Shown: positions 1 to 64,000 of the stretch, piece after piece
How positions within the stretch are numbered: the stretch's first letter is position 1
Layout of the letters: the number at the start of each line of letters is the position of its first letter
IMG/VR virus record: IMGVR_UViG_3300013132_000034
Location: 1-64,000 of that record
Source of the DNA: a virus
DNA: 64,000 bases
Direction: 5' to 3' (one strand)
Notes under the pieces: generated by a model
The model's input: the letters and a program-made list of their open reading frames with translations, nothing else
The model's database searches: none
What the model was told of the DNA's origin: nothing
Program-made: the position numbers and the translations under genes

Positions 1-309
1 AGAGTAAGTGTAGGTGTATTGGTATTTGTTGGAGTTATTGTAGCGGTAGGTGTTTGTGTAGGGGTATCAGTAAGAGTAAGTGTAGGTGTATTGGTATTTG
101 TTGGAGTTATTGTAGCGGTAGGTGTTTGTGTAGATGTTTTGGTAATAGTAGGTGTATTGGTAATAGTAGTATTTGTTGGAGTTACTGTTGCAGTGAGTGT
201 ATTAGACGGTGTTTGTGTAGATGTTTTGGTAATAGTAGGTGTATTGGTAATAGTAGGTGTATTTGTTGGAGTTACTGTTGGAGTGAGTGTATTAGACGGT
301 GTTTGTGTA
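1..309. repeat. Coding tandem repeats (72-bp and 87/90-bp periods) encoding the Thr/Pro tract
   Basis: 1-60 is repeated exactly at 73-132; 121-207 is repeated with a 3-nt insertion and one substitution at 208-297; all periods are multiples of 3. Confidence 0.9.
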
Positions 310-1064
310 TTGGTAGGAGTCGGTGTTTTAGTACCAAACGTTTCAGTAGGTGTATTTGTGAATGATGGTGATGGTGTAAAAATAGGGGTAGCAATAGGCG
401 GGGGAAGCGAGGCAACCGAGACAAAGTCAGTGTTAATATAAAAAATATTAGAAACATTATTGTTTTTAAATTCTTTAAATAACCACCCTTTTATAATAAA
501 TGTGGTATCACCAGTTACTTCATATTTTTTTCTTGCGTCTAATTCTGTAGGGTAATCTACTTTTATATTACCATCCCACAAAACTTCCGATCTTATTTCT
601 TGTGGTATTGAGAGCCCAGCTTCATCAGGTATCTTCCAACTTAATATCATATAAGGGTCGTTATATGGTAAAAAATTTGAAACAATTTGTTCAAAATCGC
701 TAATATATTTTGCTATAATTGACATCTTAATTTTTATATTAACTGGTACAGGTGTCTTAAGATATGAAGAAGTTACATCATTATTTTTTTTGTTATAAAA
801 ACCAGCTATCTTATTAAAAACTCTTGTATTATCTCGCGAAATGTCTTCTATAGATATAGCAACGGCAGGCAGAGTAAGATTTTGAGATTGATTAGCTATA
901 TCATGTAAAACTCTTTGTTTGTTGGGGCTGTAGATATACCTTACTTGTAGCTCACTTTGCGCTTTTCTATTTGAATCAAATTTTTTTATGGTTACATTAT
1001 CAAATGCTGATACAAATTGAGTTACTAAGTTTTTAATTTCAAAACTAAAAGCTTTAGCTTTCAT
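1..1064 (-). CDS. gp15: Second gp15-like tail sheath stabilizer/completion paralogue with a long Thr/Pro-rich C-terminal extension (runs off the window start; absent from the ORF track)
   Basis: Hand translation from ATG 1064: [66 protein letters not shown]...[13 protein letters not shown]...IKGWLFKE, co-linear with 1069..1794, then [22 protein letters not shown]...[13 protein letters not shown] with no stop down to base 1. Confidence 0.85.
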
Positions 1065-1068
1065 TAAT

Positions 1069-1794
1069 TTACTCTGCAACAAATGAGCTTATAGAATCAA
1101 TAAAGCTTTGAATAGAATTTATGCTATCAGTTAAATTAAAATTATTATTAATTTCAAATATATTTTTTACATTATTATTTGTTAAATCTTTAAATAACCA
1201 TCCCTTTATAGTAAATGATGTGTCGCCTAAGACTCTATATTTGTCATTGTAGGAAATATCAGTTGGGTAGGTAAGACTTATATCTCCACTCCAAAGTACC
1301 TCAGATCTTATTTCCTGAGGAATGGCTAATTTAGCTGCATCAGGCACTCTCCAACTAATTACTATGTAAGGATCATTATAAGGTATGAAATTAGAAAGTA
1401 TTTGATCCATATCACTTTGAAATTTTGTAATAATTGACATATTAACTCCAATGTTTACTGGAACGGGGGTTCTTAAATATGATGTTAATGAGCTGCTTTC
1501 ACTTTCTTCTTTTGATTTGCCAGTATAAAAACCTGCAATCTTATTAAACACACGGTCATTGTCTCTAGATATACTCGTAATTGATACAGCAACAACAGGT
1601 ATGGTTATATTTTGTGATTGATTTGCAATATCATACAAAACTCTTTGTTTTGGGCTAAAAACATAACGAACCTGAACTTCTTCTTGAGCCTGTCTTTCCG
1701 AATTAAAACGCTTTATTATTACATTATCAAAAGCAGCAACAAACTGAGTCATTAAATCTTTGACTTCAAAGCTAAAAGCCCTTTCTTTCACCAA
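1069..1794 (-). CDS. gp15: Tail sheath stabilizer and completion protein, T4 gp15-like
   Basis: FDNVIIKR...[12 protein letters not shown]...[53 protein letters not shown] motifs; next to gp4 and gp13. Confidence 0.85.
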
Positions 1795-1795
1795 A

Positions 1796-2248
1796 TTATT
1801 TAATGTTTAATTCATGCTCAGTTAGTATTAAAAACTTATAACCTTTCTTAGTGCAAAATGATTTTGCTGCATCCCATTTTGCAGTATTTTGAATAAACAT
1901 CTGAGCTTCATATAAAAACGTAGTATTCTTTTTATTACCTTTTGCAGGTTTTAATGTTTGTTTGTAAGGTTTTATTTCAATTAAATATTTTTCAATTTTT
2001 TCATTATCTAATTGCAACTTGACATAATTATCTACAAAATAGCGATGCATTTTGCCATCTAAAGGATTCATATAAGGTATTACATAGTTTTCACTTCCCC
2101 ACTCAATAACCCGGGTATTAATATCACACCATTTAAAGAATTTAAGCTCGTAACCTGAGCGATAAATTGGATAAGTTGAACCTTTAAATTTTTTTTGGTT
2201 TATAGGTTTATAGATTCCTTGATTATATCTATCGTTTTTAGAAAACAT
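1796..2248 (-). CDS. gp4: Head completion protein, T4 gp4-like (TnsA-type nuclease fold)
   Basis: YRSGYELKFFKWCD, WGSE..VIPY..PLDGKMHRYFVD, IEIKPYKQT, NTAKWDAA, FLILTE. Confidence 0.92.
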   Translation of the reverse strand: MFSKNDRYNQGIYKPINQKKFKGSTYPIYRSGYELKFFKWCDINTRVIEWGSENYVIPYMNPLDGKMHRYFVDNYVKLQLDNEKIEKYLIEIKPYKQTLKPAKGNKKNTTFLYEAQMFIQNTAKWDAAKSFCTKKGYKFLILTEHELNIK

Positions 2249-2249
2249 T

Positions 2250-3326
2250 TTAACCTAAGAAGAATTGAGGAGGAGCCACATCTCCTAAACCGGGGGCGCC
2301 AGTATAAAGCTTTTCTTCTAGTTCTTTTTTTTCTGCTAAACCTTGCGCTAACATATCATTAAAATTGAGCGTACCGCCCCCCAAGAGATTCATATTTTGA
2401 TATTTACCCCTAATTTGTCCAATAGCTATCTTGGTCAATGCTAATGCGTATTGATATACCCAAGGTTCTTTAATTATATCTCTCAGCGGTCTCTCAACAT
2501 AGCATGGTAAAACACCATAAAAGCGGCTACCTGAGCCTGGAGTTCTGGGAGGAGGGAACATCGTTAACATTTGTGTACGTTCATCGAACAACAAGTATCT
2601 CCTTTGGGCTAGCACCTTTTCTCTAGTGTCTAACCAATTCTTTAAGATAACCCAACTTATTAAATCAAAGCCATAATTACCCATAGCATAGCTAAAATAT
2701 GTTTGCTGTGCTAAAGTTTGTTCAATAGTAAACAAAGTATTAACCCCGTTAGTTGAACCTTCCTCAAAATCTATAATTTCTATAACTTTTCTATAATCCA
2801 TGATATCATAATCAAAGCTATTAACATATTTTTCTTCATTTTCATTTACAAATACAAAATTAGTTGAAAGTGCTGGGTTAAAAGAAGATATTTCAGCATA
2901 TTTAGTTTGATTTAAAATTTCATTTTTAAATAAACCATTCATATATGTAGCGCTCAAGGTTGTTGAAGTTGCAAAAACGCTGCTAGGCACATTTGTATTT
3001 GTAACAAAAGCTTTTACACCAGGAGTATTAATTCTGTTAAAATATGGAGTTATTGAAAATAACTGATCTAATCTCAAACCGACATTATCTATATAAAGAT
3101 TAGAATCAAATATTAATATCTCTTCAGTATAACCTGCAAATTTTGAAAACATTTCACATGCAATAGAAATGTTTTCATATAATTGATCTTGATGCACTTC
3201 AAGATTTACTAATGGTGCACCTAATGCACGAGAAATTCTTTGCCCTAATCTACTATAATTGTCAATCTTACTACCAAGATTAGTACTTAGAAAAGCTGAT
3301 ACAGGAGTTACTTCTGTACATGTCAT
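2250..3326 (-). CDS. gp13: Neck protein, T4 gp13-like
   Basis: RALGAPLVNLEVHQDQL; WVYQYALALTKIAIGQIRGKY..MNLLGGGTLN; C-terminal PPQFFLG. Confidence 0.88.
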   Translation of the reverse strand: MTCTEVTPVSAFLSTNLGSKIDNYSRLGQRISRALGAPLVNLEVHQDQLYENISIACEMFSKFAGYTEEILIFDSNLYIDNVGLRLDQLFSITPYFNRINTPGVKAFVTNTNVPSSVFATSTTLSATYMNGLFKNEILNQTKYAEISSFNPALSTNFVFVNENEEKYVNSFDYDIMDYRKVIEIIDFEEGSTNGVNTLFTIEQTLAQQTYFSYAMGNYGFDLISWVILKNWLDTREKVLAQRRYLLFDERTQMLTMFPPPRTPGSGSRFYGVLPCYVERPLRDIIKEPWVYQYALALTKIAIGQIRGKYQNMNLLGGGTLNFNDMLAQGLAEKKELEEKLYTGAPGLGDVAPPQFFLG

Positions 3327-3334
3327 TTAATTAT

Positions 3335-5122
3335 TTATGCTGCGGGAACTGCGGAAGCCCCAGCTGCACCTGCAGCTTCACCACCGCCGGCAGGTGCTGT
3401 CTCTGCACCGGCTGGTGGTTCGCCACCGGCTACAGTAGCTGTACCTGGACCAAAGGCGGGCGGGGCGGCACCTACTCCGCCACCGCCGCCTTCACCTTCC
3501 GGAGTTGCAGGTTGTGCACCTCCAGCCAATGCTTTTTGCCAAGCTGGGCCAGCACCTTCAATTTGTGCAAGTTCCCATGCAAATTCTTTATCTTTTCTGA
3601 GAAATTCTCTATTAGCCATGATTTCCTTCTCTGTCCAGCCCAAATACCGCTTTTGTGCATATGTCTTAGAAACACTATCATTTGCGGAAAAATCATTAAA
3701 GGTTTTAACTTTAAGTTCTAGCTTTTGTTGCTCTCTTAGTTCGTAGAAATTAGAAGGAGGATTGAAAGCAAGATCAATTATATTTTCCTTAAGGTTATGT
3801 TTTTCCCACAAACCCTTTAATTTTAAATGTGTGATAAAACCATTCTTGAGACCTGCAGCAAATCTTTGTTGTAATCTAACAATAAATTTTGCAAACTTTA
3901 ATTCTTCTCTTAATATGTTTTCGCCACCTTGATACTGATCTTCAGGATTCAATCTAGTAGTCGGTACTTTTAATGCTTTGTATAGTTTTTTAACAAAATA
4001 CATTAAGTCAGTCAATTCACCTAAATTCTGACCACCCGGGAGCGATGTTACTGAAGTTCCATCACTCCCCGCTCTCTTGGCAAACCAAAAACTATCCAAC
4101 ATAGATTGCGGATTAAATTTTTGAACTGCTGCATTTTGATCAATATCAAAGGTACGTTTTGACCAATAATTATTCATTAATTTTCTAATATAAGCTTCTG
4201 CTTTCGGAGGTGACATATTACCAACATCCACATTAAAGATCAAACGCTCTGGAGCTCTTACTAAACGATAAATTACAATTGAATCTTCAATTAAAGAAAG
4301 TTGACGGTAAGCCCGGCGTGCATTTTCAATAAATGGTAATCTTAATGTTTTGTTTTCATTCCATATGCCTGAATTAATATATGTTACCTGATTTTTGTCC
4401 ATCGGTATCATTTTGAATTCTTTTATCTTGAGAGGATTTGTTGGATCCATAATAGGCTTTCTCAAAAGATAGCCTTTCACAATCATATTTTGAACATTAG
4501 AAAAAATAGGATCAATGAGTTCGCAAGGCATTGTAACAATACCAAGAATACCTTCTTCAGGATACGATTTGTGAATAATGTGTTCGAAGTAAAGTTCAGC
4601 TTCAACTAGCATTCTCCTAAAATATTCCCACCCGTTAAGATCTAAATTAAAATAACCGACATATCTTTCAAATTCTTTAATAAGCGTTTCTTTTATGGTC
4701 TCTTCAATTTCTTCTGGTCTATTAAAGTTTAATTTTACTATATCACCTTTATCGTCCTTGTTGACACATTCATCACATATTTCATCAAGTGCATCTGCTA
4801 CTTCAGCAAACGCAGCCATAATTCTATAATCCATCATTCTCTTAGGTTTATCTGTTTGTACGTTTGCATACATGAACTGATAAAACTGAGACTCTCTCAT
4901 TACGCTTGCAACAGCGTTATCTCCATAATTTAGGGAAGATGAGATGCTCTGTCTCTGCAATGCTTCTTGACGGGAAGATCCCTGGTCATGAAAAACTTTA
5001 AATTTTGGATTTAATTGTTCAAATCTATCAAGAATGGAATAAGATGAGTAAGGTAGCTTATTACTCATAAACTTGTAAAGTTGCCTACCAAATCCGCCAG
5101 AATTTTCTTGATCGTTAGCCAT
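3335..5122 (-). CDS. gp20: Portal vertex protein, T4 gp20-like
   Basis: EVADALDEICDE, IEDSIVIYRLVRAPERLIFNVDVGNMSPPKAEAY, SLPGGQNLGELTDLMYFVKKLYKALKVP, ILREELKFAKFIVRLQ. Confidence 0.97.
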   Translation of the reverse strand: MANDQENSGGFGRQLYKFMSNKLPYSSYSILDRFEQLNPKFKVFHDQGSSRQEALQRQSISSSLNYGDNAVASVMRESQFYQFMYANVQTDKPKRMMDYRIMAAFAEVADALDEICDECVNKDDKGDIVKLNFNRPEEIEETIKETLIKEFERYVGYFNLDLNGWEYFRRMLVEAELYFEHIIHKSYPEEGILGIVTMPCELIDPIFSNVQNMIVKGYLLRKPIMDPTNPLKIKEFKMIPMDKNQVTYINSGIWNENKTLRLPFIENARRAYRQLSLIEDSIVIYRLVRAPERLIFNVDVGNMSPPKAEAYIRKLMNNYWSKRTFDIDQNAAVQKFNPQSMLDSFWFAKRAGSDGTSVTSLPGGQNLGELTDLMYFVKKLYKALKVPTTRLNPEDQYQGGENILREELKFAKFIVRLQQRFAAGLKNGFITHLKLKGLWEKHNLKENIIDLAFNPPSNFYELREQQKLELKVKTFNDFSANDSVSKTYAQKRYLGWTEKEIMANREFLRKDKEFAWELAQIEGAGPAWQKALAGGAQPATPEGEGGGGGVGAAPPAFGPGTATVAGGEPPAGAETAPAGGGEAAGAAGASAVPAA

Positions 5123-5154
5123 GTTTAATTACTTATTTGTATTTCTTAAAAATA

Positions 5155-5325
5155 CTATTTTTTATCTTCTTCCTTTTCAGAAGATTTTATAAACTCTTCA
5201 TAATTCAACCCTCTTTGTAAGCAATAAATTTTTATTAAACTCTCATCTTGAATGTAATTAGCTTTGTTAGCTAAATCTGTATTGTTATGACTAAATTTTT
5301 TTATCTTAGAGGTATACTTGGACAT
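5155..5325 (-). CDS. Small hypothetical protein, 56 aa (MSKYTSKIKKFSHNN...SEKEEDKK)
   Basis: Hand-translated ORF that fills the gap between portal and nuclease genes; TAAATA 7 nt upstream of the ATG. Confidence 0.5.
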   Translation of the reverse strand: MSKYTSKIKKFSHNNTDLANKANYIQDESLIKIYCLQRGLNYEEFIKSSEKEEDKK

Positions 5326-5335
5326 ACCATATTAT

Positions 5336-6031
5336 TTATTTCAAACTAAAGCCTCTATCCTTAAACCAATTTAACATATTCTTTATATCTGTATATAAAT
5401 AAGGGGTATCGTATCTCTCAAACTCATTAGTTTCCCTATTTAACCAATAAATCTGTAACGATCCAACAGATTTACCCGTCATATTACTATACAAATATGC
5501 ATAAGTTGATACTTGCAAAGAATACACATTATATTCACATTCACTTAAATGTGAAAGAGGAGAGTAAAGAAACTTATTATATTTCGATGTAAGACGAAAG
5601 TTTTTATTAGTTTTTAAATCATATACATCAAATGTCTTACCATTATCTATGATAAAATCTGCAGTACCTGCAACTCTAAATTCATTATTGTAAACAATTG
5701 TCTCACTCTTAGTTTTCTTTATATCAATTTGGGACATATCAAGAAATTTCTTGACCATATCATCATCTTTGTATTCAACGCCTCCGGAAGTAACATAACA
5801 CTCTAATTTTTTATGTGAGTCAATGCCATAATCACAGGCTGTTGTTTTTATATCTTTCCACTTATTCTTTATAATGTCAGGGGTAACTCCTTCGCGTGCT
5901 GCAACTATTTTTGAAAATTTCTCTACATCAAATGGCTCTTTGAACGAATTAATAATTGAAGTTACAGAAAAATAATTTAATTTTGTATGGACATTGGTAT
6001 AGGCGTGTTTTTCTTTATTAAATTCTATCAT
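5336..6031 (-). CDS. PD-(D/E)XK exonuclease (Cas4/RecB-like phage nuclease)
   Basis: SVTSII, ACDYG...H, SETIV, AGTADFII...VYDLKTNK, YSLQVSTYAYL. Confidence 0.8.
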   Translation of the reverse strand: MIEFNKEKHAYTNVHTKLNYFSVTSIINSFKEPFDVEKFSKIVAAREGVTPDIIKNKWKDIKTTACDYGIDSHKKLECYVTSGGVEYKDDDMVKKFLDMSQIDIKKTKSETIVYNNEFRVAGTADFIIDNGKTFDVYDLKTNKNFRLTSKYNKFLYSPLSHLSECEYNVYSLQVSTYAYLYSNMTGKSVGSLQIYWLNRETNEFERYDTPYLYTDIKNMLNWFKDRGFSLK

Positions 6032-6037
6032 TATAGT

Positions 6038-6065
6038 AGTATAGAAGATAATTTAAAAAGGTCAA
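6038..6065 (-). promoter_or_regulatory. Sigma70-type (early/middle) promoter TTGACC-N16-TATACT, 6 nt before ATG 6031
   Basis: Read directly; identical geometry at 32296-32323 and 47260-47287. Confidence 0.7.
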
Positions 6066-6280
6066 GCCTTAATTTTTGCTAAAGAAAATACCACCGTGGT
6101 TGTCTGATTCATCTCTATTTTTGCAATTACATTAAATCCTAGAGGCAGCATTCTATTAATTAATTTGTCAACCCACTCGTTACTTACATTTACTAGCATT
6201 GATTTATGATCCGGGTCACAAAAAGTATGCCTTGCGAATTCTTCGCAAACCGCAGCACCGTTTTCATAAACGTTGCTCAT
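6062..6280 (-). CDS. Small hypothetical protein (start revised to ATG 6280, MSNVYENG...)
   Basis: The ORF track starts at 6334, inside the frameshift extension; TAAATA at 6288-6293 lies 7 nt before ATG 6280. Confidence 0.6.
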   Translation of the reverse strand: MSNVYENGAAVCEEFARHTFCDPDHKSMLVNVSNEWVDKLINRMLPLGFNVIAKIEMNQTTTVVFSLAKIKA

Positions 6281-6290
6281 ACAATAGTAT

Positions 6291-6728
6291 TTATTCTGCA
6301 TTCTTATAAAATGACAATCTAAAGTTTGAATCAAGCGAGGAAGGTGTATTATCTATAATTTTTATAAAATTATCTGTAGGTGTTGAGGAAGGAAGTTCCC
6401 AAACTTTATTACTCCATTCAATTACACCATCTTTTAACGGCAATTTATTTAATAATATGGTACTAGTAGATGTTATTGTAGGTGTAGGCAGTAAAGATTG
6501 AATTACTGTTGAAGTAATAGTAGTAGTAGGTGTAATTTTTATAAAATTTGTACACGATTGTGTTATAGCGGGAGTTAAAGAAAAAGTATAACTTGGGGTG
6601 ATAGTTGGTGTTGCAGAAGGTGTGGATGTATTAATAGGTATTTGCGTGACTAATGGTGTTGGGGTGGGTGTAACAAATGGTGTTTTTGTTAATTCTATTT
6701 CAAAACTAACTTTTTTTTTAATAAAAAA
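6291..6728 (-). CDS. ATG-less 145-codon Thr/Pro-rich frame; probable -1 frameshift extension of the membrane protein 6695..7537
   Basis: KKVSFEIELTKTPFVTPTPTPLVTQIPINTSTPSATPTITPS...PSSLDSNFRLSFYKNAE*; overlaps the upstream gene only across TTTTTTA TTAAAAAAAAAG. Confidence 0.7.
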   Translation of the reverse strand, partial: FFIKKKVSFEIELTKTPFVTPTPTPLVTQIPINTSTPSATPTITPSYTFSLTPAITQSCTNFIKITPTTTITSTVIQSLLPTPTITSTSTILLNKLPLKDGVIEWSNKVWELPSSTPTDNFIKIIDNTPSSLDSNFRLSFYKNAE

Positions 6729-7537
6729 TTAAATACGATTAACAAGATTACAGCTAATGGATCAAATACAAAAACCAAACACAATATAAAATATTTAACA
6801 GCAGTATCTAAATCTAAGTTAAAAGCATTTGCTATAAACTTGAATGTACTAATATCTGACTCTGAAGATTCTTTTTGCTTAAGTTCTAAAATTTCATGAT
6901 TTATAGTGTCAAGCTGGGTTAAAAGAGCCTCATTTTCTTTGTTTATATTATCTATCTGTAAATTAGCGTCTGTGACTTCTTTAGAAGCAGCTTCAATCAT
7001 AGAAGTTTTTGCTTTTAATGCTGAAGCATCGGTTACTGACTGAGTCTGATCGCCTCCAAACAAACCGCCTTTTTTAGAAGTAGTTATAGTGGTATTTTGT
7101 TTTGTAATAGTATTGAGTCTTTCTTCTTGTGAAGCTCTTACAAATGTAAGGGTTTTAATTCTTTCTTTATTATATTCAAATTTTTGTATCAAGGCATTTT
7201 TCTTTTCCTCAACAAATTGTATTTTTGATGTGTATAATTCTGATTTAAATTTACTCTTATTATATGCATCGGTTAAAAAACCAAAAATACCTAAGCTTGT
7301 TATAAGCATAAGAACAGTTATTGCCACATATAGATAAATTCTTATTAGTTTGTTGAGTTCTGAAAAAAATCTATATAAACAACTTGTTGCTACTAGTTTT
7401 CCTATTTCTAAAGCACTAGCCATTAGTACAACTGCCCAGAAACTACCTGAAAACAATAAGGATATACCTTTTATAGAGAAAAATGCCGCAATACCGGCAA
7501 TTAAAAATGATGTTGTACCAACAATTATCTTAAACAC
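6695..7537 (-). CDS. Membrane protein: three N-terminal TM helices, coiled coil, C-terminal TM helix (FVFDPLAV motif)
   Basis: Hydrophobic segments, ALEIGKLVA and ITSLGIFGFL motifs, heptad-rich middle; TAAATA just upstream of the GTG start. Confidence 0.8.
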   Translation of the reverse strand: MFKIIVGTTSFLIAGIAAFFSIKGISLLFSGSFWAVVLMASALEIGKLVATSCLYRFFSELNKLIRIYLYVAITVLMLITSLGIFGFLTDAYNKSKFKSELYTSKIQFVEEKKNALIQKFEYNKERIKTLTFVRASQEERLNTITKQNTTITTSKKGGLFGGDQTQSVTDASALKAKTSMIEAASKEVTDANLQIDNINKENEALLTQLDTINHEILELKQKESSESDISTFKFIANAFNLDLDTAVKYFILCLVFVFDPLAVILLIVFNFLLKKKLVLK

Positions 7538-7550
7538 TTATTATTTATTA

Positions 7551-7775
7551 TCAATCACCATCATCATCAACTAAATCTTCTGAATCAAAATCAATAGGCT
7601 CAACCAATTCCACATCATCGTCTTTGCCTCTTCTTATTATACGTAAAAAATCATTCTTTAGGTCTTCCGTAAAATACAAAATGCCTACTTCTTTACCATC
7701 AATTTTAAGCATAATATTTTGCTTATCATTGTAACTATCTTTTACTTCAAATTCAATGCTTTTCATTTTTATCAA
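7551..7775 (-). CDS. Small acidic hypothetical protein
   Basis: ORF in a tightly packed minus-strand run. Confidence 0.55.
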   Translation of the reverse strand: MIKMKSIEFEVKDSYNDKQNIMLKIDGKEVGILYFTEDLKNDFLRIIRRGKDDDVELVEPIDFDSEDLVDDDGD

Positions 7776-7971
7776 AATAATCTAGTATAATTTCCCCGAT
7801 TTTCTTAACAAATTGCTCATCAGTTAAATTATAAAGCTTGTAAACACTTTTAAATAATTGTTCAACATTTTTTGAAATAGTAAATTTAACTTCAAAATTA
7901 TTATCATCAACTCTCCTTAGGCTCCTTACTATTAGCCCGGGATTGTTCTTGGGCTGCTTTGATCTTTTCAA
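7753..7971 (-). CDS. Small hypothetical protein
   Basis: ORF in a packed run; start uncertain. Confidence 0.5.
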   Translation of the reverse strand: MKRSKQPKNNPGLIVRSLRRVDDNNFEVKFTISKNVEQLFKSVYKLYNLTDEQFVKKIGEIILDYFDKNEKH

Positions 7972-8104
7972 GTGTACCTAAATATTTATCATAAATGCGA
8001 CCAATTTGTGATAATTCGGCACCAGTAATAGCTCCTCGAGAAGCCATTAAACTTATAACCTCTAAAACACTTTTTAAATCGTTAACTGTTAGTTCTATAT
8101 CCAT
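7907..8104 (-). CDS. Small hypothetical protein
   Basis: ELTVNDLKSVLEVISLMASRGAITGAEL..IG..YDK, an amphipathic helical small phage-type protein. Confidence 0.6.
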   Translation of the reverse strand: MDIELTVNDLKSVLEVISLMASRGAITGAELSQIGRIYDKYLGTLEKIKAAQEQSRANSKEPKES

Positions 8105-8105
8105 A

Positions 8106-8306
8106 TTAAAATTTATGTATAAACCCTTTATTAGTTGTATAAACCGCAGTGCCGTCCTGATCTATTATCTTTACTATATCTTCTTTAGCTAAATTTACAT
8201 TATTTAAAGCTATTTTATGTGCCTCAAGACTATTAGTAGCAGAAACGTTTTTTGACCTTGTTTTAGCAAGATAATTATCTTTTAATATGGCTTTATACCT
8301 AAACAT
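8106..8306 (-). CDS. Small hypothetical protein
   Basis: ORF abutting its neighbours. Confidence 0.55.
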   Translation of the reverse strand: MFRYKAILKDNYLAKTRSKNVSATNSLEAHKIALNNVNLAKEDIVKIIDQDGTAVYTTNKGFIHKF

Positions 8307-8333
8307 AATCTTATATAATTATACTACCTTATT

Positions 8334-8669
8334 TTAAAAATCTATAATCTTTTTAAACAAAAAGCATAAGCTTGGAAAAACTATAAATGTAACGGCAGGT
8401 GTATATAGAGGTTGGCCACAGAATACTGTTAAGATTATACCTGCTATTAATGAGGACCAAAAACTCATACATATATAACAACTTGATAAAATAGAAAGTT
8501 TTTCACTTTTAAATTTTAAAAAAATTAAATCTTCAAATTGTTCTTGTTGAGTAATATTTTGTTTAAACAAAATTTTTGCTAAAGTAGTTTTTAAAGGAGA
8601 ATAAAACCATAGCAATAGAAAACTATTTACCCCTAACAATGATAACAAAAGTAAAGTCAAATCAACCAT
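8334..8669 (-). CDS. Small membrane protein, DUF1360-like (CxxCxxxW)
   Basis: Three hydrophobic segments, LSSCYICMSFW. Confidence 0.6.
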   Translation of the reverse strand: MVDLTLLLLSLLGVNSFLLLWFYSPLKTTLAKILFKQNITQQEQFEDLIFLKFKSEKLSILSSCYICMSFWSSLIAGIILTVFCGQPLYTPAVTFIVFPSLCFLFKKIIDF

Positions 8670-8856
8670 TTGTAATTTTAGCTATATACCGGTTTCTTAT
8701 ACCTCTTAACTTACATGGCGAGCAACCACCAGGCGTGCTTTTAGCGCTATTGACTTCATTTTCATATTCTATTCTCAATTTATCACAATCTTTCACATCC
8801 GGGGGGCAGGGTTTGGAATTGTCAAAAAAGTTTTCAACTATAGTTAATGGAAGCAT
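8662..8856 (-). CDS. Small Cys-containing hypothetical protein
   Basis: PCPPDVKDC...GGCSPC; overlaps the next gene by 8 nt. Confidence 0.6.
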   Translation of the reverse strand: MLPLTIVENFFDNSKPCPPDVKDCDKLRIEYENEVNSAKSTPGGCSPCKLRGIRNRYIAKITNG

Positions 8857-8884
8857 ATAATTAATTAGTCTAAATTTATTATTT

Positions 8885-9538
8885 TTATAGAGGTATTATT
8901 CTTATTGCTACAAATGCTTCTGCATAATCTTCTTTAATTTCCCTACCTAAAATTTTAGCATTATCTATTATATTTTGTACTGATCTTGGGTGGTTGCTAT
9001 CTCTTATTTCTTGGGTGTAACACTGTAACGCATTTGCTTTAATTTTAATATGGCGTTCTTTTAAAGGTACAAAATAATTAGGCACGAAAGGTTGTATATT
9101 TTTTAGTATACCTTGATCTGTAGATGAGATTGTTTGATATAGAAAGATATTATCAACTCTATGTTTGCTCCAAATACGAGCTGCAGAGTTTAAAGCTTCA
9201 AACAATTTTCTATGATCTTGATGCAAATCGCCGTAAAAAGTAGAATATATTGTGTCCGGTTTTATTTCATAAATTAACTTTTCTAATTTATCAATTAAAT
9301 TATTATTAATATTGTGTAATTCTTGTTCATTTAAATTTAAAAACCTTAAACTATGTACACCGAGAATTTTAGAACTTTTAACTGCATCTCTTAATTGTAT
9401 TTTAGATCTTTCATCATACGAATTTCTTATTAATGCAACTGTTACTATATCACTACTTTCAATATGCTTGGCTATAGTAGCGCCGCACCCTAAAACTTCA
9501 TCATCCCCGTGAGGAGCCAGTACTAGAATTCTTCTCAT
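8885..9538 (-). CDS. PIG-L/LmbE family N-acetyl-sugar deacetylase
   Basis: LVLAPHGDDEVLGCGATI, DLHQDH, K..ALQCYTQE, YAEAF. Confidence 0.92.
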   Translation of the reverse strand: MRRILVLAPHGDDEVLGCGATIAKHIESSDIVTVALIRNSYDERSKIQLRDAVKSSKILGVHSLRFLNLNEQELHNINNNLIDKLEKLIYEIKPDTIYSTFYGDLHQDHRKLFEALNSAARIWSKHRVDNIFLYQTISSTDQGILKNIQPFVPNYFVPLKERHIKIKANALQCYTQEIRDSNHPRSVQNIIDNAKILGREIKEDYAEAFVAIRIIPL

Positions 9539-10286
9539 ATAATTTTAAAAATATGTCTCTCCTATTGTAGTCATTTTTAGCATAGTTAACTTGCAATATA
9601 TGTAATTTATCTAAAAATTCGGATTTACAATATATATCATTATATAAAGAATAATGAACGGGGTGTAATGAGAGCCCGTCTTTTGTTATATCCATATTAA
9701 GACTTTCAGAATATTGAGTATTTAAATCTAATTTTTTAAATTTTTTAGAAGCTAATAATTCTCCCATCAACACATCTTCACCTTTATAGCTGCCCGGGCA
9801 ATTTATAAAACTTTCTTCCGTTTGAGTAAGAATTTTTTTAACAGCTTTTTTTGAAATCATATAAAATCCACCCTCTGCATATTTTGATTTAGCAGGGCGT
9901 TTTGCTATTCTAAAATTTGATTTTACTTTGTAAAAATGTACTGTTTCAGAATTAATAATTTTATTAAATTTACCAATATAGTCGAATTTATAAAAATTTG
10001 CGTTTAATTTAGTATAATCAAAAAAAGTATCGTCATCTAATTTGATAACATGTGTATATTTTATATCTTGAATAGCTTTAAGAGCTAAAAACGTCTTAAG
10101 GGGCAATTGTTCATAGCATTCTTTAAAATTTCTAAGCTTTAGAAGGGGCACAGCGGGTATGAAATCTGACGTAACATAAAAATAAGAAATTTTTTGGTTT
10201 TGCAAAATTTTAGCCCAAGTATTTTCTATGGCTTGAATTCTTTTTAAATTTTTTTTACATGTTGTTATTAGAACTACAGGTTTCAT
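9501..10286 (-). CDS. GT31-like (galactosyltransferase/Fringe-type) glycosyltransferase
   Basis: RIQAIENTW, YEQLPLKT, HVIKLDDDTF, YAEGGFYMIS, EDVLMG, LSLHPV. Confidence 0.8.
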   Translation of the reverse strand: MKPVVLITTCKKNLKRIQAIENTWAKILQNQKISYFYVTSDFIPAVPLLKLRNFKECYEQLPLKTFLALKAIQDIKYTHVIKLDDDTFFDYTKLNANFYKFDYIGKFNKIINSETVHFYKVKSNFRIAKRPAKSKYAEGGFYMISKKAVKKILTQTEESFINCPGSYKGEDVLMGELLASKKFKKLDLNTQYSESLNMDITKDGLSLHPVHYSLYNDIYCKSEFLDKLHILQVNYAKNDYNRRDIFLKLYEKNSSTGSSRG

Positions 10287-11371
10287 GAAAAATAATCAGT
10301 ATAATTACTTTGACGTCTTACATCTAACGTTAAGCAATGATGTCCTCCTCCAAATAATCTACTATATCTAATTTGATTGGGTATAACTTCTATATTATAA
10401 TCTTTTAACTTATTTTTTAAAACACTGTAATATTCTGGCAAACAAACAATACAATTTTGAGATATAGAAAGCACGTTACAAAATATTTTTTCTGATGCTA
10501 GAGGTGTATAGCTAGTAGGTGTTAATTCAGGTGAAATTTTTATAAAATCCCATTGCTGTAAAGGCTCTGGTAGCTGCTCAATAATATCTAAAGTAATTAG
10601 AGCTAACCCTGGTTTAAGAGGTAAAAAAACAGAATCTATATGATGATCAGTAATTTGTACTGGCCATACTTCATATTCTTTACCTAAATGTTGTTGCAAC
10701 CAAATAGCTCCAAGCTTTTCATGTTCTGTTGGAGCATTAAATAATATTTTATTACCTAGCCTCATGCAATTTGCAGAATCAAACATTATTTCAACGCCAC
10801 AATCTAATTCATGAGCAAATTTATTTTTTAAATTTTCATAATATTCTAAAGCTCCCTCACTTTTATATACTCTTGAAAAATCATATGAACTATCTGTTAC
10901 AAGTGGTCTTGGTGCAGCTGACCATTTTGCACCATTTTTAAAATATTCTAAAAATAAATGTTTTAAATAATCATTTTCGAATTGTCTCCATCTAGCAGAA
11001 ATAGGTGTTTCAATTATCTCGTTACCTACTATCATAGTAAGATCTCTTACATTTAATGCGGGGTAGTTTGTGCTCTTCCAACATAGTGTCTGTGTTTTTA
11101 CTACTTTATTAGGCACTTTAGGTCTTTTTACAATAATTCCCATATTTTTTAGTAAATTTACAAAATTTTCTAAATCTTCATTATGTTCACAAATTATTTT
11201 TTTATCATGTGCCCATCTATCAGAAAAATAGCTATTTCTAACCCCAAATATATTATCATGAAAAAACAATTTAAAAGTTAAATCATCTGTTGGCAAAGAT
11301 TCAGGAAAACCATTACCGACAATAACTTCTTCTAAATTATCCCACTCATTATGACTATTTACAGTATTCAT
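10283..11371 (-). CDS. Amidinotransferase (glycine / inosamine-phosphate StrB1-type)
   Basis: VNSHNEWDNLEEVIVG, NVRDL, FDSAN, HIDS..LPLKPGL, GGGHHCLTLDVRR; Asp-His-Cys triad present. Confidence 0.92.
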   Translation of the reverse strand: MNTVNSHNEWDNLEEVIVGNGFPESLPTDDLTFKLFFHDNIFGVRNSYFSDRWAHDKKIICEHNEDLENFVNLLKNMGIIVKRPKVPNKVVKTQTLCWKSTNYPALNVRDLTMIVGNEIIETPISARWRQFENDYLKHLFLEYFKNGAKWSAAPRPLVTDSSYDFSRVYKSEGALEYYENLKNKFAHELDCGVEIMFDSANCMRLGNKILFNAPTEHEKLGAIWLQQHLGKEYEVWPVQITDHHIDSVFLPLKPGLALITLDIIEQLPEPLQQWDFIKISPELTPTSYTPLASEKIFCNVLSISQNCIVCLPEYYSVLKNKLKDYNIEVIPNQIRYSRLFGGGHHCLTLDVRRQSNYTDYFS

Positions 11372-12096
11372 ATTTTAAAAAAAATATTATAACAATCATT
11401 TTGTTTATTTAAATCCCAGTAAACAGTATATTTCCTAGTATGTTTATAATTTCCGAAAAATTGTGGCGCTATATTACATTTTTTCTTGGTTTTGTTTATA
11501 TCGTCAACTATGTAAAAAGGTAGATTATGCATTATTCCTTTTATAGAGTCTTGTGGGTTTTTATATATTATAATAATCTTAGAAGGATTATGTGTATATT
11601 CTAAATATTTTACCAAACTTACATCTTCCTTTATATTGAAAAAGTCTAGGACTTTTTTAATATTTCTATCGTTTATATAATAGTATCTTCTAATTTGAGT
11701 TGCATCGTTATTAAATTCAACTGATACTGCTTTTTGGTAATTTATCAAGCTAGTTTTTTCGAGTATATCGTGTTCTTTAAAATTAAAAAATTTATTTAGT
11801 TTTATATGAAAATTATATACTATATTATTCATATTGTCAATTTTAATAGAAAAACAATTATTGTTACTTCTATCTAAATCTATAAATTTATAAAATTTTT
11901 CATATAATTCATAATTATGCGGGAAGGGATACTCTTCTTTTGATAATTTATGTAGAAATTGAAAATATGCTTTATTTGAAATAATGGCTTTGTTTTCGTA
12001 TGTCTTTCCTAAAAGTCCTAACCAATTATTAGTGTAGTGGTGTTTTTTATATAATGTATTATATAGCTCGTAAAGACTCTTAAAATCAGTAACCAT
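11368..12096 (-). CDS. Hypothetical protein in the glycan-modification block
   Basis: ORF coupled to both neighbours; no motif recognised. Confidence 0.6.
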   Translation of the reverse strand: MVTDFKSLYELYNTLYKKHHYTNNWLGLLGKTYENKAIISNKAYFQFLHKLSKEEYPFPHNYELYEKFYKFIDLDRSNNNCFSIKIDNMNNIVYNFHIKLNKFFNFKEHDILEKTSLINYQKAVSVEFNNDATQIRRYYYINDRNIKKVLDFFNIKEDVSLVKYLEYTHNPSKIIIIYKNPQDSIKGIMHNLPFYIVDDINKTKKKCNIAPQFFGNYKHTRKYTVYWDLNKQNDCYNIFFKI

Positions 12097-12887
12097 TAAA
12101 ATTCTTTAGATAAATTTAAATACTCTTTACTATATTTATTTTCATCGTATCCGCTAACAACTATAGGATCAACTTCAGCAAAAATATCATAAGCAATAAA
12201 ATTAGAAGGTAATTCTAATATTCTTAAAAGATTTTTATATTTCTTATATGCGTACGCAACCCAAAACGAGTCACCATACCATGCCACAGTAGAAAGTATA
12301 TTGTCAGATACCTCCTTAAAAAATAATTGAGACGAGGAGGTATTCCTGACTATCATACAACCTTCTCTAAAATGTAGATCTTGAGTTTCGAGATCTATTA
12401 ATTTATTATCAAAATTTTTAAAATTATTTCTTCTTTTTTCTAATTCTTTGCCCTCCAAAACGCCTTTATGTGCAAATTTTATAAACAAATCGTAATCTTT
12501 ATCTTTTATAGATTCAAAAAACGGCATCATGTTTTTTAAAATTAAATTATCTGCATCCATATTAATTACGTAATCAAAATTATATTTTTTTAGTAAATTG
12601 TATATATTATATACTTTGCGTAAATTGGCGTAAGCGCCTCTTATACTGACTTTTCTTTCTTTAACAATATGTGATGTTTTATTTTTAATAGTAATTTTTG
12701 TATCGTCTAAATTTGAGTTATTATATTCAACAAAAGTGTTTTTTAAATTTTTAAATTCAAAATTTGACACATCAATTAAGTCTACAAACGCGCTTACCTC
12801 AGGTGAATTAGTATTGAGCGATGCTATACTCTTTTGTACATATGGTATATAATTATTATCGACACTATATGATAGACAAATTCTCAT
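12096..12887 (-). CDS. GT-A fold nucleotide-diphospho-sugar transferase (start revised to 12887, ATGA overlap)
   Basis: YVINMDADNLI DxD motif, GCMIVRN, WYGD; resembles 13713..14483. Confidence 0.7.
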   Translation of the reverse strand: MRICLSYSVDNNYIPYVQKSIASLNTNSPEVSAFVDLIDVSNFEFKNLKNTFVEYNNSNLDDTKITIKNKTSHIVKERKVSIRGAYANLRKVYNIYNLLKKYNFDYVINMDADNLILKNMMPFFESIKDKDYDLFIKFAHKGVLEGKELEKRRNNFKNFDNKLIDLETQDLHFREGCMIVRNTSSSQLFFKEVSDNILSTVAWYGDSFWVAYAYKKYKNLLRILELPSNFIAYDIFAEVDPIVVSGYDENKYSKEYLNLSKEF

Positions 12888-13711
12888 ATATTTTCTGCAA
12901 AAACACACTCCCTACATATACTGTTTACTGTTTCGTCGTTGAAACCTTTCAATATATTTTTATATATTTCTCCGGAATATAACTCATCATACGACATATT
13001 ATATAAATTACCCAAAACATGATGTTTTTCAACATCCATACAACATAAAACCACATCACCATCTGGCAATAGATGCTGAATTCTGTGGTGATCATGCTTA
13101 CATTTTATCTTTCCAGACAATTTTTTTGGAAGCAAGGGCGATTTGTAATGTATAGGGGTGTTTATTCTTTTAAAAGGTTCTGTATAATGAACTAAATCAG
13201 ACACATTATTTCTATTGAATAAGTCAACAATCTTGGTATCTACATTCTTAGTTAAAACCGTGACAGTATCTTTGTTTTCTGAACTTTTATTTTTTAATTG
13301 CTTTAAAAATTCATTTAAATGTTTAAGATAATCTTTCGAAATGTTTTTATAACTCATAAATTCATCTCTTATATGCACTGATCTGTTAAACCAATAAGAG
13401 CTATTTAAAAAAACCTCTATATTATTTGTATATTTTTCTGGCAAAGTAGTAAAGCAAACCAATTTATGACCTTTTTCATATGTATATTTTACTATAGACT
13501 CAAAGTCTCTATGCAGTAAAGGCTCACTCATACCTATAAACCCAATAATTGTACTGGATGGTATTTTATCAATTAAAATTTTATAGTTTTCTACTGATAG
13601 TCTTTTATTTTTACTCTTTAAAAATAATGAAAATTGTGGACAGTATGTACAGCTAACGCTACACCCTACGTAAAGGCTTATCTCCATCATTTTTTCACCG
13701 GGCTTTAGCAT
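12884..13711 (-). CDS. Radical SAM protein with SPASM/twitch domain
   Basis: CSVSCTYC, GMSEPLLH, C...LPDGDVVLCCMD...GNL...CREC. Confidence 0.9.
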   Translation of the reverse strand: MLKPGEKMMEISLYVGCSVSCTYCPQFSLFLKSKNKRLSVENYKILIDKIPSSTIIGFIGMSEPLLHRDFESIVKYTYEKGHKLVCFTTLPEKYTNNIEVFLNSSYWFNRSVHIRDEFMSYKNISKDYLKHLNEFLKQLKNKSSENKDTVTVLTKNVDTKIVDLFNRNNVSDLVHYTEPFKRINTPIHYKSPLLPKKLSGKIKCKHDHHRIQHLLPDGDVVLCCMDVEKHHVLGNLYNMSYDELYSGEIYKNILKGFNDETVNSICRECVFAENI

Positions 13712-13712
13712 A

Positions 13713-14483
13713 CTACATACCTATACTATTTAATTTGTTAAAAAACTTGTTATTTTTTGTAGAATTTTTAATCAAATTTTTTTGCTTTCTAAAACCTTCT
13801 GCAGACCATATAAATGAATTATCACTATAGTTTGTATCAACAAAATTCTTGGGCAATTCTTTTATATTAATATTATTTTTAAAAATTTCATTAGTAAAAA
13901 ATTCTGTATGCCCCCACATAGTATCAAATATATTACATTTATCACTAATACTTGTAAATAATTTTTTAGTATTTTTATTATTTTTTATAAACATAAAATT
14001 AGTTTTATATCTTTTAGTGCCTACTTCATTCAAAAAACCATTATTATCAACATTAAAACTTTCAAGCAAAATATCATACTTATATGAATAAGGTATTAAA
14101 AAACTTAAAGATTTATTGCATAGGCTATCTGCATCTAAAAAAACTATATTATTAATTTGCAAATTCAATAATTTTTTTATAAAATAAAAACGTGCATTAT
14201 TACAATAACAATTTTTTTCAGAAACATACTCATAAGTATTAAAAAACTTTAAAAATTCATTATCAATAGTGTTTAATTTTTTGACTATATGTTTTTCTGT
14301 ACATAGTTTTTTGTTGTCAAAAAATATACTAATATGAGATGTTTGGTAGTTTAATAATTCACCGGGTTCACCTATAAAATATAGATAAAAATTAGCATTC
14401 TTGTTATTTGCTTTTATAGATTTAAAGCAAGGAATTACAAAATCTAAATACTCTTTATCAGAAACTGCAGCTATATTAAGCAT
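13713..14483 (-). CDS. GT-A fold glycosyltransferase
   Basis: YCNNARF, IVFLDADSL DxD motif, FIWSAEGFRK. Confidence 0.7.
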   Translation of the reverse strand: MLNIAAVSDKEYLDFVIPCFKSIKANNKNANFYLYFIGEPGELLNYQTSHISIFFDNKKLCTEKHIVKKLNTIDNEFLKFFNTYEYVSEKNCYCNNARFYFIKKLLNLQINNIVFLDADSLCNKSLSFLIPYSYKYDILLESFNVDNNGFLNEVGTKRYKTNFMFIKNNKNTKKLFTSISDKCNIFDTMWGHTEFFTNEIFKNNINIKELPKNFVDTNYSDNSFIWSAEGFRKQKNLIKNSTKNNKFFNKLNSIGM

Positions 14484-14943
14484 TTTTTATCTTATCAAAA
14501 ATTTTTTCTAAATCTACAAAACATTTTTTGAATTTATTATTTTTAATAGTTAATTTACAATCATTTATAGAAAAAAATCTATTTAGATTAGTCAATGTAT
14601 ATTCGTAATTTTTTTTTGTAGCAAAATTCTTTGCAGAAGTTTTAAAAACTATTAAATTCCATACAGACGTAAAAAATGGGTGAGTTTCAATAAAAGACAT
14701 AGTTTTAATTAACGATTCATTGCATGTACTATCAATACAAATTAAACCACATGACCACTTTTTTTTGTCTGCAGTTAATCTAATAGGGTGATCAGCTTTT
14801 AAAAATTCTTCTCTAGTAACTAACCCATTCGAATGACTTAAAACATCAAAAGGAAAAAACCCAAAATGTTTTTTTATTTCATGTATATAATTAGAACCAT
14901 ATAGTTTTTTAACTTTTAACATGTAATCTAGTGCTGAAGGCAT
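14476..14943 (-). CDS. Hypothetical protein
   Basis: ORF with TAAATA 5 nt upstream. Confidence 0.6.
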   Translation of the reverse strand: MPSALDYMLKVKKLYGSNYIHEIKKHFGFFPFDVLSHSNGLVTREEFLKADHPIRLTADKKKWSCGLICIDSTCNESLIKTMSFIETHPFFTSVWNLIVFKTSAKNFATKKNYEYTLTNLNRFFSINDCKLTIKNNKFKKCFVDLEKIFDKIKNA

Positions 14944-14951
14944 TTAATTAT

Positions 14952-15689
14952 TTACATATTATATTTTTTTAAAATGCAATAATATAGTGATGCAAGGCGA
15001 GGGTTATTCCAATCTACTTTTAATTTACGATTCCAAATAGACGTGGTACAAGCAGTATTACACCAATGAATAGCGTATTTTGGTAAAGAATCTAATTCAT
15101 ACACATTACTATTGATCATTTTATATAAAAAATCTGCATTATCATCACCAAAAACTTCTTTGCTTACTATGTACTGATTGAAGTTGTATTTTATAACTGC
15201 ATTATTTAAAATTTCTAATGGCTTAACCCAGTTATCATTGTTGTGAGATATGTGTTTAGTGTATTCTGCAATCACATGATCAATAAAATCCACATTATTG
15301 CATTTAATTATATTTGCAACAACACCCTTCGAGTTGTGTGGTCTTAATATTATTTCTGTATTATTAAAATCATTGAATGATTTTAAACAAGTAACATCCA
15401 TATCTACGTACCATCCTTCTATTTTTTTAAGTAAATGAAATCTAAAAATATCGGAAAATCCACCTACGCTATTATTCGGGCAATCGCCAAAACCTTTATA
15501 TGTAAAAAAGTTTGATTTATCTAATATTTCGTTAGCATCTAATATAGTAAATTTACTATCTTTAAAATCTGTAATATTTTTATCATATGTAAATATATTA
15601 AATTCATGGTCATTAGATATAAAACTTTTTACAGTAAGTTCTTCTAACTTGTTTAATTTTTTTCCATAATAAAATGAATTAATTTTCAT
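14952..15689 (-). CDS. GT32-like (Gly_transf_sug, DxD) alpha-glycosyltransferase
   Basis: LEELTVKSFI, DANEIL, GGFSDIFRFHLL...GWYVDMDVTCLK, YAIHW. Confidence 0.85.
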   Translation of the reverse strand: MKINSFYYGKKLNKLEELTVKSFISNDHEFNIFTYDKNITDFKDSKFTILDANEILDKSNFFTYKGFGDCPNNSVGGFSDIFRFHLLKKIEGWYVDMDVTCLKSFNDFNNTEIILRPHNSKGVVANIIKCNNVDFIDHVIAEYTKHISHNNDNWVKPLEILNNAVIKYNFNQYIVSKEVFGDDNADFLYKMINSNVYELDSLPKYAIHWCNTACTTSIWNRKLKVDWNNPRLASLYYCILKKYNM

Positions 15690-16443
15690 ATTTTTTATAT
15701 ATTTTGATCATTTTTTTAAGATTATATATGTTATTATTTTTAATAATATGCTCATCAAAGCAGTCTTCGATGCTAGATCCCATCCACGGTTTTTTAGATC
15801 CAACGTACTGTAAAATTTTAAAACTATTTTTATATAGTTCAAAATTATAACTAAGTACGTTATAAACTTTAGATAAAAAATAAATTTTATTTTCAAAAAA
15901 TAAATTTAGCACAGGCTCATCACTAGACCATTTTTTTATTTTTGATAATTCAATTAATTTATTTTTTGTATGATAAGTAAGATATTTTTCATTTATAAAC
16001 ATCAAGCCACCATCAAAAAATTGTTTTGAAGAATGATCTAAACGATTTTTTTCATCTACTTCTACAGCGGCAAAATCTACTGACAGGTTAAATAATTCGT
16101 CTAGAGGTGAATTTACAATCATATCTAAATCAAAAAACAATATATTCTTTGACTTTAATAAAAATATATCAAATCTGTTATAACAATTAAATCCCCAGTT
16201 TCTAAATTTATCATTAGTATTGTAATAACTGTAATCGTTCGATAATATATCGATAAATTTAATATTTTTATATATTAATAATAGATCATCTTTTTCTTTT
16301 GGTGTTAATGTTTCAAAAGTTAAAAAATTATATAAAAAATTTATATTTGGATTATAATATAGTAAGCTTTTTAAAAATGATTTTGCGCCTGGCAAATATT
16401 TTCTATTTAATGTTGATGCAAACTGCAAAGATTCATTAATCAT
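15679..16443 (-). CDS. GT8 family glycosyltransferase
   Basis: YLPGA..FLKSL, RFDIF, LFFDLDMIV...LDELF, FDGGLM, SDEPVLN, YNV, LQYVGSKKPW. Confidence 0.88.
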   Translation of the reverse strand: MINESLQFASTLNRKYLPGAKSFLKSLLYYNPNINFLYNFLTFETLTPKEKDDLLLIYKNIKFIDILSNDYSYYNTNDKFRNWGFNCYNRFDIFLLKSKNILFFDLDMIVNSPLDELFNLSVDFAAVEVDEKNRLDHSSKQFFDGGLMFINEKYLTYHTKNKLIELSKIKKWSSDEPVLNLFFENKIYFLSKVYNVLSYNFELYKNSFKILQYVGSKKPWMGSSIEDCFDEHIIKNNNIYNLKKMIKIYKKYEN

Positions 16444-17728
16444 TGTAGCTCAATACAAAGCTGGGTATAGGGTAGAGCATTACAGGCCAGTATTCTAAAA
16501 TTTCTGTTACCGTTAATTTGGTAGACAATTCAGTTCTAAACAATTCATTATCATCTTTTAATAATTTTATAATTTGTAATAGATCGTTTTTTTCATCATC
16601 ATCATTTGTATTGGAGATATCACTCTCTATTTCTTTTACTAAATTGTCACGATGTTCAATTATTTGTTTCACTCTTAATATTTTTATTTCGTTAAAATAA
16701 AACCTAGGTGTTGTAATAATATTAACTGCTTTTTCTTCTGAGAATTCTTTTATTAAAATCTTATATAAATTAATATCTTTTCTTGTAAAGAAAGGTTCAT
16801 TTATAAAAATTTCATTTGGTGGCACAATATTGAATGGCCAAAACTTATATACAATATACGGTGATGTTATATTTTCGAGTTCTTGTTTAAAATCACTACC
16901 TTCAAGTATATTAATTTGTTTATGAACTTGAGCTTTTACATCAGTTGCACTTACTAATTCATTAAGTTGTTCTTTATTATCTAAATTATTGAGATCATTT
17001 TTAAGTTTTGTAATTAGCTCTTCTTTAATCTTATTGAGATATAATATATACACATTTTTGAGTTCATTTAGAAATGATATGTCTTTTAATTTATCGCAAA
17101 ACTCACTGTAAGATGTTGCGTTAATTTGATAATTTAATGCTTTGAAGATACTTTGTACACTTGGCAGAAAGTCTAGGGTTTGATAGTTTTCAAGAAATGC
17201 TTGAGAGAGTTTTTGACTAAATGCAATAAAATGAACGAATCCTACAATATCATTTTCAGGAATATGAATATTTAGATTAATTAATTTTTGGTTTAAACTA
17301 AAAACAGCTTGACTTGGCTCATGCTTACCAAAATCATCTATATTAAAACTTTTAAACTCTTTAATTTTAGTAAAAAAAGCCTGCATACTATCAAAATATA
17401 AATTAAATGCATTTTCTCTAAATTCTTTAGATGCTTGTCTTGTGAATAGCCATGGCGGTACGAAGGAAACTGGTACACCTAGAAACATTGTTTGCCTAAT
17501 GGTTTCTGGATCTATTGACTCAAGCTTATTAGTCAATACATTGTAATATTGTGCTTGATTTTTCTTTGCAAACTCATCATAAGAGTCAAGTAATCTTTGG
17601 TTATATGGTACGCCCAAGCATTCTGCTATCTTCTTGTTACAAGTTGCCAAAACATAGGGCACAGAATTATTCTTAAAATTTATTAATAACAATGATGATT
17701 GTAAAATATTATCTACATCAGTATACAT
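16436..17728 (-). CDS. Hypothetical helical protein with a duplicated C-terminal module; possible fibre assembly chaperone
   Basis: Two related segments ending ..YKFWPFNIVPP and ..LEYWPVMLYPIP; lies just downstream of the fibre genes. Confidence 0.55.
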   Translation of the reverse strand: MYTDVDNILQSSLLLINFKNNSVPYVLATCNKKIAECLGVPYNQRLLDSYDEFAKKNQAQYYNVLTNKLESIDPETIRQTMFLGVPVSFVPPWLFTRQASKEFRENAFNLYFDSMQAFFTKIKEFKSFNIDDFGKHEPSQAVFSLNQKLINLNIHIPENDIVGFVHFIAFSQKLSQAFLENYQTLDFLPSVQSIFKALNYQINATSYSEFCDKLKDISFLNELKNVYILYLNKIKEELITKLKNDLNNLDNKEQLNELVSATDVKAQVHKQINILEGSDFKQELENITSPYIVYKFWPFNIVPPNEIFINEPFFTRKDINLYKILIKEFSEEKAVNIITTPRFYFNEIKILRVKQIIEHRDNLVKEIESDISNTNDDDEKNDLLQIIKLLKDDNELFRTELSTKLTVTEILEYWPVMLYPIPSFVLSYND

Positions 17729-17757
17729 AATAAGACTTAATTAAAAATTCTATTTTT

Positions 17758-18405
17758 TCAAGGATAGCTACGGGTTCCGCCAATTCTAATTTCAGAACTT
17801 ACCATTTGCCCACCGCAAAACTTATCATCTACAACCCAACCAGTAAATACTGCACCATTATTAACAGTTGTGAGAGTATGATTAGATCCGTAGGGACCTG
17901 TCCATACATTAACAATACCAGATTGAGTACCTAAATTAAAACCAACATCTACAAAAATATAATAACCTGATCCCATACTTGAAGCAGGTGAACCACCACT
18001 AAAATTCATTACTATATTACCAGTAGAGTTTTTTGCACCTGTTGCTTGACCATTTGCAACACAAGCCGGGGGCGGTGAATAAGATTTTTGAAATTCAGAA
18101 ATACGGCTTGGTGAATATGGTGAGCCCGGGCCATTGTATTGCCAGGCTTTTGGTGATGTTGATGGTGAAAATGAGTTTATATTACCATTGTAATAAACTT
18201 CTTGTTGCTGCCACATGCATGTATTTGAATTAGTTACTATAACATTAGCGCCGCCTGTGACATTGTTGCCCATAAAACATTGTTCTAATGCAAATAAAGA
18301 TATATTTGAAGTACCGGGTACACCAGAAGCCCCAACACCACTTATCCAGTTTCTTATTTGTGAAATGGTTAATGTTGCGTTATTTGAAGTAGTAATAGCA
18401 GCCAT
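17758..18405 (-). CDS. Gly/Ser/Asn-rich virion protein, probably fibre-associated
   Basis: LTISQI N-terminus; coupled to the S74 fibre gene. Confidence 0.6.
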   Translation of the reverse strand: MAAITTSNNATLTISQIRNWISGVGASGVPGTSNISLFALEQCFMGNNVTGGANVIVTNSNTCMWQQQEVYYNGNINSFSPSTSPKAWQYNGPGSPYSPSRISEFQKSYSPPPACVANGQATGAKNSTGNIVMNFSGGSPASSMGSGYYIFVDVGFNLGTQSGIVNVWTGPYGSNHTLTTVNNGAVFTGWVVDDKFCGGQMVSSEIRIGGTRSYP

Positions 18406-20366
18406 TATTTTCTCTCCAACTTTTTATTTAAATCCTTTATGCATTCAATTAAAAGTGGTATAATTTTTTCATATCTAACTGCTTTGTATCCGTTGGTGCG
18501 TGTTTCTACTGCTTCAGGTAATATTTTTTCTACTTCTTGCGCTATAACACCTATATCATGGCCTTTATAATTTGAATCTTCGCTCCAATCAAACGAAACA
18601 CCATTAATTTTATCTATTTTTTCTAGTGGAGAATCAATATTTACTACATTTAACTTTAACCTTTCGTCAGAAGTATAATATGCAACGACGTCTCCACCAT
18701 TTGCATAAATGTTGCCTATTACTTCCAGATTACCATTAATTAAAGCACCTGCATTTGTGCCAATACCGGATGAAAAATAACCATTAGCTCTGACTTGAAA
18801 CGTTTCTGTACCATCTGTTCTATTTGGGCCTGTTGCATTATATCGAATAGAAAGAATTGTATCAGGTAAAGCGGTTGAAGAGGTTGTTCCAAGCACCATG
18901 GAAGGGCCGAAAGCAGAGCGGCCAATCAATTTTAATGCAGTTGGGCTAGAAACATCATCAGTAAAAATTTGAACTACGTGATCATTAGGTAAAGTTGTTG
19001 GATTAACTTTTCCTTTCGAAAAATAATGACCATTTACATTTGCATCAAAGAAATTAAAACCAGTTTTTGATATGATTTCACCATTCATATCAATATCAAC
19101 ACGGCCCCTATTACCGCCTTCAGCTGTTACCACATCACGAATTACTAATCCGCCTGCAATATGAATGGATGAGAGTGCACTTGTATTAGATGATGTTGGG
19201 GAGCCTCTACTTACGGAGCCAAACCCTCTACCAAAAGAGGCATTACAGTATCTATCAAAAATAATTCTATTAAAAGCAAAATTATCATTAAAGAATCTTG
19301 CTGTATTAAAATTGTCTTGTTGTTGAAATATTGTAACTGCATCTTGAGCTGTTTGATTAATAACAGAAAGCGCTGAAGTTACAGATACAAATGTTTCCAA
19401 CACTGTAAAATCGCCTAAAGCTGTGAGATTTCCAAGTACCAAACAATCATTATCAATCATTACACTGTTTGTAAATCTTGAAAAACCATCAACTCTTAAT
19501 GCGGGTTGTGAAGAGTTACCGCCTGTCTTTTGGAAGTAAGCAGTTCCGGAAGAAGTGAGTAAAAATGAGCTTGGATTGTTGTTGTCACTCTGTCCAGGAA
19601 AGAAATTAATACCACTTAAACCAAATAAATCTGAAGAGCCTGCAATATTACCAAAATTACCTTCTGTTTTAATAACAAAAATATCATTAGTAGGGCTATA
19701 AACTGTTAATGCCCCCTCATTTAACCCTGTTGTATTAATATTAATACGATAATCCAAGTCACATTTGAGATTGTTTTGCTTAATATCACCAAAATAAAAA
19801 ACACCATCGCGTTGAGATGGGTTAAAACCAGTATCTGATGTTATTGCCCAGTAGTTTGAATTTAATTCTGCAACCTTTATGGTGCCATAGAATGGCTCTG
19901 CTGTATTATAGTCAAACCAAAAAGCTTTGCGGTAATCATTAACTCCTATTACCTTTTTGCCAAAAACTGATTCAGAAATACGAACTTTACCGGTAGGCGA
20001 AGTTGTTTTTTCCAATACCAACTCTTCATATCTTGGGCCTATGTCAAATTTTCCAGATGCTAGTCCTGTCTCGTCTAAAGCATATAAAGTACTCTCATTA
20101 GTATCGTAAAAAGAATCACCAGGCTGAAAAAAACCTACTGGTAGTGAATTTATAACCGTATCTACATTTGGAAAGGCGCCTTGAAACAAGTTACCCGCAA
20201 CATTACCTCCCCCACCCAGCCCATCACCAATAAACAAACGCTTTGAATCTATTGTATACCCCAATTCACCTTCATCTAAGCGTATATTTTGGCGTTCCGA
20301 TTCAGTACCTCTCCGTACTAAAATCTTTAAAATAGTTGTATCGGTGATTTCAAATACGCCTGGCAT
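18405..20366 (-). CDS. Tail fibre/spike with Mtd_N-like N-terminus and C-terminal peptidase S74 intramolecular chaperone
   Basis: VRRGTESER...LDEGELGYTIDSKRLFIGDG; YTSDERLK, IGVIAQEVEKILPEAV, VRYEKIIPLLIECIKDL. Confidence 0.88.
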   Translation of the reverse strand: MPGVFEITDTTILKILVRRGTESERQNIRLDEGELGYTIDSKRLFIGDGLGGGGNVAGNLFQGAFPNVDTVINSLPVGFFQPGDSFYDTNESTLYALDETGLASGKFDIGPRYEELVLEKTTSPTGKVRISESVFGKKVIGVNDYRKAFWFDYNTAEPFYGTIKVAELNSNYWAITSDTGFNPSQRDGVFYFGDIKQNNLKCDLDYRININTTGLNEGALTVYSPTNDIFVIKTEGNFGNIAGSSDLFGLSGINFFPGQSDNNNPSSFLLTSSGTAYFQKTGGNSSQPALRVDGFSRFTNSVMIDNDCLVLGNLTALGDFTVLETFVSVTSALSVINQTAQDAVTIFQQQDNFNTARFFNDNFAFNRIIFDRYCNASFGRGFGSVSRGSPTSSNTSALSSIHIAGGLVIRDVVTAEGGNRGRVDIDMNGEIISKTGFNFFDANVNGHYFSKGKVNPTTLPNDHVVQIFTDDVSSPTALKLIGRSAFGPSMVLGTTSSTALPDTILSIRYNATGPNRTDGTETFQVRANGYFSSGIGTNAGALINGNLEVIGNIYANGGDVVAYYTSDERLKLNVVNIDSPLEKIDKINGVSFDWSEDSNYKGHDIGVIAQEVEKILPEAVETRTNGYKAVRYEKIIPLLIECIKDLNKKLERK

Positions 20367-20374
20367 AATATTAT

Positions 20375-21079
20375 TTAAGGTGATTTAATCATCAAGTAAT
20401 AAAATCTTGATGGAAAAGGTTCGTTTAATATATACAATGATTTAGATGGCATAACATTAAAATTAAAATTTGAAGGACTTATTGATGATAAGCCGGGGAA
20501 TACTTGTAGATTATCTACTCTTATATTATTCCAATCTACACCTAGAGCTGTAGATTTTAACGCAGTTATAGAAATAGTATTAGTATCTACATAAATTTTG
20601 CCGGTAGGGTTAAATTTTATTGTGTCGTTATCTAAATTAACAGTTAATTGATCGTAGGGTGAAGCAGAAAGACCCAAATAAACAATTTCATTTACTCTTA
20701 TTTCATTTACACCTAAACCTTTTTGCTTCACCCCAAATTTAAATGCTGTTGTTAATGCTATAGTTGTATTATCAGGTTTTACACCTACGTTAACCCAATT
20801 ACTTGAAAGAGAAGGTGGGAAGGTTGATAAAGCGTAAAGAGCGTTATTGTTGTTATCATAAACAAGATCGCCCACTAATGCTTCACCAAAATTTGACCTA
20901 TCACCTGCGCCAAGGAATTTATTAGCTATATTAATGCCGCCTAGTGTACCGCCATCCCCTACAAAAAATCTTTGTGTATCTGTAGTGAAACCAAGCTCTC
21001 CTTCATCAAGTATAACTCTTTTTCTATCTGAGTCAGTACCTCTTCTTACTTTTATCTTTACTATACTAATATCTGCCAT
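20375..21079 (-). CDS. Short fibre-type protein with the same Mtd_N-like N-terminal domain
   Basis: KVRRGTDSDR...LDEGELGFTTDTQRFFVGDG. Confidence 0.75.
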   Translation of the reverse strand: MADISIVKIKVRRGTDSDRKRVILDEGELGFTTDTQRFFVGDGGTLGGINIANKFLGAGDRSNFGEALVGDLVYDNNNNALYALSTFPPSLSSNWVNVGVKPDNTTIALTTAFKFGVKQKGLGVNEIRVNEIVYLGLSASPYDQLTVNLDNDTIKFNPTGKIYVDTNTISITALKSTALGVDWNNIRVDNLQVFPGLSSISPSNFNFNVMPSKSLYILNEPFPSRFYYLMIKSP

Positions 21080-21080
21080 G

Positions 21081-21344
21081 TTATGGTCCTACTACATTTG
21101 TTAAAAGCCCATTACTGAAAGTAAATGTGCTGGTATTTAAAACGAAAGTATGTGATAACCCAGTTAAGCTATTAGTTAGAAATCCATTTTTCGCGCTTAA
21201 TGATCCGTTTACAACAAAATTACCTTGAAATGGGTAAAGTTCAGAGGCAATGGGGTCGGAAGCACTATCAGGTACCCCAGGGGTGCTATTTGTATGGTGA
21301 TTTGCTCTATGATACTTGTTATGAAATCTTGCGTTCCCGGCCAT
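21081..21344 (-). CDS. Small probable virion protein with His-rich N-terminus
   Basis: MAGNARFHNKYHRANHHT; FSNGLLTNV end; perfect TATAAATA upstream. Confidence 0.65.
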   Translation of the reverse strand: MAGNARFHNKYHRANHHTNSTPGVPDSASDPIASELYPFQGNFVVNGSLSAKNGFLTNSLTGLSHTFVLNTSTFTFSNGLLTNVVGP

Positions 21345-21350
21345 ATATGA

Positions 21351-21358
21351 TATTTATA
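21351..21358 (-). promoter_or_regulatory. T4-type late promoter TATAAATA
   Basis: Exact consensus, 6 nt before ATG 21344. Confidence 0.8.
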
Positions 21359-21385
21359 GAAAAAAATAGGTTTTAAACTAAAAAA

Positions 21386-23026
21386 TTAACTAATAACTTT
21401 TGTAGAAGTTAGGGGAGGCCATACGTTTAATTTAGTATCTCTTAAAACACTTAACATATGAGTTTGTAAATCATACATTTTTGATATACTTCTATTAATT
21501 ACCGAATTACTATACATTTCATTTATACCGACTAAATAATTTAAACTATAATCAAATTTTTCTTTTTGGACCTCATTATCAAGTAAATACAAAGTACCAT
21601 AAAGAAGTAGATTGCCGCTACCATCATATTTTCCGGCAAATCTTTTTGTTATTCTATCTCTCATAGCTAAAATATTAAGTAAAATTTTGTAATTCGACTT
21701 GCTAAAAACCCAGTCTTGAGAATATTCTTCAGGATTTACTCTTATTTCATCAATAGTATACATATCCAAGTCATTATTTGTCAATATAGTTACATAGCTT
21801 GATTTTTCTAGAAATGACAAGAACATTCCAGCATTATAGCGTTTACCATACACCACTAAATTATCAATATTGTCTGAATATTTGGTTAAATAACTAAAAT
21901 TAAATTGTGTAGTTGTAATATTGTTGTCACTTAACAAAAATTTGCCTATATAAGTTTCAGGTTTACTTATAAATTTTTTATAAATGTTTTTATTAGAAAT
22001 TGTATAGAAGATATTATTATCTACTTCGGAAAAATTAAAATCAATTATTTTTTCGTTAGTAGTAAAAAAAGAAGACATTGAAAAAAAGTTGCTTGTTGAA
22101 AGCTCCGGAGTAAACACACCCAATATAGTATTAAACCCCAAATAAAATTTATTATTAACAGGATTTATCTTAAAAGCAGTTATTTCATTTTCTAGAAACA
22201 AGTTTTTATTTCTAAATGTTTTTACCCAATTCATATTGCTGTCAAAAACTTTAACACAGTAGTTGCCGCGGTCCATAATATATAAATTATTTTGATATAG
22301 ATTTAAAAAGCCTGGATTATTAAATTTATCTATGTCTTGATAAGTGCCTGTACCGCCCATACTATCAACATATACAATCTTTCTACCAATAATATTATCT
22401 TCTTCAAGCAAATTGTTAATATTATATTGATAGATTGTATCATTACCGGAATCACACACATATAAATACTGTTTAGTTTCATCTATAGCAATAGAATCTA
22501 TTCTACCAAAAGTAAATGTAGAGTTTTCTGTAACTTTATTAGTTGAAAGAAAGACACCTATAGTATTGTAATTATAATTACTAGTTAACACATAAAGATG
22601 AGTATTTGATGCAAAGAAACCTATATTAGCATCGCTATCTACAGGTGATTTTTTTGTAAAATTACCTGAAACAAGTTGGTCAAGCTGTGGTAATCCATAG
22701 CTTGATAATGGTTTGCTGCTGTTTGTATTAGTAATATTTGAAGGTATCCAACTAAATGCACCACAAAGAGGGAAAAGACCTGTAGATGAGCCTGAAGCTA
22801 ATTTTGCATATTGAAAAGGTATATTATTGTCTGATAATTTAGTTAAAGAATACAAATAAATTAAATTAGATTGAAGCTTGCTATAAATTTCATTTATTGT
22901 TTCATGATACGAAATTTCATTTATCGGAACCGCTATTTCTTCGTAACTATAGGGTAGCTCAATAGTACCGCCCATAGTTCTATCATAAAAATAGTTATAT
23001 TGCTTTACAATTTCACTCGCTTGCAC
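21386..23026 (-). CDS. Probable virion protein with NHL-type beta-propeller repeats
   Basis: LYVCDSGNDTIYQY, FNNP...LYIMDRGNYCVKVFD. Confidence 0.7.
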   Translation of the reverse strand: MQASEIVKQYNYFYDRTMGGTIELPYSYEEIAVPINEISYHETINEIYSKLQSNLIYLYSLTKLSDNNIPFQYAKLASGSSTGLFPLCGAFSWIPSNITNTNSSKPLSSYGLPQLDQLVSGNFTKKSPVDSDANIGFFASNTHLYVLTSNYNYNTIGVFLSTNKVTENSTFTFGRIDSIAIDETKQYLYVCDSGNDTIYQYNINNLLEEDNIIGRKIVYVDSMGGTGTYQDIDKFNNPGFLNLYQNNLYIMDRGNYCVKVFDSNMNWVKTFRNKNLFLENEITAFKINPVNNKFYLGFNTILGVFTPELSTSNFFSMSSFFTTNEKIIDFNFSEVDNNIFYTISNKNIYKKFISKPETYIGKFLLSDNNITTTQFNFSYLTKYSDNIDNLVVYGKRYNAGMFLSFLEKSSYVTILTNNDLDMYTIDEIRVNPEEYSQDWVFSKSNYKILLNILAMRDRITKRFAGKYDGSGNLLLYGTLYLLDNEVQKEKFDYSLNYLVGINEMYSNSVINRSISKMYDLQTHMLSVLRDTKLNVWPPLTSTKVIS

Positions 23027-26000
23027 GGTTATTACTCCATATTATATTTCTCAACTTTGTATAAGAAGGCATTACCCCGTCTAAAATTTGTTTTATTTGT
23101 TTTTCTAAATTTAATTTTAATGTAATATCAGTAATACCTGTATTTTTTATTTCTAAATCAAAAATTCCAGATTTAAAACCGGGTATTTTATTTTTAAATA
23201 CAAATTCAATTTCATCTAATATATTTCTTCTACCTGATGGTATATCAAATAAAATTGTATAAAAGTCTAAACCTTGTTTTACATGTAGGTTAATTTGTGC
23301 TTCATCTAGAGTAGTGTTATAAAAATATATATTTTTTAATTTTGTATTGTTTACAAAGAAAGAATTTTTTTGTTTTAATCGATTTGCTAAAATTCTGTTA
23401 TTAAATGATGGTGTAGCGCCAGCTAATAATGGTTCTTTTAATAGATTATTAAAAATATAATTGTTTTCAGGAAAAAATGCATTGTTTACCAACTGACCAT
23501 CAACAAATAATGTCATTGTACCTCTATAAGTATCAACCCTTACCGAAAAATGATGATATCCTACATCTATGCCGGAGGTATGAAAAGGAAGATCAACAAC
23601 TAAACTATCATTGTAATCATAGACATTTCTAAGCTTTATTTTTGCATTTATATTTTGTGGTTTATATTTCTTTTTTACATAATATCTTGCATAATCACCA
23701 CCTGAAGTATCTGCAATAGTATTGGCAGAATATGAATTACTTAAGATATTAGTTTTAAGTATATCCCCGTTATAATTAATTTTATCCATTCTTAATTTGT
23801 TAAAATCTGACAATGAACTTAATCTTGAATATGTAATTAATTCTTCTTTATATTGGGAGCCTTCAAAATAATTTATTAGATCAATATTAGTGAACGTGCC
23901 TGACAGATCAACAGCAAAAGTAGATAACAAAGTTTTGTCTGGTGTTGTTGTAAGTTTTGATAATTTATTACCAGTGTGCAACACCCATAAATAACCATTA
24001 TTATCAATATTAAAATCTATTAAATTATCAAATTTATATGCAGAATACCTTTCTTTAGAAATAGTATTGTATACAAAAATAAAATCTTTCCAACTTATGT
24101 AAATATCATTATCAAGTATTTTAGGTGAATAACCTTGTATGGGATACACCTGGTTATTATATGCAATTATATTAGTAAATCCTGTATTGTCAAAATCAAT
24201 TACATTTGCAGCGTCATATAAAAATCCGGTATTATCATAACTAGATATTTGACCTGTATTAGTATCCAACATAAAAAAATCATCTGATTCCTGCCCAGTA
24301 AGCACGAAGCAAAAATTATCATTAATTGGAAATACAGATCTCACATTACTTATTTGTGGTATTGTTACTTTATCTAACGAAACACCATCCAAATTCACCC
24401 TCACTACATCATTATTTTCAAGTATAGGAAAATAATCTTCACATTGATCATATCTTATTAAATTTTTCACTTCACCATACAGGCGTTTAGTATCAACATA
24501 AGCTAAATCGGTGTTAAAAATATTTACCGCAGATTGTGATAAAATAGTTATATAAGGTGTAACATAGTTTGTACTAAATACACCAAAACCATCATTTATA
24601 TAGTTACCAATAATTTGATTTGCGTAGTTTTTTGTCCAATCTTTTGTATATAAGTAAAAATTTAAAGTAAATTTATTAAAATTTTCAGGGCTTGATATTC
24701 TTCCGGTTCTTGCATATTCGTTACCATTAAACGAATATTCTAAACTTTCGTTTTCTACAAGACTACCTGATAAACTTTCATAAAATATGTTAGTATAAAG
24801 ACTCAAATCTTTTTCAAATAATATATTGTTAAAAGTTTTTATTAATTGATTTATTGTTTTCTTACCTAAATGATGATAAGCATACAAAACACCAGGTTCA
24901 AATGTAAATCGGCTAGGTATATCAACTACAACTTGTTTTATAAATGGCAATTCATTTTGTGTCCCTTGCAATTCGGAAAAATAATTTACGAGAGGGTTAG
25001 GACCCGAGGTAAACGCTGCAACATAAGTGGTTTTTTCTGGAAAATAATATCTATCTATCCATACTGGCCGTATTTTATCATTTGAACCAGCGGAAAGCCA
25101 TGAACACAAAAAGGTTCCGCTTTGTTCTATTGTTGCATCACCAAATGAAGAGGTATTTTTATAATCTGCTTTCTTTTTAAACAATTTATCTGATCGTAAA
25201 GGATGATCCCCTGCAATTGCACCACTTTCAATCAAACCTGTATCGCTTATATTAAGCTTCGCGAAAGGAAACAAATCTTGAGGTGCATGAAAATATGTTA
25301 GTTTATCTGGTTCAAACTGACGCTGACTAGTATAAGATTCATAACCTAATAAAATATTTTCATTGCCACCTATTTGATTAGTACCTGTAAATAATTTTTG
25401 ATATTGCCTTTGTTGTATCTCAGGTTCTTTTACTGAAAATGGGTTGTTTTTTGATTGATAATTTTCAGGTGTATTGGTATTTTTTAAAGTTAAAATATTT
25501 ACTGGTAATGTTTTACCGGATAGACTATAGTATTCAGCATTAATTAAAAAGTTTGTATCTAGCTTTGCATATGAAGGACAGTATTCATTGTAAGGTAAAG
25601 GCCTATCATCAATAGTTAAATTGTTTAGCTTGAGATCTTTAGTATATTGTGCCCAGATACTATTAACTACCGGTTCATTTTGAGGTTCAAATCTGGGCCT
25701 ACATCTATAAATTTGATCATTTAAAAATCCAAAATCATCTGAAGTTAATGGTAGATATAGAGATATATCTTTAGTTATCTCAAAAGTCTGCAATATATAA
25801 GCAACATCATTTATAAGTTTGTATATAACAATAAAATCATTATTTCTATCGTAAAGATAACAAAACGATTGTGTAGAGTTAGGATCAAAAGGATTTTGAC
25901 CATTATCTAAACAAAAAAATGTATTACCGGTAGCTTGTAGATAATTTATAGTGAGATATCGTGTATAGTTATTATATGAATGTGCAATTCTACAAATTTT

Positions 26001-26420
26001 ATCATCAAGAAATTCTATATCGAAAATATATCTATTATTAATATCTATAAAAATTCCTGATGCTGATACATCTATAGTTGAAATATTTCCTTCAATATCA
26101 TTTTCAATATTCCAAAAATCTGTTTTAGTTGTCAGCAGTTTATCTGCATCTGATGCAAGCCATGTAGTAAATTTTTCTATTTTAGGATTTTCTAGAGATT
26201 TAAACTGTATATTATCTTGTAAGCTGAACCTGTCAGTTAAATAAAAATTACTATATTTGTTAGATGATGCATCACGAGAATCTTTTAAAAAATTATGAAG
26301 TAATATATCCAGATTTTGTTCATTTTCAAAATTATCGTTTTTAAGCGATAGAGTACTGTCTAAATCATAGCTTAAACGTATGGAGGGGTATGTTGTTTTA
26401 TTTAAAGCCTGGATTTCCAT
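23013..26420 (-). CDS. Large probable baseplate/virion protein with LamG/ConA-like and beta-propeller segments
   Basis: FNGNEY...FTLNFYL and YHHFSVRVD...TLFVDGQLV LamG-like halves flanking beta-rich repeats. Confidence 0.65.
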   Translation of the reverse strand: MEIQALNKTTYPSIRLSYDLDSTLSLKNDNFENEQNLDILLHNFLKDSRDASSNKYSNFYLTDRFSLQDNIQFKSLENPKIEKFTTWLASDADKLLTTKTDFWNIENDIEGNISTIDVSASGIFIDINNRYIFDIEFLDDKICRIAHSYNNYTRYLTINYLQATGNTFFCLDNGQNPFDPNSTQSFCYLYDRNNDFIVIYKLINDVAYILQTFEITKDISLYLPLTSDDFGFLNDQIYRCRPRFEPQNEPVVNSIWAQYTKDLKLNNLTIDDRPLPYNEYCPSYAKLDTNFLINAEYYSLSGKTLPVNILTLKNTNTPENYQSKNNPFSVKEPEIQQRQYQKLFTGTNQIGGNENILLGYESYTSQRQFEPDKLTYFHAPQDLFPFAKLNISDTGLIESGAIAGDHPLRSDKLFKKKADYKNTSSFGDATIEQSGTFLCSWLSAGSNDKIRPVWIDRYYFPEKTTYVAAFTSGPNPLVNYFSELQGTQNELPFIKQVVVDIPSRFTFEPGVLYAYHHLGKKTINQLIKTFNNILFEKDLSLYTNIFYESLSGSLVENESLEYSFNGNEYARTGRISSPENFNKFTLNFYLYTKDWTKNYANQIIGNYINDGFGVFSTNYVTPYITILSQSAVNIFNTDLAYVDTKRLYGEVKNLIRYDQCEDYFPILENNDVVRVNLDGVSLDKVTIPQISNVRSVFPINDNFCFVLTGQESDDFFMLDTNTGQISSYDNTGFLYDAANVIDFDNTGFTNIIAYNNQVYPIQGYSPKILDNDIYISWKDFIFVYNTISKERYSAYKFDNLIDFNIDNNGYLWVLHTGNKLSKLTTTPDKTLLSTFAVDLSGTFTNIDLINYFEGSQYKEELITYSRLSSLSDFNKLRMDKINYNGDILKTNILSNSYSANTIADTSGGDYARYYVKKKYKPQNINAKIKLRNVYDYNDSLVVDLPFHTSGIDVGYHHFSVRVDTYRGTMTLFVDGQLVNNAFFPENNYIFNNLLKEPLLAGATPSFNNRILANRLKQKNSFFVNNTKLKNIYFYNTTLDEAQINLHVKQGLDFYTILFDIPSGRRNILDEIEFVFKNKIPGFKSGIFDLEIKNTGITDITLKLNLEKQIKQILDGVMPSYTKLRNIIWSNNRASE

Positions 26421-26426
26421 TAAGAA

Positions 26427-26434
26427 TATTTATA
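26427..26434 (-). promoter_or_regulatory. T4-type late promoter TATAAATA
   Basis: Exact consensus, 6 nt before ATG 26420. Confidence 0.8.
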
Positions 26435-26447
26435 GAATACCTTAATT

Positions 26448-27134
26448 TTATGAACTGCTAATTTTAATAAGATTGTTAAGTAAGTACTCTGGGTTAGATG
26501 CTTCTAAGACATTTGTAATGGTTTTTTCGGAAAGAGATACATATTTAGAATCTAACATATAAATTTCATCAAAATCAAATATAGAATCTTGTACTATATC
26601 AATAGTAAAATACCAGTGATTTGTAGCTAAATTACCATTTAATACTCTTAGATAGGCAGTATATGTTGTTGTAAGTGTAGAATCGCTTGGTTCATATGTA
26701 TGAGATACATTAACCCACTTCGGATCGCCGAAACCTGCGCCGTTGAGTAGTGAATCTATCTTAAGTTTGGAATAATCGATTAAAATTTCTCTATTATTCG
26801 CGTATGTTTTACCGTCTCCAAAATCGTAATTAATTCTTAGTATTGGAAAAAACCTAATATCTAACCCTGTGCCACAAAAAGTAACAGTTGTATAGCCTTT
26901 GTACTTGCCAAGATATGCAGAATTGTATGAGTCCTGAAATGAATATCCCCAGGGAAAGAAAAAACCACCGTTTGCAGTCTCTGGCCAAGAAGATGTTGAG
27001 AAAAGATTACCGGTTGCTGTCAATGGGTAAGGTATATTGGTACCGGATAAAACATCACTAAACCAATAATGATTTAACATGTTGATTTCGCCGGGATCTT
27101 GTACAGATGACAAGTACGCAAGAACTAGATTCAC
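26448..27134 (-). CDS. PKD-like domain virion protein
   Basis: INYDFGDG...VSHTY; TAAATA 6 nt before the GTG start. Confidence 0.65.
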   Translation of the reverse strand: MNLVLAYLSSVQDPGEINMLNHYWFSDVLSGTNIPYPLTATGNLFSTSSWPETANGGFFFPWGYSFQDSYNSAYLGKYKGYTTVTFCGTGLDIRFFPILRINYDFGDGKTYANNREILIDYSKLKIDSLLNGAGFGDPKWVNVSHTYEPSDSTLTTTYTAYLRVLNGNLATNHWYFTIDIVQDSIFDFDEIYMLDSKYVSLSEKTITNVLEASNPEYLLNNLIKISSS

Positions 27135-27170
27135 ATTTAATATTTAATACTAAACCATTAATACAATATA

Positions 27171-27755
27171 TTAAATTTTATCAAACATAGTGCTTTGATT
27201 AAGATGGGGTAGAGGCTCGGAAGGTATATCTACATTTAAAAACTTACAAAATGGATCCCAACCATCAGAAAACTTATATATTAATAAAGGTTTATTATCT
27301 GTTTTTGCAAAATTAATAATTTTTTCTTTATGAATGAGTACTTCTTGACAAAAACTTTCTTGGTTTAAATCTGTTTTTTTAAAAACTTCAAGTAAATTAA
27401 AATAATCAAAAGTTTGAGCAGGTTTTGATGTATTTTTATTAAACCAGTCTTCTAAAAGTTTAAAATTTCTTGACAGCCCAACCTTTAAGAAAGAATTATA
27501 TATAGCTAGTGGGTCTTTATCTATATAAATTAAGTTAAAATCAAATCCTTTTATCATCTCTAAAAAAATTAAGGAATAGAAAGGTGTATCTGAATAAAAT
27601 TCGTATCTCTTGCTTTGAAGATATGCAAACGCGTGCTTGCCACCAACATGCAGTGCATTAAGACCAACAATTTTTGCCATTTTTGTTAAAGACAAGGTAC
27701 CTGTTCTGGGTAAAGAACATACTATAGTAAGAGGCTTATCTTTTTCTTGGCTCAA
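27171..27755 (-). CDS. Sulfotransferase-family (Sulfotransfer_4-like) P-loop protein
   Basis: LPRTGTLSL PAPS-binding-type loop, DTPFY, DGWDPFCKFLNVDIPSEPLPHLN. Confidence 0.8.
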   Translation of the reverse strand: MSQEKDKPLTIVCSLPRTGTLSLTKMAKIVGLNALHVGGKHAFAYLQSKRYEFYSDTPFYSLIFLEMIKGFDFNLIYIDKDPLAIYNSFLKVGLSRNFKLLEDWFNKNTSKPAQTFDYFNLLEVFKKTDLNQESFCQEVLIHKEKIINFAKTDNKPLLIYKFSDGWDPFCKFLNVDIPSEPLPHLNQSTMFDKI

Positions 27756-29425
27756 TTCTCTCTTCTTTCTTTAGATTCGTAATGTGCAAAACGGTAATGA
27801 TTAATAGGTGACAGCAACAACAATGCCCCTCTCAAATTGCCCGATTTAGACATCTGAAAAAATTGAGACATCCATGTTTGTTCGTATGGGTGCGCCCATT
27901 TAGTATCTAAAAACATTTTTTTATTACCAGTTCTTGAAACTATTTGAGGCCAATTACAATAATAAATTTCACCATCAATGTATGCCAACCCATCACATGA
28001 ATTTATATTGTTAAATTGTGTTTTTGGAGCATTAGGGTCTAAACCTTGTACTGGTAATACTGTTTTTTCTGGAAAAAATTTCTCTCTTACTGTTTGCGGA
28101 ACATTATACCACGACCACTGGGTCTTATTATCACCAAAAAACTCTGTAAATGAAAATTTAAGAAAATCATACTCTTCTTTGTCCATTATTTTAATAATTT
28201 TATAAAACAAATTATCAGTAGTACGCGGAATTCCATTCTTACAAACTCTTTCCGGTCCATTGTAAAGATTCATATCATCTTCAAAAAACATATAGTATTT
28301 TCCGTTAGTAGTTTCAAAATGATCGGCAATAAATTGCCGTCCACCGCATATTCCTATATTGTTTTGTTTGATATGTTCAAAATTATACTTTGCACATATA
28401 CGTTTATAATCATCTGTGGTTGTTAAATTAGTACTATTATCGATTAGTACATTGGTAGTATCTCTGAAAAACCCGGGTTGTATTAAATAGCTTTCAATAA
28501 GCTTGGAAAATTGCTCAGGCGAATTAAACCCTATAACATATGAATAAGTCCCAGTGTGATTGCTAAATATTTTTACATCTTTTTTAGTTACATCTAAATT
28601 TTTTACATCTTCAAAAAACTTTACTACTAAGCCATTATCTTCAATCATGTGTTTGTGAAACATTTGAGGATATATGTAAGAGAGTATTGTAAAAATACTT
28701 TCTTCCGTGCCCATTAACCCTTCATGTAATGAATTTGATAGTAATGCATAATATGCACCGTTAATATCGCTCATATCTTTGGTGCTACCGCCGAAAAAAC
28801 CTCCTCGACATACATATTCTACATTTTTTGTATGTGCATATTCATTTATTTTCGGTCTGCTAAAGCCATGTATTTCGCCACCACCAGTATATGGAAAGGT
28901 TATAAACAAAAACTTATCTGTTATTTCAGGAATTTTTTCTATAACTTTGTCCTTGCTGAAATAACCCGGGTGAACTGTGTTGGTTAAACCACCATCAATC
29001 CAATACATGTATTCTGTATTAAAGGGGTTGCGTATTTTTTCATCATGCAGCATAAACATTTTTGACATAACCATAGGGTTATATAACTCCATGGTTGCTT
29101 GGGTGCTCTCACGAAGCCAACCAGCTTGATTCAACCAATTTTCGTTTTTTCTTATATTTTGTACTTGATCATAGAATGGAAAGTGTTCTTTAAATGAATC
29201 TGTTTCTTTTATTCTTATTACTGTGTTATGTGGTTGACGCAAACTATTGACAAGATCTTTATACTTGTCTTCTATATAAATTACTAAATTATAATCTTTT
29301 AGAGATGTAAGCAATTCCGTGAATTTAACAATATAATGTGAAAAAGGTCTTTTGAATCCTTCACCAGCATTATTTCTACCCAGGTCCCATATGCCTGTGA
29401 CAAGGGTAATATTGTTTTTATTCAT
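27752..29425 (-). CDS. HtrL/WlaTC-family glycosyltransferase fused to a second GT-A (GT2-like) domain
   Basis: ITLVTGIWDLGR, PFNTEYMYWIDGG, CRGGFFGG, GTEESIFT; second half NIGICGGRQ...YYMFFEDDM. Confidence 0.8.
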   Translation of the reverse strand: MNKNNITLVTGIWDLGRNNAGEGFKRPFSHYIVKFTELLTSLKDYNLVIYIEDKYKDLVNSLRQPHNTVIRIKETDSFKEHFPFYDQVQNIRKNENWLNQAGWLRESTQATMELYNPMVMSKMFMLHDEKIRNPFNTEYMYWIDGGLTNTVHPGYFSKDKVIEKIPEITDKFLFITFPYTGGGEIHGFSRPKINEYAHTKNVEYVCRGGFFGGSTKDMSDINGAYYALLSNSLHEGLMGTEESIFTILSYIYPQMFHKHMIEDNGLVVKFFEDVKNLDVTKKDVKIFSNHTGTYSYVIGFNSPEQFSKLIESYLIQPGFFRDTTNVLIDNSTNLTTTDDYKRICAKYNFEHIKQNNIGICGGRQFIADHFETTNGKYYMFFEDDMNLYNGPERVCKNGIPRTTDNLFYKIIKIMDKEEYDFLKFSFTEFFGDNKTQWSWYNVPQTVREKFFPEKTVLPVQGLDPNAPKTQFNNINSCDGLAYIDGEIYYCNWPQIVSRTGNKKMFLDTKWAHPYEQTWMSQFFQMSKSGNLRGALLLLSPINHYRFAHYESKERREN

Positions 29426-29459
29426 TAATATAATTTAATTATTGGAAAAAAAATAGCTA

Positions 29460-30347
29460 CTATACATACTTGCTAAAAATTTTATAAAAAGAATTATTAT
29501 TTCTTTCTAAAATGGGCATAAAAGGTGCACCGCTGTCTTCATGATACCAACACCCAAAGCTTTCTAATTTCATAGTATCTTGTTCTGTATTAGATATAAA
29601 TTCAGATAACAACCCCTCTTCAGACACCATTAAATTATTATCAAGATAACCTTCGAGATACTCTGTATATGTTTTATGTAAGTTAGTTATAAAATCTCTA
29701 GTACCTCCAAACAGACCACCAACTACATGATACTTTTGAAATCTCTCGGAATTACCATAAAGCAATTTACCGGAAGGAAAATGGTCCACTAAGAAAGGCT
29801 TTTCACCTACAACAAAAAAACTATTTTGTTTTTCATCAAAACTTAACATTTTTGTGAACACTTCAGGGTTGAATAAGTTAAATTCATAATAACGAGCTAG
29901 TGAATCATACTGCTCACCAACAAATTTTTGTGGAAATAAACCATTATATGATAAACCACAATCAATCCAGAAAATATTTTCATAGTTAGTGGTTTCTTTT
30001 ATTTGATTAAGCCATGTAACCTTGCTATGCATAATTTCAAAACAACGATCAGGCCATACTTTATTATGACCACCTAATATTTCTTGAAATCTTTTATGAT
30101 ATTTGCATTCTTTTAAATCGTAGGGTACCATGTTAAGATTAGAAAAAAATCTATGTTTAAATTCGCCTTGCAAACCATCTTTACTAGCTTCATCAACATA
30201 AACATAGATGTTAGAATTAATTTTGGAAATACTTCTCAAAGAATATACATACTGGTGCTTGCGACTTGCGCGTCCTCCTAGCGAGGTATTGTATAAATTA
30301 GTATAACAAGATGTTATAAAGCATGTATTATCTTTTAAGTTGATCAT
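29460..30347 (-). CDS. HtrL/WlaTC-family glycosyltransferase
   Basis: IMHSK, IFWIDCGL, VVGGLFGG, SEEGLL; similar to the N-half of 27752..29425. Confidence 0.75.
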   Translation of the reverse strand: MINLKDNTCFITSCYTNLYNTSLGGRASRKHQYVYSLRSISKINSNIYVYVDEASKDGLQGEFKHRFFSNLNMVPYDLKECKYHKRFQEILGGHNKVWPDRCFEIMHSKVTWLNQIKETTNYENIFWIDCGLSYNGLFPQKFVGEQYDSLARYYEFNLFNPEVFTKMLSFDEKQNSFFVVGEKPFLVDHFPSGKLLYGNSERFQKYHVVGGLFGGTRDFITNLHKTYTEYLEGYLDNNLMVSEEGLLSEFISNTEQDTMKLESFGCWYHEDSGAPFMPILERNNNSFYKIFSKYV

Positions 30348-30949
30348 GACTTCTTATATTTACATGTCCATACTACATCATTAAAATTAATCTTATCATA
30401 ATCAACCAAATTATGCTCTAAACAAGTAGGTTCGATATCTTTTTCAGTTAATTCGCACCAACCCCATACTGTTCTCTTATACTCCTCTGTGAATAACTCT
30501 AAACTCCTGCAAAAATCATGTGCCATAATAAAATCCCCTGGCTTAAGAAGTGGTGCTGCCTTCTTAAATTCAAAAAGCTTGTTCCCGCCGTCACATAAAA
30601 CTAACGTTTTAAGCGGACAAAGAATGTCATCTTTAATTTCTTGATCTATATCTTTCATATACCCGGGAGCACCTTTTTCACCAAATGTATCACGCTCAAC
30701 AACTTTTACACCTAATTCAGTTAAAACCCCTTTGAGAAAAATTGGCGGTAAATTATACGTTGACATCTTTACAGGGTTACTATGTTCACGTATAAATCTA
30801 GTAAGACACCCTGTACCAGTACCAATCTCAACTATATTCTCAAACTTCTCTTCATCCAAAAGTTTTTGAAAATATATATCATATTTTTCATGTTGCTGTA
30901 ACATTACTTCTTTATATACTGTAAAACCTTTTATGGCATTATCACTCAT
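30344..30949 (-). CDS. Class I SAM-dependent methyltransferase (CmcI/Methyltransf_24-like)
   Basis: IVEIGTGTG, LVLCDGG, LLKPGDFIMAHD. Confidence 0.8.
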   Translation of the reverse strand: MSDNAIKGFTVYKEVMLQQHEKYDIYFQKLLDEEKFENIVEIGTGTGCLTRFIREHSNPVKMSTYNLPPIFLKGVLTELGVKVVERDTFGEKGAPGYMKDIDQEIKDDILCPLKTLVLCDGGNKLFEFKKAAPLLKPGDFIMAHDFCRSLELFTEEYKRTVWGWCELTEKDIEPTCLEHNLVDYDKINFNDVVWTCKYKKS

Positions 30950-30957
30950 AATTTTAT

Positions 30958-32289
30958 TTAGCTAACTACATGGTGTCCAATAGTACCAGTTATGGGATCT
31001 TGCCAACCTTTACTGATACTATGAGGCCAGACTATCCAGCTTGCTGGCAATTCCTCTGCATTAAACTCTCTCCAGACCTTGCAATAACCATCAGGATCAT
31101 TTCGCATACGTGCAATTTCGTCTTTATCAGCATCCTTACGAAAAACATCTTTGCCAGCTTTATCCTTAAATGCTACACACCAAAAATCATAATCATCAAG
31201 AGGAATCTGACTATACTGTACATCAATGCAATGTTTAAATATTTTTAAGAATGAAGCTTCAAACTCTTTCTCATTTTTAAATGAGTATGGATTTGGTGCG
31301 AGATTATTATCTAATGTATATCTTTGGACTGCACGTTTTTTAAAACAAAGGCCTGAATATTTCTCATATTCGCGCAAAGTTCTTTCAGTACCAAAATCAT
31401 ATATACCAAAATCAATATCTTTCTTCTCACCATCCATTTCAAATAACTTGCGATTTCTTAAATGACAAGCATCATTTCTTTTAACCCATTCTTTATCGTC
31501 ATCCCATTGCTTAGTCCGTCCTTTTCTTGTATATTCATGCCATATTACCACTCGATGTGGGTGAAATAAATCGTAACCCTTGGTAAATGCTCTTACTGCA
31601 ATACTAATTTCTTCGCCGTGAAAATAATAATTAGGATCATGAGGAACTTCTTTACAAAACTCGCCTAATGTAAAACAAAAATGCGCAGAATAAAATCTAG
31701 CAGGTATTGGTTCATTGCGTTCTCTCCAATCATCAATTGTTGCAGGCAAGAAAAATACCGCGCCTTCAGGTATAAATCTATCAAAATTCATTTTCCATGG
31801 CTCTTGTACACGTGCTTGAGGATCTTTATCCGGGTCAAAGCTAGGAATATAACCAGTTAGCAAAGGTTTTTTGTGCCCTTTTTTCTGTAACTGTAATATC
31901 ATATTAACTAATATTTCATCCCAATCTTTAACAAATCTGTGATGGCTATCCAGCTGTAAAGTGTATTTTTCATCTTTATAATATTGTTGTACTAAGTTAC
32001 GTGCCCAACAAACACCCTTGCTTTTTGTATATGGTACATCAATTATTCTAAATTTACTATCATTAACAAATTCTTCTAAAGATTCTTTTTCATCATGTTG
32101 CCAGCAAATACCAAATCTCAATCTATTAGGATATTTTGCATTTGCTAAGCAATCTCGCAAAGTAGGGACAAGTTGTGGGTCTCTATACGCAGCAATTTGA
32201 ATATAAATTGTATCTTCTGCAGATGATACGGGTATAGCAGTTACATTTTTAATTTGTTTTTTTGTTTTTTTAGATGGTCTTGGCGGCAC
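30958..32289 (-). CDS. GT60-like polypeptide N-acetylglucosaminyltransferase (Gnt1/Skp1-GlcNAc transferase family) with an extra C-terminal domain
   Basis: IQIAAYRDPQLVPTL..C...AKYP.RL..GIC.Q, SKGVCWAR, LQLDSHHRFVKDWD, LLTGY, VPHDP..YFHGEEISIAVRAFTKGYDLFHP...WHEYTR. Confidence 0.85.
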   Translation of the reverse strand: MPPRPSKKTKKQIKNVTAIPVSSAEDTIYIQIAAYRDPQLVPTLRDCLANAKYPNRLRFGICWQHDEKESLEEFVNDSKFRIIDVPYTKSKGVCWARNLVQQYYKDEKYTLQLDSHHRFVKDWDEILVNMILQLQKKGHKKPLLTGYIPSFDPDKDPQARVQEPWKMNFDRFIPEGAVFFLPATIDDWRERNEPIPARFYSAHFCFTLGEFCKEVPHDPNYYFHGEEISIAVRAFTKGYDLFHPHRVVIWHEYTRKGRTKQWDDDKEWVKRNDACHLRNRKLFEMDGEKKDIDFGIYDFGTERTLREYEKYSGLCFKKRAVQRYTLDNNLAPNPYSFKNEKEFEASFLKIFKHCIDVQYSQIPLDDYDFWCVAFKDKAGKDVFRKDADKDEIARMRNDPDGYCKVWREFNAEELPASWIVWPHSISKGWQDPITGTIGHHVVS

Positions 32290-32295
32290 AATTAT

Positions 32296-32323
32296 ATTTT
32301 AATAGTATATTTTTAAATTTCAA
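32296..32323 (-). promoter_or_regulatory. Sigma70-type promoter TTGAAA-N16-TAAAAT, 6 nt before GTG 32289
   Basis: Read directly; same geometry as 6038 and 47260. Confidence 0.6.
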
Positions 32324-32330
32324 CAAAGAA

Positions 32331-33827
32331 TTATATTACATTTATCCCGCTTGCGCCCTGATAGGGTGAAGTGCCCAAAATTCTAATACCTGCACCGGGT
32401 GAGAAAGAATCATAATGAGTTCTTAAATCATCTGTAATAAAACTTGCGGATATAGGTGATACTACAGTATAGCTCGCAAGATTATTTACAAAAATTACTT
32501 GGCCAATATTTTGGCCATAAGTTGTAGCGGCAGGGTCAAATATAGGTCCTATATTTTCAAAATCATAATCTGTAGTAGGTGAGAGACGAGCAAAACCTAC
32601 CAAGTCAGGATTACCATTAATTTTAAAAAAATTACCTGTAGCTACAACATCGTTATTTTCATCTAAATCAATACTTGTAAAATTAAAATTAGATGAAAGA
32701 TATATACTATTATTAGTTTGAGGATACAATCTTTTCCAAACAGTGCTGTTAATAGTATCAAAATATACAATTTTATCGGGAAATATTCCGCTCGCAATAA
32801 TTGTATCGCCAGACATAACAGCAGAATACACAAATGCACTTGTACCTGTAATACCTGTACCATATGAACACAGCCCATCTATAGCGGTACCATCAAATCG
32901 TGCTATACCTGTAAGTCTATTATTAGCTTGTACACCGCTAAAAGTACCGCAATAAATTAAATTGCCTCTATTATCTTCTACTAAAGATATGCACATTGCA
33001 TTGGTTATTCGGTTTGTAGAGAGAGCAGGTCTTGTAAAATCCCATCTACCGCCGGGTACATTATAATACAAAATATTACCCGTTAATACAGTACCTGCTG
33101 TATACAACACTTTTGAACCTCTACTATCTGTTAAAGTGCCTAAAGAAGTAAGAAAACCCGGGGTATTATTTATAATATTTGCAGAGTCACTAAAAGGAAG
33201 CCATTTATTTTGAGCATTATTATAATAGGCTATATTCCTTGCAACATCGCCTGAAAATGAAGGTGCAAAACAACCGGATGTTGCTACCCCTATAGTAATA
33301 ATATCTTGGGTAAGCTTTACCCAATCGTTAAATCTAATAGTTGTATTAGGTGGTAGTGTTGATGTAAAGGGCCATGTATCTGAAAGAGTGTAAAAGTTTG
33401 TTAATGCGACATGAGTAGTAGTAGAAAACCCTGTTATCAGAGTATTAATATTATCAAATTTTCCTGCTGCAACTAAATTTGCACCGCAAAGAGTTAATGC
33501 ACAAACTTTATCTATAGATCTAAATTCATTTGAATTAAAAACTTGATTTCTTGTACCTATATTTTTAAGAGAGAAAAATCTTTGAAAATTTGAATCAAAA
33601 TATGCTATGTTTATATATTGAAAAGAAGATATAGGAACGTAAAAGGGATATATATAAGGTTCGTTTGTATAATTAGCTATAAAACTGCCACCAAAATACA
33701 AATTAGAACCAGAATATGCAATAGCATAAATTAGCGTGGTATTAGTATCAGCACCGCTTAAAGCAATATCAATATTTGTCCATTGATCTAAGGCAGCGTC
33801 ATAATTAATAGGGTTGTAGAATGCCAT
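32331..33827 (-). CDS. Beta-propeller probable virion protein
   Basis: Repeated blades LYFGGSF, LVAAGKF, IYCGTFS, IASGIF, VATGNF; late promoter upstream. Confidence 0.7.
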   Translation of the reverse strand: MAFYNPINYDAALDQWTNIDIALSGADTNTTLIYAIAYSGSNLYFGGSFIANYTNEPYIYPFYVPISSFQYINIAYFDSNFQRFFSLKNIGTRNQVFNSNEFRSIDKVCALTLCGANLVAAGKFDNINTLITGFSTTTHVALTNFYTLSDTWPFTSTLPPNTTIRFNDWVKLTQDIITIGVATSGCFAPSFSGDVARNIAYYNNAQNKWLPFSDSANIINNTPGFLTSLGTLTDSRGSKVLYTAGTVLTGNILYYNVPGGRWDFTRPALSTNRITNAMCISLVEDNRGNLIYCGTFSGVQANNRLTGIARFDGTAIDGLCSYGTGITGTSAFVYSAVMSGDTIIASGIFPDKIVYFDTINSTVWKRLYPQTNNSIYLSSNFNFTSIDLDENNDVVATGNFFKINGNPDLVGFARLSPTTDYDFENIGPIFDPAATTYGQNIGQVIFVNNLASYTVVSPISASFITDDLRTHYDSFSPGAGIRILGTSPYQGASGINVI

Positions 33828-33842
33828 ATTTTTTAATATTTA

Positions 33843-35285
33843 TTAATTTATATTTCTTCCTATACCACCAATAATACCGTCTGCAAGCGGTTGACCGTAT
33901 ATCGGTTGAGTTGGTGAAGGTGTAATAGTTGGAGTTGGTGTTGGTTGAACTGTAGATGGAGGTGTTGGTGAAATTTGCGGTGTAGGTTGTGGTGTACTTG
34001 TTGGATTTGGTGTATTTGTTGGTGAAGGTGTTACTGTTTGTGATGGTGTATTTGCTGGTGTATCGGTAGGTGTTATTGTTGGTGTTTCGGTAGGTGATAT
34101 GGTTTGAGTTGGTGTAAAGGATGGTGTCACTGCAGGTGTTGCAGTTTGTGTAGGTGTGCGAGTAGGTGTAGATTGAGGTGTTGATGTCTGTGTTACAGAT
34201 TTTGTTGGTGTAACCGTTCTTGTAATTGAGCAAGTTGGAGTAAATGTAGGTGTTGGTGTTGTTGTAGGAGTTTTTGTAGGGGTGGGCGAGGCAATTGTAC
34301 CTGCAACATTAAAATTCTTGATACCAAAGTCGGTATTGTTCAGGGATGAAAAGTTTAATCCTAATTTTAAGCTATCTAAAGCAATACCTGTGCCTAGAGT
34401 TGGGCTGTTATAATTTAAAATAGTTACATAATCATTATAATCACCTGGTTTAATTTTTACTTCTATTGTTTTACCTAAATCTGTTAATCTTATCTTTATT
34501 CTGTTACCTGAATTTGCAGTAAGCGATGATGCTAGATTATTGGTGAGTAAAATAGGCAAAGAATAGAATGAGCTGCTTAAATTATCAGATTGTATTAAAT
34601 GTTTATAGCTATTTAAATAGGAATCTTTAATAGAAACAGAATTTGGCACTACAGTTGAAGTTATATTGTTAAGCGTTTGTCCAAATCTACCAGTAAAATC
34701 AAATCCCACCCCAAGCAATCCACCAGCCTTGCCAGCATAAACAGACCCTACATTTTTTCGTTCTAAGTTAGGGTACCCCCAACCTGCAGGTTTATTTGGG
34801 CCATCTTTCCAATCTACAGCCCATACGGGAAAATCACTATTGCTAGTACTATAATAGTACAACAAACTGTTATTAAGCCAAATTCTCCACCCTGTAGGGT
34901 ATATACCATAAGTAGTATCGTAAAATCCTATTCTTAGACCCCCATCATTTCTATAAATTGGTCTATCTGTATAATTTGAATAAGCTGAAATATAGATAGG
35001 TGTGAATGTATTATTGGCTTCACTTAGTAAGAGATGTGAATTATTAAATATATCACCTGTTAATGGTAGGTACCCTAGCCCCCAACCAGGCGAACCACCG
35101 CTTAGAGAAGAATTACCTTCATAAAAAAATAAACAAAATCCTTCGGAGCCTGTTTCATTTAAATTTTTATCTAACAAATTACTATATACATTAGTAACAT
35201 AATCAAATGAAATGACAATATCACCTTCAGGCGACAATTCATAATTAGGAAAAAAAGTATATGACCGGGTTTCGTTAAAATTCAT
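33843..35285 (-). CDS. L-type (legume/ConA-like) lectin-domain protein with a long Thr/Pro-rich C-terminal stalk
   Basis: ISFDY...GSEGFCLFF...GGSPGWGLGY...LLGVGFDFTG...PNSVSI; about 130 aa TPTPT-type tract at about 33903-34290. Confidence 0.7.
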   Translation of the reverse strand: MNFNETRSYTFFPNYELSPEGDIVISFDYVTNVYSNLLDKNLNETGSEGFCLFFYEGNSSLSGGSPGWGLGYLPLTGDIFNNSHLLLSEANNTFTPIYISAYSNYTDRPIYRNDGGLRIGFYDTTYGIYPTGWRIWLNNSLLYYYSTSNSDFPVWAVDWKDGPNKPAGWGYPNLERKNVGSVYAGKAGGLLGVGFDFTGRFGQTLNNITSTVVPNSVSIKDSYLNSYKHLIQSDNLSSSFYSLPILLTNNLASSLTANSGNRIKIRLTDLGKTIEVKIKPGDYNDYVTILNYNSPTLGTGIALDSLKLGLNFSSLNNTDFGIKNFNVAGTIASPTPTKTPTTTPTPTFTPTCSITRTVTPTKSVTQTSTPQSTPTRTPTQTATPAVTPSFTPTQTISPTETPTITPTDTPANTPSQTVTPSPTNTPNPTSTPQPTPQISPTPPSTVQPTPTPTITPSPTQPIYGQPLADGIIGGIGRNIN

Positions 35286-35286
35286 T

Positions 35287-35559
35287 TTATGGCAAGGTTA
35301 GAGTTGGTGTCGGTGTAACAGTACATGTAATGGTTGGTGTTGGTGATTTTGTTGGGTCAGGTGATGTAGAGGGTGTTGGAGTCGGTTGTGGTAATGGGTA
35401 GCTTGATAAGAGAAAACAACTATCACATGAATTTGAGCCAACAATTTCCGCTTTTCTTACATTTATTAACCCACTATTACCAGTAGAAATATAACAATCA
35501 CCATAATAATTTACAGTGCTTGATAAAGAATCTGCATATATATAAAGTGAATTTGCCAT
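35287..35559 (-). CDS. Small protein with a Cys-containing N-module and Thr/Pro-rich tail
   Basis: GDCY...SCDSC then PQPTPTPSTSPDPTKSPTPTITCTVTPTPT; AATAAATA 5 nt upstream. Confidence 0.65.
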   Translation of the reverse strand: MANSLYIYADSLSSTVNYYGDCYISTGNSGLINVRKAEIVGSNSCDSCFLLSSYPLPQPTPTPSTSPDPTKSPTPTITCTVTPTPTLTLP

Positions 35560-35591
35560 CTAGTTATTTATTGTAGCTGTAAAGATTGAAA

Positions 35592-38500
35592 CTATACAAC
35601 TCTTTGTACATATGGATATGGCGGGTTACCCTTAATAGTAATATTAGTTCCTACAGGACCACCTGAACTTGAAACTGGAGATTTAGCAGTTATTGTGTTG
35701 TAATAACCATATGGAGCGCATGCGAATTCGTTAATTGGTTGTGTTGATGCATATACAAAACCAATATCACTTGTCCAGTTATTTGTACTTGATAATATTA
35801 AGCCCTTGACATAAGAAGAATCACTATTAAAGTCAGAAACAAATACTAGAGTAAAGTTTGGATTAGCAGTATTTGCATAAAATACAGTAAATGCAGATGG
35901 ACTTATAAGTCTAGTATATGCAGCTGTTAATGTATAATTACCATTTGCAGCAGTTAAACCAGCACCACTTACATTTATTACTAATGCATCTGGACATAAA
36001 TTATTCCATGGTAGCGGGGTTGGTGTTGGCACAGGGTTAGTTACTGTTGGTGTAGGTGTCAATGTAGGTTGCGGTGAAGGTGTGGGGGTTACAACAGGGC
36101 TAAATATTAAACCAGCATCACAATTAACGAATTCACCAACTATCAAGCTAGGTGATGCAGATGTACCAAACCATAAAATTGATTCATCTTTGTTTTGATA
36201 TGATGAGAATTGACCTGTAATAGTATTTCCATAAAAAGCTGTAAGCGGCAAAGTAACCGAAAAATTTAAATCTTTTATAAAAAATTCGGGTTTGTAAGCA
36301 ATATGTTTTATAAAATCTACATTAGCATTATTAATATAAAATTCATGGTATATATTAACAAATACATTATTACTATTTTTCGCGAAATAGTTGAGAACGA
36401 ATGTATTCGTGTCTTCGTTATAACTTAAAACAGGCTTGTCAATACGTTCTATGTTTGTATCATCATCTAAATGAACATAAAAACCTGATAAATTTTCGTA
36501 ACTAACATTAAAAGTAGGATAAATTTTTAAAAATTGAGGATTTGTAATGTTTATTTCATAAATTTCAGGATACAATACTTTTTTATTTGAAGCACTAAGT
36601 TCTGGTATAAGAACCATTTTTGCAATATAAGCTATATTTTGTTTTTCGTTAAAAAATAATGTACTAAACTTTTCAAGTTTTTTATTATTGTTATATATTT
36701 TAACAAAATTCTTTGAGCTATCGAAGGGTTCAATTATATTCTCTATATAATTATAAGAAAGTTTATCGAAAATAAAATAATCTTTTGTTTCAATAAATAA
36801 AACGTTATAAATTAATTCAAAATTAACAACTCCTTGTTTTATATTATCAACAACAAAACTTGGATATTTTTCATAAACGGTTGAAAGAGCAATATCAAGC
36901 GTATTTACATTTGTAGTATTTGCATTCTTAACATACAAATTGCCAATTTCTTCATATCTGCTTTCATAAATTGATTTGTTTTTATCAAGATTTGTTGATA
37001 AAGCTTGTACTGACGTTTGATATTCTGTAGGTACCGCTAAATTAACAAATTCTGCATTGTCATCTCTATAATTTAATGTACCGGGTCTTACAGTAGTAGC
37101 AGAATTAGATATGGCGCAAGGTGTTTCACCAGCTAAATTAAATCTAAACCCTTCTAAATCTACCAATACATTAGCAGATAGAGGGAATGTATACGAAAAT
37201 GTAGCTCTATCGACGTTATTAGGTCGAGTATAATCGTCGTTTAAGCTTCCTTCTAACAATTCACTGTAGTAAACAGGTACTGAAGAGTTAAAATCTGACC
37301 TATCTGAAGAAACATCTAATCGTAAATTACTTAAAGGGTCTACAAAAGTAACACAGTCTAATAAGACGCAATAAGTTACTTTAAAAATATCACAGTATGT
37401 GTCGATGCAAGAGCCATCTTGTTGAACCTCGCAAAAATGACCTTTTCCATAAGCTATAACAAGTAATGGTGTTGGTAGTGGTGTAAACCTAACAGGAGCA
37501 TTGTAGGGGAAATTAATAACATAATTAGCATAAGGGTCTACTCCTGGTAATAATCTATTAATTCCTCTTGCTGATAAACTTGTATAGTAACCGCTGCCTG
37601 GGGGTATTTGTGAAACAGTTCTAGATGTTACACCAGATATATCTTTGTCAGGATTGGGTATAGTTAAATCAATATTAAACCCGCTATCAAAATCATAAAA
37701 TTTATAACCGTCTAACAGTAAACAATTTTTTATTCTTAAATTGGTAAAATTATTTATATTTAAACCTTTTCTTCCTGTGCCATACAAACCACCGCGCCCG
37801 CCAGTGAAATTAAAAAAATCTAATTCTTGTTCTGAAATAAATTGTCCTCTATTTTTACCACCACGGCCAATCCCTACAGGATTTATTTCTTTATAAAGAC
37901 CAAAATTATTTCCGTATATATCATTTTTGTATTTTGTGAGAGTCTTGTTTAAAACTAATAAATTAGATTGTCTTTGTTCTAAAGGATACAAATTATCTTG
38001 TACGGGATAAACGTCGGAATTAGCCCATACTGATTTTGATGAACCTTCAAAAAATTCTGTACTGTCTATATCACGTGACATGCCTATAGGTTGATAACCT
38101 ATAGTTTCACTTCTGCTATGGTAAGCATAAAAGTTTTTATATAATGGATTACTTACTATATTACCAAAAAGATATTGAGCAGTTCTATTAAAATGCATCC
38201 ATGAAACATCTTCTTCATAAATTAATGGTGATTCAAAATCTGTTTCAGATAAGTTAGTAATATTACCATATTGAGAAGGGTCAGGAAATACGTAAACTTT
38301 ATTTGTTTTTAATTTATTATTATCTATATCTACTGTATGTTTAAAATTATTAAAATTTAATACGCCTAATTTGTCAGGTAGAAAGAATCCCCCTATTTGT
38401 CTTATATTTTTTAAATTACTTTCATTTTCAACTGCAGCTGCAGAAGGAAATCTTTTATTTAAAAAATTTGTAGATTTATCTTCGGCTTCAAAAAGTAACC

Positions 38501-39464
38501 CCGAAGCTATATCTGAAAGAGTATTTCCTACACTTAAATAATAATAGTCAGTGCCAATAAATTTTTGTATTAAATCTTTTTCTAAATTTAAATTTAAATT
38601 ATTTTTTTCTAAATTATTTATTTGATTTATAAAATCCCTATCTTTTAAATATTGTAAATCATCAGAATTTACTTGAAAATTAATTGAATAAGAGGTATTT
38701 AAATCGTTGAGAAAAAATGTATAAGCAGTTATAGCATCAATTATGATTTTATCAAAATCAGTAAATAATTTTGTATTAAATTCATTAGTATTTGATGTAT
38801 AAAAATCTGATGAAAATGTTTTGTTGTATGTAGTTGCGGGTAAGTCAGGGTTAAGATCAAAATATTGTGATTCATCGTACAGTTCATTTATTTCTAAACC
38901 TATATTATTTTTAACAGAAGAAAGATCGAATAAATTAGTTTGATTGGATACAAGCTCTATAGCTTTTAATGCTTTAAAAATTTCATTTTTTATTAAAGTT
39001 TTTACACCAGCTTGCGAACCCTTCAATGAATTTTCATATTTTTTAAACGGTACATTCTGTCTTAATAATGAGTAATAGTTACATATTTCTTTAATTTTTT
39101 TAGTGAAAAATGGTATAACAGAATATAAATCTAAATCATTATTAAAATCTGCATTAGTAACGAATCTTCTTTCTTCTAAAGTAGAGAAATTAAGTAAAAC
39201 TTCTCTTAAAAAACCTACAAATGTAGATCTAACGAAATCAGTGCTTTCGATTTTATCTATTTTTTTATATTTGTACCATTGTAAGAGATAGTATTTGTAT
39301 TGTGAAACTAAGAACTCGCTATCTGATTCGGATGAATTTGTTTTTATTAAAAAATTTAAAAATGTGAAAGGTTCATTATAATCGCCTGCATTAACTGTTT
39401 TGCCGGATATTATAGAATCAGGTACAGATATTAAAATTGTATTTTTTTCTAAAACATCGGACAT
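35592..39464 (-). CDS. Large probable baseplate protein with a Thr/Pro linker before the C-terminal domain
   Basis: 1290 aa, downstream of gp6; VTPTPSPQPTLTPTPTVTNPVPTPTP at about 36010-36095; late promoter. Confidence 0.65.
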   Translation of the reverse strand: MSDVLEKNTILISVPDSIISGKTVNAGDYNEPFTFLNFLIKTNSSESDSEFLVSQYKYYLLQWYKYKKIDKIESTDFVRSTFVGFLREVLLNFSTLEERRFVTNADFNNDLDLYSVIPFFTKKIKEICNYYSLLRQNVPFKKYENSLKGSQAGVKTLIKNEIFKALKAIELVSNQTNLFDLSSVKNNIGLEINELYDESQYFDLNPDLPATTYNKTFSSDFYTSNTNEFNTKLFTDFDKIIIDAITAYTFFLNDLNTSYSINFQVNSDDLQYLKDRDFINQINNLEKNNLNLNLEKDLIQKFIGTDYYYLSVGNTLSDIASGLLFEAEDKSTNFLNKRFPSAAAVENESNLKNIRQIGGFFLPDKLGVLNFNNFKHTVDIDNNKLKTNKVYVFPDPSQYGNITNLSETDFESPLIYEEDVSWMHFNRTAQYLFGNIVSNPLYKNFYAYHSRSETIGYQPIGMSRDIDSTEFFEGSSKSVWANSDVYPVQDNLYPLEQRQSNLLVLNKTLTKYKNDIYGNNFGLYKEINPVGIGRGGKNRGQFISEQELDFFNFTGGRGGLYGTGRKGLNINNFTNLRIKNCLLLDGYKFYDFDSGFNIDLTIPNPDKDISGVTSRTVSQIPPGSGYYTSLSARGINRLLPGVDPYANYVINFPYNAPVRFTPLPTPLLVIAYGKGHFCEVQQDGSCIDTYCDIFKVTYCVLLDCVTFVDPLSNLRLDVSSDRSDFNSSVPVYYSELLEGSLNDDYTRPNNVDRATFSYTFPLSANVLVDLEGFRFNLAGETPCAISNSATTVRPGTLNYRDDNAEFVNLAVPTEYQTSVQALSTNLDKNKSIYESRYEEIGNLYVKNANTTNVNTLDIALSTVYEKYPSFVVDNIKQGVVNFELIYNVLFIETKDYFIFDKLSYNYIENIIEPFDSSKNFVKIYNNNKKLEKFSTLFFNEKQNIAYIAKMVLIPELSASNKKVLYPEIYEINITNPQFLKIYPTFNVSYENLSGFYVHLDDDTNIERIDKPVLSYNEDTNTFVLNYFAKNSNNVFVNIYHEFYINNANVDFIKHIAYKPEFFIKDLNFSVTLPLTAFYGNTITGQFSSYQNKDESILWFGTSASPSLIVGEFVNCDAGLIFSPVVTPTPSPQPTLTPTPTVTNPVPTPTPLPWNNLCPDALVINVSGAGLTAANGNYTLTAAYTRLISPSAFTVFYANTANPNFTLVFVSDFNSDSSYVKGLILSSTNNWTSDIGFVYASTQPINEFACAPYGYYNTITAKSPVSSSGGPVGTNITIKGNPPYPYVQRVV

Positions 39465-39472
39465 GTTATTAT

Positions 39473-42400
39473 TTAATTATAGTATACATTCGTTGCACTG
39501 GTGAAAAGCTTTAACCCATTAACAAATGTATACGCTATATTTTGATCTAAAATACCATCTTCACTGTAAAAGTCGTTATGAGTGCTAAGATTAAATTTTA
39601 AATTGCTATTTTTATTGTTAAAATCTAGTATATTGTTGTATATTTCTTGATCTACTTTCTTTAATCTGTAAAACTCGTAGTAACCCGCTATGTCTATACC
39701 CGAGATAGATGAAGGTGCTACAAGGCCCCAACCCCAATCATAATTAAAAGTAATAAATGGTATTATATCGCTAGATAGAGCACCGTTTATAATAGTTGTA
39801 TTAACGGCTTTATAAGTGTTAGAAAACTTTTCTTTGGCAACAATAGTTTCAGTAGCAGAAAAGGTATCTGTAGTCAAATTAATTATATCACCTAAATTTT
39901 CAAGGTTAGAGAAATTGTTATTTGATTGATTCTTATTTCCAAAAAGTAAATTTCTCTTAATGCTGCCTAAATCTAGGATACGTCTGAGAGATGGTGGGTA
40001 GGGATACTGGTAGTTTTCAAAGTCAACACCAAACATCTCACACTTTGACAACAATGACTCAATATTACAGCTATTAACATCCGCAATATTTTGATTAAAA
40101 TTACCTATCTTTTCATAAATCTTTTTAAGCAAAGCTGTATTTACATTAGAATTTTCATCACCAACTATAGTTCCAAGAAAGTCATTAAAAAATACCGGTT
40201 TATCTTGTAATGTTTCTGTAAGTGCGTAATTTTTGTACATTTTTTGGCCATCGAAATCTTCTTTATTTTTAAACATTAAATTAAAACCTGATGCAGGTAA
40301 AATATTAAATGTTGAGGATGTCCCTGATATTAGTCGTGTATTATCGGTTGTGTAATAATACTTGTTAATCCACCTGTAACCTAAAAAGTCGCCATCTGCT
40401 TGATATTTGTCATCATAATAAGCAGATATTGGATATAAATAAAAATTGTTAGGTGCAGAAACAATTTCTATATTTTTTAATGCAGATAAAGAAAAATTTT
40501 CGGATGAATTAGCAGGTAAAAAATAAATTTTTCTATCAAAATTATTTATTGTTAATATTTCATTTAAAGAATTACAAGAAATACCTTCTAAACTTTGTAT
40601 GTAATCGGTAACATTACCATATGCACCATCAATAAAATAGTCATTTCTTTGTAGAGAATCATATTCAATTTTTGTTAATTTAGAAATTCCATGTGATACC
40701 CAGCAATGTTGACTCCCATCTACTGTAATATCGGAAGGTAAATAAAAATTATCAAAAGTAGAGAGAATATTAAGCTTGTTATCGAATAAAACAACCAGAT
40801 CATTTCTATTTTCTATATCTGCAGATGAAGCATCACTATTTAAACTATAAGCTGTAGCCCATATATTATTATTTCTATCAACAATAATTTTTTGAAAATA
40901 ATAATTACTAAGTTTAGTTGATGAAAGAAAATTTAATTCATTATCATACTTCATAATTTTTGAACACAATGGGTGTGAAAGCACAACAAACACATCATTA
41001 TTTTTATCTATATCAACAAAAGATGGGAGTATAATATTTTCGCCTGCAAATCCATTATACTGAATATAATTAGCAGAAGTAATAAAGTTATTTGTTCCTA
41101 AGCTTTTTATTTTAACAATTTTATCAGTAAAATTGTCTATCTTTATAACTGAACCACTGTCAAATAAAGTTACAAAAACATTATTATTACTGTCTATTGC
41201 AATACAAGAAGGTGCTGCGCTTCCTCCTGCGGAGTCTAGCAATGTAGCAGTAGTGCCATCATTTAATGTTACCCCTGATAATGCTATATTTGCAAGTATA
41301 TTGCCTTTATAATCATATTTTAAAATTTTATCACTATCACTATCGCCTACCCAAAAACAATAATCATCAAGAGTAGAGTTAGAAGAAGGTATTTGTGATA
41401 TAGTAAATATACTTCTACAATCTAAAGAGTTTAAGAAGTCATAATTAGTAATGGTAAGTTTTGGTGTAAATTTTGGTGAAGTAGAAAAATAAGAAGTTGA
41501 AAAATACCTTGCAATATTATTTGAATACGGTTGTGAATAAAAAATAAAAGCTGTATCTTGCTCGAAATTAGGTATATCATCTATGTAAGCTATTGCAGAT
41601 AATCTTGCAGAAAGAACAGATGTTTCGGTAATAAAATATCCTCTATAAAACCCGCCCGAATTTGAAATATCTTTTTCAAAATTTGTTTTATAGAAAACAG
41701 TATTAGGAATTTCTTTATTGCTACCATCTACTAATACTATTTTTAAATTATATGACGTGGTTGGAGAAGTATTGGTAGCTGAAAGATAGGGATAGCTTTT
41801 AGTTGTAAAATTGTCTTTATCTTTTAATTTTACAACAAATGGTATTTTAGTTGATGCAAAACTTGTATTGCTCATTTGAAAACCATTAAAAATTTCGGTT
41901 CCTTCACCATCTAACCCGTTTGAAGTAATAGTAAGCTTAGCAGCAGGGTTATAGCGTGTTTTAATAATTGGTAGGACGGCAGGTATTGTATTTAAATAGG
42001 AAATACTAAGTGGTTTTAAATTTTCATATGAATTTTGATTTATTGACATGAAATCGTAAAATTTAGATGTATCAAGCGATGCAAAAATAAATATAGGGTC
42101 ATTGTCAGAAACGTTGTTCTTATTACTATCATCAGAATAATAAAAATTAGCGGTACCAGATGTTCCAACTAAAAATGCATTACTATCTTCTTTGTTGCAA
42201 TAAATAATTTTTTTATTTTCTATTTTTGCATATATTTCATTATTTGTAGAAATTATTTTATCAACAATAACGTCTTGTAATATACCGTTTATTTCTTTCT
42301 TTTCAACAAATTTAAAAAATTTCTTAAGGTGTGCCCATTTATCTTTGTAATAATTACTTACATCATAATAATATGTACCGGATCCGCTAGCGTATAAATT

Positions 42401-42916
42401 GAATGTATAACCGGTTGCAGATAACATATTGTAATTTTGCCAACTGTTCGTTCTTGTAAGTGTTATTTTATCCGACAATCTACCCGCGGGTATATCAATT
42501 ATAAAATGTTGTTGATCAGTAAATTCATATTTATCAGGTATAAAATTTACAGCTTGTACATTAACAACAAAACTATTTAAATAACTTTCCCCGTCTTGAT
42601 TTATTAAATATAATTTTACTTCATAGTTTCCCGGAAATTTATACCAGTGTGTTCCGGTAGGAGCAATTTTATAAGTTCCATCGCCAAAATCCCATCTTAT
42701 TTTTACATTTGAATAATCATTTGTATCTGTAATATACTGTGTGTTAGAATAAGAGGTAAGCGGGGAAATAAATGTATTTGTTGATACAATTCGTACAAGA
42801 GTAAAATCAGGTACAAATGTTAACGGTGTTTGCTCTAATGTAAATGTTGATAAAGCAGGTTTTCCAGTATAGTCATATACATTAACGTAAAGATCATTTG
42901 TATTGATGAAGGGCAT
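39473..42916 (-). CDS. Large probable baseplate wedge-type protein with PKD domain and beta-propeller repeats
   Basis: IRWDFGDG...THWYKFPGNYEVKL; CIAIDSNNNVFVT, IIVDRNNNIWAT, ITVDGSQHCWVS; follows gp6. Confidence 0.72.
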   Translation of the reverse strand: MPFINTNDLYVNVYDYTGKPALSTFTLEQTPLTFVPDFTLVRIVSTNTFISPLTSYSNTQYITDTNDYSNVKIRWDFGDGTYKIAPTGTHWYKFPGNYEVKLYLINQDGESYLNSFVVNVQAVNFIPDKYEFTDQQHFIIDIPAGRLSDKITLTRTNSWQNYNMLSATGYTFNLYASGSGTYYYDVSNYYKDKWAHLKKFFKFVEKKEINGILQDVIVDKIISTNNEIYAKIENKKIIYCNKEDSNAFLVGTSGTANFYYSDDSNKNNVSDNDPIFIFASLDTSKFYDFMSINQNSYENLKPLSISYLNTIPAVLPIIKTRYNPAAKLTITSNGLDGEGTEIFNGFQMSNTSFASTKIPFVVKLKDKDNFTTKSYPYLSATNTSPTTSYNLKIVLVDGSNKEIPNTVFYKTNFEKDISNSGGFYRGYFITETSVLSARLSAIAYIDDIPNFEQDTAFIFYSQPYSNNIARYFSTSYFSTSPKFTPKLTITNYDFLNSLDCRSIFTISQIPSSNSTLDDYCFWVGDSDSDKILKYDYKGNILANIALSGVTLNDGTTATLLDSAGGSAAPSCIAIDSNNNVFVTLFDSGSVIKIDNFTDKIVKIKSLGTNNFITSANYIQYNGFAGENIILPSFVDIDKNNDVFVVLSHPLCSKIMKYDNELNFLSSTKLSNYYFQKIIVDRNNNIWATAYSLNSDASSADIENRNDLVVLFDNKLNILSTFDNFYLPSDITVDGSQHCWVSHGISKLTKIEYDSLQRNDYFIDGAYGNVTDYIQSLEGISCNSLNEILTINNFDRKIYFLPANSSENFSLSALKNIEIVSAPNNFYLYPISAYYDDKYQADGDFLGYRWINKYYYTTDNTRLISGTSSTFNILPASGFNLMFKNKEDFDGQKMYKNYALTETLQDKPVFFNDFLGTIVGDENSNVNTALLKKIYEKIGNFNQNIADVNSCNIESLLSKCEMFGVDFENYQYPYPPSLRRILDLGSIKRNLLFGNKNQSNNNFSNLENLGDIINLTTDTFSATETIVAKEKFSNTYKAVNTTIINGALSSDIIPFITFNYDWGWGLVAPSSISGIDIAGYYEFYRLKKVDQEIYNNILDFNNKNSNLKFNLSTHNDFYSEDGILDQNIAYTFVNGLKLFTSATNVYYN

Positions 42917-42918
42917 TT

Positions 42919-44769
42919 TTAGTATTCAATTTTAGTGTTTACAGTAGAAGTTGTAAGTACCTCAATTTTATTAAGAATGTCTAGCGGGTTATTAAGGAAG
43001 GGGTATTTAAAATATGGAAATAAATAATTTTGCGATACAATCTGTATATCGTTTTCGGGGTAAACTGGATTCCAAACTAAAAAATTCAATCCCGGTACTT
43101 TAAACGTACCCATATCATCAGTTCTCTCAACATAAAAATCTTCTACACCATCAATAGCAAATATTTTTGTAGTAATATCGTTTATATCAAATAATTTACC
43201 TAAATTATTACTAGTTGATTCGAAGGCAGTTTTAATAATATTGTATACAGTATTTTTAATAGTTTGGGTGTCTACCTGAGAAAGTACATTTTTTGTAATG
43301 ATTAGCTTGGATTGTGTCGTAACATTAGGTGATAAGTTTTCCCCCGCTCTCATTATACCGAAGTCAACTGATACATATACAGGGTCAAATATTAAAACCT
43401 CAGAAGTAAGAGTTTTAAAATTTTGTAACGTATTTAAAATTAATTCTTTTTGTGCAGTGTTTAGATAATTAGTTCTCTGTGTTAAAGAAGTAATTTTATC
43501 TAATCTAGGCACCCCATAGATGTATATGTTGTTAAAATCACAAGTATCAGCAAATTTTGTTTGGTTGAATAAAACTCTAGAATCATTATTTGGTCTTTTT
43601 AACCCCAAATCATAGTAATATCTAAAATGACCATTCAAATAATCCCAATTATTAACTGCTTTTGTAGCGCTTATGATATTTGCAAAATTTTTATTAACAA
43701 AAGATTCATAATCTTGAGCAGTAACTAATCTAAATTGAGAATTATATATTCTAGGAGCGTTTGTTTTAATTTCTTCAGCAGATTCTTTATCTTGAAACTT
43801 GGTTGATGGTTCGTTATTTGAGAATGTAAGGTATCGAGTTTGATCATTATTTAACAAATTTAAATTTGTTGAAACAGTATCTTTTATTATAGTATTATAT
43901 CTTAAAGAATCATATAAAAATAATTTATTACCATCTAATGTTCCTATATCGACTTCACCCCTATCACCGTCAGTTTGTAAGAAATAAATAGCAACTTCAT
44001 CGCCCTCTTCTAATTTTTTTCCAGTAATGCCATTACCAAATTTAATTTCGTAGCGCTCATTTTCATTTAATCTTTTTTCAAAAACTCTGCTATTTGAATC
44101 ATTTAAAAATAATCATGCAGTTTCTGAATACTTAAAATATTTACTTGATGATTTTTCTTTTACATAAACATCAATATTAAAATGATCAATTTTTTGATTT
44201 TCTTGATTTGCAATAAATGTTATGGTTAATTGTTCGTATTCTTCACCGCTTGCTGTATAAGTAGGGTATTCAACGTAAGCTCCTTGATATAATAAATTAG
44301 TTTGAGAAAATAAACTTAAAATTTCATCTAAATTTGCCTCTTTAATAAAAGTAGCATCATTATTAAAGCTATAAGTAATTCCGTTTAAAGTAAAATAAGA
44401 ATATCTTTTAATTGTATATGTATCTACTGGTAGACTTTTTGATGCTATTGAATTAAAACTTAATAATGCAGATTGATATCCTATAGGCTTGTAATTTAAT
44501 TCTTTTACTATTTTGTTTATATTTTCGTACAACGTTGCTTGACTGAATAAAGTTTCTGCTGCTGTTCTATTTAAATAAAACAAAAGAACATGATAAGCAT
44601 AAGCTATAATATCAATAACAGAAGAAATATTACTACCTTCATAATTTTGATCCGTAAATGTATTATTAGCATTTAATCTATCAATAATAAGTTGCTTGAG
44701 TGATAAAGCATCAAAAGCAGCATAGCCGTCTCTATTAATTAAGAAATTTGAATCTTGTTCTACACTCAT
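42919..44769 (-). CDS. gp6: Baseplate wedge protein, T4 gp6-like, 616 codons with a single in-frame TGA at 44113-44115 (the ORF track splits it in two)
   Basis: FTDQNYEGSNISSVIDIIAY, LNYKP, YEIKFGNGITGKKL (in the 85 codons between the two track ORFs), ESAEEIKTNAPRIYNSQFRLVTAQDY; frame continuous across ETA*LFL. Confidence 0.88.
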
Positions 44770-44771
44770 AA

Positions 44772-45242
44772 TTATTTAAAATTAAACCCATCATTATTTA
44801 ATATGCCTGTAAGGTTTACTGATTCTAATCCTAGCTGTGGAACCGAGAGAGTTAGATTTATTAAATAGCTATTATCTTCTTCTTTTGCTACAATATTAAC
44901 CTTAACAATCTTTACTCTTGATTCAAATGTGTTTATATTGTCAACAATAGTATCGCCTATAGTTTTTGCAGTAGATTCTGAAACTTGCTCAAATACAAAA
45001 TTAGTTAAACCTATACCAAAATATGGATTTAGTAATTTTTCACCTCTATTAGTTAAAAATATGTTTCTTATACTATTTTTAATAGCATTAAGATCATAAT
45101 CTACTTTTAAATCAATTAGTTCGCTCTTCTTTAAAAATTCTGAATTTTGTGTATATTTGTAATCAAAATCTAGTCTTAAATCAGCATATTTAATATCGTT
45201 TTTCTGAACAACGTTGGCGAGACTATCGATTTTTATACTCAT
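44772..45242 (-). CDS. gp25: Baseplate wedge subunit, T4 gp25-like
   Basis: DLNAIKNSIRNIFLTNRGEKLLNPYFGIGL..FVFE...FESRVKI. Confidence 0.92.
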   Translation of the reverse strand: MSIKIDSLANVVQKNDIKYADLRLDFDYKYTQNSEFLKKSELIDLKVDYDLNAIKNSIRNIFLTNRGEKLLNPYFGIGLTNFVFEQVSESTAKTIGDTIVDNINTFESRVKIVKVNIVAKEEDNSYLINLTLSVPQLGLESVNLTGILNNDGFNFK

Positions 45243-45303
45243 ATAATATATTTAGTATAAATTAGTATATACAAAATTAATTTTCAAAACATAAATATAT
45301 ATA

Positions 45304-45897
45304 ATGAAAAGAAGATTTAACTCTCTCTATGAGACATACAAGCAAAAATTTACTAGCGGTGGGTTTCTATATGGTTCAACTGTAAAATTAAAAGACACAT
45401 TCTTTAAATCAGATTTCTATAAAGGTCAAACACAAGAATATCAAGATTTGCTAAAATCTTGGACTCAATCTGATTTGCTACTACGGGTAACTGGTGTAAA
45501 GCCTGTGAGACCTACTACACAAGGCGCTGGTAATGCAGAAATAACAGGTAGTGAATTTGATGTAGATATAACACAAGAAATAGCCCCGGGTAGATATGTA
45601 GATTATGTAACTGTTCCGGGTGTATATTTACAGCCTTATGGCAATGGCATTAATTTACCTAAAATTCCCGATTCATTAAAGAGAAACGATAAAGTTCAAA
45701 TTAAACCTGAAGTTGAAAAACCTGAAGATGAACAACAAGTACAACATACAGTAACTTCTGATGATGGTAAAGGTAAGCTTATTAAGGGTGATAGAAAATT
45801 GGTTAACAAAAACATCAAGATACCTGCTTCGCCAGATGTTAGTGCAAAATCACCATCAGTTGCAAGCTATACGCACAAGTATTTACCTAAGCGCTAA
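45304..45897 (+). CDS. Hypothetical late protein, possibly head-internal
   Basis: TAAATA 6 nt upstream; N-terminal RFNSLYE; converges on gp44 with an 11-nt overlap. Confidence 0.65.
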   Translation: MKRRFNSLYETYKQKFTSGGFLYGSTVKLKDTFFKSDFYKGQTQEYQDLLKSWTQSDLLLRVTGVKPVRPTTQGAGNAEITGSEFDVDITQEIAPGRYVDYVTVPGVYLQPYGNGINLPKIPDSLKRNDKVQIKPEVEKPEDEQQVQHTVTSDDGKGKLIKGDRKLVNKNIKIPASPDVSAKSPSVASYTHKYLPKR

Positions 45898-46822
45898 GTA
45901 GTTCTTCTAATCCTATACAGCAGCTATAAAAATTTATTTCCTGATCTACTACGAAACTGCTTCTATATAAATGCTCTGAAACAACGAGTAGCGCTTTTTT
46001 GCTTTTTTCAAAGTTATAATTTAAATTATCATTTATATAATTAAAAAGATCTCTCAACAAGCTAACATAATCACCTTGAAACTTATCTTCATTTTCAATC
46101 CAATATTTTCTACCTATATTAGATCTTTTAGTTTTTATAAATTCAATAATTTTTAATACCAATTCATTATTAATAGCAATATTAGGTATTTTTAACTCGC
46201 CGCCCAAACAGTGTTTTTGTATCTCATTAATAATTTTTCTAAAATCAGGGTACAATTTTTTAATTAATAAGACTACATCTCTCTTTTGCTCATCATTTAG
46301 TTTAATGTTTTCATTCTTTAGTATATAAAGAATTCTTTTAGCCATACCTTCAAGAGGTGGGGTTATATTAAAATCTTGACAACGACTTATTAGCGCGTTT
46401 ATAATCTTATGCTTATAGTTACAAGTCAAGACAAACCGAGTATTAAAAGAATATTCTTCCATGGTATTCCGAAGCGCTTTTTGCGCCTCTAGGCTAATAC
46501 CATCTACTTCATCGAGTATGATTACTTTTAATTTACCATCTAAACTCTTAGTTTTAGAAAAACCTACTACTTTATTCCTTATTGTATCTATGCCATTTTC
46601 ATCACTTGCATTAATATACAAATATTGACAACATAAAATATCGTTTACTATAATTTTAGCTAAAGAAGTTTTACCTATACCTTGAATACCTGCTAATAAT
46701 ATATTTGGAATCTCAAGTTTATCTTTAAAAGACGAAGCAAGCTTTCTAGCTTCATCAGTTAAAACAATATCATCAAGTGTTTTAGGTCTGTATTTTTCTA
46801 TCCAAAGATTATTAAAGTTCAT
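45887..46822 (-). CDS. gp44: Sliding-clamp loader ATPase subunit, T4 gp44-like
   Basis: LWIEKYRPKTLDD, GIQGIGKTS (Walker A), INASDENGIDTIR, IILDEVD, AQKALRNTME, SRC. Confidence 0.95.
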   Translation of the reverse strand: MNFNNLWIEKYRPKTLDDIVLTDEARKLASSFKDKLEIPNILLAGIQGIGKTSLAKIIVNDILCCQYLYINASDENGIDTIRNKVVGFSKTKSLDGKLKVIILDEVDGISLEAQKALRNTMEEYSFNTRFVLTCNYKHKIINALISRCQDFNITPPLEGMAKRILYILKNENIKLNDEQKRDVVLLIKKLYPDFRKIINEIQKHCLGGELKIPNIAINNELVLKIIEFIKTKRSNIGRKYWIENEDKFQGDYVSLLRDLFNYINDNLNYNFEKSKKALLVVSEHLYRSSFVVDQEINFYSCCIGLEELLSA

Positions 46823-47253
46823 TTACCAGATGATCCAAAGCCTTTTTCACCTCTATTAGATTCAACAATTTGTTCTGTAAATGTTGGTGTATAATTTGGT
46901 GCTAACTTATATAAAACAAACTGAGCAATTCTATCTCCCTTTGTTACCTTATAATCTATACCAGTGAAATTGTATAGCTTAATACCTGCATCTCCTCTAT
47001 AACCGTTATCTATAATACCTGGGTGCGCAAATATACCAAATTTAAATCCTAATCCACTTCTTGATTCAACCTTTATCCAATAGCTTGTTGGTATAGATGC
47101 AAATTTTAAGCCAACATCAACTACAGCTGATTGCAGAGCTGGGATTATCTTATCTTCAACACAATATACATCGTAACCGGAATCATCAGCATTGTTTTTA
47201 GAGGGTAACTTTGCGTCCGGGTGAGTTTTTATAAAAGATAATAGATCGGTCAT
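46819..47253 (-). CDS. dut: Trimeric dUTPase
   Basis: SGYDV, SRSGLG, GIIDNGYRG, GDRIAQ, RGEKGFGSSG: all five motifs. Confidence 0.97.
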   Translation of the reverse strand: MTDLLSFIKTHPDAKLPSKNNADDSGYDVYCVEDKIIPALQSAVVDVGLKFASIPTSYWIKVESRSGLGFKFGIFAHPGIIDNGYRGDAGIKLYNFTGIDYKVTKGDRIAQFVLYKLAPNYTPTFTEQIVESNRGEKGFGSSGK

Positions 47254-47259
47254 ACTAAT

Positions 47260-47287
47260 ATTGTAACTTTTACTTTTAATAATTCAA
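47260..47287 (-). promoter_or_regulatory. Sigma70-type promoter TTGAAT-N16-TACAAT, 6 nt before the dUTPase ATG
   Basis: Read directly; back-to-back with the plus-strand TAAATA at 47290-47295. Confidence 0.65.
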
Positions 47288-47301
47288 CATAAATATATTA
47301 T

Positions 47302-47784
47302 ATGTCAGAAGATAACGGAGATATTGACGATATTATAGATGCTTTGAAAGAGAAAAATAGCGAGATAAAGAAAGAGGTGAGAAAATCAGCTAATAAAGAT
47401 AATTTAGAAGAATATGTTATTGAGAGTGCTAGTACTGTAATCAATGAAGGTCTAGATTTAATTAAAAACTTGGGTGTGTTTTTAAATGCGGCACCTGATG
47501 CAAAAGATCTGTCTGCATATTCAGAGCTATTGCAAGCTACGTCAACAGCAATAGAATCGTTAAATAAAATTATAATTCAAAACAAGAAAGGCGAAACATT
47601 AAAAGAGCTCAAAAAGATGGATTATGAACAAAGAAGAGATCTATTGGGTGATGCAAAGGAAGCATTAATTAGCACGCGAGAAGAAATTTTTAAAAAAATG
47701 ATTAAAAATGTTGAGATTATTGATATATCAGCCCAGACCACCGACAATATTTTGAGTGGTTCCGCAGACAACAGTGTTAAGTAA
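47302..47784 (+). CDS. Probable small terminase subunit (gp16-like)
   Basis: Two long helices (VIESASTVINEGLDLI...; DLSAYSELLQATSTAIESLNKI) and C-terminal LISTREEIFKKM recall gp16; late promoter 6 nt upstream. Confidence 0.45.
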   Translation: MSEDNGDIDDIIDALKEKNSEIKKEVRKSANKDNLEEYVIESASTVINEGLDLIKNLGVFLNAAPDAKDLSAYSELLQATSTAIESLNKIIIQNKKGETLKELKKMDYEQRRDLLGDAKEALISTREEIFKKMIKNVEIIDISAQTTDNILSGSADNSVK

Positions 47785-49317
47785 ATCTTTAGTAGTATTT
47801 TCTAAAGTTGCAAGAAGAGTATCTTGAAGCTGATTTAACGCGTCAGTTCTTGAATCTGCTGCTGCACCGGGGTTATCAAATAATGAACCCAAGGAGAACG
47901 GTGGTAATGGTAAATTCATACCAAATATACTGCTTACAGAAGAAAGATCAATGCCGTTTATTGCATTTAATAATCCCTGTATAGCATCTCCGTCGGTCTC
48001 TTCAAAAGTTATATTAAAAGGATTTATTTTTTTCAATTCTTCAAATAAATCAAAATCAGAAGATGAAGCGGAAGAAAAGTTTGTTAGTGGATCTTCATTA
48101 CCATTAAAGGCAGCTAAAGCACCGCCCATGCCAATACAATCAGTAATGCTTGAAGACCATGATGGAGCTTGATATGCGGGATATGCTATCGTACCATCGT
48201 AATGACTGAAACTCTTGGGTAGATTTGTATCTGATTTTTCAGCGTTTTCAGAAGCCTGCTCGTTGGATGTTGTTTTGGGTTCTTCTTGTATCCCCGCATA
48301 ATTGGTAACGTTTTTATCTGTATTATTCTCAGACAATTCGGCCTTACTAATACTCGAGAATAATTCTCTTGGATTTAATTCTTCTAATCTGCTAAATAAA
48401 TTGTTTTTATATAATTTATCTAGTTCCTCAGTTGTTTTTTGTTTTAAATTTATTGTTTCGACAGCTTGTGTAGAAAGAACACTATCGTTAAAATATCGAC
48501 TTTTTAAATATTTTATTTTATTGCTAAGCAAATCTACTTCTTTATCTACTTTTTCAACTTGCAATCTGAATGAATATTGCGTTACATAACTTAAATTTTG
48601 TGAATAATCTCTGTAATTTAAAGCTTCATTATCATTTATATTACAATATCTTAACAAAACTTTTATTTCATTCTTAAATAAATCTAAAAGTTTATCTACT
48701 GTTTTCTTTTTAATTTCAGAAACAGTTCTTGTGTAGTAACCCTCGTCAGTAACTAAATTAGTTCCGTGAGCAGTTTTAGATAAAGAAGAAGAATCAATGG
48801 GCTGTACTAACATTATATTGCTCCTATACATATTGTTTGTTCTAAAGCTAAAGCGTTGAAGAATTTGCTTTGTCCAGGGTGAAATTTTATTAATAGAATT
48901 ATAGGAAAGGTAAAGTGGTGGCGGGGTTCTATTCATAGACCAGTCTGATATTGGGCTAATACTATCATCAATAAGATAAGAAGCGTTAGTAAATTTACCA
49001 ATACTATCGCTTTCTAATAATAAAGAAGATAGTTTAATTTCAGATTTTATATAATCTGGACTTGATTTAAATATTTCGTACCAATAAGACACGAAATCAC
49101 TATCAAATTTGTCAAAATAATTTTGTAATTTATTAAAAAATTCTATTCTAGCTTCTACACTATCATTTTTAAAAAATGTAGATCTATAATTAAGAGATGT
49201 TTCTATTTGTTCAATAAATTTAGATAAAATAGTTAAATAGTTCGAATATTTTTCAAGTATGTATTTAGATGACGCTAAATTTATATCACAAATTTGTGGT
49301 ATAATAGTTTTAATCAT
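47728..49317 (-). CDS. Hypothetical protein in the baseplate operon
   Basis: 529 aa, coupled to the hub gene; no motif recognised. Confidence 0.6.
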   Translation of the reverse strand: MIKTIIPQICDINLASSKYILEKYSNYLTILSKFIEQIETSLNYRSTFFKNDSVEARIEFFNKLQNYFDKFDSDFVSYWYEIFKSSPDYIKSEIKLSSLLLESDSIGKFTNASYLIDDSISPISDWSMNRTPPPLYLSYNSINKISPWTKQILQRFSFRTNNMYRSNIMLVQPIDSSSLSKTAHGTNLVTDEGYYTRTVSEIKKKTVDKLLDLFKNEIKVLLRYCNINDNEALNYRDYSQNLSYVTQYSFRLQVEKVDKEVDLLSNKIKYLKSRYFNDSVLSTQAVETINLKQKTTEELDKLYKNNLFSRLEELNPRELFSSISKAELSENNTDKNVTNYAGIQEEPKTTSNEQASENAEKSDTNLPKSFSHYDGTIAYPAYQAPSWSSSITDCIGMGGALAAFNGNEDPLTNFSSASSSDFDLFEELKKINPFNITFEETDGDAIQGLLNAINGIDLSSVSSIFGMNLPLPPFSLGSLFDNPGAAADSRTDALNQLQDTLLATLENTTKDLLNTVVCGTTQNIVGGLG

Positions 49318-50909
49318 AAAACAACCTCATTATTATTAGGATTTGAAAATGAATATGTTTTGATAGCTGTAATTTCATTTTCATATGAACCGCTTCTAAA
49401 TATATGGTTTATTTCAACTAAAAAGTATGTTCCTAGAAATTTATCATCAAATTTATTACTAGGTTGAGATGAATCCCTATCAATAGATACAAATCTACCT
49501 GCTTGTCTCACCGTAAGACCGGGCGCAATAAAATTAATAGTATTATTTAAAAATAGTGCTTTTTTCATTACTTCATTTCTTCCTGAAGATAACCTTTGAT
49601 CTCTATCGTTAGAAACACTAAATGTACAATCATAATTTCTATTATTAATTCTATATTCATTCTTTGTCAATGTAGAAAACCCCGCATTACTGCTACCTTT
49701 AAAATTTTTAACATAATTTTGATAAAAAACATCAAGAATTCTTTCAAATTGATTTTCTTGAACATCAATATTAAAAGTTTTGTTGTAAAAGTCATAGCTA
49801 AAAACTTGTTTTGTCGTTATGTAATGCTGTACATCAAATCCTGCAGAAGGAAAAAATTTATATTTTTGTATTTGTGAATAATCTGGTAAAAATGCGCTGT
49901 TTTTAGTGCTAATAGGTGTACGCGTAATATTATTAAAATTACTTACATTTGAATCACTATAACTGCCTACTAAAAATTTTTCAATATGTAATGGCCCTCC
50001 TTCATCTGCTCTTAAATTTCCTTGCCGAGTATAAGCGTTTTCAAAATAAGATTTTAGTGATTTGTACGAAAACTCATTTGTATATCTCTCTTTTCTTAAA
50101 ATACAAAAATCATAATTATTAGATGGGCTACTTACATGAACTGAATCTATGTATTTATAATCATCATATGCGCATGAATTTACTGGAGACGAATAAAAAA
50201 TATTTGTTGATCCTTCATCAAATTCAGCAAATTTTAATTTAAACCCTTCATTACTTGGAAATGTTTCTAATAAAATATTTTTTATAGCTGTGCCAGTTTT
50301 TATAGATCTTTCGGAATTGTCTAAATTTATAACATCAGGTTTAGTTATATAATTAGAAGTAGTAAAATCTATGTTTTTTTCTAACATTATTTGATATGAA
50401 TAATCCCAAAAATGTAATTTTTTAAATTTTTCATCGTTTGTATTGCCTGTAATATCTTCTATATCATATATAGCAAAAACATATTTTAATCTCCAAATTT
50501 TGTTTATTTTTTCACCATAATTATAATTTAATTCATTGTCTATTTTTGGGCATATATCTACTATTAAATAATCTCTCGCATCTCCTCTAAAAGAAAATGG
50601 TAAAATATTTTTAGAAGAATTTTGATTAAATTCTTTTTTAGGCAAATAATAATCTTGAGAAGCATCCGATGTTTCTGTAGTTATTTTTTCAATTGCGTCC
50701 AAGTCGTTTTTAAATATTAATGTTCCTTTATGAAAAGCGTTTAATAAATTATCATTTATAATAAGCTCAACAACAGATTGTGTTTTTAATCTTACAAACT
50801 CTTCATTTGCATTGTATAGTATTAAATCATAATAATATTCAGTATTATCTGCAAATCTATATATATTATCAGTATCAGGTGAGGGCAGTGTAGTATTAAA
50901 TGTACTCAT
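49314..50909 (-). CDS. Baseplate hub protein, gp27-like
   Basis: IINDNLLNAFHKGTLIF; C-terminal PGLTVRQAGRFVSI...GTYFLVEINHIF...YENEITAIK. Confidence 0.6.
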   Translation of the reverse strand: MSTFNTTLPSPDTDNIYRFADNTEYYYDLILYNANEEFVRLKTQSVVELIINDNLLNAFHKGTLIFKNDLDAIEKITTETSDASQDYYLPKKEFNQNSSKNILPFSFRGDARDYLIVDICPKIDNELNYNYGEKINKIWRLKYVFAIYDIEDITGNTNDEKFKKLHFWDYSYQIMLEKNIDFTTSNYITKPDVINLDNSERSIKTGTAIKNILLETFPSNEGFKLKFAEFDEGSTNIFYSSPVNSCAYDDYKYIDSVHVSSPSNNYDFCILRKERYTNEFSYKSLKSYFENAYTRQGNLRADEGGPLHIEKFLVGSYSDSNVSNFNNITRTPISTKNSAFLPDYSQIQKYKFFPSAGFDVQHYITTKQVFSYDFYNKTFNIDVQENQFERILDVFYQNYVKNFKGSSNAGFSTLTKNEYRINNRNYDCTFSVSNDRDQRLSSGRNEVMKKALFLNNTINFIAPGLTVRQAGRFVSIDRDSSQPSNKFDDKFLGTYFLVEINHIFRSGSYENEITAIKTYSFSNPNNNEVVL

Positions 50910-50916
50910 ATTAAAA

Positions 50917-51288
50917 TTAAAGTTTTAATTTTATTTCATCAAGTATAAATTTTATAAATTCAGTACGAATTATTTTAAGGTTTGTACCTATTTCAGCTAA
51001 GCTGATAGGATCATTAATCTTATTAACAAGGCATATTAGCCACCATAAATCCATTGTTTGATATTCATTAAAACTTATCATAGACCAGGGCATTTTTTGT
51101 GAAACTAGTATATTATAATAAATTGATGGGTTTATATCGTCAGGAAGTTGAATAGTGTTTAAAATATTATAATAAAATTGTTTATTATTAGTAGTATAAA
51201 TTTTGAATATATTCTCATATCTAGTAGGGCTAATTTTTGGTAGCTCCTCTATATTATTCTGATACTCGCCTTTTTGATTGGTATCCAT
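50917..51288 (-). CDS. gp53: Baseplate wedge protein, gp53-like (LysM-like)
   Basis: PWSMISFNEYQTMDLWWLICLVNKINDP...GTNLKII. Confidence 0.8.
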   Translation of the reverse strand: MDTNQKGEYQNNIEELPKISPTRYENIFKIYTTNNKQFYYNILNTIQLPDDINPSIYYNILVSQKMPWSMISFNEYQTMDLWWLICLVNKINDPISLAEIGTNLKIIRTEFIKFILDEIKLKL

Positions 51289-51289
51289 T

Positions 51290-52597
51290 TTATGTATTTA
51301 TTCTGTTAGAATAATTGGGTAGCGATGCAGGCAACCCATTAATATTGTTTTCTAATGATAAATTAGTACCGCCTGATGCTAAAATAGAATTTCTTTGAAT
51401 ATCTGTAATATTGCCAAGATTTGCAAATCCACCATTTGTAGTACTTGTTGAGACAAGTGATCTCTTTTCATAAAGCATTGAATATAAGAAATTTCTAGTT
51501 TCAGCAACTAAGCTTGACATAGTAATAGAAATTTTGTACGCATCTGGAACTATAGTTTCGAAACTTTCTAAATTAGATAAGGTCTGCCCATTCTCTCCTA
51601 ATTGTGGTATTGGTAGTTTCATAGTTCTTCTTGCTCCTAAAAATTCTACAGATAATTTTTTAATGTATGCGTAAGGTGTATATTTAACCCCAGGTATCAT
51701 TACTTCATAAATAACACAAGGCTCGATAATATCTCTTGAGATTCTTGTTGGTCTATTTTGATATATAAGTAAAAATACTAATTGCCAATTTCTTACTACA
51801 TCTATAAAAGTAGCGTTAGCAGTATTAAGCAGTGGGAACTCAAAACTAAAATCATCACCACCATCGGCAAATTGAAACATTTTTGTTCTTTCAATGTAAG
51901 TACCGGGTTCTTTGATATTAATTAAATCAATACCTGCTTTAATAAAAGCTCCTAAACCTGATGCTAATTCAGCAAATGCACTATTATCTAAATCACCAAA
52001 TGTATTTGTTAAATCATTATTTAAATTTTCAAAATAAGGTATATTATATTTCCAACCGGTATTTTCCGTTAAATAGAGACCATCATAAGGTGATAAAACT
52101 CCATTATACTGTCCTCCAAGCCCCACTTTGTTTACAATTTTTGAAACGCCTTCTTTTAAATAATTAACTGAATTTGTAATATTAGAACCTAGACCACCTA
52201 GTACACTTGCTCCTGTACCAGTAAGTCTTGAGCTTTGCTCAGAAAAAAACTTACCCACTTCTGAAGACACATCACCAACTTTACTTACGCCAGTAGCAAC
52301 ACTATAAAATGCCTGGTTTACTATAGCATTTACATTAATTTTTTTTTCTATTAATTCAATTCTAGGAACCTCTGCTCTATATAACTGATTTGTTTGGCTT
52401 TTATAATTTTGTATAGTCCAATAAAAAGAATTTACTACATCAACATTATATGGAGAGCGAAATGAATTTCTTAAAAAATTAGGGCTTAATGAATTTGTTG
52501 TTTTGTTATTGGCTGGTATTAATAAAGGTGGGGCGCTTTTGTAGACTTTAGTTCTATTAAGGTCTTGTGAAAAAGTCCATAAATATGATGCGGCCAT
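51290..52597 (-). CDS. Baseplate/tail-tube cap protein, gp48-like (start revised to ATG 52597)
   Basis: FSFEFPLLN...P.VIYEV.IPG...AYIKKLSVEF...ISITMSSL; position between tape measure and gp53. Confidence 0.5.
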   Translation of the reverse strand: MAASYLWTFSQDLNRTKVYKSAPPLLIPANNKTTNSLSPNFLRNSFRSPYNVDVVNSFYWTIQNYKSQTNQLYRAEVPRIELIEKKINVNAIVNQAFYSVATGVSKVGDVSSEVGKFFSEQSSRLTGTGASVLGGLGSNITNSVNYLKEGVSKIVNKVGLGGQYNGVLSPYDGLYLTENTGWKYNIPYFENLNNDLTNTFGDLDNSAFAELASGLGAFIKAGIDLINIKEPGTYIERTKMFQFADGGDDFSFEFPLLNTANATFIDVVRNWQLVFLLIYQNRPTRISRDIIEPCVIYEVMIPGVKYTPYAYIKKLSVEFLGARRTMKLPIPQLGENGQTLSNLESFETIVPDAYKISITMSSLVAETRNFLYSMLYEKRSLVSTSTTNGGFANLGNITDIQRNSILASGGTNLSLENNINGLPASLPNYSNRINT

Positions 52598-52603
52598 ATA
52601 CAA

Positions 52604-52611
52604 TATTTATA
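52604..52611 (-). promoter_or_regulatory. T4-type late promoter TATAAATA
   Basis: Exact consensus, 6 nt before ATG 52597. Confidence 0.8.
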
Positions 52612-52617
52612 ACAAAG

Positions 52618-54495
52618 TTAATTTGCTAGTACGCTTTGACGCCAAGATGTTACGCCACCAGGGGAAGTCATGTTTACTACGCTTTGATTGTTAACATTTG
52701 TTGCAACGTTGTTATTTGGTTGAATTTTTTCGAGATAATTCTTAGTTTCAGTCATAATCTCTAACTGCTTTTGTAATATTTCTATCATCCTATCATTACT
52801 ATCAGAAATAGAAGAAAGATGATCAGTACTTTCTGATTCCTGGTCATCTCCAACAGTTTCAGCATATTGCTCTTCATTAGTTTCAAAATCAGGCTCTTTT
52901 TCAACAATATATTCAGGTGTTTCTTCTTCTTTCTCTACATTTACTTCTTCAGGCTTATTTTCTTCACCGCCAAATAAACCTGAGAAAATTCCTTTCTTAT
53001 TTTCTGCTGACTCTTCTTGTTTTTTCTCCGGAACGGGTTTATCTTCTCTTTCCTTCATATCACCTGAAACCCAACCAACTATTTTCTTAACCCAATCAGG
53101 TGCTTTATCAAGCATTTCTTTAGCCCACCCTATAATATCTACATTAAAATGATCTTTAATAAATTTAAGCATAGTTCTCAAAGGCCACATAACGATATCT
53201 TGCGCTTTCTTTATAATTCCAAATAATTTGCCAGTAAAATCACCTTTAAAGAAATTTTCTACTTTCTTTTTAATATCTTCACCAAAAATTTTACCCGCTA
53301 TCCATGTAGCTATTTTTCCAATACCTTGAAATATTAAATCGGGTACAGCAAGCAATATTCTCATAACACCTTCAACAATATTACCTTCAGAAAATGCATC
53401 GGTGATTTTATCAGTTAATTTCTTTATATTTTCAAAATTTAATATTCCTAAAGTAAAGAAACTTACTATACCACCAAGTAACCCATCTAATACAGACTTA
53501 AATGATAGTCCTTGTTGCTTAACACTGCCAATAGTATTTGTAATAATATCGATAATTGCAATAACGGGGCCTAAAGCTCTGCCTATAATTTTACCAATTT
53601 TAAAAAGTGGCGTTTTTTTGAGCGCATTAAAAATTGTTTTTCCTAATCCGCCTACCATTTTTGCTATACGCATAAAAAAGCTAGCACCTTTTTGAACACT
53701 TGAGCCAATTCCGCTTAATGCCTTGCTTATTAATTTGATTGCGCTGCCTGCTTTACCTTCTCCTCTAAAGAAAGCGCCTATTTTTTTGAATAATTTACCT
53801 AGAAAGGATTCTTCACTAAAAAATGTTCTAATTTTTTTAAAGAGAGATGATTCTTTGATAGAAGCTATTAAACCTCTCCATATACCTTCTAATTTTTTAA
53901 ATAGCTTAGAATCTCTAAACATCTTAGCAATCCTGCTAGCTGCACTAACTATTTTACTTCTTAAAACCATAAACGCATCTCTTAACCATTTAAAAACGTT
54001 AAGGCTACTAATTAATCTTCTTATTCTGTTAAACCAACTGCCAATAAATTCTATCAAACCAACTACAATACCTGTTAATAGTGCAAGTAGTCCCCATAAA
54101 AAGTTTGTTTTCTTTTTCTCTTTCACTTCTTCTTCTTTTTTAGGTATTAAACCTGCAATTACATCTCTCAACATTTTAAATACTGCAGGGTTTACTTCTT
54201 CAATGCGCACTTTACTAACTGGTCCACCTATTTTCTTTGCGCCTGACTCAATGAGCTCAGCTGATTCTTCTTTTGAAACTTTGCTCTCGTTCGTACCACC
54301 CGCTAGTTTAGTTAAATAATCTTTAAATTCTTTTTTGATTAAATCTGCAAATGTTTTGAACTTTGCATTTTTTGTTCTTCTAAATTCATCAACATAAAAC
54401 GAATCATCTTGCATTTTAGCAATTTTTTCATTCATTTTTTCCAAAGCCATAGTTAAATTAGCTATAGCTTCAGCTACGTCAATATTATCCGCCAT
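52618..54495 (-). CDS. Tape-measure-type baseplate hub protein, gp29-like
   Basis: Helical, with a TM-like segment and G/K/F amphipathic repeats, acidic region, C-terminal NNNVATNVNNQSVVN. Confidence 0.65.
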   Translation of the reverse strand: MADNIDVAEAIANLTMALEKMNEKIAKMQDDSFYVDEFRRTKNAKFKTFADLIKKEFKDYLTKLAGGTNESKVSKEESAELIESGAKKIGGPVSKVRIEEVNPAVFKMLRDVIAGLIPKKEEEVKEKKKTNFLWGLLALLTGIVVGLIEFIGSWFNRIRRLISSLNVFKWLRDAFMVLRSKIVSAASRIAKMFRDSKLFKKLEGIWRGLIASIKESSLFKKIRTFFSEESFLGKLFKKIGAFFRGEGKAGSAIKLISKALSGIGSSVQKGASFFMRIAKMVGGLGKTIFNALKKTPLFKIGKIIGRALGPVIAIIDIITNTIGSVKQQGLSFKSVLDGLLGGIVSFFTLGILNFENIKKLTDKITDAFSEGNIVEGVMRILLAVPDLIFQGIGKIATWIAGKIFGEDIKKKVENFFKGDFTGKLFGIIKKAQDIVMWPLRTMLKFIKDHFNVDIIGWAKEMLDKAPDWVKKIVGWVSGDMKEREDKPVPEKKQEESAENKKGIFSGLFGGEENKPEEVNVEKEEETPEYIVEKEPDFETNEEQYAETVGDDQESESTDHLSSISDSNDRMIEILQKQLEIMTETKNYLEKIQPNNNVATNVNNQSVVNMTSPGGVTSWRQSVLAN

Positions 54496-54509
54496 AAGTA
54501 TACAAATAC

Positions 54510-55286
54510 TTATTCGTTACTAAAGAATGCGGCGTCTAAATTTATAATATATTCTTTGTTATTTTGATTAAATGATAGATATTTCTTTTCGAATGATCTG
54601 ATCTCTTCAATGTAGTCTAAAATTTGCTTATTAACATCAGCCGTAACATTTTCTAATAATTTAACTTGCTGAGATACACTTAAATCGTTGAACTCAACCT
54701 TACTAACATCAGAAATTTCAATAAAATCTATAAATTTAGCTATTTCATAAACAAATAATTCACCAATAATATCTTTTAATGCATTGTCTTTTTCAATTAG
54801 GTGTGAAAGGTTTTTAGTAATTTCTTTATTAACTTTATTATCTACTGGTAGAGTAGGTATTTTTAAGCCAACTTTAAGAGTTTCGACGGTTATAATTTTT
54901 TCACTAACAACATCAAGAGGCAAAGCCGTGTTAACTACGGTATCTATATCAAACACACCGGCCTCGTCATTTAAATCTTCGGTTCTAATTGCATTTGATA
55001 TCTTTGTACCAAAAATATCTTTTCTCAAAGCAATAGCAATTGACGGGCGATCAGATACTAATAATTTTTGTGTTTGGTCTTCCCTGTTTTCAAGAATAAT
55101 AGTATTTAAAACTGTATTAAACGAAACACCCGGTATTGCCTTATCAAGAGATGCTTTAATAATTTCTTTTTGCTGCTTGATATTGAGTGGCTTAAATTTA
55201 GCAATTGAATTTATAGAAGGTACAAAAATGTCAAGTGTTTTCTTGTTAAGTTCTTGTAATTTTTGCAGTAGAAGTTCTGAACTCAT
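54510..55286 (-). CDS. Baseplate hub assembly chaperone, gp26-like
   Basis: IFVPSINSIAKFKPLNIKQQKEIIKA, DRPSIAIALR, LKIPTL. Confidence 0.6.
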   Translation of the reverse strand: MSSELLLQKLQELNKKTLDIFVPSINSIAKFKPLNIKQQKEIIKASLDKAIPGVSFNTVLNTIILENREDQTQKLLVSDRPSIAIALRKDIFGTKISNAIRTEDLNDEAGVFDIDTVVNTALPLDVVSEKIITVETLKVGLKIPTLPVDNKVNKEITKNLSHLIEKDNALKDIIGELFVYEIAKFIDFIEISDVSKVEFNDLSVSQQVKLLENVTADVNKQILDYIEEIRSFEKKYLSFNQNNKEYIINLDAAFFSNE

Positions 55287-55295
55287 TTATTATAT

Positions 55296-56192
55296 TTAAC
55301 TCAAACTCTCGGTTTTCAATGGCATGCCAGCTGGTTTAGTAGATTTTTCTAATTCATCATTTTGCTGCTGTATTTCTTTAGAATAAAGTGAATACAGCAT
55401 AAGAGATTCGGAAGGAATAAGACTCAAAAATTCAGGAATAGAAATCTTTACCTTACTTGTCAATACATACATTAGTTCAAATATATTCTTTAAATCTTCA
55501 GAATAAACTAAATCCAGAAAATATAAAATTGAATTGTTAAAAGGGTTTAATTCTAATGAGTTGAGCTCTTTTACATGGGTATTTTGTGAAAGCAATGTAA
55601 TTTCCTTGCAGCTAGCTTTAACTTCTTCAAAAAAATTAAGAAATTTTTGAGTATTAGTGCCTGAAATGTTTTCAAACAATTTTTCTTTAAGATTATTATC
55701 TAAATTTTCGAAATCATATTCATTATCTTGTAAATAAATTGTTTTGATACAATGATTAAAAATGTCATCTAAATTTTTTATATACAGAACTGTGGGTATG
55801 CAGAGTTTTAAAGAAAAATTTTTCTCTATTTCAACTATTTTATGTGTTAAGAACTTTTTTTCTGTTAAAAGCTTTATTTCATTAAACAGATTAAAAGCTA
55901 TTAATCTGTTTTCATTATCAGATTTAATTTTAAACTTTATTTCAGAGTTTATATTGATAGCTTTAAATTGTAAAAGTATAATTAATTTGTCAAATATATC
56001 TAATTTGTAAAATATTTCTTTTTTGTACAAAGTCTCACGTATTACAAAATCAAAATATTCTGATAAACCACTATAGTCTTTGTTAGTAGAATATTTTAGT
56101 ATGTTAATAAGATATGAATTTTTAAATTCACTAAAATATTCTTTACTGTCTAAACTAGGTATGTATATTTTAAGTTTAAATTCATTAATCAT
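55296..56192 (-). CDS. gp26-like protein with a gp51-like C-terminus
   Basis: IYIPSL, DKLIILLQFKA, LCIPT; C-terminal NIFELMYVLTSKVKISIPEFLSLIPSESLMLYSLY..EIQQQN. Confidence 0.5.
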   Translation of the reverse strand: MINEFKLKIYIPSLDSKEYFSEFKNSYLINILKYSTNKDYSGLSEYFDFVIRETLYKKEIFYKLDIFDKLIILLQFKAININSEIKFKIKSDNENRLIAFNLFNEIKLLTEKKFLTHKIVEIEKNFSLKLCIPTVLYIKNLDDIFNHCIKTIYLQDNEYDFENLDNNLKEKLFENISGTNTQKFLNFFEEVKASCKEITLLSQNTHVKELNSLELNPFNNSILYFLDLVYSEDLKNIFELMYVLTSKVKISIPEFLSLIPSESLMLYSLYSKEIQQQNDELEKSTKPAGMPLKTESLS

Positions 56193-57115
56193 ATTAATCC
56201 AAATGGATTAATTGTACCAAACCCGCCTTCAAAACCGCTTTGTAAAGGCGAAATAATAGGTAATTGTCCATTCTCTATACGATTAATTATGTTAACCAAC
56301 GGAAAATACAAATTAGCATTAACTGTATAGTGAGAAAATACCCAACTAGTTTGAAAAACATCTAAAGCCTCACCGCTAGGATCATAAACCATTTCTTCAG
56401 AATCAAGAGTTACTGGGACACAGTTATAAAACTGCCACACTTTTCTAGGAACCATAGATATGTTTTGATAAGTTTGCGCATATTGCATTATAGTAATATC
56501 AGTTTTAACATTATAATAATCTCTTTTACCTCCAATGTCGCCGGGTCTAGCGGTAAATCCCATATGAGAAGCTAGTATAATCCAAGGCCTGATTACAACA
56601 TCTAAAAACGACGTATTTGTTTCTCTAAAACCTATTCTTAAAAATGAACCGTACGGTTGTCTATCAGTAGAAGCAGGTGCGCCTAGAAAGCCTCTATTAT
56701 TTTTTATACGAACAAATTCAGTATCTAAAGTTTCAGGTGGTATTGTAACAGATGAAGCAAACAAGCAACCAATAATTCTTTGTAGAGGGTAACTTTTTAA
56801 AATGGATAGTGGAGTACCTAAATCATAGCCTCTCTTATCACCTCCTATAAGTTCTAATCCTTGCATAATTCTTGTGTTTAATGCTGCTGGATACCTATCT
56901 ATTAAAACGACCCATTGCGTTCTTAATGGAATTGATGTTGACCATGATTCCATTTGCGCAAGAAAATAATCACGAACACTTACTAATGGAACAGCGGGTA
57001 AATTAAATCCAAATAGATTTGTAATCTGAGGTGCGAATAACGGGTTTTTACCTGAAACTAGACTTGCTGCGTTCTGAACAATACCAGCTGCAGCGTCAAC
57101 AAAAGGATTATTCAC
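56189..57115 (-). CDS. Tail-tube initiator / tube-fold protein, gp54-like
   Basis: CLFASSVTIP, LRIGFRETN, ITIMQY...WQFYNCVPV...FSHY; follows gp19. Confidence 0.55.
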   Translation of the reverse strand: MNNPFVDAAAGIVQNAASLVSGKNPLFAPQITNLFGFNLPAVPLVSVRDYFLAQMESWSTSIPLRTQWVVLIDRYPAALNTRIMQGLELIGGDKRGYDLGTPLSILKSYPLQRIIGCLFASSVTIPPETLDTEFVRIKNNRGFLGAPASTDRQPYGSFLRIGFRETNTSFLDVVIRPWIILASHMGFTARPGDIGGKRDYYNVKTDITIMQYAQTYQNISMVPRKVWQFYNCVPVTLDSEEMVYDPSGEALDVFQTSWVFSHYTVNANLYFPLVNIINRIENGQLPIISPLQSGFEGGFGTINPFGLI

Positions 57116-57143
57116 TAAAATATTTAGTGAAAAATATTAGTTA

Positions 57144-57689
57144 TTATGGTAATCTCTTCCAGTAATGGTAAGCAAGAGTGGCGGTAAATTTAAGTGTCTC
57201 ACCTGTGCCATCAGCAATATTATATGATAATGGACCAACGTTACGTACTGATACGCCAACTAATTGATATTGAGCTACTTTGGCTAGCTTTGCATCAAGC
57301 TGAACTAGATCAATTGTTGAGCTTTGTTTTGGTGTAAAATAATTGCCAGTGCTATTTGCGTCATCAAATGTACTGCGTGACCAATCCTCAAATTTTTGGC
57401 GTAGCTTAGACTGAGCATCAGCATAAAATTCAACTGCATAAGCTTCACTATTAGGATAAAGAACACTACCCGGGACGTTGAAATTTAATCCCATGTATGG
57501 TACAACTTTATTTTGTATTGCTCTTTCAGGTAATGTGGCAGTACGAATATAAACTAAATCATCATTATCAAATGTTACACCCGAGTCAGCTGCGTTAATA
57601 GATAAAACTCTAAATTGAAAATCGCGCGCGAAATCTCTTTGTTGCGCTACTCTGTAGAAGTCTGATATTAATTGATTTACGTCTGCCAT
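57144..57689 (-). CDS. gp19: Tail tube protein, T4 gp19-like
   Basis: RTATLP...VPYMGLNFNVPG, LRQKFEDW, LVQLD, FTATLAYHYW; follows the sheath gene. Confidence 0.88.
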   Translation of the reverse strand: MADVNQLISDFYRVAQQRDFARDFQFRVLSINAADSGVTFDNDDLVYIRTATLPERAIQNKVVPYMGLNFNVPGSVLYPNSEAYAVEFYADAQSKLRQKFEDWSRSTFDDANSTGNYFTPKQSSTIDLVQLDAKLAKVAQYQLVGVSVRNVGPLSYNIADGTGETLKFTATLAYHYWKRLP

Positions 57690-57704
57690 AAAATTATTTA
57701 TTCG

Positions 57705-60011
57705 TTATGCTATAATTTCGTTAAAATCTTGGCTAGTTTTTGTAGCATAGAAGTTAACCAAGATGTATTCAGCTGTTCTTGTTGGCTTGATATATATATC
57801 AACAACAAGTTGATTGTCATCGATTATAGCTGGTGTATTATTTTTTTCATCGCAGATGATCAAATAATCATATACCCCTTGTGTATTTTTAGCATTTTCG
57901 AAAAATGGTGATATTGTATTAATAACCTGTGTGCGTGTAAACAGTGTGTTGGGCTCAAATATAAAGCTCTTTACAGTGTTGCGTACGAGTGTTTCAAGAT
58001 TAATGAACAATCTGCGTACATTGATACGATCAAACGCGCTTGGTTGCTTTTGTAATGTTTTTTGTCCATATACAACAAACCCTTCGGCGGGAAAGAATGC
58101 AACAGGGTTTGCGCCAATCTTATATAATTGATCGCGTTGTTTCTGTTTTGGGTATACTGCAAGATCAATAGCACCAGCAACAGTGCCGCGTGTAAAGCCT
58201 GCCGGTGCAAACCATGGTTGATAATTTGTATCTGTACGTGCCATTAAAGCTGCAGCAAATCCTGAAAATGGTGCCCAAACGGGTACGCTTAATACAGGGT
58301 CAGATACAAGAACACAATTTGCATACGTGCATGCATAGCTTGTATTAATTGGATCAAAGCAATTACGCAATGGCCAGTAAATATTAGATGTAAAGTTTGT
58401 ATCAGATCTTTCTATTGTTTTAATATTTGCACCCTGGACAAAAATAGGTAGTAGAGGATCTGAAATAAACAAATGGTCTTTACGTTGTTCAGCCGCAAAT
58501 ACTCTGAATTCTTCAAATACTGATGCCCATGCATCTCTTAAATTCTTTGTTTCACCTGTAATACCTGTTGAAGATGATAAACCGTTATATGCAGAGATAT
58601 ATTTGGTGTCGTCGAATATGCCATTATTTGCAGATGACGAAGCATATATTGTTCCTAAACCGCCTTCTACTGTTAATGTTAAAGGATATACATCATAATT
58701 TTCTACTTTTTGTAGAAGTTTGTTAACCTTGCCGGGTACATTACCAATAACCTTAGAGTAAGGATTGTCTAAGGTATACGATCCGAGAGGATATAATGCA
58801 CCACCAACACCGATTTCTGATGTAAAATAATTAACCCCAGCAACGTTAATACCGGTGAAATTAGAATCGAGTTGTGCAGCATATTTTAATCCTTCACCGA
58901 GAACTCGAACTTGAACCTTAGGATTACCAGCTTCAGTTGCGTTGTTTGTGCTTGTATCTCTCTTTGAAACAGCGGGATTAACTAGTATATTAATTGTTGG
59001 TGAATTATCTTCTACTGCGCCAAGGAAGAAACTTTGTGCACCACCACCACTTTCAGGTAAGTTTTGGCGATAGTAATTGATTGAACCTGTATATTTTTCA
59101 ACAAGTGATTTTGTCAATTGTAATACTGTTGGTGAAAATACCGATTGATACAATTTAAATACACCTACATTTAAACAATCTCTGTAAGCTGTTGTGCCAA
59201 TATTATATGTTGTAAATTCCATGTCTTGCGACAATGAATTATCTGCACCATCGAATGCAGCGCTTAGAGGAAAATCTAATCTTGTTTCAAGCAATTCTGT
59301 GTAAGTATTAGTCGCTGCAGTGCCACCGGTCCTGGTACCTTCTACACTAACTGTAAAAGCTTTTGGAAGACCACGGTAATCAACTTGTGGGTTAACTGTA
59401 GTGTTGTCAATCAAACCTACATAATAACCTTCAAAGGTAGAATTTATATTATACTTCTGTTTATTTAAAACAATAATACCGGCATTACCAAATGCTGAAA
59501 GAGAAGTAATTTGACCATTACTATCCGTTACATTTGACTTCCATGTAAACCCGCTGCCGTTTAGAATATCTTGATATTGTGTGTCGGTTAATTCAACTAA
59601 ATTAGGTTTACCTAGAAGGAACATATCACCATCACCGCTAATAATATCTAGATTTGTTTGAATATCATTGTTTGATGCTTTCTTGCCACGTACTGGATAT
59701 ACAAGAGCGGTATATTTTGAACCGAAACCTTCACCTAAACCGGAACCATAGCCAAGACGAGCTGCATACATTGTTGCAGGGCTTTGAAATACTGCTTTAG
59801 CGGTATGATAAAAATATCTCTCCGCTGCATTTGTAGGTGTTCCGAATATTTGAGTAAATTCAGATAATGTCGAAACAACGATTGGTTCATATGTCGGACC
59901 TTGTGCTGCAAAACCAGCAACTAATACGTTTGTTACATCGTTTGTTGCTGCTCTTAGAGAAAGATCTACTTCACTTATTTGTACACCGGGGCTTTGGATT
60001 GTTCTTGCCAT
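57705..60011 (-). CDS. gp18: Contractile tail sheath protein, T4 gp18-like
   Basis: SPGVQISEVDLS, FTQIFGTP, PWFAPAGFTRG, YGQKTL..SAFDRINVRRLF, FIFEPN, DIYIKPTRTAEYILVNF. Confidence 0.97.
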   Translation of the reverse strand: MARTIQSPGVQISEVDLSLRAATNDVTNVLVAGFAAQGPTYEPIVVSTLSEFTQIFGTPTNAAERYFYHTAKAVFQSPATMYAARLGYGSGLGEGFGSKYTALVYPVRGKKASNNDIQTNLDIISGDGDMFLLGKPNLVELTDTQYQDILNGSGFTWKSNVTDSNGQITSLSAFGNAGIIVLNKQKYNINSTFEGYYVGLIDNTTVNPQVDYRGLPKAFTVSVEGTRTGGTAATNTYTELLETRLDFPLSAAFDGADNSLSQDMEFTTYNIGTTAYRDCLNVGVFKLYQSVFSPTVLQLTKSLVEKYTGSINYYRQNLPESGGGAQSFFLGAVEDNSPTINILVNPAVSKRDTSTNNATEAGNPKVQVRVLGEGLKYAAQLDSNFTGINVAGVNYFTSEIGVGGALYPLGSYTLDNPYSKVIGNVPGKVNKLLQKVENYDVYPLTLTVEGGLGTIYASSSANNGIFDDTKYISAYNGLSSSTGITGETKNLRDAWASVFEEFRVFAAEQRKDHLFISDPLLPIFVQGANIKTIERSDTNFTSNIYWPLRNCFDPINTSYACTYANCVLVSDPVLSVPVWAPFSGFAAALMARTDTNYQPWFAPAGFTRGTVAGAIDLAVYPKQKQRDQLYKIGANPVAFFPAEGFVVYGQKTLQKQPSAFDRINVRRLFINLETLVRNTVKSFIFEPNTLFTRTQVINTISPFFENAKNTQGVYDYLIICDEKNNTPAIIDDNQLVVDIYIKPTRTAEYILVNFYATKTSQDFNEIIA

Positions 60012-60019
60012 ACTAAAAA

Positions 60020-60027
60020 TATTTATA
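60020..60027 (-). promoter_or_regulatory. T4-type late promoter TATAAATA (sheath)
   Basis: Exact consensus, 8 nt before ATG 60011. Confidence 0.8.
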
Positions 60028-60054
60028 TTTTTTCGTCACTAATTTCTTTGCTTT

Positions 60055-60663
60055 TTACAAATTAGTTGTAGTAATTGGCTGAGTAGCATCAGGAGATAGA
60101 ATCTTTACTAATAACTGATCAAAAGAAAATTCAAATGTTGTATCTATTTGAGATGCGTCCCTATAACTATAGTTAATCTCTCCTAATAAAGTAGGAAATG
60201 CACGGGTAAAGTCAAATTGTATAACTTTATTGTCATATTCATCTAAACCATACAATGTAAAGTTTGCTTTATAAACATTAGAAGTTGTACTGTTTATTAA
60301 ATCTCTATGATCTAATTGATTATATTTTTGATTATTAATTAAATCTAACCAACTATATATAACCCAATAATTGTTAAAATAATTATCTATTGTAAAACTA
60401 ACGGTAACGTTTGGATAAGGTGGTCTGCTTTCAGATGAAACATGCAAGGTTTGCCCGGCATATCTTGAAACTACTTCATTTATTGAAACGCTCGGTATAT
60501 TAATACCGAAGACGCTAAATGAAATTGAATCAAATAAAATATTACCGGGTTGTCTTGTTATTTTTTTGTTTATACTTTTTAAAGCTTCCGGTAGCGTCAT
60601 GACAAATAAAAATTTGTCTTTACGTTGTTTATTAAAAGGTGACTGCGCGTATTCTGTGCTCAT
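60055..60663 (-). CDS. gp3: Tail completion / tube terminator, gp3-like
   Basis: INIPSVS, VTVSFTIDNYFNNYWVIYSWL, FDFTRAFPTLLGEINY, FEFSF. Confidence 0.75.
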   Translation of the reverse strand: MSTEYAQSPFNKQRKDKFLFVMTLPEALKSINKKITRQPGNILFDSISFSVFGINIPSVSINEVVSRYAGQTLHVSSESRPPYPNVTVSFTIDNYFNNYWVIYSWLDLINNQKYNQLDHRDLINSTTSNVYKANFTLYGLDEYDNKVIQFDFTRAFPTLLGEINYSYRDASQIDTTFEFSFDQLLVKILSPDATQPITTTNL

Positions 60664-62366
60664 TTATAGTAATCCGTTAAAAATTTCCACCCTTGCCCTT
60701 TTAAATCATCAACATCTGCATTTTCGCTAGATTGACTACTAATAATTGCTGGCAGTATATTTTCACCAAATCCTCCTCTTTCATTATTTAAATAAGAAGA
60801 TGGTTTTATAAAACTTCTTAATCCCCAATCTAGAACTTTTATTAGCAATGGTTTTCTATTTGTATCATATTCGATAATATCAAAAAATTTCTCACAAACA
60901 TCATTTTCGAGCCCCATTAAAGCCCATACAAGTGACATTACTCTATCATCATAAAAATTGCCCTCTCTTGCAGCCCAGGTACCATTTGGGTATCTAACAA
61001 AGTTTTTTAATTCCATAACAGTATCTTTATCATACAGTTTAACTGCATTTAATTCATTAACCCAATAGCGCATATTTGTAACACCTCTATATTTTGTATT
61101 AGTGTGAGCGATAACGCCAGGTCTTTTTATATATTCAGTGCCTCTTATTTTAGGAGAATAATTTACAATATTTTCATAATGGTGGGTCATTTTTAATTGA
61201 TCAACTACTTGTGCACCGCAATTATTTCTTTCTATTAAAACTGGAGGTGTACCATATTGTCTTAAAATTTCTAAAAGTTTTGAAATAAAATTAAATGGTG
61301 TAATAGAATTGTCTGCGTAAATTGCTGATTGTTTTATTTCTTTTAGATCAGTTACATCTAATACCTGAACTACACTATAATTGCTGTTTACTCCTTCTGC
61401 GACGTCAACACCAACAACATATACTTTCTTTTCATCCGGCTCTTCCCAAACTCGGTATTTTCCATTATCAAAAATAAATTCAGGATCTCTTATATTTTGT
61501 TTTAATTTTTCAAACAGTTGATCGGATAAAGAACTTTCCCCCGTTTGTAAAAATACATTACCAAATTCTTGATCAAAAAATTCTTTACTACCTAACGATC
61601 TGACAGTTTTTTCTTTCCAGTCCTCATCTCTTCCTGGCACTTCCCACCAATCAACCCGCTCGGCGTGCCACCCGTTGGAATTTTCTATAGCACCTGAATA
61701 TAATTCATGAAATAAATTTCCAGTACCATTAGGAGTACTTGCGACAAATATTTTTGATTTTTTAGATGATGAAATAATTGGGTAAACGGATTTCCAAAAA
61801 TCTTGTACCATACCATTATCGATAAAGGCTAACTCATCAAGAATTAAAACATTACAGCTATCACCTCTACCTGCATCAGATGATGTTGTTGAAATTCCTA
61901 TACTACTACCATTAGCTAGTACCATAGAAGTTTTACCATATTCAACTGCGCCAGGTTTTAAATAGTTAGGAAGTTGCTCGTATGCTAATCTTACACGTTT
62001 AAAAATGTTTATTGCGGTTTGTTCTTTATTAGCGACAATTAAAATTCTTTGATCATCAAAAAAACAACTTATCCATAATGCATAAATTGTCATTAATGTT
62101 GTTTTACCTGATTGTCTAGAAGATAAAAATACAACAAATCTATTGTCTCTTAATGCTCTAAGTATTCTTTTTTGATAATTGTGTAGTTTTATCTTTTCTC
62201 TGCCTCTATCCAAATTAACAATATAAAAATAATTTTCTGCAAAATGTAATATGTTTTTGCTACACTTTTTTAATTCCGACAACATTTCACCTGTCCACTC
62301 AAATGTTGTTTCAGGTGTGGGTAAATTCTTGTTACCTAAATAAAATCGCGAATCTTTGTGAGGCAT
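60660..62366 (-). CDS. gp17: Terminase large subunit, T4 gp17-like
   Basis: SRQSGKTT, ILIVANK, LILDELAFI, STPNG, FDQEFG, VGVDVAEG, LIERNN, DDRVMSL. Confidence 0.97.
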   Translation of the reverse strand: MPHKDSRFYLGNKNLPTPETTFEWTGEMLSELKKCSKNILHFAENYFYIVNLDRGREKIKLHNYQKRILRALRDNRFVVFLSSRQSGKTTLMTIYALWISCFFDDQRILIVANKEQTAINIFKRVRLAYEQLPNYLKPGAVEYGKTSMVLANGSSIGISTTSSDAGRGDSCNVLILDELAFIDNGMVQDFWKSVYPIISSSKKSKIFVASTPNGTGNLFHELYSGAIENSNGWHAERVDWWEVPGRDEDWKEKTVRSLGSKEFFDQEFGNVFLQTGESSLSDQLFEKLKQNIRDPEFIFDNGKYRVWEEPDEKKVYVVGVDVAEGVNSNYSVVQVLDVTDLKEIKQSAIYADNSITPFNFISKLLEILRQYGTPPVLIERNNCGAQVVDQLKMTHHYENIVNYSPKIRGTEYIKRPGVIAHTNTKYRGVTNMRYWVNELNAVKLYDKDTVMELKNFVRYPNGTWAAREGNFYDDRVMSLVWALMGLENDVCEKFFDIIEYDTNRKPLLIKVLDWGLRSFIKPSSYLNNERGGFGENILPAIISSQSSENADVDDLKGQGWKFLTDYYK

Positions 62367-62368
62367 TA

Positions 62369-62382
62369 TATAAATACTTATA
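62369..62382. promoter_or_regulatory. Overlapping divergent late promoters: TATAAATA (+, 62369-62376) and TATAAGTA (-, 62375-62382)
   Basis: 15-nt gap between the terminase ATG (62366, -) and ATG 62382 (+). Confidence 0.7.
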
Positions 62383-63353
62383 TGAATAAAGTAAGGGACT
62401 TAGTAGATTTGTCTAAGGTATATGAAGCAGTAAAGACATCTAAAGTGTCTGACCCTAAGGCAAAATTTGGTACAAAACCTGGCAAGCCAATGCAAGCTAT
62501 ACCTACAGTAAAAGCAAAAGAACCTCTTACCTCTGACCATAAACCTAAACAACCCTTTTTTCATAAAGATTCTGGCCCGGAGAATGCAGATAATTTTAAT
62601 AAAAACATAGTAGATCCAAAGACAAACAAAGGTAAAGAGAATGTTTATGAGCCAGAAAAATTTTCAGATAATATCGAAAAAAAAGTAAAAGAGAGTATAA
62701 ATAATTTTATGAATAACAAATCTATTTTTGACAAACTTTACGAAGAGGTAATGGGAGGCACAGAAGATGCCGAAGCCCTCGACGCACAAGAGCTCGGCAT
62801 TGGCCCTGAACAAGAGGGTGAAAAGTCCGAAGCTGAAATGAGCTCAAAAGAGCTTATAGCGAAAGCTTTAGAATTACTTCAGCTAGCTCATGATAAATGC
62901 CCTGAAGAGGGTGGCGATGAGCATGAAGGTTCAGATGAATTTGGTCCTGAAGCCGGTAAGGAAGAAGGCCAGGAAGATGAAGAAGATGGTGAAGAGCAAG
63001 AAGAAGGTAAGAAAGAGGAGAAGAAGGAAGATAAGAAAGAAGAAGTAGCTGGCTAAGCAGTTGATGCAGAAGAAGTCGGCACACCAATAGTTGATGGTGA
63101 AAAGCTATCAAAGGGGTTAAACAAAGTATCTTCCGGCTCAAATGTAGTAGCAGGCGATGTTTCAACAGCTGGTAAGAAAGCTGGCAAAGGTGGTGATGGC
63201 AAAACAACCGATAAAGTTGGTAATGACGGTGACAAGGGCCACGCACTAGTCGGTAGCGGTGTAAGCGGTGGTGCACCAACACCTGTTAAAGGCAAGTCAA
63301 ATGTCGTTAACAGCAGAATTAAGGGTAACAACCAACCCTTCTACAGCGTCTAA
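62382..63353 (+). CDS. Acidic, low-complexity late protein (prohead core/internal-protein type), 323 codons with a single in-frame TAA at 63054-63056
   Basis: Start revised to ATG 62382 by promoter spacing; after KEEVAG* the same frame continues for 98 codons (AVDAEEVGTPIVDGEK...NNQPFYSV*) up to the terminator. Confidence 0.7.
62696..62703 (+). promoter_or_regulatory. Internal late promoter TATAAATA before in-frame ATG 62709
   Basis: Exact consensus, 5 nt before MNNKSIFDKLYEE. Confidence 0.65.
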
Positions 63354-63370
63354 AATAGATTAATAAAATT

Positions 63371-63399
63371 AAAGCCCCTCGCAAGAGGGGCTTTTTTTT
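63371..63399 (+). terminator. Rho-independent terminator
   Basis: AAAGCCCCTC-GCAA-GAGGGGCTTT stem with a GNRA loop, running into a T8 tract. Confidence 0.92.
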
Positions 63400-63413
63400 G
63401 ATTAAATATCTTT

Positions 63414-64000
63414 ATGGTTACCGATTACCTAAAAGATGAGTTGAATCCTACTTTTTTTGATAGTGATAACAAACTCAAGGAACCTATAAGAGAAAAACTT
63501 CTTTTAATTGCAAATAAAGCTTTTGAAGATTTAGAAGTAGAGACAGATATAGTTGATATAACATTTACGGGTTCTTTGGCCAATTTTACCTACAATGAAG
63601 ATTCAGATGTAGATTTACATATTGTATTAAAATTTAATGATATTAATAAAGACAATGAGCTAGTTAAAAAAGCATTAGACTGTAATAAGTTTGTATGGAA
63701 TTTAAGACACGAAATTACTTTTGCTGGGCATGAAGTAGAAATATATTTTCAAGATGTAAATGAAAAGCATAATTCGTCTGGTGTTTATTCTATAGAAAAA
63801 AATAAATGGTTGATTGAACCAAAAAAATTATCTAATCAAATTGATAAAGACTTAGTAGATAAAAAATATAATCATTATAGCTCACATATAGAATCTTTAG
63901 AAAAAATTATAAAAAAAGATGTTACTAAAGACTATGCAGAAAAAATTCTTAGCAATGCGCAGAAATATTTTAAAAAATTAAAAGCTGATAGAAAGGAAAG
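63414..64000 (+). CDS. Pol-beta superfamily nucleotidyltransferase (runs off the window end; absent from the ORF track)
   Basis: Hand translation MVTDYLKDELNPTFF...DITFTGSLANFTYNEDSDVDLHIV...HEVEIYFQD...GVYSI..NKWL; GS-x9-SDxD motif; TAAATA 5 nt upstream. Confidence 0.8.
   Translation, partial: MVTDYLKDELNPTFFDSDNKLKEPIREKLLLIANKAFEDLEVETDIVDITFTGSLANFTYNEDSDVDLHIVLKFNDINKDNELVKKALDCNKFVWNLRHEITFAGHEVEIYFQDVNEKHNSSGVYSIEKNKWLIEPKKLSNQIDKDLVDKKYNHYSSHIESLEKIIKKDVTKDYAEKILSNAQKYFKKLKADRKE

Follow-up and report, generated by a model that had tools for sequence, protein, structure and literature searches.

A GT60-like glycosyltransferase beside Thr/Pro-tract proteins in an uncultured T4-like lake phage that probably sugar-coats its own appendages

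The window studied here, 64,000 nucleotides of a 97-kb record, stems from an uncultured T4-like myovirus from lake-water metagenomes. Its genes suggest that the phage probably sugar-coats its own appendages (tail and neck) with an encoded kit, because a relative of the GT60 glycosyltransferases is located beside tail and neck proteins with long Thr/Pro tracts (Table 1). Enzyme identity and fold, gene linkages, tract statistics and co-occurrence were established, and on this basis we moderately favor a reading in which O-linked HexNAc would be attached to tract threonines in the cytoplasm and the glycan would then be extended and decorated. The cassette lies between the baseplate and the tail-fibre genes of the window. 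In the literature searched, no published description of a pairing of GT60 with Thr/Pro tracts was found.

Table 1. Features of the window discussed in the text (strand as given; E-values where available).
Feature	Position	Strand	Evidence or remark
gp15 paralogue (tail sheath stabiliser, neck)	3..1082	-	PF16724 E 3e-15; contig end cuts ORF
Thr/Pro tract	6-362	-	tail of gp15 paralogue
Multi-pass membrane protein with -1 frame extension	6291..7537	-	main ORF 6695..7537
Thr/Pro tract	6636-6692, T/P/S-rich on to about 6441	-	-1 frame after ORF 6695..7537
Second enzyme island	8885..17728	-	the eight genes below (three GT8-like) and unknowns
PIG-L deacetylase	8885..9538	-	Pfam, 2e-19
GT31/Galactosyl_T	9501..10286	-	Pfam, 1e-8
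Amidinotransferase-like	10283..11371	-	language-model atlas score 0.96, inosamine-phosphate amidinotransferase family
GT8-like, weak	12096..12908	-	Pfam, 1e-3, below cut-off
Radical SAM + SPASM	12884..13711	-	Pfam
GT8-like, weaker	13713..14483	-	Pfam, 2e-5
GT32-type Gly_transf_sug	14952..15689	-	Pfam, 1e-6
GT8	15679..16443	-	Pfam, 3e-17
Sulfotransferase	27171..27755	-	Sulfotransfer_4, PF17784 E 6e-18
557-aa enzyme, two tandem GT-A domains, N-terminal one HtrL/YibB type	27752..29425	-	PF09612 (HtrL_YibB) E 9e-15
295-aa protein of variable island	29460..30347	-	homologues in 31/80 loci; XacN1 ORF332
201-aa protein, weak SAM-methyltransferase motif	30344..30949	-	homologues in 24/80 loci
GT60 polypeptide HexNAc-transferase-like initiator	30958..32289	-	PF11397 E 7e-74, 249.8 bits
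Lectin-like Thr/Pro protein, 480 aa	33843..35285	-	N-terminal domain (about 1-330) + 139-aa Thr/Pro tail
Thr/Pro tract	33894-34304	-	in lectin-like protein
90-aa protein	35287..35559	-	last 36 residues: Thr/Pro tail reaching stop codon
Thr/Pro tract	35290-35397	-	in 90-aa protein
1290-aa baseplate-module protein	35592..39464	-	33-aa Thr/Pro linker, then C-terminal domain of about 135 aa
Thr/Pro tract	36003-36101	-	in 1290-aa protein
Baseplate wedge genes	42919..45242	-	gp25-like + gp6-like
gp6-like in two ORFs	44113..44769, 42919..43857	-	phrog_219, 1e-21 and 4e-15
gp25-like	44772..45242	-	PHROGs phrog_261/43, 2e-25

With regard to the enzyme itself, the GT60 label assigned by an earlier sequence-only reading was borne out both by Pfam (the cut-off of PF11397 being 21 bits) and by a structure model. 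In the protein, the GT-A catalytic domain spans about residues 22-350, and a conserved, beta-rich domain of unassigned fold occupies about 320-443 at the C-terminal end; D114-S115-H116, the DxH signature of GT27/GT60 (PMC7185993), is invariant among 34 homologues. The AF2 model (pLDDT 88.9) resembles ppGalNAc-T catalytic domains (Z 19.5-22.4, rmsd about 3.6 A, about 280 residues), and its top 29 structural matches are all ppGalNAc-Ts, the best, a metazoan GT27 enzyme, reaching Z 22.4 at about 13% identity. In GT27 and in the phage enzyme alike, an accessory domain lies C-terminal to the catalytic one, although the alignment does not pair that of the phage with the ricin-type lectin domain. Whereas the GT27 family consists of type II membrane proteins of the Golgi, the phage enzyme is soluble as judged from its N-terminus, which is basic, not hydrophobic, and has no signal peptide. 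The protist polypeptide alpha-GlcNAc-transferases of CAZy family GT60 (the Trypanosoma cruzi mucin enzyme, the Dictyostelium mucin-type enzyme and Skp1 Gnt1) share PF11397, the DxH metal motif and the GT27/GT60-type GT-A catalytic domain with it; in protists, GT60 enzymes start mucin-type O-glycans by adding GlcNAc to Thr/Ser-rich domains (PMC8724618, PMC3769586), and they are described as being without a C-terminal targeting domain (PMC8724618). Phage and bacterial GT60 proteins, on the other hand, are soluble and carry the extra conserved beta-rich domain, about 120 aa long. The protist and phage systems have in common that their candidate acceptors are mucin-like and rich in Thr and Pro, although the acceptors here would be phage proteins.

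A tract scan, Pfam searches and shuffles confirmed that the window holds Thr/Pro tracts together with a GT60 enzyme, and all five tracts named by the sequence-only reading were found in place, on the minus strand and inside real ORFs. They contain 27-44% T and 14-36% P against a window background of 7.2% and 4.1%, respectively. The whole record holds 25 tracts in 7 proteins, whereas triplet-shuffled genomes contained none (n=20); that the tracts are spread over the genome counts against glycosylation. The proline content just given, together with the presence of hydroxyproline GlcNAc-transferases in the GT60 family (Pfam PF11397 description; Dictyostelium Gnt1), would also suit a Skp1-type, Gnt1-like action, with GlcNAc on tract hydroxyproline instead of threonine. 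We regard this as highly improbable: a search for the prolyl-4-hydroxylase-type domain PF13640 found none in the record and none in 9 complete phage genomes that carry GT60, although a host hydroxylase or another oxygenase family might act instead.

The claim that all five tracts sit on virion proteins is not supported as a whole, although two of them lie on a gp15 paralogue and a baseplate-module protein. The tail of the gp15 paralogue comprises at least 136 aa with near-identical DNA repeats of 72 and 90 bp (87-96% identity), and the protein is 64% identical to the neighboring gp15 at 1069..1794, while the closest complete relative (G044) has a single gp15. The family of the 1290-aa protein (c15) follows family c14 and gp6/gp25-like genes in 15 loci, and the gp25-like and gp6-like genes of the window assign the Thr/Pro proteins and the enzyme island to the baseplate module. 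No structural-protein match was obtained for the lectin-like and the 90-aa protein. The former is the likeliest primary acceptor. Its tail stops 15 residues short of the C-terminus, and its N-terminal domain is 30-46% identical to those of Thr/Pro proteins located directly upstream of GT60 in four related loci (L007, L010, L031, L043); in one clade its orthologue is the gene immediately upstream of GT60. The label "lectin" is a lead, since scores for L-type lectin clusters (0.83-0.89) fall below the tool's level for more than a lead (0.9). Homologues of the 90-aa protein with the same layout occur in three further loci (L003, L004, L006).

The remaining tract belongs to 6695..7537, which encodes a multi-pass membrane protein. 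Its stop codon is preceded by A_AAA_AAG within an A9 run (about 6708-6716), and the -1 frame 6291..6728 offers 145 Thr/Pro/Ser-rich codons with no start codon near its beginning. Contigs from three other lake/sediment runs are identical at this site, with no indel, and the homologues in L008 and L064 possess 50-100 additional C-terminal residues in frame. Glycosylation might chiefly concern non-virion phage proteins, such as this membrane protein with its frameshift tail or secreted and surface proteins of the infected cell, rather than a coat on the particle, in parallel to bacterial Tat-signal Thr/Pro proteins. In favor of this view, the Thr/Pro proteins that neighbor GT60 in bacteria are small and either exported or anchored, the membrane-protein homologue comes straight after the enzyme island in L008 and L064, and the lectin-like and 90-aa proteins lack structural matches; we nevertheless consider it improbable, because the gp15 paralogue and the baseplate-module protein bear tracts, the island sits within the structural module and purified virions of phage XacN1 contained glycoproteins (PMC5852040).

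Beyond the window, 80 related viral (IMG/VR) loci were compared, and in 78 of them GT60 was accompanied by the 557-aa enzyme with its two GT-A domains. Thr/Pro genes were absent from the enzyme island itself (0/331), frequent within two genes of its edges (34/206) and rarer beyond (26/531; Fisher p 1.4e-6, uncorrected for relatedness). Among large IMG/VR records with GT60, 14/18 contained a DNA pattern for TPTPTPT and 0/18 the reversed pattern used as a control; the TPTPTPT pattern was also present in 3/3 cultured GT60-positive jumbo phages. Co-occurrence thus held for 17 of 21 GT60-positive large phage genomes as against 0/7 GT60-negative cyanomyophages, counts that are phylogenetically non-independent and involve cultured controls differing in host and base composition. 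Conversely, GT60 was found in 9 of 43 viral records picked only for (TP)4T, and in 6 of the 10 that measure at least 90 kb. In bacteria from many phyla the double-GT enzyme adjoins GT60 in 40/80 loci, in-frame fusions of the two occur in four (L313, L314, L341, L347), and GT60 also adjoins small Thr/Pro proteins with Tat-like signals. A genetic tie between GT60 and Thr/Pro-tract proteins is supported by gene content in phages and bacteria alike.

These neighborhoods could also arise if the tracts were plain unglycosylated linkers or spacers of hypervariable fibre proteins, with the GT60 island directed at host proteins or at glycans of the host envelope such as LPS or capsule, e.g., in a superinfection block; the two would then be neighbors only because each belongs to the variable stretch that follows the baseplate genes. 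Linkers between domains commonly consist of Thr/Pro tracts, and the tracts of relatives, which connect anchor domains with binding-type domains (RCC1, Laminin_G, LRR, fn3 and others), could be just that. Thr/Pro genes are missing from the 10-kb surroundings of about 31 of the 80 loci, which also counts against glycosylation as such; HtrL/YibB was first known from an LPS core gene cluster; and a sigma-70-like site precedes GT60, even if shuffled sequences contain such sites at least as often. We consider this explanation unlikely. GT60 is a polypeptide-modifying family and the enzyme of the window is soluble, the Thr/Pro linkage recurs in bacteria of unrelated phyla that have no fibre region, and the GT60-negative cyanomyophages likewise have hypervariable fibre regions, yet without the TPTPTPT pattern. 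Moreover, the tails of the 90-aa protein, the lectin-like protein and the gp15 paralogue are terminal and join nothing, which fits a carrier better than a linker.

GT60 and the 557-aa enzyme flank a variable set of modifying genes. The HtrL-type label of the latter was upheld by Pfam, and its AF2 model (pLDDT 89.4) contains two GT-A domains, with E382-D383-D384 conserved; it is a candidate elongating or bifunctional transferase. Its best Foldseek matches are the bifunctional double-GT-A enzymes LH3 and ColGalT1 (collagen), mimivirus R699, LARGE1, E. coli K4 chondroitin polymerase (K4CP) and Pasteurella heparosan synthase (PmHS2), at E 1e-10 to 3e-6 and about 10% identity; differences in domain arrangement keep the TM-scores low, at about 0.25, and the N-domain of the phage enzyme is of the HtrL/YibB type. 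Sulfotransferase homologues occur in only 2/80 loci, which places this gene, whose start shares 4 nt with the stop end of the gene for the 557-aa enzyme, in the variable decoration set; in relatives the set includes a carbamoyltransferase and other GTs. A second HtrL-type label, for the 295-aa protein, is reduced to a lead: neither Pfam nor NCBIfam gave a match, the protein joined HtrL-type proteins solely through single-linkage clustering, and the homologue of the 557-aa enzyme in XacN1 matched it once, over 44 aa (E 5e-4). It is possibly a distant HtrL-type transferase. The methyltransferase label of the 201-aa protein, which shares a 4-nt overlap with the next gene, is likewise a lead (Methyltransf_23 E 0.063; Erm/KsgA E 0.004-0.007 over about 30 residues).

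In the second enzyme island, Pfam substantiated PIG-L, GT31, GT8, GT32-type and radical SAM, as it did the sulfotransferase, while the amidinotransferase, with neither a Pfam nor an NCBIfam match, is a lead. This island may or may not belong to the same system as GT60. Of the mucin-type O-glycosylation system proposed by the sequence-only reading, a genuine soluble GT60 tied to Thr/Pro proteins is supported; the roles it gave the glycans (stiffening, adhesion, shielding) are hypothetical, and a single 36-kb system is not supported: only GT60 and the 557-aa enzyme are conserved together in the compared loci, whose 10-kb flanks end short of the 8.9-17.7 kb island.

Like the system proposed here, mycobacteriophages employ phage glycosyltransferases on their own virion proteins; the glycosyltransferases concerned come from other GT families and act on the C-termini of capsid and tail-tube proteins, and neither GT60 nor long mucin-like tracts are known to have been reported for these phages. 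The modification of virion proteins by phage-encoded enzymes was described by Freeman et al. (2023), as cited in PMC12582341. Closer counterparts are the GT60 proteins of XacN1, Xoo-sp13 and Stenotrophomonas CM1/RAS14, which are 48-51% identical to that of the window. In XacN1, a jumbo phage of a plant-pathogenic Xanthomonas with about 49% GC, baseplate wedge genes are followed by a 3313-aa Thr/Pro protein and a cassette (ORF334-ORF330) ending in GT60 and the 557-aa homologue (ORF330, 43% identity over 555 aa); ORF332 corresponds to the 295-aa protein (28% over 281 aa), while the variable enzymes differ (carbamoyltransferase, GT9). XacN1 virions contain at least two PAS-stained glycoproteins, ascribed by the authors to phage GTs, although the stain names neither the glycoproteins nor the responsible enzyme, and the paper makes no connection of the enzyme family to Thr/Pro tracts (PMC5852040).

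For the favored reading, we infer which acceptor and sugar are used, in what order the steps run, that the small proteins are located on the virion and that the phage benefits. Before or during assembly, the soluble GT60 would transfer HexNAc in the host cytoplasm to threonine hydroxyls of the tracts, by family precedent alpha-GlcNAc from UDP-GlcNAc. Its first target would probably be the lectin-like protein, whose gene lies two positions upstream; the 90-aa, the 1290-aa and the gp15-paralogue proteins would be further targets. The 557-aa enzyme may then attach the sugars that come next, or a repeating unit of two, and the chain would be decorated by the variable enzymes between or beside the two, here the methyltransferase-like protein, the 295-aa protein and the sulfotransferase. 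As these decorating enzymes differ among relatives, the glycans would be lineage-specific, and the outcome would be mucin-like, bottle-brush stalks or tails on baseplate-peripheral and neck proteins.

The sequence-only reading had assigned the protein expected to initiate O-glycosylation to family GT60, and profile, motif and structure all bear this out. The protein matches PF11397 with an E value of 7e-74 and 249.8 bits (cut-off 21) over profile positions 92-350 plus an N-terminal stretch, and none of the 34 phage homologues aligned deviates from its DxH motif (D114-S115-H116). The use of DxH instead of DxD as metal motif is a trait that GT60 has in common with GT27, and GT60 enzymes have been found only in prokaryotes and protists (PMC7185993). 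The family constitutes the protist counterpart of GT27 and places GlcNAc as the first sugar of mucin-type O-glycans on Thr/Ser-rich domains (PMC8724618), and in T. cruzi it is Thr that is modified (PMC3769586). An AlphaFold model (pLDDT 88.9) superimposes on ppGalNAc-T catalytic domains with VIA Z scores of 19.5-22.4 and an rmsd of ~3.6 A over ~280 residues; the top 29 entries are all ppGalNAc-Ts and the families next in line reach Z scores of at most 18, such that the GT-A fold is closest to that of GT27. A C-terminal beta-rich domain (residues ~320-443), barely covered by the structure searches, contains many residues that are invariant in the 34-homologue alignment. PDB sequence searches with the GT60 protein (single sequence and profile) and with its 557-aa partner enzyme yielded nothing useful, and no GT60 structure was retrieved by sequence. 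As the N-terminus is basic and not hydrophobic, the enzyme should act in the cytoplasm. A PF13640 prolyl hydroxylase was found neither in the record nor in nine complete GT60-positive phage genomes, which makes Thr the likelier acceptor residue; the hydroxyproline route was set aside on this ground.

At least 353 related viral loci were found, 80 of which were fetched and compared with their 10-kb flanks. The only gene of the window that travels with GT60 encodes the 557-aa double glycosyltransferase (78 of the 80 loci), and the two genes bracket co-oriented enzyme genes, the content of which varies by lineage. In the window, the operon runs from GT60 via a 201-aa methyltransferase-like protein, a 295-aa protein and the double glycosyltransferase to a sulfotransferase, with a 4-nt overlap at two junctions. 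The 557-aa enzyme is modelled as two Rossmann-like GT-A domains (AF2 pLDDT 89.4, break at residues 279-290), and each half keeps an acidic motif (D144 and E382-D383-D384, respectively). Its best Foldseek matches are two-domain enzymes, i.e., LH3, mimivirus R699, LARGE1, K4 chondroitin polymerase, ColGalT1 and heparosan synthase, and span ~630 columns of these; the predicted likeness to bifunctional transferases of the LARGE1/K4CP type is one of fold only, that is two GT-A domains in one chain. Among the further enzyme labels proposed earlier, PIG-L, GT31, GT8, GT32-type, radical SAM/SPASM, sulfotransferase and HtrL were, like GT60, confirmed by Pfam, while amidinotransferase, methyltransferase, second HtrL and lectin are to be taken as leads only. 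The radical SAM/SPASM enzyme is located inside the second glycosyltransferase island, and its best subfamilies are of peptide- or cofactor-maturase types, all far below cut-offs.

Features of the window and of the remaining record
Feature	Position	Strand	Remarks
gp15 paralogue	3..1082	-	Thr/Pro tract
Portal	3335..5122	-	phrog_213, E 1e-104
Portal C-terminus	3335-3560	-	~65 residues, Gly/Ala/Pro/Glu-rich low complexity, beyond portal profile coverage
Membrane protein	6695..7537	-	Thr/Pro tract in the -1 frame past the stop
Second enzyme island	8.9-17.7 kb	-	tentative part of the proposed glycosylation system
Radical SAM/SPASM enzyme	12884-13711	-	Pfam
Fibre-like proteins, Mtd_N and Peptidase_S74 domains	18405-21079 (18.4-21.1 kb)	-	Pfam
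Family c17 member	26448..27134	-	228 aa
Double glycosyltransferase	27752..29425	-	557 aa, N-terminal HtrL/YibB type
GT60	30958..32289	-	PF11397
Lectin-like protein	33843..35285	-	Thr/Pro tract
90-aa protein	35287..35559	-	Thr/Pro tract
1290-aa baseplate-module protein	35592..39464	-	Thr/Pro tract
Baseplate wedge genes, gp25-like and gp6-like	42.9-45.2 kb	-	PHROGs
gp6-like wedge gene	42919-44769	-	ORFs 44113..44769 (phrog_219 positions 8-198) and 42919..43857 (280-333), gap 255 nt
Thr/Pro-repeat coding region, outside the window	93931-97092	+	at least 15 tracts

The record comprises 97 kb at an estimated completeness of ~46%, and the window covers its first 64 kb. GC content is ~30% and almost all genes of 1-45 kb reside on the minus strand. 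Besides the portal, a phage-protein profile search identified a head-tail adaptor gene, and two gp15 genes are present. Cultured phages yielded no megablast match to 40 kb of the window and the portal is only ~34% identical to cyanomyophage gp20, indicating the absence of a close cultured relative; near-identical contigs occur in metagenomes from lake water and freshwater sediment. The enzyme island lies between the gp25/gp6-like baseplate genes and the Mtd_N/Peptidase_S74 fibre genes, which places the glycosyltransferase genes inside or beside the structural module. The two ORFs of the gp6-like gene could represent a split gene, an insertion or intron, or a frameshift. The two adjoining fibre-like proteins share the Mtd_N (major tropism determinant N-terminal) domain, and the longer of the two has Peptidase_S74, an intramolecular chaperone domain, at its end. 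The T4-type late promoter TATAAATA was observed at 12 sites vs. 24 expected by chance; sites are present directly before 23013..26420 and 21081..21344, and the search yielded none ahead of GT60 or any Thr/Pro gene. For sigma-70-like sites, the frequency did not exceed that in shuffled sequence.

All five Thr/Pro tracts reported for the window from sequence alone are present and in frame in minus-strand ORFs. They contain 27-44% Thr and 14-36% Pro vs. 7.2% and 4.1% in the window's proteins. The whole record features 25 Thr/Pro tracts in seven proteins and none was present in 20 triplet-shuffled genomes, i.e., acceptor-type domains rich in Thr, Ser and Pro, a hallmark of mucin-type systems, occur far above chance. 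Close to the record's end, a very large region coding for Thr/Pro repeats is located on the strand opposite to the window's tracts. The gp15 paralogue and the 1290-aa protein are structural by homology or position; the lectin-like, 90-aa and membrane proteins had no structural-protein match in the phage-protein profile search, and neither PHROGs nor Pfam contained anything for the large Thr/Pro proteins, a 498-aa protein and the viral gene families c14, c17 and c20. The gp15 paralogue shares 64% identity with gp15; repeats of 72 and 90 bp with 87-96% identity make up its tail. Since the closest complete relative has one gp15 only, the Thr/Pro tail on this neck protein is, judged by sequence comparison, a recent acquisition. 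The membrane protein ends just past A_AAA_AAG, itself within an A9 run, and the -1 frame after this motif runs on for 145 Thr/Pro/Ser-rich codons. Homologues have C-terminal tails in frame and contigs from three other runs are identical at this site without any indel, such that the arrangement is real and misassembly of the A9 run in one sample is ruled out; ribosomes or the polymerase may slip there.

Thr/Pro ORFs occurred within 10 kb in 49 of the 80 viral loci. In a set dereplicated to 55 loci, Thr/Pro genes accounted for none of 331 genes inside the island, 34 of 206 up to two genes away from its edges and 26 of 531 farther off, an edge enrichment with an odds ratio of 3.8 and a p value of 1.4e-6 that is not a true probability because the loci are related. 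One clade has, immediately upstream of GT60, a gene for a protein with 150-390 Thr/Pro residues behind an N-domain that shares 30-46% identity with the one in the lectin-like protein of the window; in this clade, the gene after the double glycosyltransferase (family c17) bears a tract as well. The c17 member of the window, directly after the island, is devoid of a tract, while its relatives combine the same N-domain with 40-214 tract residues and sometimes more domains; tracts are therefore gained and lost among orthologous proteins. In relatives, tracts join anchor domains to RCC1, Laminin_G, P-domain, LRR, fn3 and other binding-type domains, just as linkers would, and according to the main rival explanation the tracts are nothing but plain linkers while the enzyme island has another target. 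We consider this explanation unlikely, given the linkage of GT60 to Thr/Pro genes in bacteria of unrelated phyla and the fact that three of the five window tracts, and many tracts in relatives, are terminal tails with nothing to link.

The proposed co-occurrence of GT60 and Thr/Pro tracts across related phages was likewise found, in raw counts that ignore relatedness, size and composition. A TPTPTPT DNA pattern was present in 14 of 18 large GT60-positive viral records (reversed control pattern, 0 of 18) and in all three cultured GT60-positive jumbo phages (6-16 matches each) vs. none of seven GT60-negative cyanomyophages. Cultured cyanomyophages served as negative controls, because fetching relatives via their portal or clamp loader yielded mostly short contigs that were unsuitable for this purpose. 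Conversely, among 43 viral records chosen only by (TP)4T, raw counts gave GT60 in nine, and in six of the ten records of at least 90 kb.

Among cultured phages, GT60 relatives (48-51% identity) are encoded only in Xanthomonas phages XacN1 and Xoo-sp13, and Stenotrophomonas phages CM1 and RAS14. XacN1 shares the layout of the window: after the baseplate wedge genes come a 3313-aa Thr/Pro-tract protein and then a cassette for a homologue of the 295-aa protein (29460..30347), a double glycosyltransferase (43% identity) and GT60. XacN1 virions exhibit at least two periodic-acid-Schiff-positive bands, and phage glycosyltransferases were suggested as their makers (PMC5852040); these bands are the one indirect indication of dense O-glycans on such tracts. 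In GTDB, 384 species representatives encode GT60 relatives, stemming from Saprospiraceae, Gemmatimonadaceae, Verrucomicrobia, Acidobacteriota, Burkholderiales and others, and the double glycosyltransferase adjoins GT60 in half of 80 bacterial loci examined. In four loci from Vicinamibacterales and Myxococcales MAGs, GT60 and an HtrL-type glycosyltransferase share one open frame (L313:7267-11802, L314:9851-13546, L341:9908-12904 and L347:8-3646), pointing to the natural fusion of both core enzymes. Bacterial GT60 is often adjoined by genes for small proteins whose long Thr/Pro tracts come after a Tat-like signal or PqqD-like domain. In eight bacterial loci (L289, L282, L314, L343, L336, L305, L344 and L328), a Tat-like signal, or a PqqD-like domain plus membrane helix, precedes 60-200 Thr/Pro residues, and some small proteins of this kind end in a C-terminal hydrophobic anchor. 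By their sequences, these proteins are candidates for mucin-like glycoproteins of bacteria. That the enzyme pair and the tract belong together is supported most strongly by fusion and neighbourhood across phyla. Edge enrichment, the upstream orthologue, the bacterial neighbours and co-occurrence all point to a genetic tie between a putative initiating HexNAc-transferase and candidate Thr/Pro acceptors.

Based on genomic context and modelled structures, we consider it probable that the phage encodes a system for mucin-type O-glycosylation in the cytoplasm, directed at the Thr/Pro tracts of its own appendage proteins, with GT60 and the double GT-A enzyme as core and a variable decoration set. 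A bolder version, modelled on LARGE1 and on chondroitin and heparosan synthases, appears quite improbable to us: a 'proteoglycan' module conserved in prokaryotes and phages, in which GT60 would prime Thr of Thr/Pro stalks, the two-headed partner would polymerise a repeating disaccharide and, in this phage, the coupled sulfotransferase would sulfate the chain, giving virions with glycosaminoglycan-like brushes and many bacterial phyla with exported mucin-like glycoproteins. No description of a GT60/PF11397 system of this kind in phages was found in the literature searched.

To our knowledge, self-glycosylation of phage particles is documented in few cases only, and we know of GT60 as a mucin-type initiator family characterised so far in protists only. 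This family is widespread (at least 353 viral stretches and, in bacteria, 384 species representatives), and Thr/Pro proteins are repeatedly found as its neighbours. Should the tracts be glycosylated, the tail appendages of many phages from water and soil would bear glycan brushes that vary by strain, with consequences for how the particles adsorb, how stable they are, how they attach to polysaccharide matrices and how grazers or immune systems recognise them. As XacN1 and its relatives are cultured, the idea is open to bench test now. If true, it would provide the first function for prokaryotic GT60 enzymes, and the origin of eukaryotic mucin-type glycosylation would become testable.

Follow-up and report, generated by a model that had tools for sequence, protein, structure and literature searches.

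A GT60-family glycosyltransferase of a T4-like phage as a candidate initiator of O-glycosylation on Thr/Pro-rich tail proteins

Initiation of mucin-type O-glycans is regarded as a eukaryotic trait, and to our knowledge the glycosylation of virion proteins is documented in very few phages. The window analyzed here is a stretch of 64,000 nucleotides (positions 1 to 64,000 of IMG/VR record IMGVR_UViG_3300013132_000034, which is estimated to be 46% complete). It carries on the minus strand a gene for a GT60-family glycosyltransferase, and this raises the question of what such an enzyme would modify in a phage. The source is an uncultured T4-like myophage. A giant-virus origin was ruled out by the T4-type portal, sheath and terminase together with 4-bp gene overlaps, which mark a tailed phage.

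The gene (30958..32289, minus strand, stop included) encodes 443 amino acids from a GTG start to a TAA stop. Its reading frame opens past the TAA at 32301-32299, and its start is the GTG at 32289; the earliest in-frame ATG lies near residue 130 and would truncate the fold. Close homologs have a comparable short Lys-rich N-terminus. The first-pass annotation had seen no signal peptide. In agreement, the first 27 residues are Lys-rich, non-hydrophobic and disordered in the AlphaFold model (pLDDT <50), and no type II membrane anchor, a feature of GT27, was found in the protein. Sequence and model support a soluble enzyme lacking a signal peptide.

The GT60 membership proposed earlier held in a Pfam search, in which the protein matched PF11397 ‘GlcNAc’ (CAZy GT60) with a score of 249.8 bits (cut-off 21; E 7e-74). 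The alignment takes in profile positions 1-44 and 92-350 of 352, and Pfam coverage of the protein stops at residue 316. In PHROGs, residues 26-434 match phrog_24687 ‘glycosyltransferase’ (E 1.6e-177). NCBIfam gave zero matches, a PDB sequence search found no solved relative, and PF00535 (GT2) did not match the protein at E<=0.01. The label “eukaryote-type” in the first-pass annotation is misleading, since bacteria and phages widely carry the family: the same architecture is shared by 538 or more loci in genomes of bacterial species, at least 353 IMG/VR loci and more than 7,000 metagenomic proteins. Among 50,697 cultured phage records, four contain PF11397.

All four motifs of the Gnt1-like set recognized at first reading (YRD, DSH, GEE and WH) are conserved in an alignment of 46 sequences with 35-82% identity. 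E226, E227 and H251 are invariant, and Y35-R36-D37, D114-S115-H116, G225 and W250 reach 90% conservation or more. The catalytic GT-A domain spans residues ~26-322 (31324..32214, minus strand), as homologs without the C-terminal domain cease matching at about residue 322. We take D114-S115-H116 (31942..31950) to be the DxH metal-binding motif of GT27, given the structural match and what is established for that family. By analogy with GT27, H251 of the WH motif (31537..31539) is probably the third Mn2+ ligand.

The AlphaFold model of the full enzyme (pLDDT 93, pTM 0.88) has a GT-A fold with the DxH and distal His and superposes on polypeptide GalNAc-transferases (ppGalNAc-Ts). The first 29 PDB entries in VIA-align are without exception ppGalNAc-Ts of family GT27 (Z 19.6-23.0, rmsd 3.3-4.2 Å, 270-295 aligned residues), and Foldseek also places ppGalNAc-Ts as the best matches. 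An ordinary GT2 enzyme acting on lipid-linked sugars had been named as the competing identity; GT2-type enzymes came out as the next structural class, with Z of at most 17.7. By analogy, the phage enzyme may act on peptides. It would be a Mn2+-dependent retaining GT-A glycosyltransferase, soluble and cytoplasmic. The sugar that it places on threonine hydroxyls is most likely a HexNAc, and probably GlcNAc taken from UDP-GlcNAc.

The GT27 ppGalNAc-Ts initiate mucin-type O-glycans on Thr/Ser/Pro-rich tracts. Their metazoan members GalNAc-T2, -T4 and -T10 are the closest solved structures and likewise combine a catalytic domain with an appended C-terminal one. In contrast, the phage GT60 enzyme is only 12-16% identical to them, lacks a membrane anchor, has a predicted FN3-like sandwich where they have a ricin-type beta-trefoil lectin, and would work in the cytoplasm rather than the Golgi. 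Within GT60, the characterized enzymes transfer alpha-GlcNAc onto Thr of mucins or Hyp of Skp1 (PMC6939170, PMC8724618). The Trypanosoma cruzi mucin pp-alpha-GlcNAcT and the Gnt1 of Dictyostelium and Toxoplasma have PF11397, the GT-A core, the DxH and the distal His in common with the phage enzyme. The latter resembles Gnt1 in being, by prediction, soluble and cytoplasmic, and resembles the T. cruzi enzyme in its predicted Thr-rich acceptor (PMC6939170, PMC8724618). It differs from both in being phage-encoded, in having an extra FN3-like C-terminal domain, in having no prolyl 4-hydroxylase partner that we could find, and in the HtrL-fusion transferase that accompanies it. The protist members are described as having no C-terminal targeting domain (PMC8724618). 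Our literature searches on GT60 or PF11397 in phages returned nothing relevant, and those on GT60 or Gnt1 in bacteria returned protist work only.

The C-terminal part of the protein contains the strings FKHCIDV, WCVAF and WIVWPHSISKGW, and had been noted as unassigned sequence; residues 330-443 indeed have no Pfam match even at E<=5. Modeling indicates that the final ~90 residues are a genuine, separable domain: residues ~347-436 (30982..31251, minus strand) fold as an FN3/Ig-like beta-sandwich, and this part modeled by itself reaches pLDDT 89.5. W429 is invariant in the domain alignment. The best structure matches are FN3 domains (Z 7.5, rmsd 3.1 Å, 83 aligned residues), a likeness that is generically FN3-like only, and a Foldseek search with the domain gave nothing at E<=1e-3. 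The suggestion that it parallels the lectin domain of ppGalNAc-Ts did not fit this fold: among the matches listed, which do not exclude families outside them, there are only FN3/Ig-like domains (Z <=7.5) and no ricin-type beta-trefoil. That the domain recruits substrate is a guess; it is rigidly joined to the catalytic domain and may help the enzyme to dock on substrates.

The genomic neighborhood offers candidate substrates. The enzyme gene had been placed just downstream of mucin genes, and a tract scan located Thr/Pro-tract genes directly upstream of it at 33843-39464, all on the minus strand. The candidate acceptors are a 480-aa protein (33843..35285) whose Thr/Pro tracts lie at 33897-34127 and 34197-34307, a 90-aa protein (35287..35559) with a terminal tract at 35290-35397, and a 1290-aa protein (35592..39464) with a Thr/Pro linker at 36003-36098. 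The last is encoded downstream of a gp6-like baseplate wedge gene; the gp6-like neighbors match phrog_219, and relatives found via the 1290-aa neighbor number four loci, a set too small for comparing presence with absence. PHROGs gave no matches for the Thr/Pro proteins themselves, and their gene position suggests a location in the virion.

On its other side, the gene heads a minus-strand run that was first read as methyltransferase, HtrL, HtrL/GT2 and sulfotransferase. The sulfotransferase-like gene (27171..27755; PF17784, E 3.2e-13) and both HtrL proteins stand. One of these is a 557-aa partner (27752..29425) with an N-terminal HtrL_YibB domain (PF09612, E 8.8e-15), and the other is a 295-aa HtrL-like paralog (29460..30347) without a Pfam match, which BLAST clusters with the N-domain of the partner. 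The C-terminal half of the partner has no Pfam match and is probably GT-A-like; its assignment to GT2 is a lead, in that 25% of the proteins in one of the three closest Atlas clusters carry PF00535. The 201-aa protein (30344..30949) is a possible SAM methyltransferase with weak matches (NCBIfam E 0.004; Pfam E 0.06-0.2 on the SAM-binding stretch), and its gene is present in 22-23 related loci. The partner lies within 10 kb of GT60 at 77 of 81 viral loci and 34 of 80 bacterial loci, and along its whole length it shares 43% identity with ORF330 of phage XacN1. In related phage loci GT60 and the partner are conserved and the tailoring genes between them are variable; other phages also have carbamoyltransferases and further glycosyltransferases there. 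The sulfotransferase-like gene and those of the 295-aa and 201-aa proteins count among the variable cassette genes.

Is the association with Thr/Pro tracts a property of this record or of the family? Among 80 GT60-centered viral loci, 49 have a Thr/Pro tract within 10 kb, and tract density is 13.6 per 100 kb at GT60 loci versus 2.9 per 100 kb at portal-centered loci of the same lineage. Within the portal lineage of the window, three GT60-bearing records (G037, G042 and G044) have 5, 6 and 10 (TP)3 matches, versus zero in three near-complete GT60-free genomes (G038, G041 and G045). Further large GT60-bearing records have such matches in 14 of 18 cases and none in the other 4, and the reversed control pattern gave 0. 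The GT60-bearing cultured phages XacN1, Xoo-sp13 and RAS14 have 29, 26 and 19 tract matches, compared with 0-1 for the control; in XacN1 the products of ORF232-237 and ORF384 are Thr/Pro-tract proteins. When IMG/VR records (30 kb or longer) were picked solely by a (TP)5 tract, PF11397 was present in 8 of 36 and GT60 was absent from 28. A 261-kb record that is 89% complete has 11 tract matches, at the contig end, without GT60. In a second T4-like lineage, taken as a control, nearly all records are 11-34% complete, with Thr/Pro matches clustered at contig ends.

The same association is seen in bacteria, where 33 of 80 GT60 loci have a Thr/Pro tract versus 0 of 20 control regions drawn from these genomes (p 1e-4). 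All genomic (TP)4 tracts adjoin GT60 in Jiulongibacter and in two MAGs, one of Gemmatimonadaceae and one of Saprospiraceae, and in Ralstonia sp. 25C the biggest Thr/Pro tract is about 1 kb from it. Five tract proteins at bacterial GT60 loci are VgrG spikes, whose assembly takes place in the cytoplasm; in the soil bacterium Paraherbaspirillum soli, VgrG is encoded next to GT60. The linkage between GT60 and Thr/Pro tracts is correlative and the records compared are phylogenetically related. Since Thr/Pro linkers and glycan cassettes both favor variable tail-fiber regions, the adjacency in phages could partly reflect a shared location. Because GT60 accompanies Thr/Pro-repeat proteins across phages and bacteria, we believe it probable that the phage adds sugars to tail proteins of its own.

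Our best explanation, which we hold to be probable with considerable room for doubt, is that the enzyme is a soluble cytoplasmic GT60 initiator of O-glycosylation on the phage's own Thr/Pro stalks, with the partner extending the glycan and the cassette diversifying it. The predicted acceptors are the extended Thr/Pro-rich linkers of baseplate and fiber-region proteins, on which the enzyme would start a mucin-type O-glycan. The two-domain partner, with its HtrL and GT-like halves, would lengthen the chain, and the variable methyl-, sulfo- and, in other phages, carbamoyltransferases, along with further glycosyltransferases, would diversify it.

An early-type promoter had been suggested for the gene. 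A sigma-70-type promoter-like site lies at 32296..32323 on the minus strand (TTGAAA at 32323-32318, a 16-nt spacer and TAAAAT at 32301-32296; 10 of 12 matches in the scan). The TAAAAT ends 6 nt ahead of the GTG, and 32323, where the region noted at first pass ends, is the first base of the -35-like hexamer. In the window alone such sites are at chance level (58 observed versus 53.6 expected). Across related phages, the position is kept: 16 of 81 GT60 genes have the site before the start versus 22 of 1399 other ORFs (p 1e-11, these phages being related), and in 14 of the 16 the -10 element ends 6-7 nt from the start codon. The site is unlike the TATAAATA late motifs ahead of neighboring virion and structural genes. 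It would give the RNA polymerase of the host a means to produce the enzyme either ahead of the late virion proteins or irrespective of them. In some hosts, a transcript that begins at a GTG would be a poor template for translation, which counts against the best explanation.

Other acceptors deserve consideration. The cassette could rebuild a glycan of the infected host's envelope (LPS core, O-antigen or capsule), one possible benefit being a block to superinfection, and the acceptor would then be a sugar or lipid-linked molecule instead of a protein. HtrL_YibB takes its name from an LPS-core cluster gene; HtrL, sulfo- and methyltransferases are common in polysaccharide pathways; and the constant ends and variable middle of the cassette recall O-antigen loci. 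Some GT60 homologs, though few, have a precomputed PF00535 match, and GT2-type enzymes are the second-best structural class (Z up to 17.7). However, the enzyme has no membrane segment, and Pfam, NCBIfam and PHROGs revealed no flippase, polymerase or undecaprenyl-phosphate priming transferase in the neighboring genes. The ppGalNAc-Ts clearly outscore GT2 enzymes structurally, and an envelope acceptor leaves unexplained both the linkage to VgrG and the genomes whose sole (TP)n tracts lie beside GT60. We consider an envelope target unlikely.

Also improbable in our judgment is the glycosylation of a single site on one folded phage or host regulatory protein, as Gnt1 does on Skp1, with the Thr/Pro linkage incidental. 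Gnt1, the best-studied GT60, is a cytoplasmic single-site enzyme (PMC6939170), the phage protein is 65-83% identical across divergent phages, as expected for the recognition of one conserved partner, and the FN3-like domain could serve protein-protein docking. Against this, the sole conserved neighbor is another transferase, and the statistical Thr/Pro linkage in phages and bacteria is hard to account for. The first-pass annotation had found no prolyl hydroxylase in the window, and our search extends this: PF13640 (prolyl 4-hydroxylase) is absent from this record, 46% complete as it is, from XacN1 and from four GT60-bearing phage genomes that are 100% complete. A host enzyme is possible; the absence fits Thr over hydroxyproline as the acceptor. 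As for DNA, glucosylation of hydroxymethylated bases against host restriction occurs in T4-like phages (phage glucosyltransferases are cited in PMC5852040), diverse phage glycosyltransferases hypermodify DNA (Pyle et al. 2024, as cited in PMC12619734), and in XacN1, Xoo-sp13 and RAS14 a few kb separate the GT60 gene from those for DNA polymerase and RNase H, but a DNA target is very improbable here, as this record (46% complete) has no thymidylate-synthase-type hydroxymethylase, the window's gene is located among tail genes, bacterial chromosomal homologs adjoin Thr/Pro-repeat proteins and VgrG, and the fold is nearest to peptide-directed enzymes.

The proposed O-glycosylation of the phage's own stalks has partial parallels. 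The Gram-positive GtfA/GtfB enzymes initiate O-GlcNAc in the cytoplasm on serine-rich-repeat adhesins before export, with variable elongating glycosyltransferases encoded nearby. The likeness lies in cytoplasmic initiation on long low-complexity Ser/Thr repeats followed by nearby-encoded elongation, whereas GtfA/GtfB are of GT-B fold (GT4), unrelated in sequence and fold, and their substrates are exported by the accessory Sec system. Mycobacteriophage glycosyltransferases decorate their own structural proteins, at the C-termini of capsid and tail-tube subunits (Freeman et al. 2023, PMC10527164, as cited in PMC12619734). Phage-encoded enzymes thus act on virion proteins there as we propose here, and the available part of that source describes no GT60 or Thr/Pro stalk (PMC12619734).

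A broader proposal, which we put forward tentatively and with less confidence than an even chance, is that one cytoplasmic pathway of mucin-type O-glycosylation serves both tailed phages and the type VI secretion systems of bacteria. Before assembly, (Thr-Pro)n linkers of baseplate, fiber and VgrG proteins would receive their first sugar from a GT60 enzyme that docks through an FN3-like domain, the HtrL-fusion transferase would extend the chain, and a fast-evolving tailoring set would give a phage-specific coat. Such a coat could protect the extended linkers or alter the surfaces to which the particle adheres. Our best explanation, stalk glycosylation by the GT60 enzyme, lends itself to direct tests, as XacN1, Xoo-sp13 and RAS14 are cultured. 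In its favor, XacN1 virions already stain for glycoprotein: at least two Schiff-stained bands were ascribed by the authors to ORF328 or ORF334 (PMC5852040), and ORF334 is the homolog of the window's GT60 gene. If the enzyme does glycosylate Thr/Pro stalks, the T4-like and jumbo phages of fresh water, a large and abundant group, would build a glycan coat of their own, and some plant-associated jumbo phages and bacterial secretion spikes would likewise be coated. This would have consequences for host range, adhesion, the stability of the particle and its recognition by defenses. GT60 and GT27 would gain a prokaryotic or viral branch, which would be relevant to the origin of mucin-type glycosylation.

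The gene at 30958..32289 (minus strand) encodes a GT60-family glycosyltransferase of 443 aa with a GTG start. A TAA at 32301-32299 precedes the open frame, and a start at the first in-frame ATG would cost one third of the fold. The protein scores 249.8 bits against PF11397 'GlcNAc' (cut-off 21), which is the Pfam model of CAZy GT60, and phrog_24687 'glycosyltransferase' matches residues 26-434. In a 46-sequence alignment of 35–82% identity, E226, E227 and H251 are invariant, and conservation is at least 90% at YRD (35-37), DSH (114-116), G225 and W250. The first 25 residues are variable, rich in Lys and disordered, and neither a signal peptide nor a membrane segment was found in the protein. 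The family, the YRD, DSH, GEE and WH motifs and the lack of a signal peptide had all been proposed in the first-pass annotation and hold; the C-terminal strings it quoted are found in the protein.

An AlphaFold2 model built on the same alignment (pLDDT 93, pTM 0.88) keeps a confidence above 90 from the linker into the C-terminal part. Its top Foldseek matches are all polypeptide GalNAc-transferases (ppGalNAc-Ts; E ~1e-9). In VIA-align, 29 ppGalNAc-T entries head the ranking (Z 19.6–23.0, rmsd 3.3–4.2 Å, 270–295 residues aligned) and GT2-type enzymes come next (Z at most 17.7), so the best structural match is not an ordinary lipid-directed GT2, the outcome that had been named as speaking against the assignment. 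No solved GT60 structure was reachable by sequence search. The enzyme class assignment of the 443-aa protein is very likely correct.

Among 1.84 billion representative proteins we found 4,677 relatives. Many align across residues 26-437, and others, about 300 aa in length, end their match at about residue 322, which makes the last ~110 residues a separable module. Giant relatives of 900–2,461 aa (P0121-P0134 and others) contain two to four GT60 catalytic repeats. Modelled by itself, the C-domain (pLDDT 89.5) shows six strands and a short helix, and Foldseek gave no match to it at E<=1e-3. Against 48,161 chains, the matches listed were almost exclusively fibronectin type III (FN3) domains, the best of which (Z 7.5, rmsd 3.1 Å, 83 residues aligned) supports the general arrangement only. 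The C-domain is thus predicted to be an FN3/Ig-like sandwich, whereas ppGalNAc-Ts have a ricin-type lectin at this position; the earlier analogy with that lectin domain does not extend to the fold. Protist GT60 enzymes, unlike the phage enzyme, are described as being without any C-terminal targeting domain (PMC8724618).

The full architecture is common to more than 7,000 metagenomic proteins (identity up to 83%) and is found at 353 IMG/VR loci and at least 538 loci of bacterial genomes taken one per species. The 'eukaryote-type' label first given to the enzyme is therefore misleading, as it reflects only where the family was studied. Only four of 50,697 cultured phage records carry GT60 (48–51% identity), all of them jumbo phages: Xanthomonas XacN1 and Xoo-sp13, and Stenotrophomonas CM1 and RAS14. 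The searchable literature yielded no account of a GT60 pathway in phages or bacteria.

A sigma-70-type promoter-like site on the minus strand (TTGAAA 32323-32318, 16-nt spacer, TAAAAT 32301-32296) stops 6 nt short of the GTG. The AT-rich window contains about as many such sites as its shuffles do (58 versus 53.6 ± 6.8). In related loci, TTGATT, a spacer of 16–17 nt and T(A/T)AAAATA are kept at the same distance from the start codon, mostly GTG, within diverged intergenic DNA. The pattern precedes 16 of 81 GT60 genes versus 22 of 1399 other ORFs (p 1e-11), and for 14 of those 16 genes the distance from the end of the -10 element to the start codon is 6–7 nt. This conservation supports the early-type promoter suggested previously, and we infer early transcription and a near-leaderless transcript. 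T4-type late motifs (TATAAATA or TAAATA) stand just before structural gene starts in the window. Exact TATAAATA lies 0–8 nt before the minus-strand structural genes 21081-21344, 23013-26420, 51290-52603 and 57705-60011, and TAAATA occupies the same spot before many other genes, including the methyltransferase-like gene right after GT60. The sole other gene of the window with the sigma-70-like geometry is 46819-47253 (minus strand; TTGAAT, -10 ending 6 nt before the start).

ORFs were clustered over 81 viral loci, namely the window and 80 others. A 557-aa HtrL_YibB-fusion family (27752-29425, minus strand) accompanies GT60 in 77 of them, and every other family occurs in at most 28. This partner either sits immediately upstream of GT60 or comes last, at the far end, in a series of 2–10 small variable enzymes. 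The same pattern is seen in XacN1, whose gene order is GT60, carbamoyltransferase, two ORFs and ORF330, the last being 43% identical to the partner over its full length. Of 80 bacterial loci, 34 also have the partner close to GT60. In the window, the variable cassette comprises the HtrL-like paralogue and the sulfotransferase noted at first reading, together with a methyltransferase that is weakly supported.

The window is part of a 97-kb linear record (CheckV completeness 46%) of about 30% GC, with genes almost all on the minus strand and frequent 4-bp overlaps. It encodes a T4-type portal (PF07230, E 1.6e-101; only ~34% identity to cultured cyanomyophage portals), a tail sheath, a large terminase and tail fibres. 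The source is an uncultured, distant T4-like myophage. Shine-Dalgarno motifs are scarce (4 of 61 genes). The gp6-like gene is split, since adjacent minus-strand ORFs (42919-43857 and 44113-44769) match the N- and C-parts of phrog_219 (gp6-like baseplate wedge).

The window has five Thr/Pro tracts, four of them in the three genes flanked by the gp6-like baseplate gene and GT60. A tract lies within 10 kb of GT60 in 49 of 80 viral loci, and the density of 13.6 per 100 kb compares with 2.9 at portal-centred loci. Among IMG/VR records no shorter than 30 kb, 36 were chosen solely for exactly coded (TP)5, and 8 of these encode PF11397. Within the window's own portal lineage, the GT60-bearing records G037 (217 kb, 100% complete), G042 (157 kb, 74%) and G044 (108 kb, 51%) have 5, 6 and 10 (TP)3 hits, and G038 (131 kb, 60%), G041 (199 kb, 91%) and G045 (209 kb, 100%), where GT60 is absent, have none. 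Another 18 large records with GT60 were scanned: 14 have hits, and the reversed control pattern gave none. Half of these records are without a T4 portal, which places the cassette in at least two phage groups. A second T4-like lineage is uninformative because its records are fragmentary. One counter-example within it, G073 (261 kb, 89% complete), has 11 hits, at the contig end, and GT60 is absent. In G073, G074, G077 and G079-G081, fragmentary T4-like contigs, Thr/Pro-coding repeats cluster a few kb from contig ends, which suggests that assemblies break at the repeats or at the adjoining variable island, so that GT60 genes go unseen.

In bacteria, 33 of 80 GT60 loci contain a tract versus none of 20 control regions taken from five of these genomes (p 1e-4). 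The genomes scanned in full were chosen partly in the light of a preceding tract result, so the new information is how rare tracts are across the whole genome. Jiulongibacter sediminis (4.5 Mb) has one (TP)4 tract only, in an ORF adjoining GT60, and a Gemmatimonadaceae MAG likewise has only one, whose end is 78 bp upstream of GT60. All 59 overlapping (TP)4 hits of a Saprospiraceae MAG are in adjoining ORFs, and in Ralstonia sp. 25C (6 Mb) the largest tract is ~1 kb away. The Gemmatimonadaceae ORF (L099:9230-9955), immediately upstream of GT60, fuses a PqqD-like (peptide-recognition) domain to its tract. The Saprospiraceae locus, with a 1,845-aa Thr/Pro-rich protein (L110:2313-7850) adjacent to GT60 whose N-terminus weakly matches a crAss-phage muzzle (26.5 bits, below the 27-bit cut-off), may be a prophage or mis-binned phage.

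The tract-bearing neighbour is a type VI VgrG spike with a C-terminal Thr/Pro extension in Ralstonia sp. 25C (L139:12297-15161), Paraherbaspirillum soli (L114:13933-16422), two Trinickia species (L151:16631-18979 and L132:15126-17411) and an Acidobacteriota MAG (L112:333-2678). All five have Phage_GPD and Phage_base_V, four have Gp5_trimer_C, the extensions are (TP)n or PPTE repeats, and the spike proteins are 0.9–7 kb from a GT60 homologue. Assembly of VgrG spikes, like that of phage tails, takes place in the cytoplasm. Most of the neighbouring Burkholderiales GT60 versions are without the FN3-like domain.

This linkage to Thr/Pro tracts and VgrG is left unexplained if the cassette remodels a host envelope glycan, and likewise if GT60 acts on a single-site protein target. 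Glycosylation of DNA, a further rival reading, leaves it equally unexplained, and no hydroxymethylase was found in the record (46% complete). Prolyl 4-hydroxylase (PF13640), of which the first reading had seen none in the window, was not found in this record, four complete GT60-bearing phages or XacN1. The acceptor is, on balance, rather likely to be Thr/Pro linkers in tail-region proteins that the phage itself encodes.

(TP)3 hits number 29 in XacN1, 26 in Xoo-sp13 and 19 in RAS14 (control 0–1), and those of XacN1 include the paralogous ORF run 232-237 and the 2,823-aa ORF384. The homologue of the window's GT60 in XacN1 is ORF334. XacN1 virions have at least two Schiff-stained glycoproteins, which the authors propose to be the work of ORF328 and ORF334, the two GTs of this phage (PMC5852040). 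Phage virion glycosylation has a known precedent in mycobacteriophages: as related in PMC12619734, Freeman et al. 2023 reported glycans on capsid and tail-tube subunits, at their C-termini.

On the best-supported reading, GT60 would start O-HexNAc glycosylation of tail-region Thr/Pro linkers in the cytoplasm. The conserved 557-aa partner would then lengthen the glycan, and the variable cassette enzymes would diversify it.
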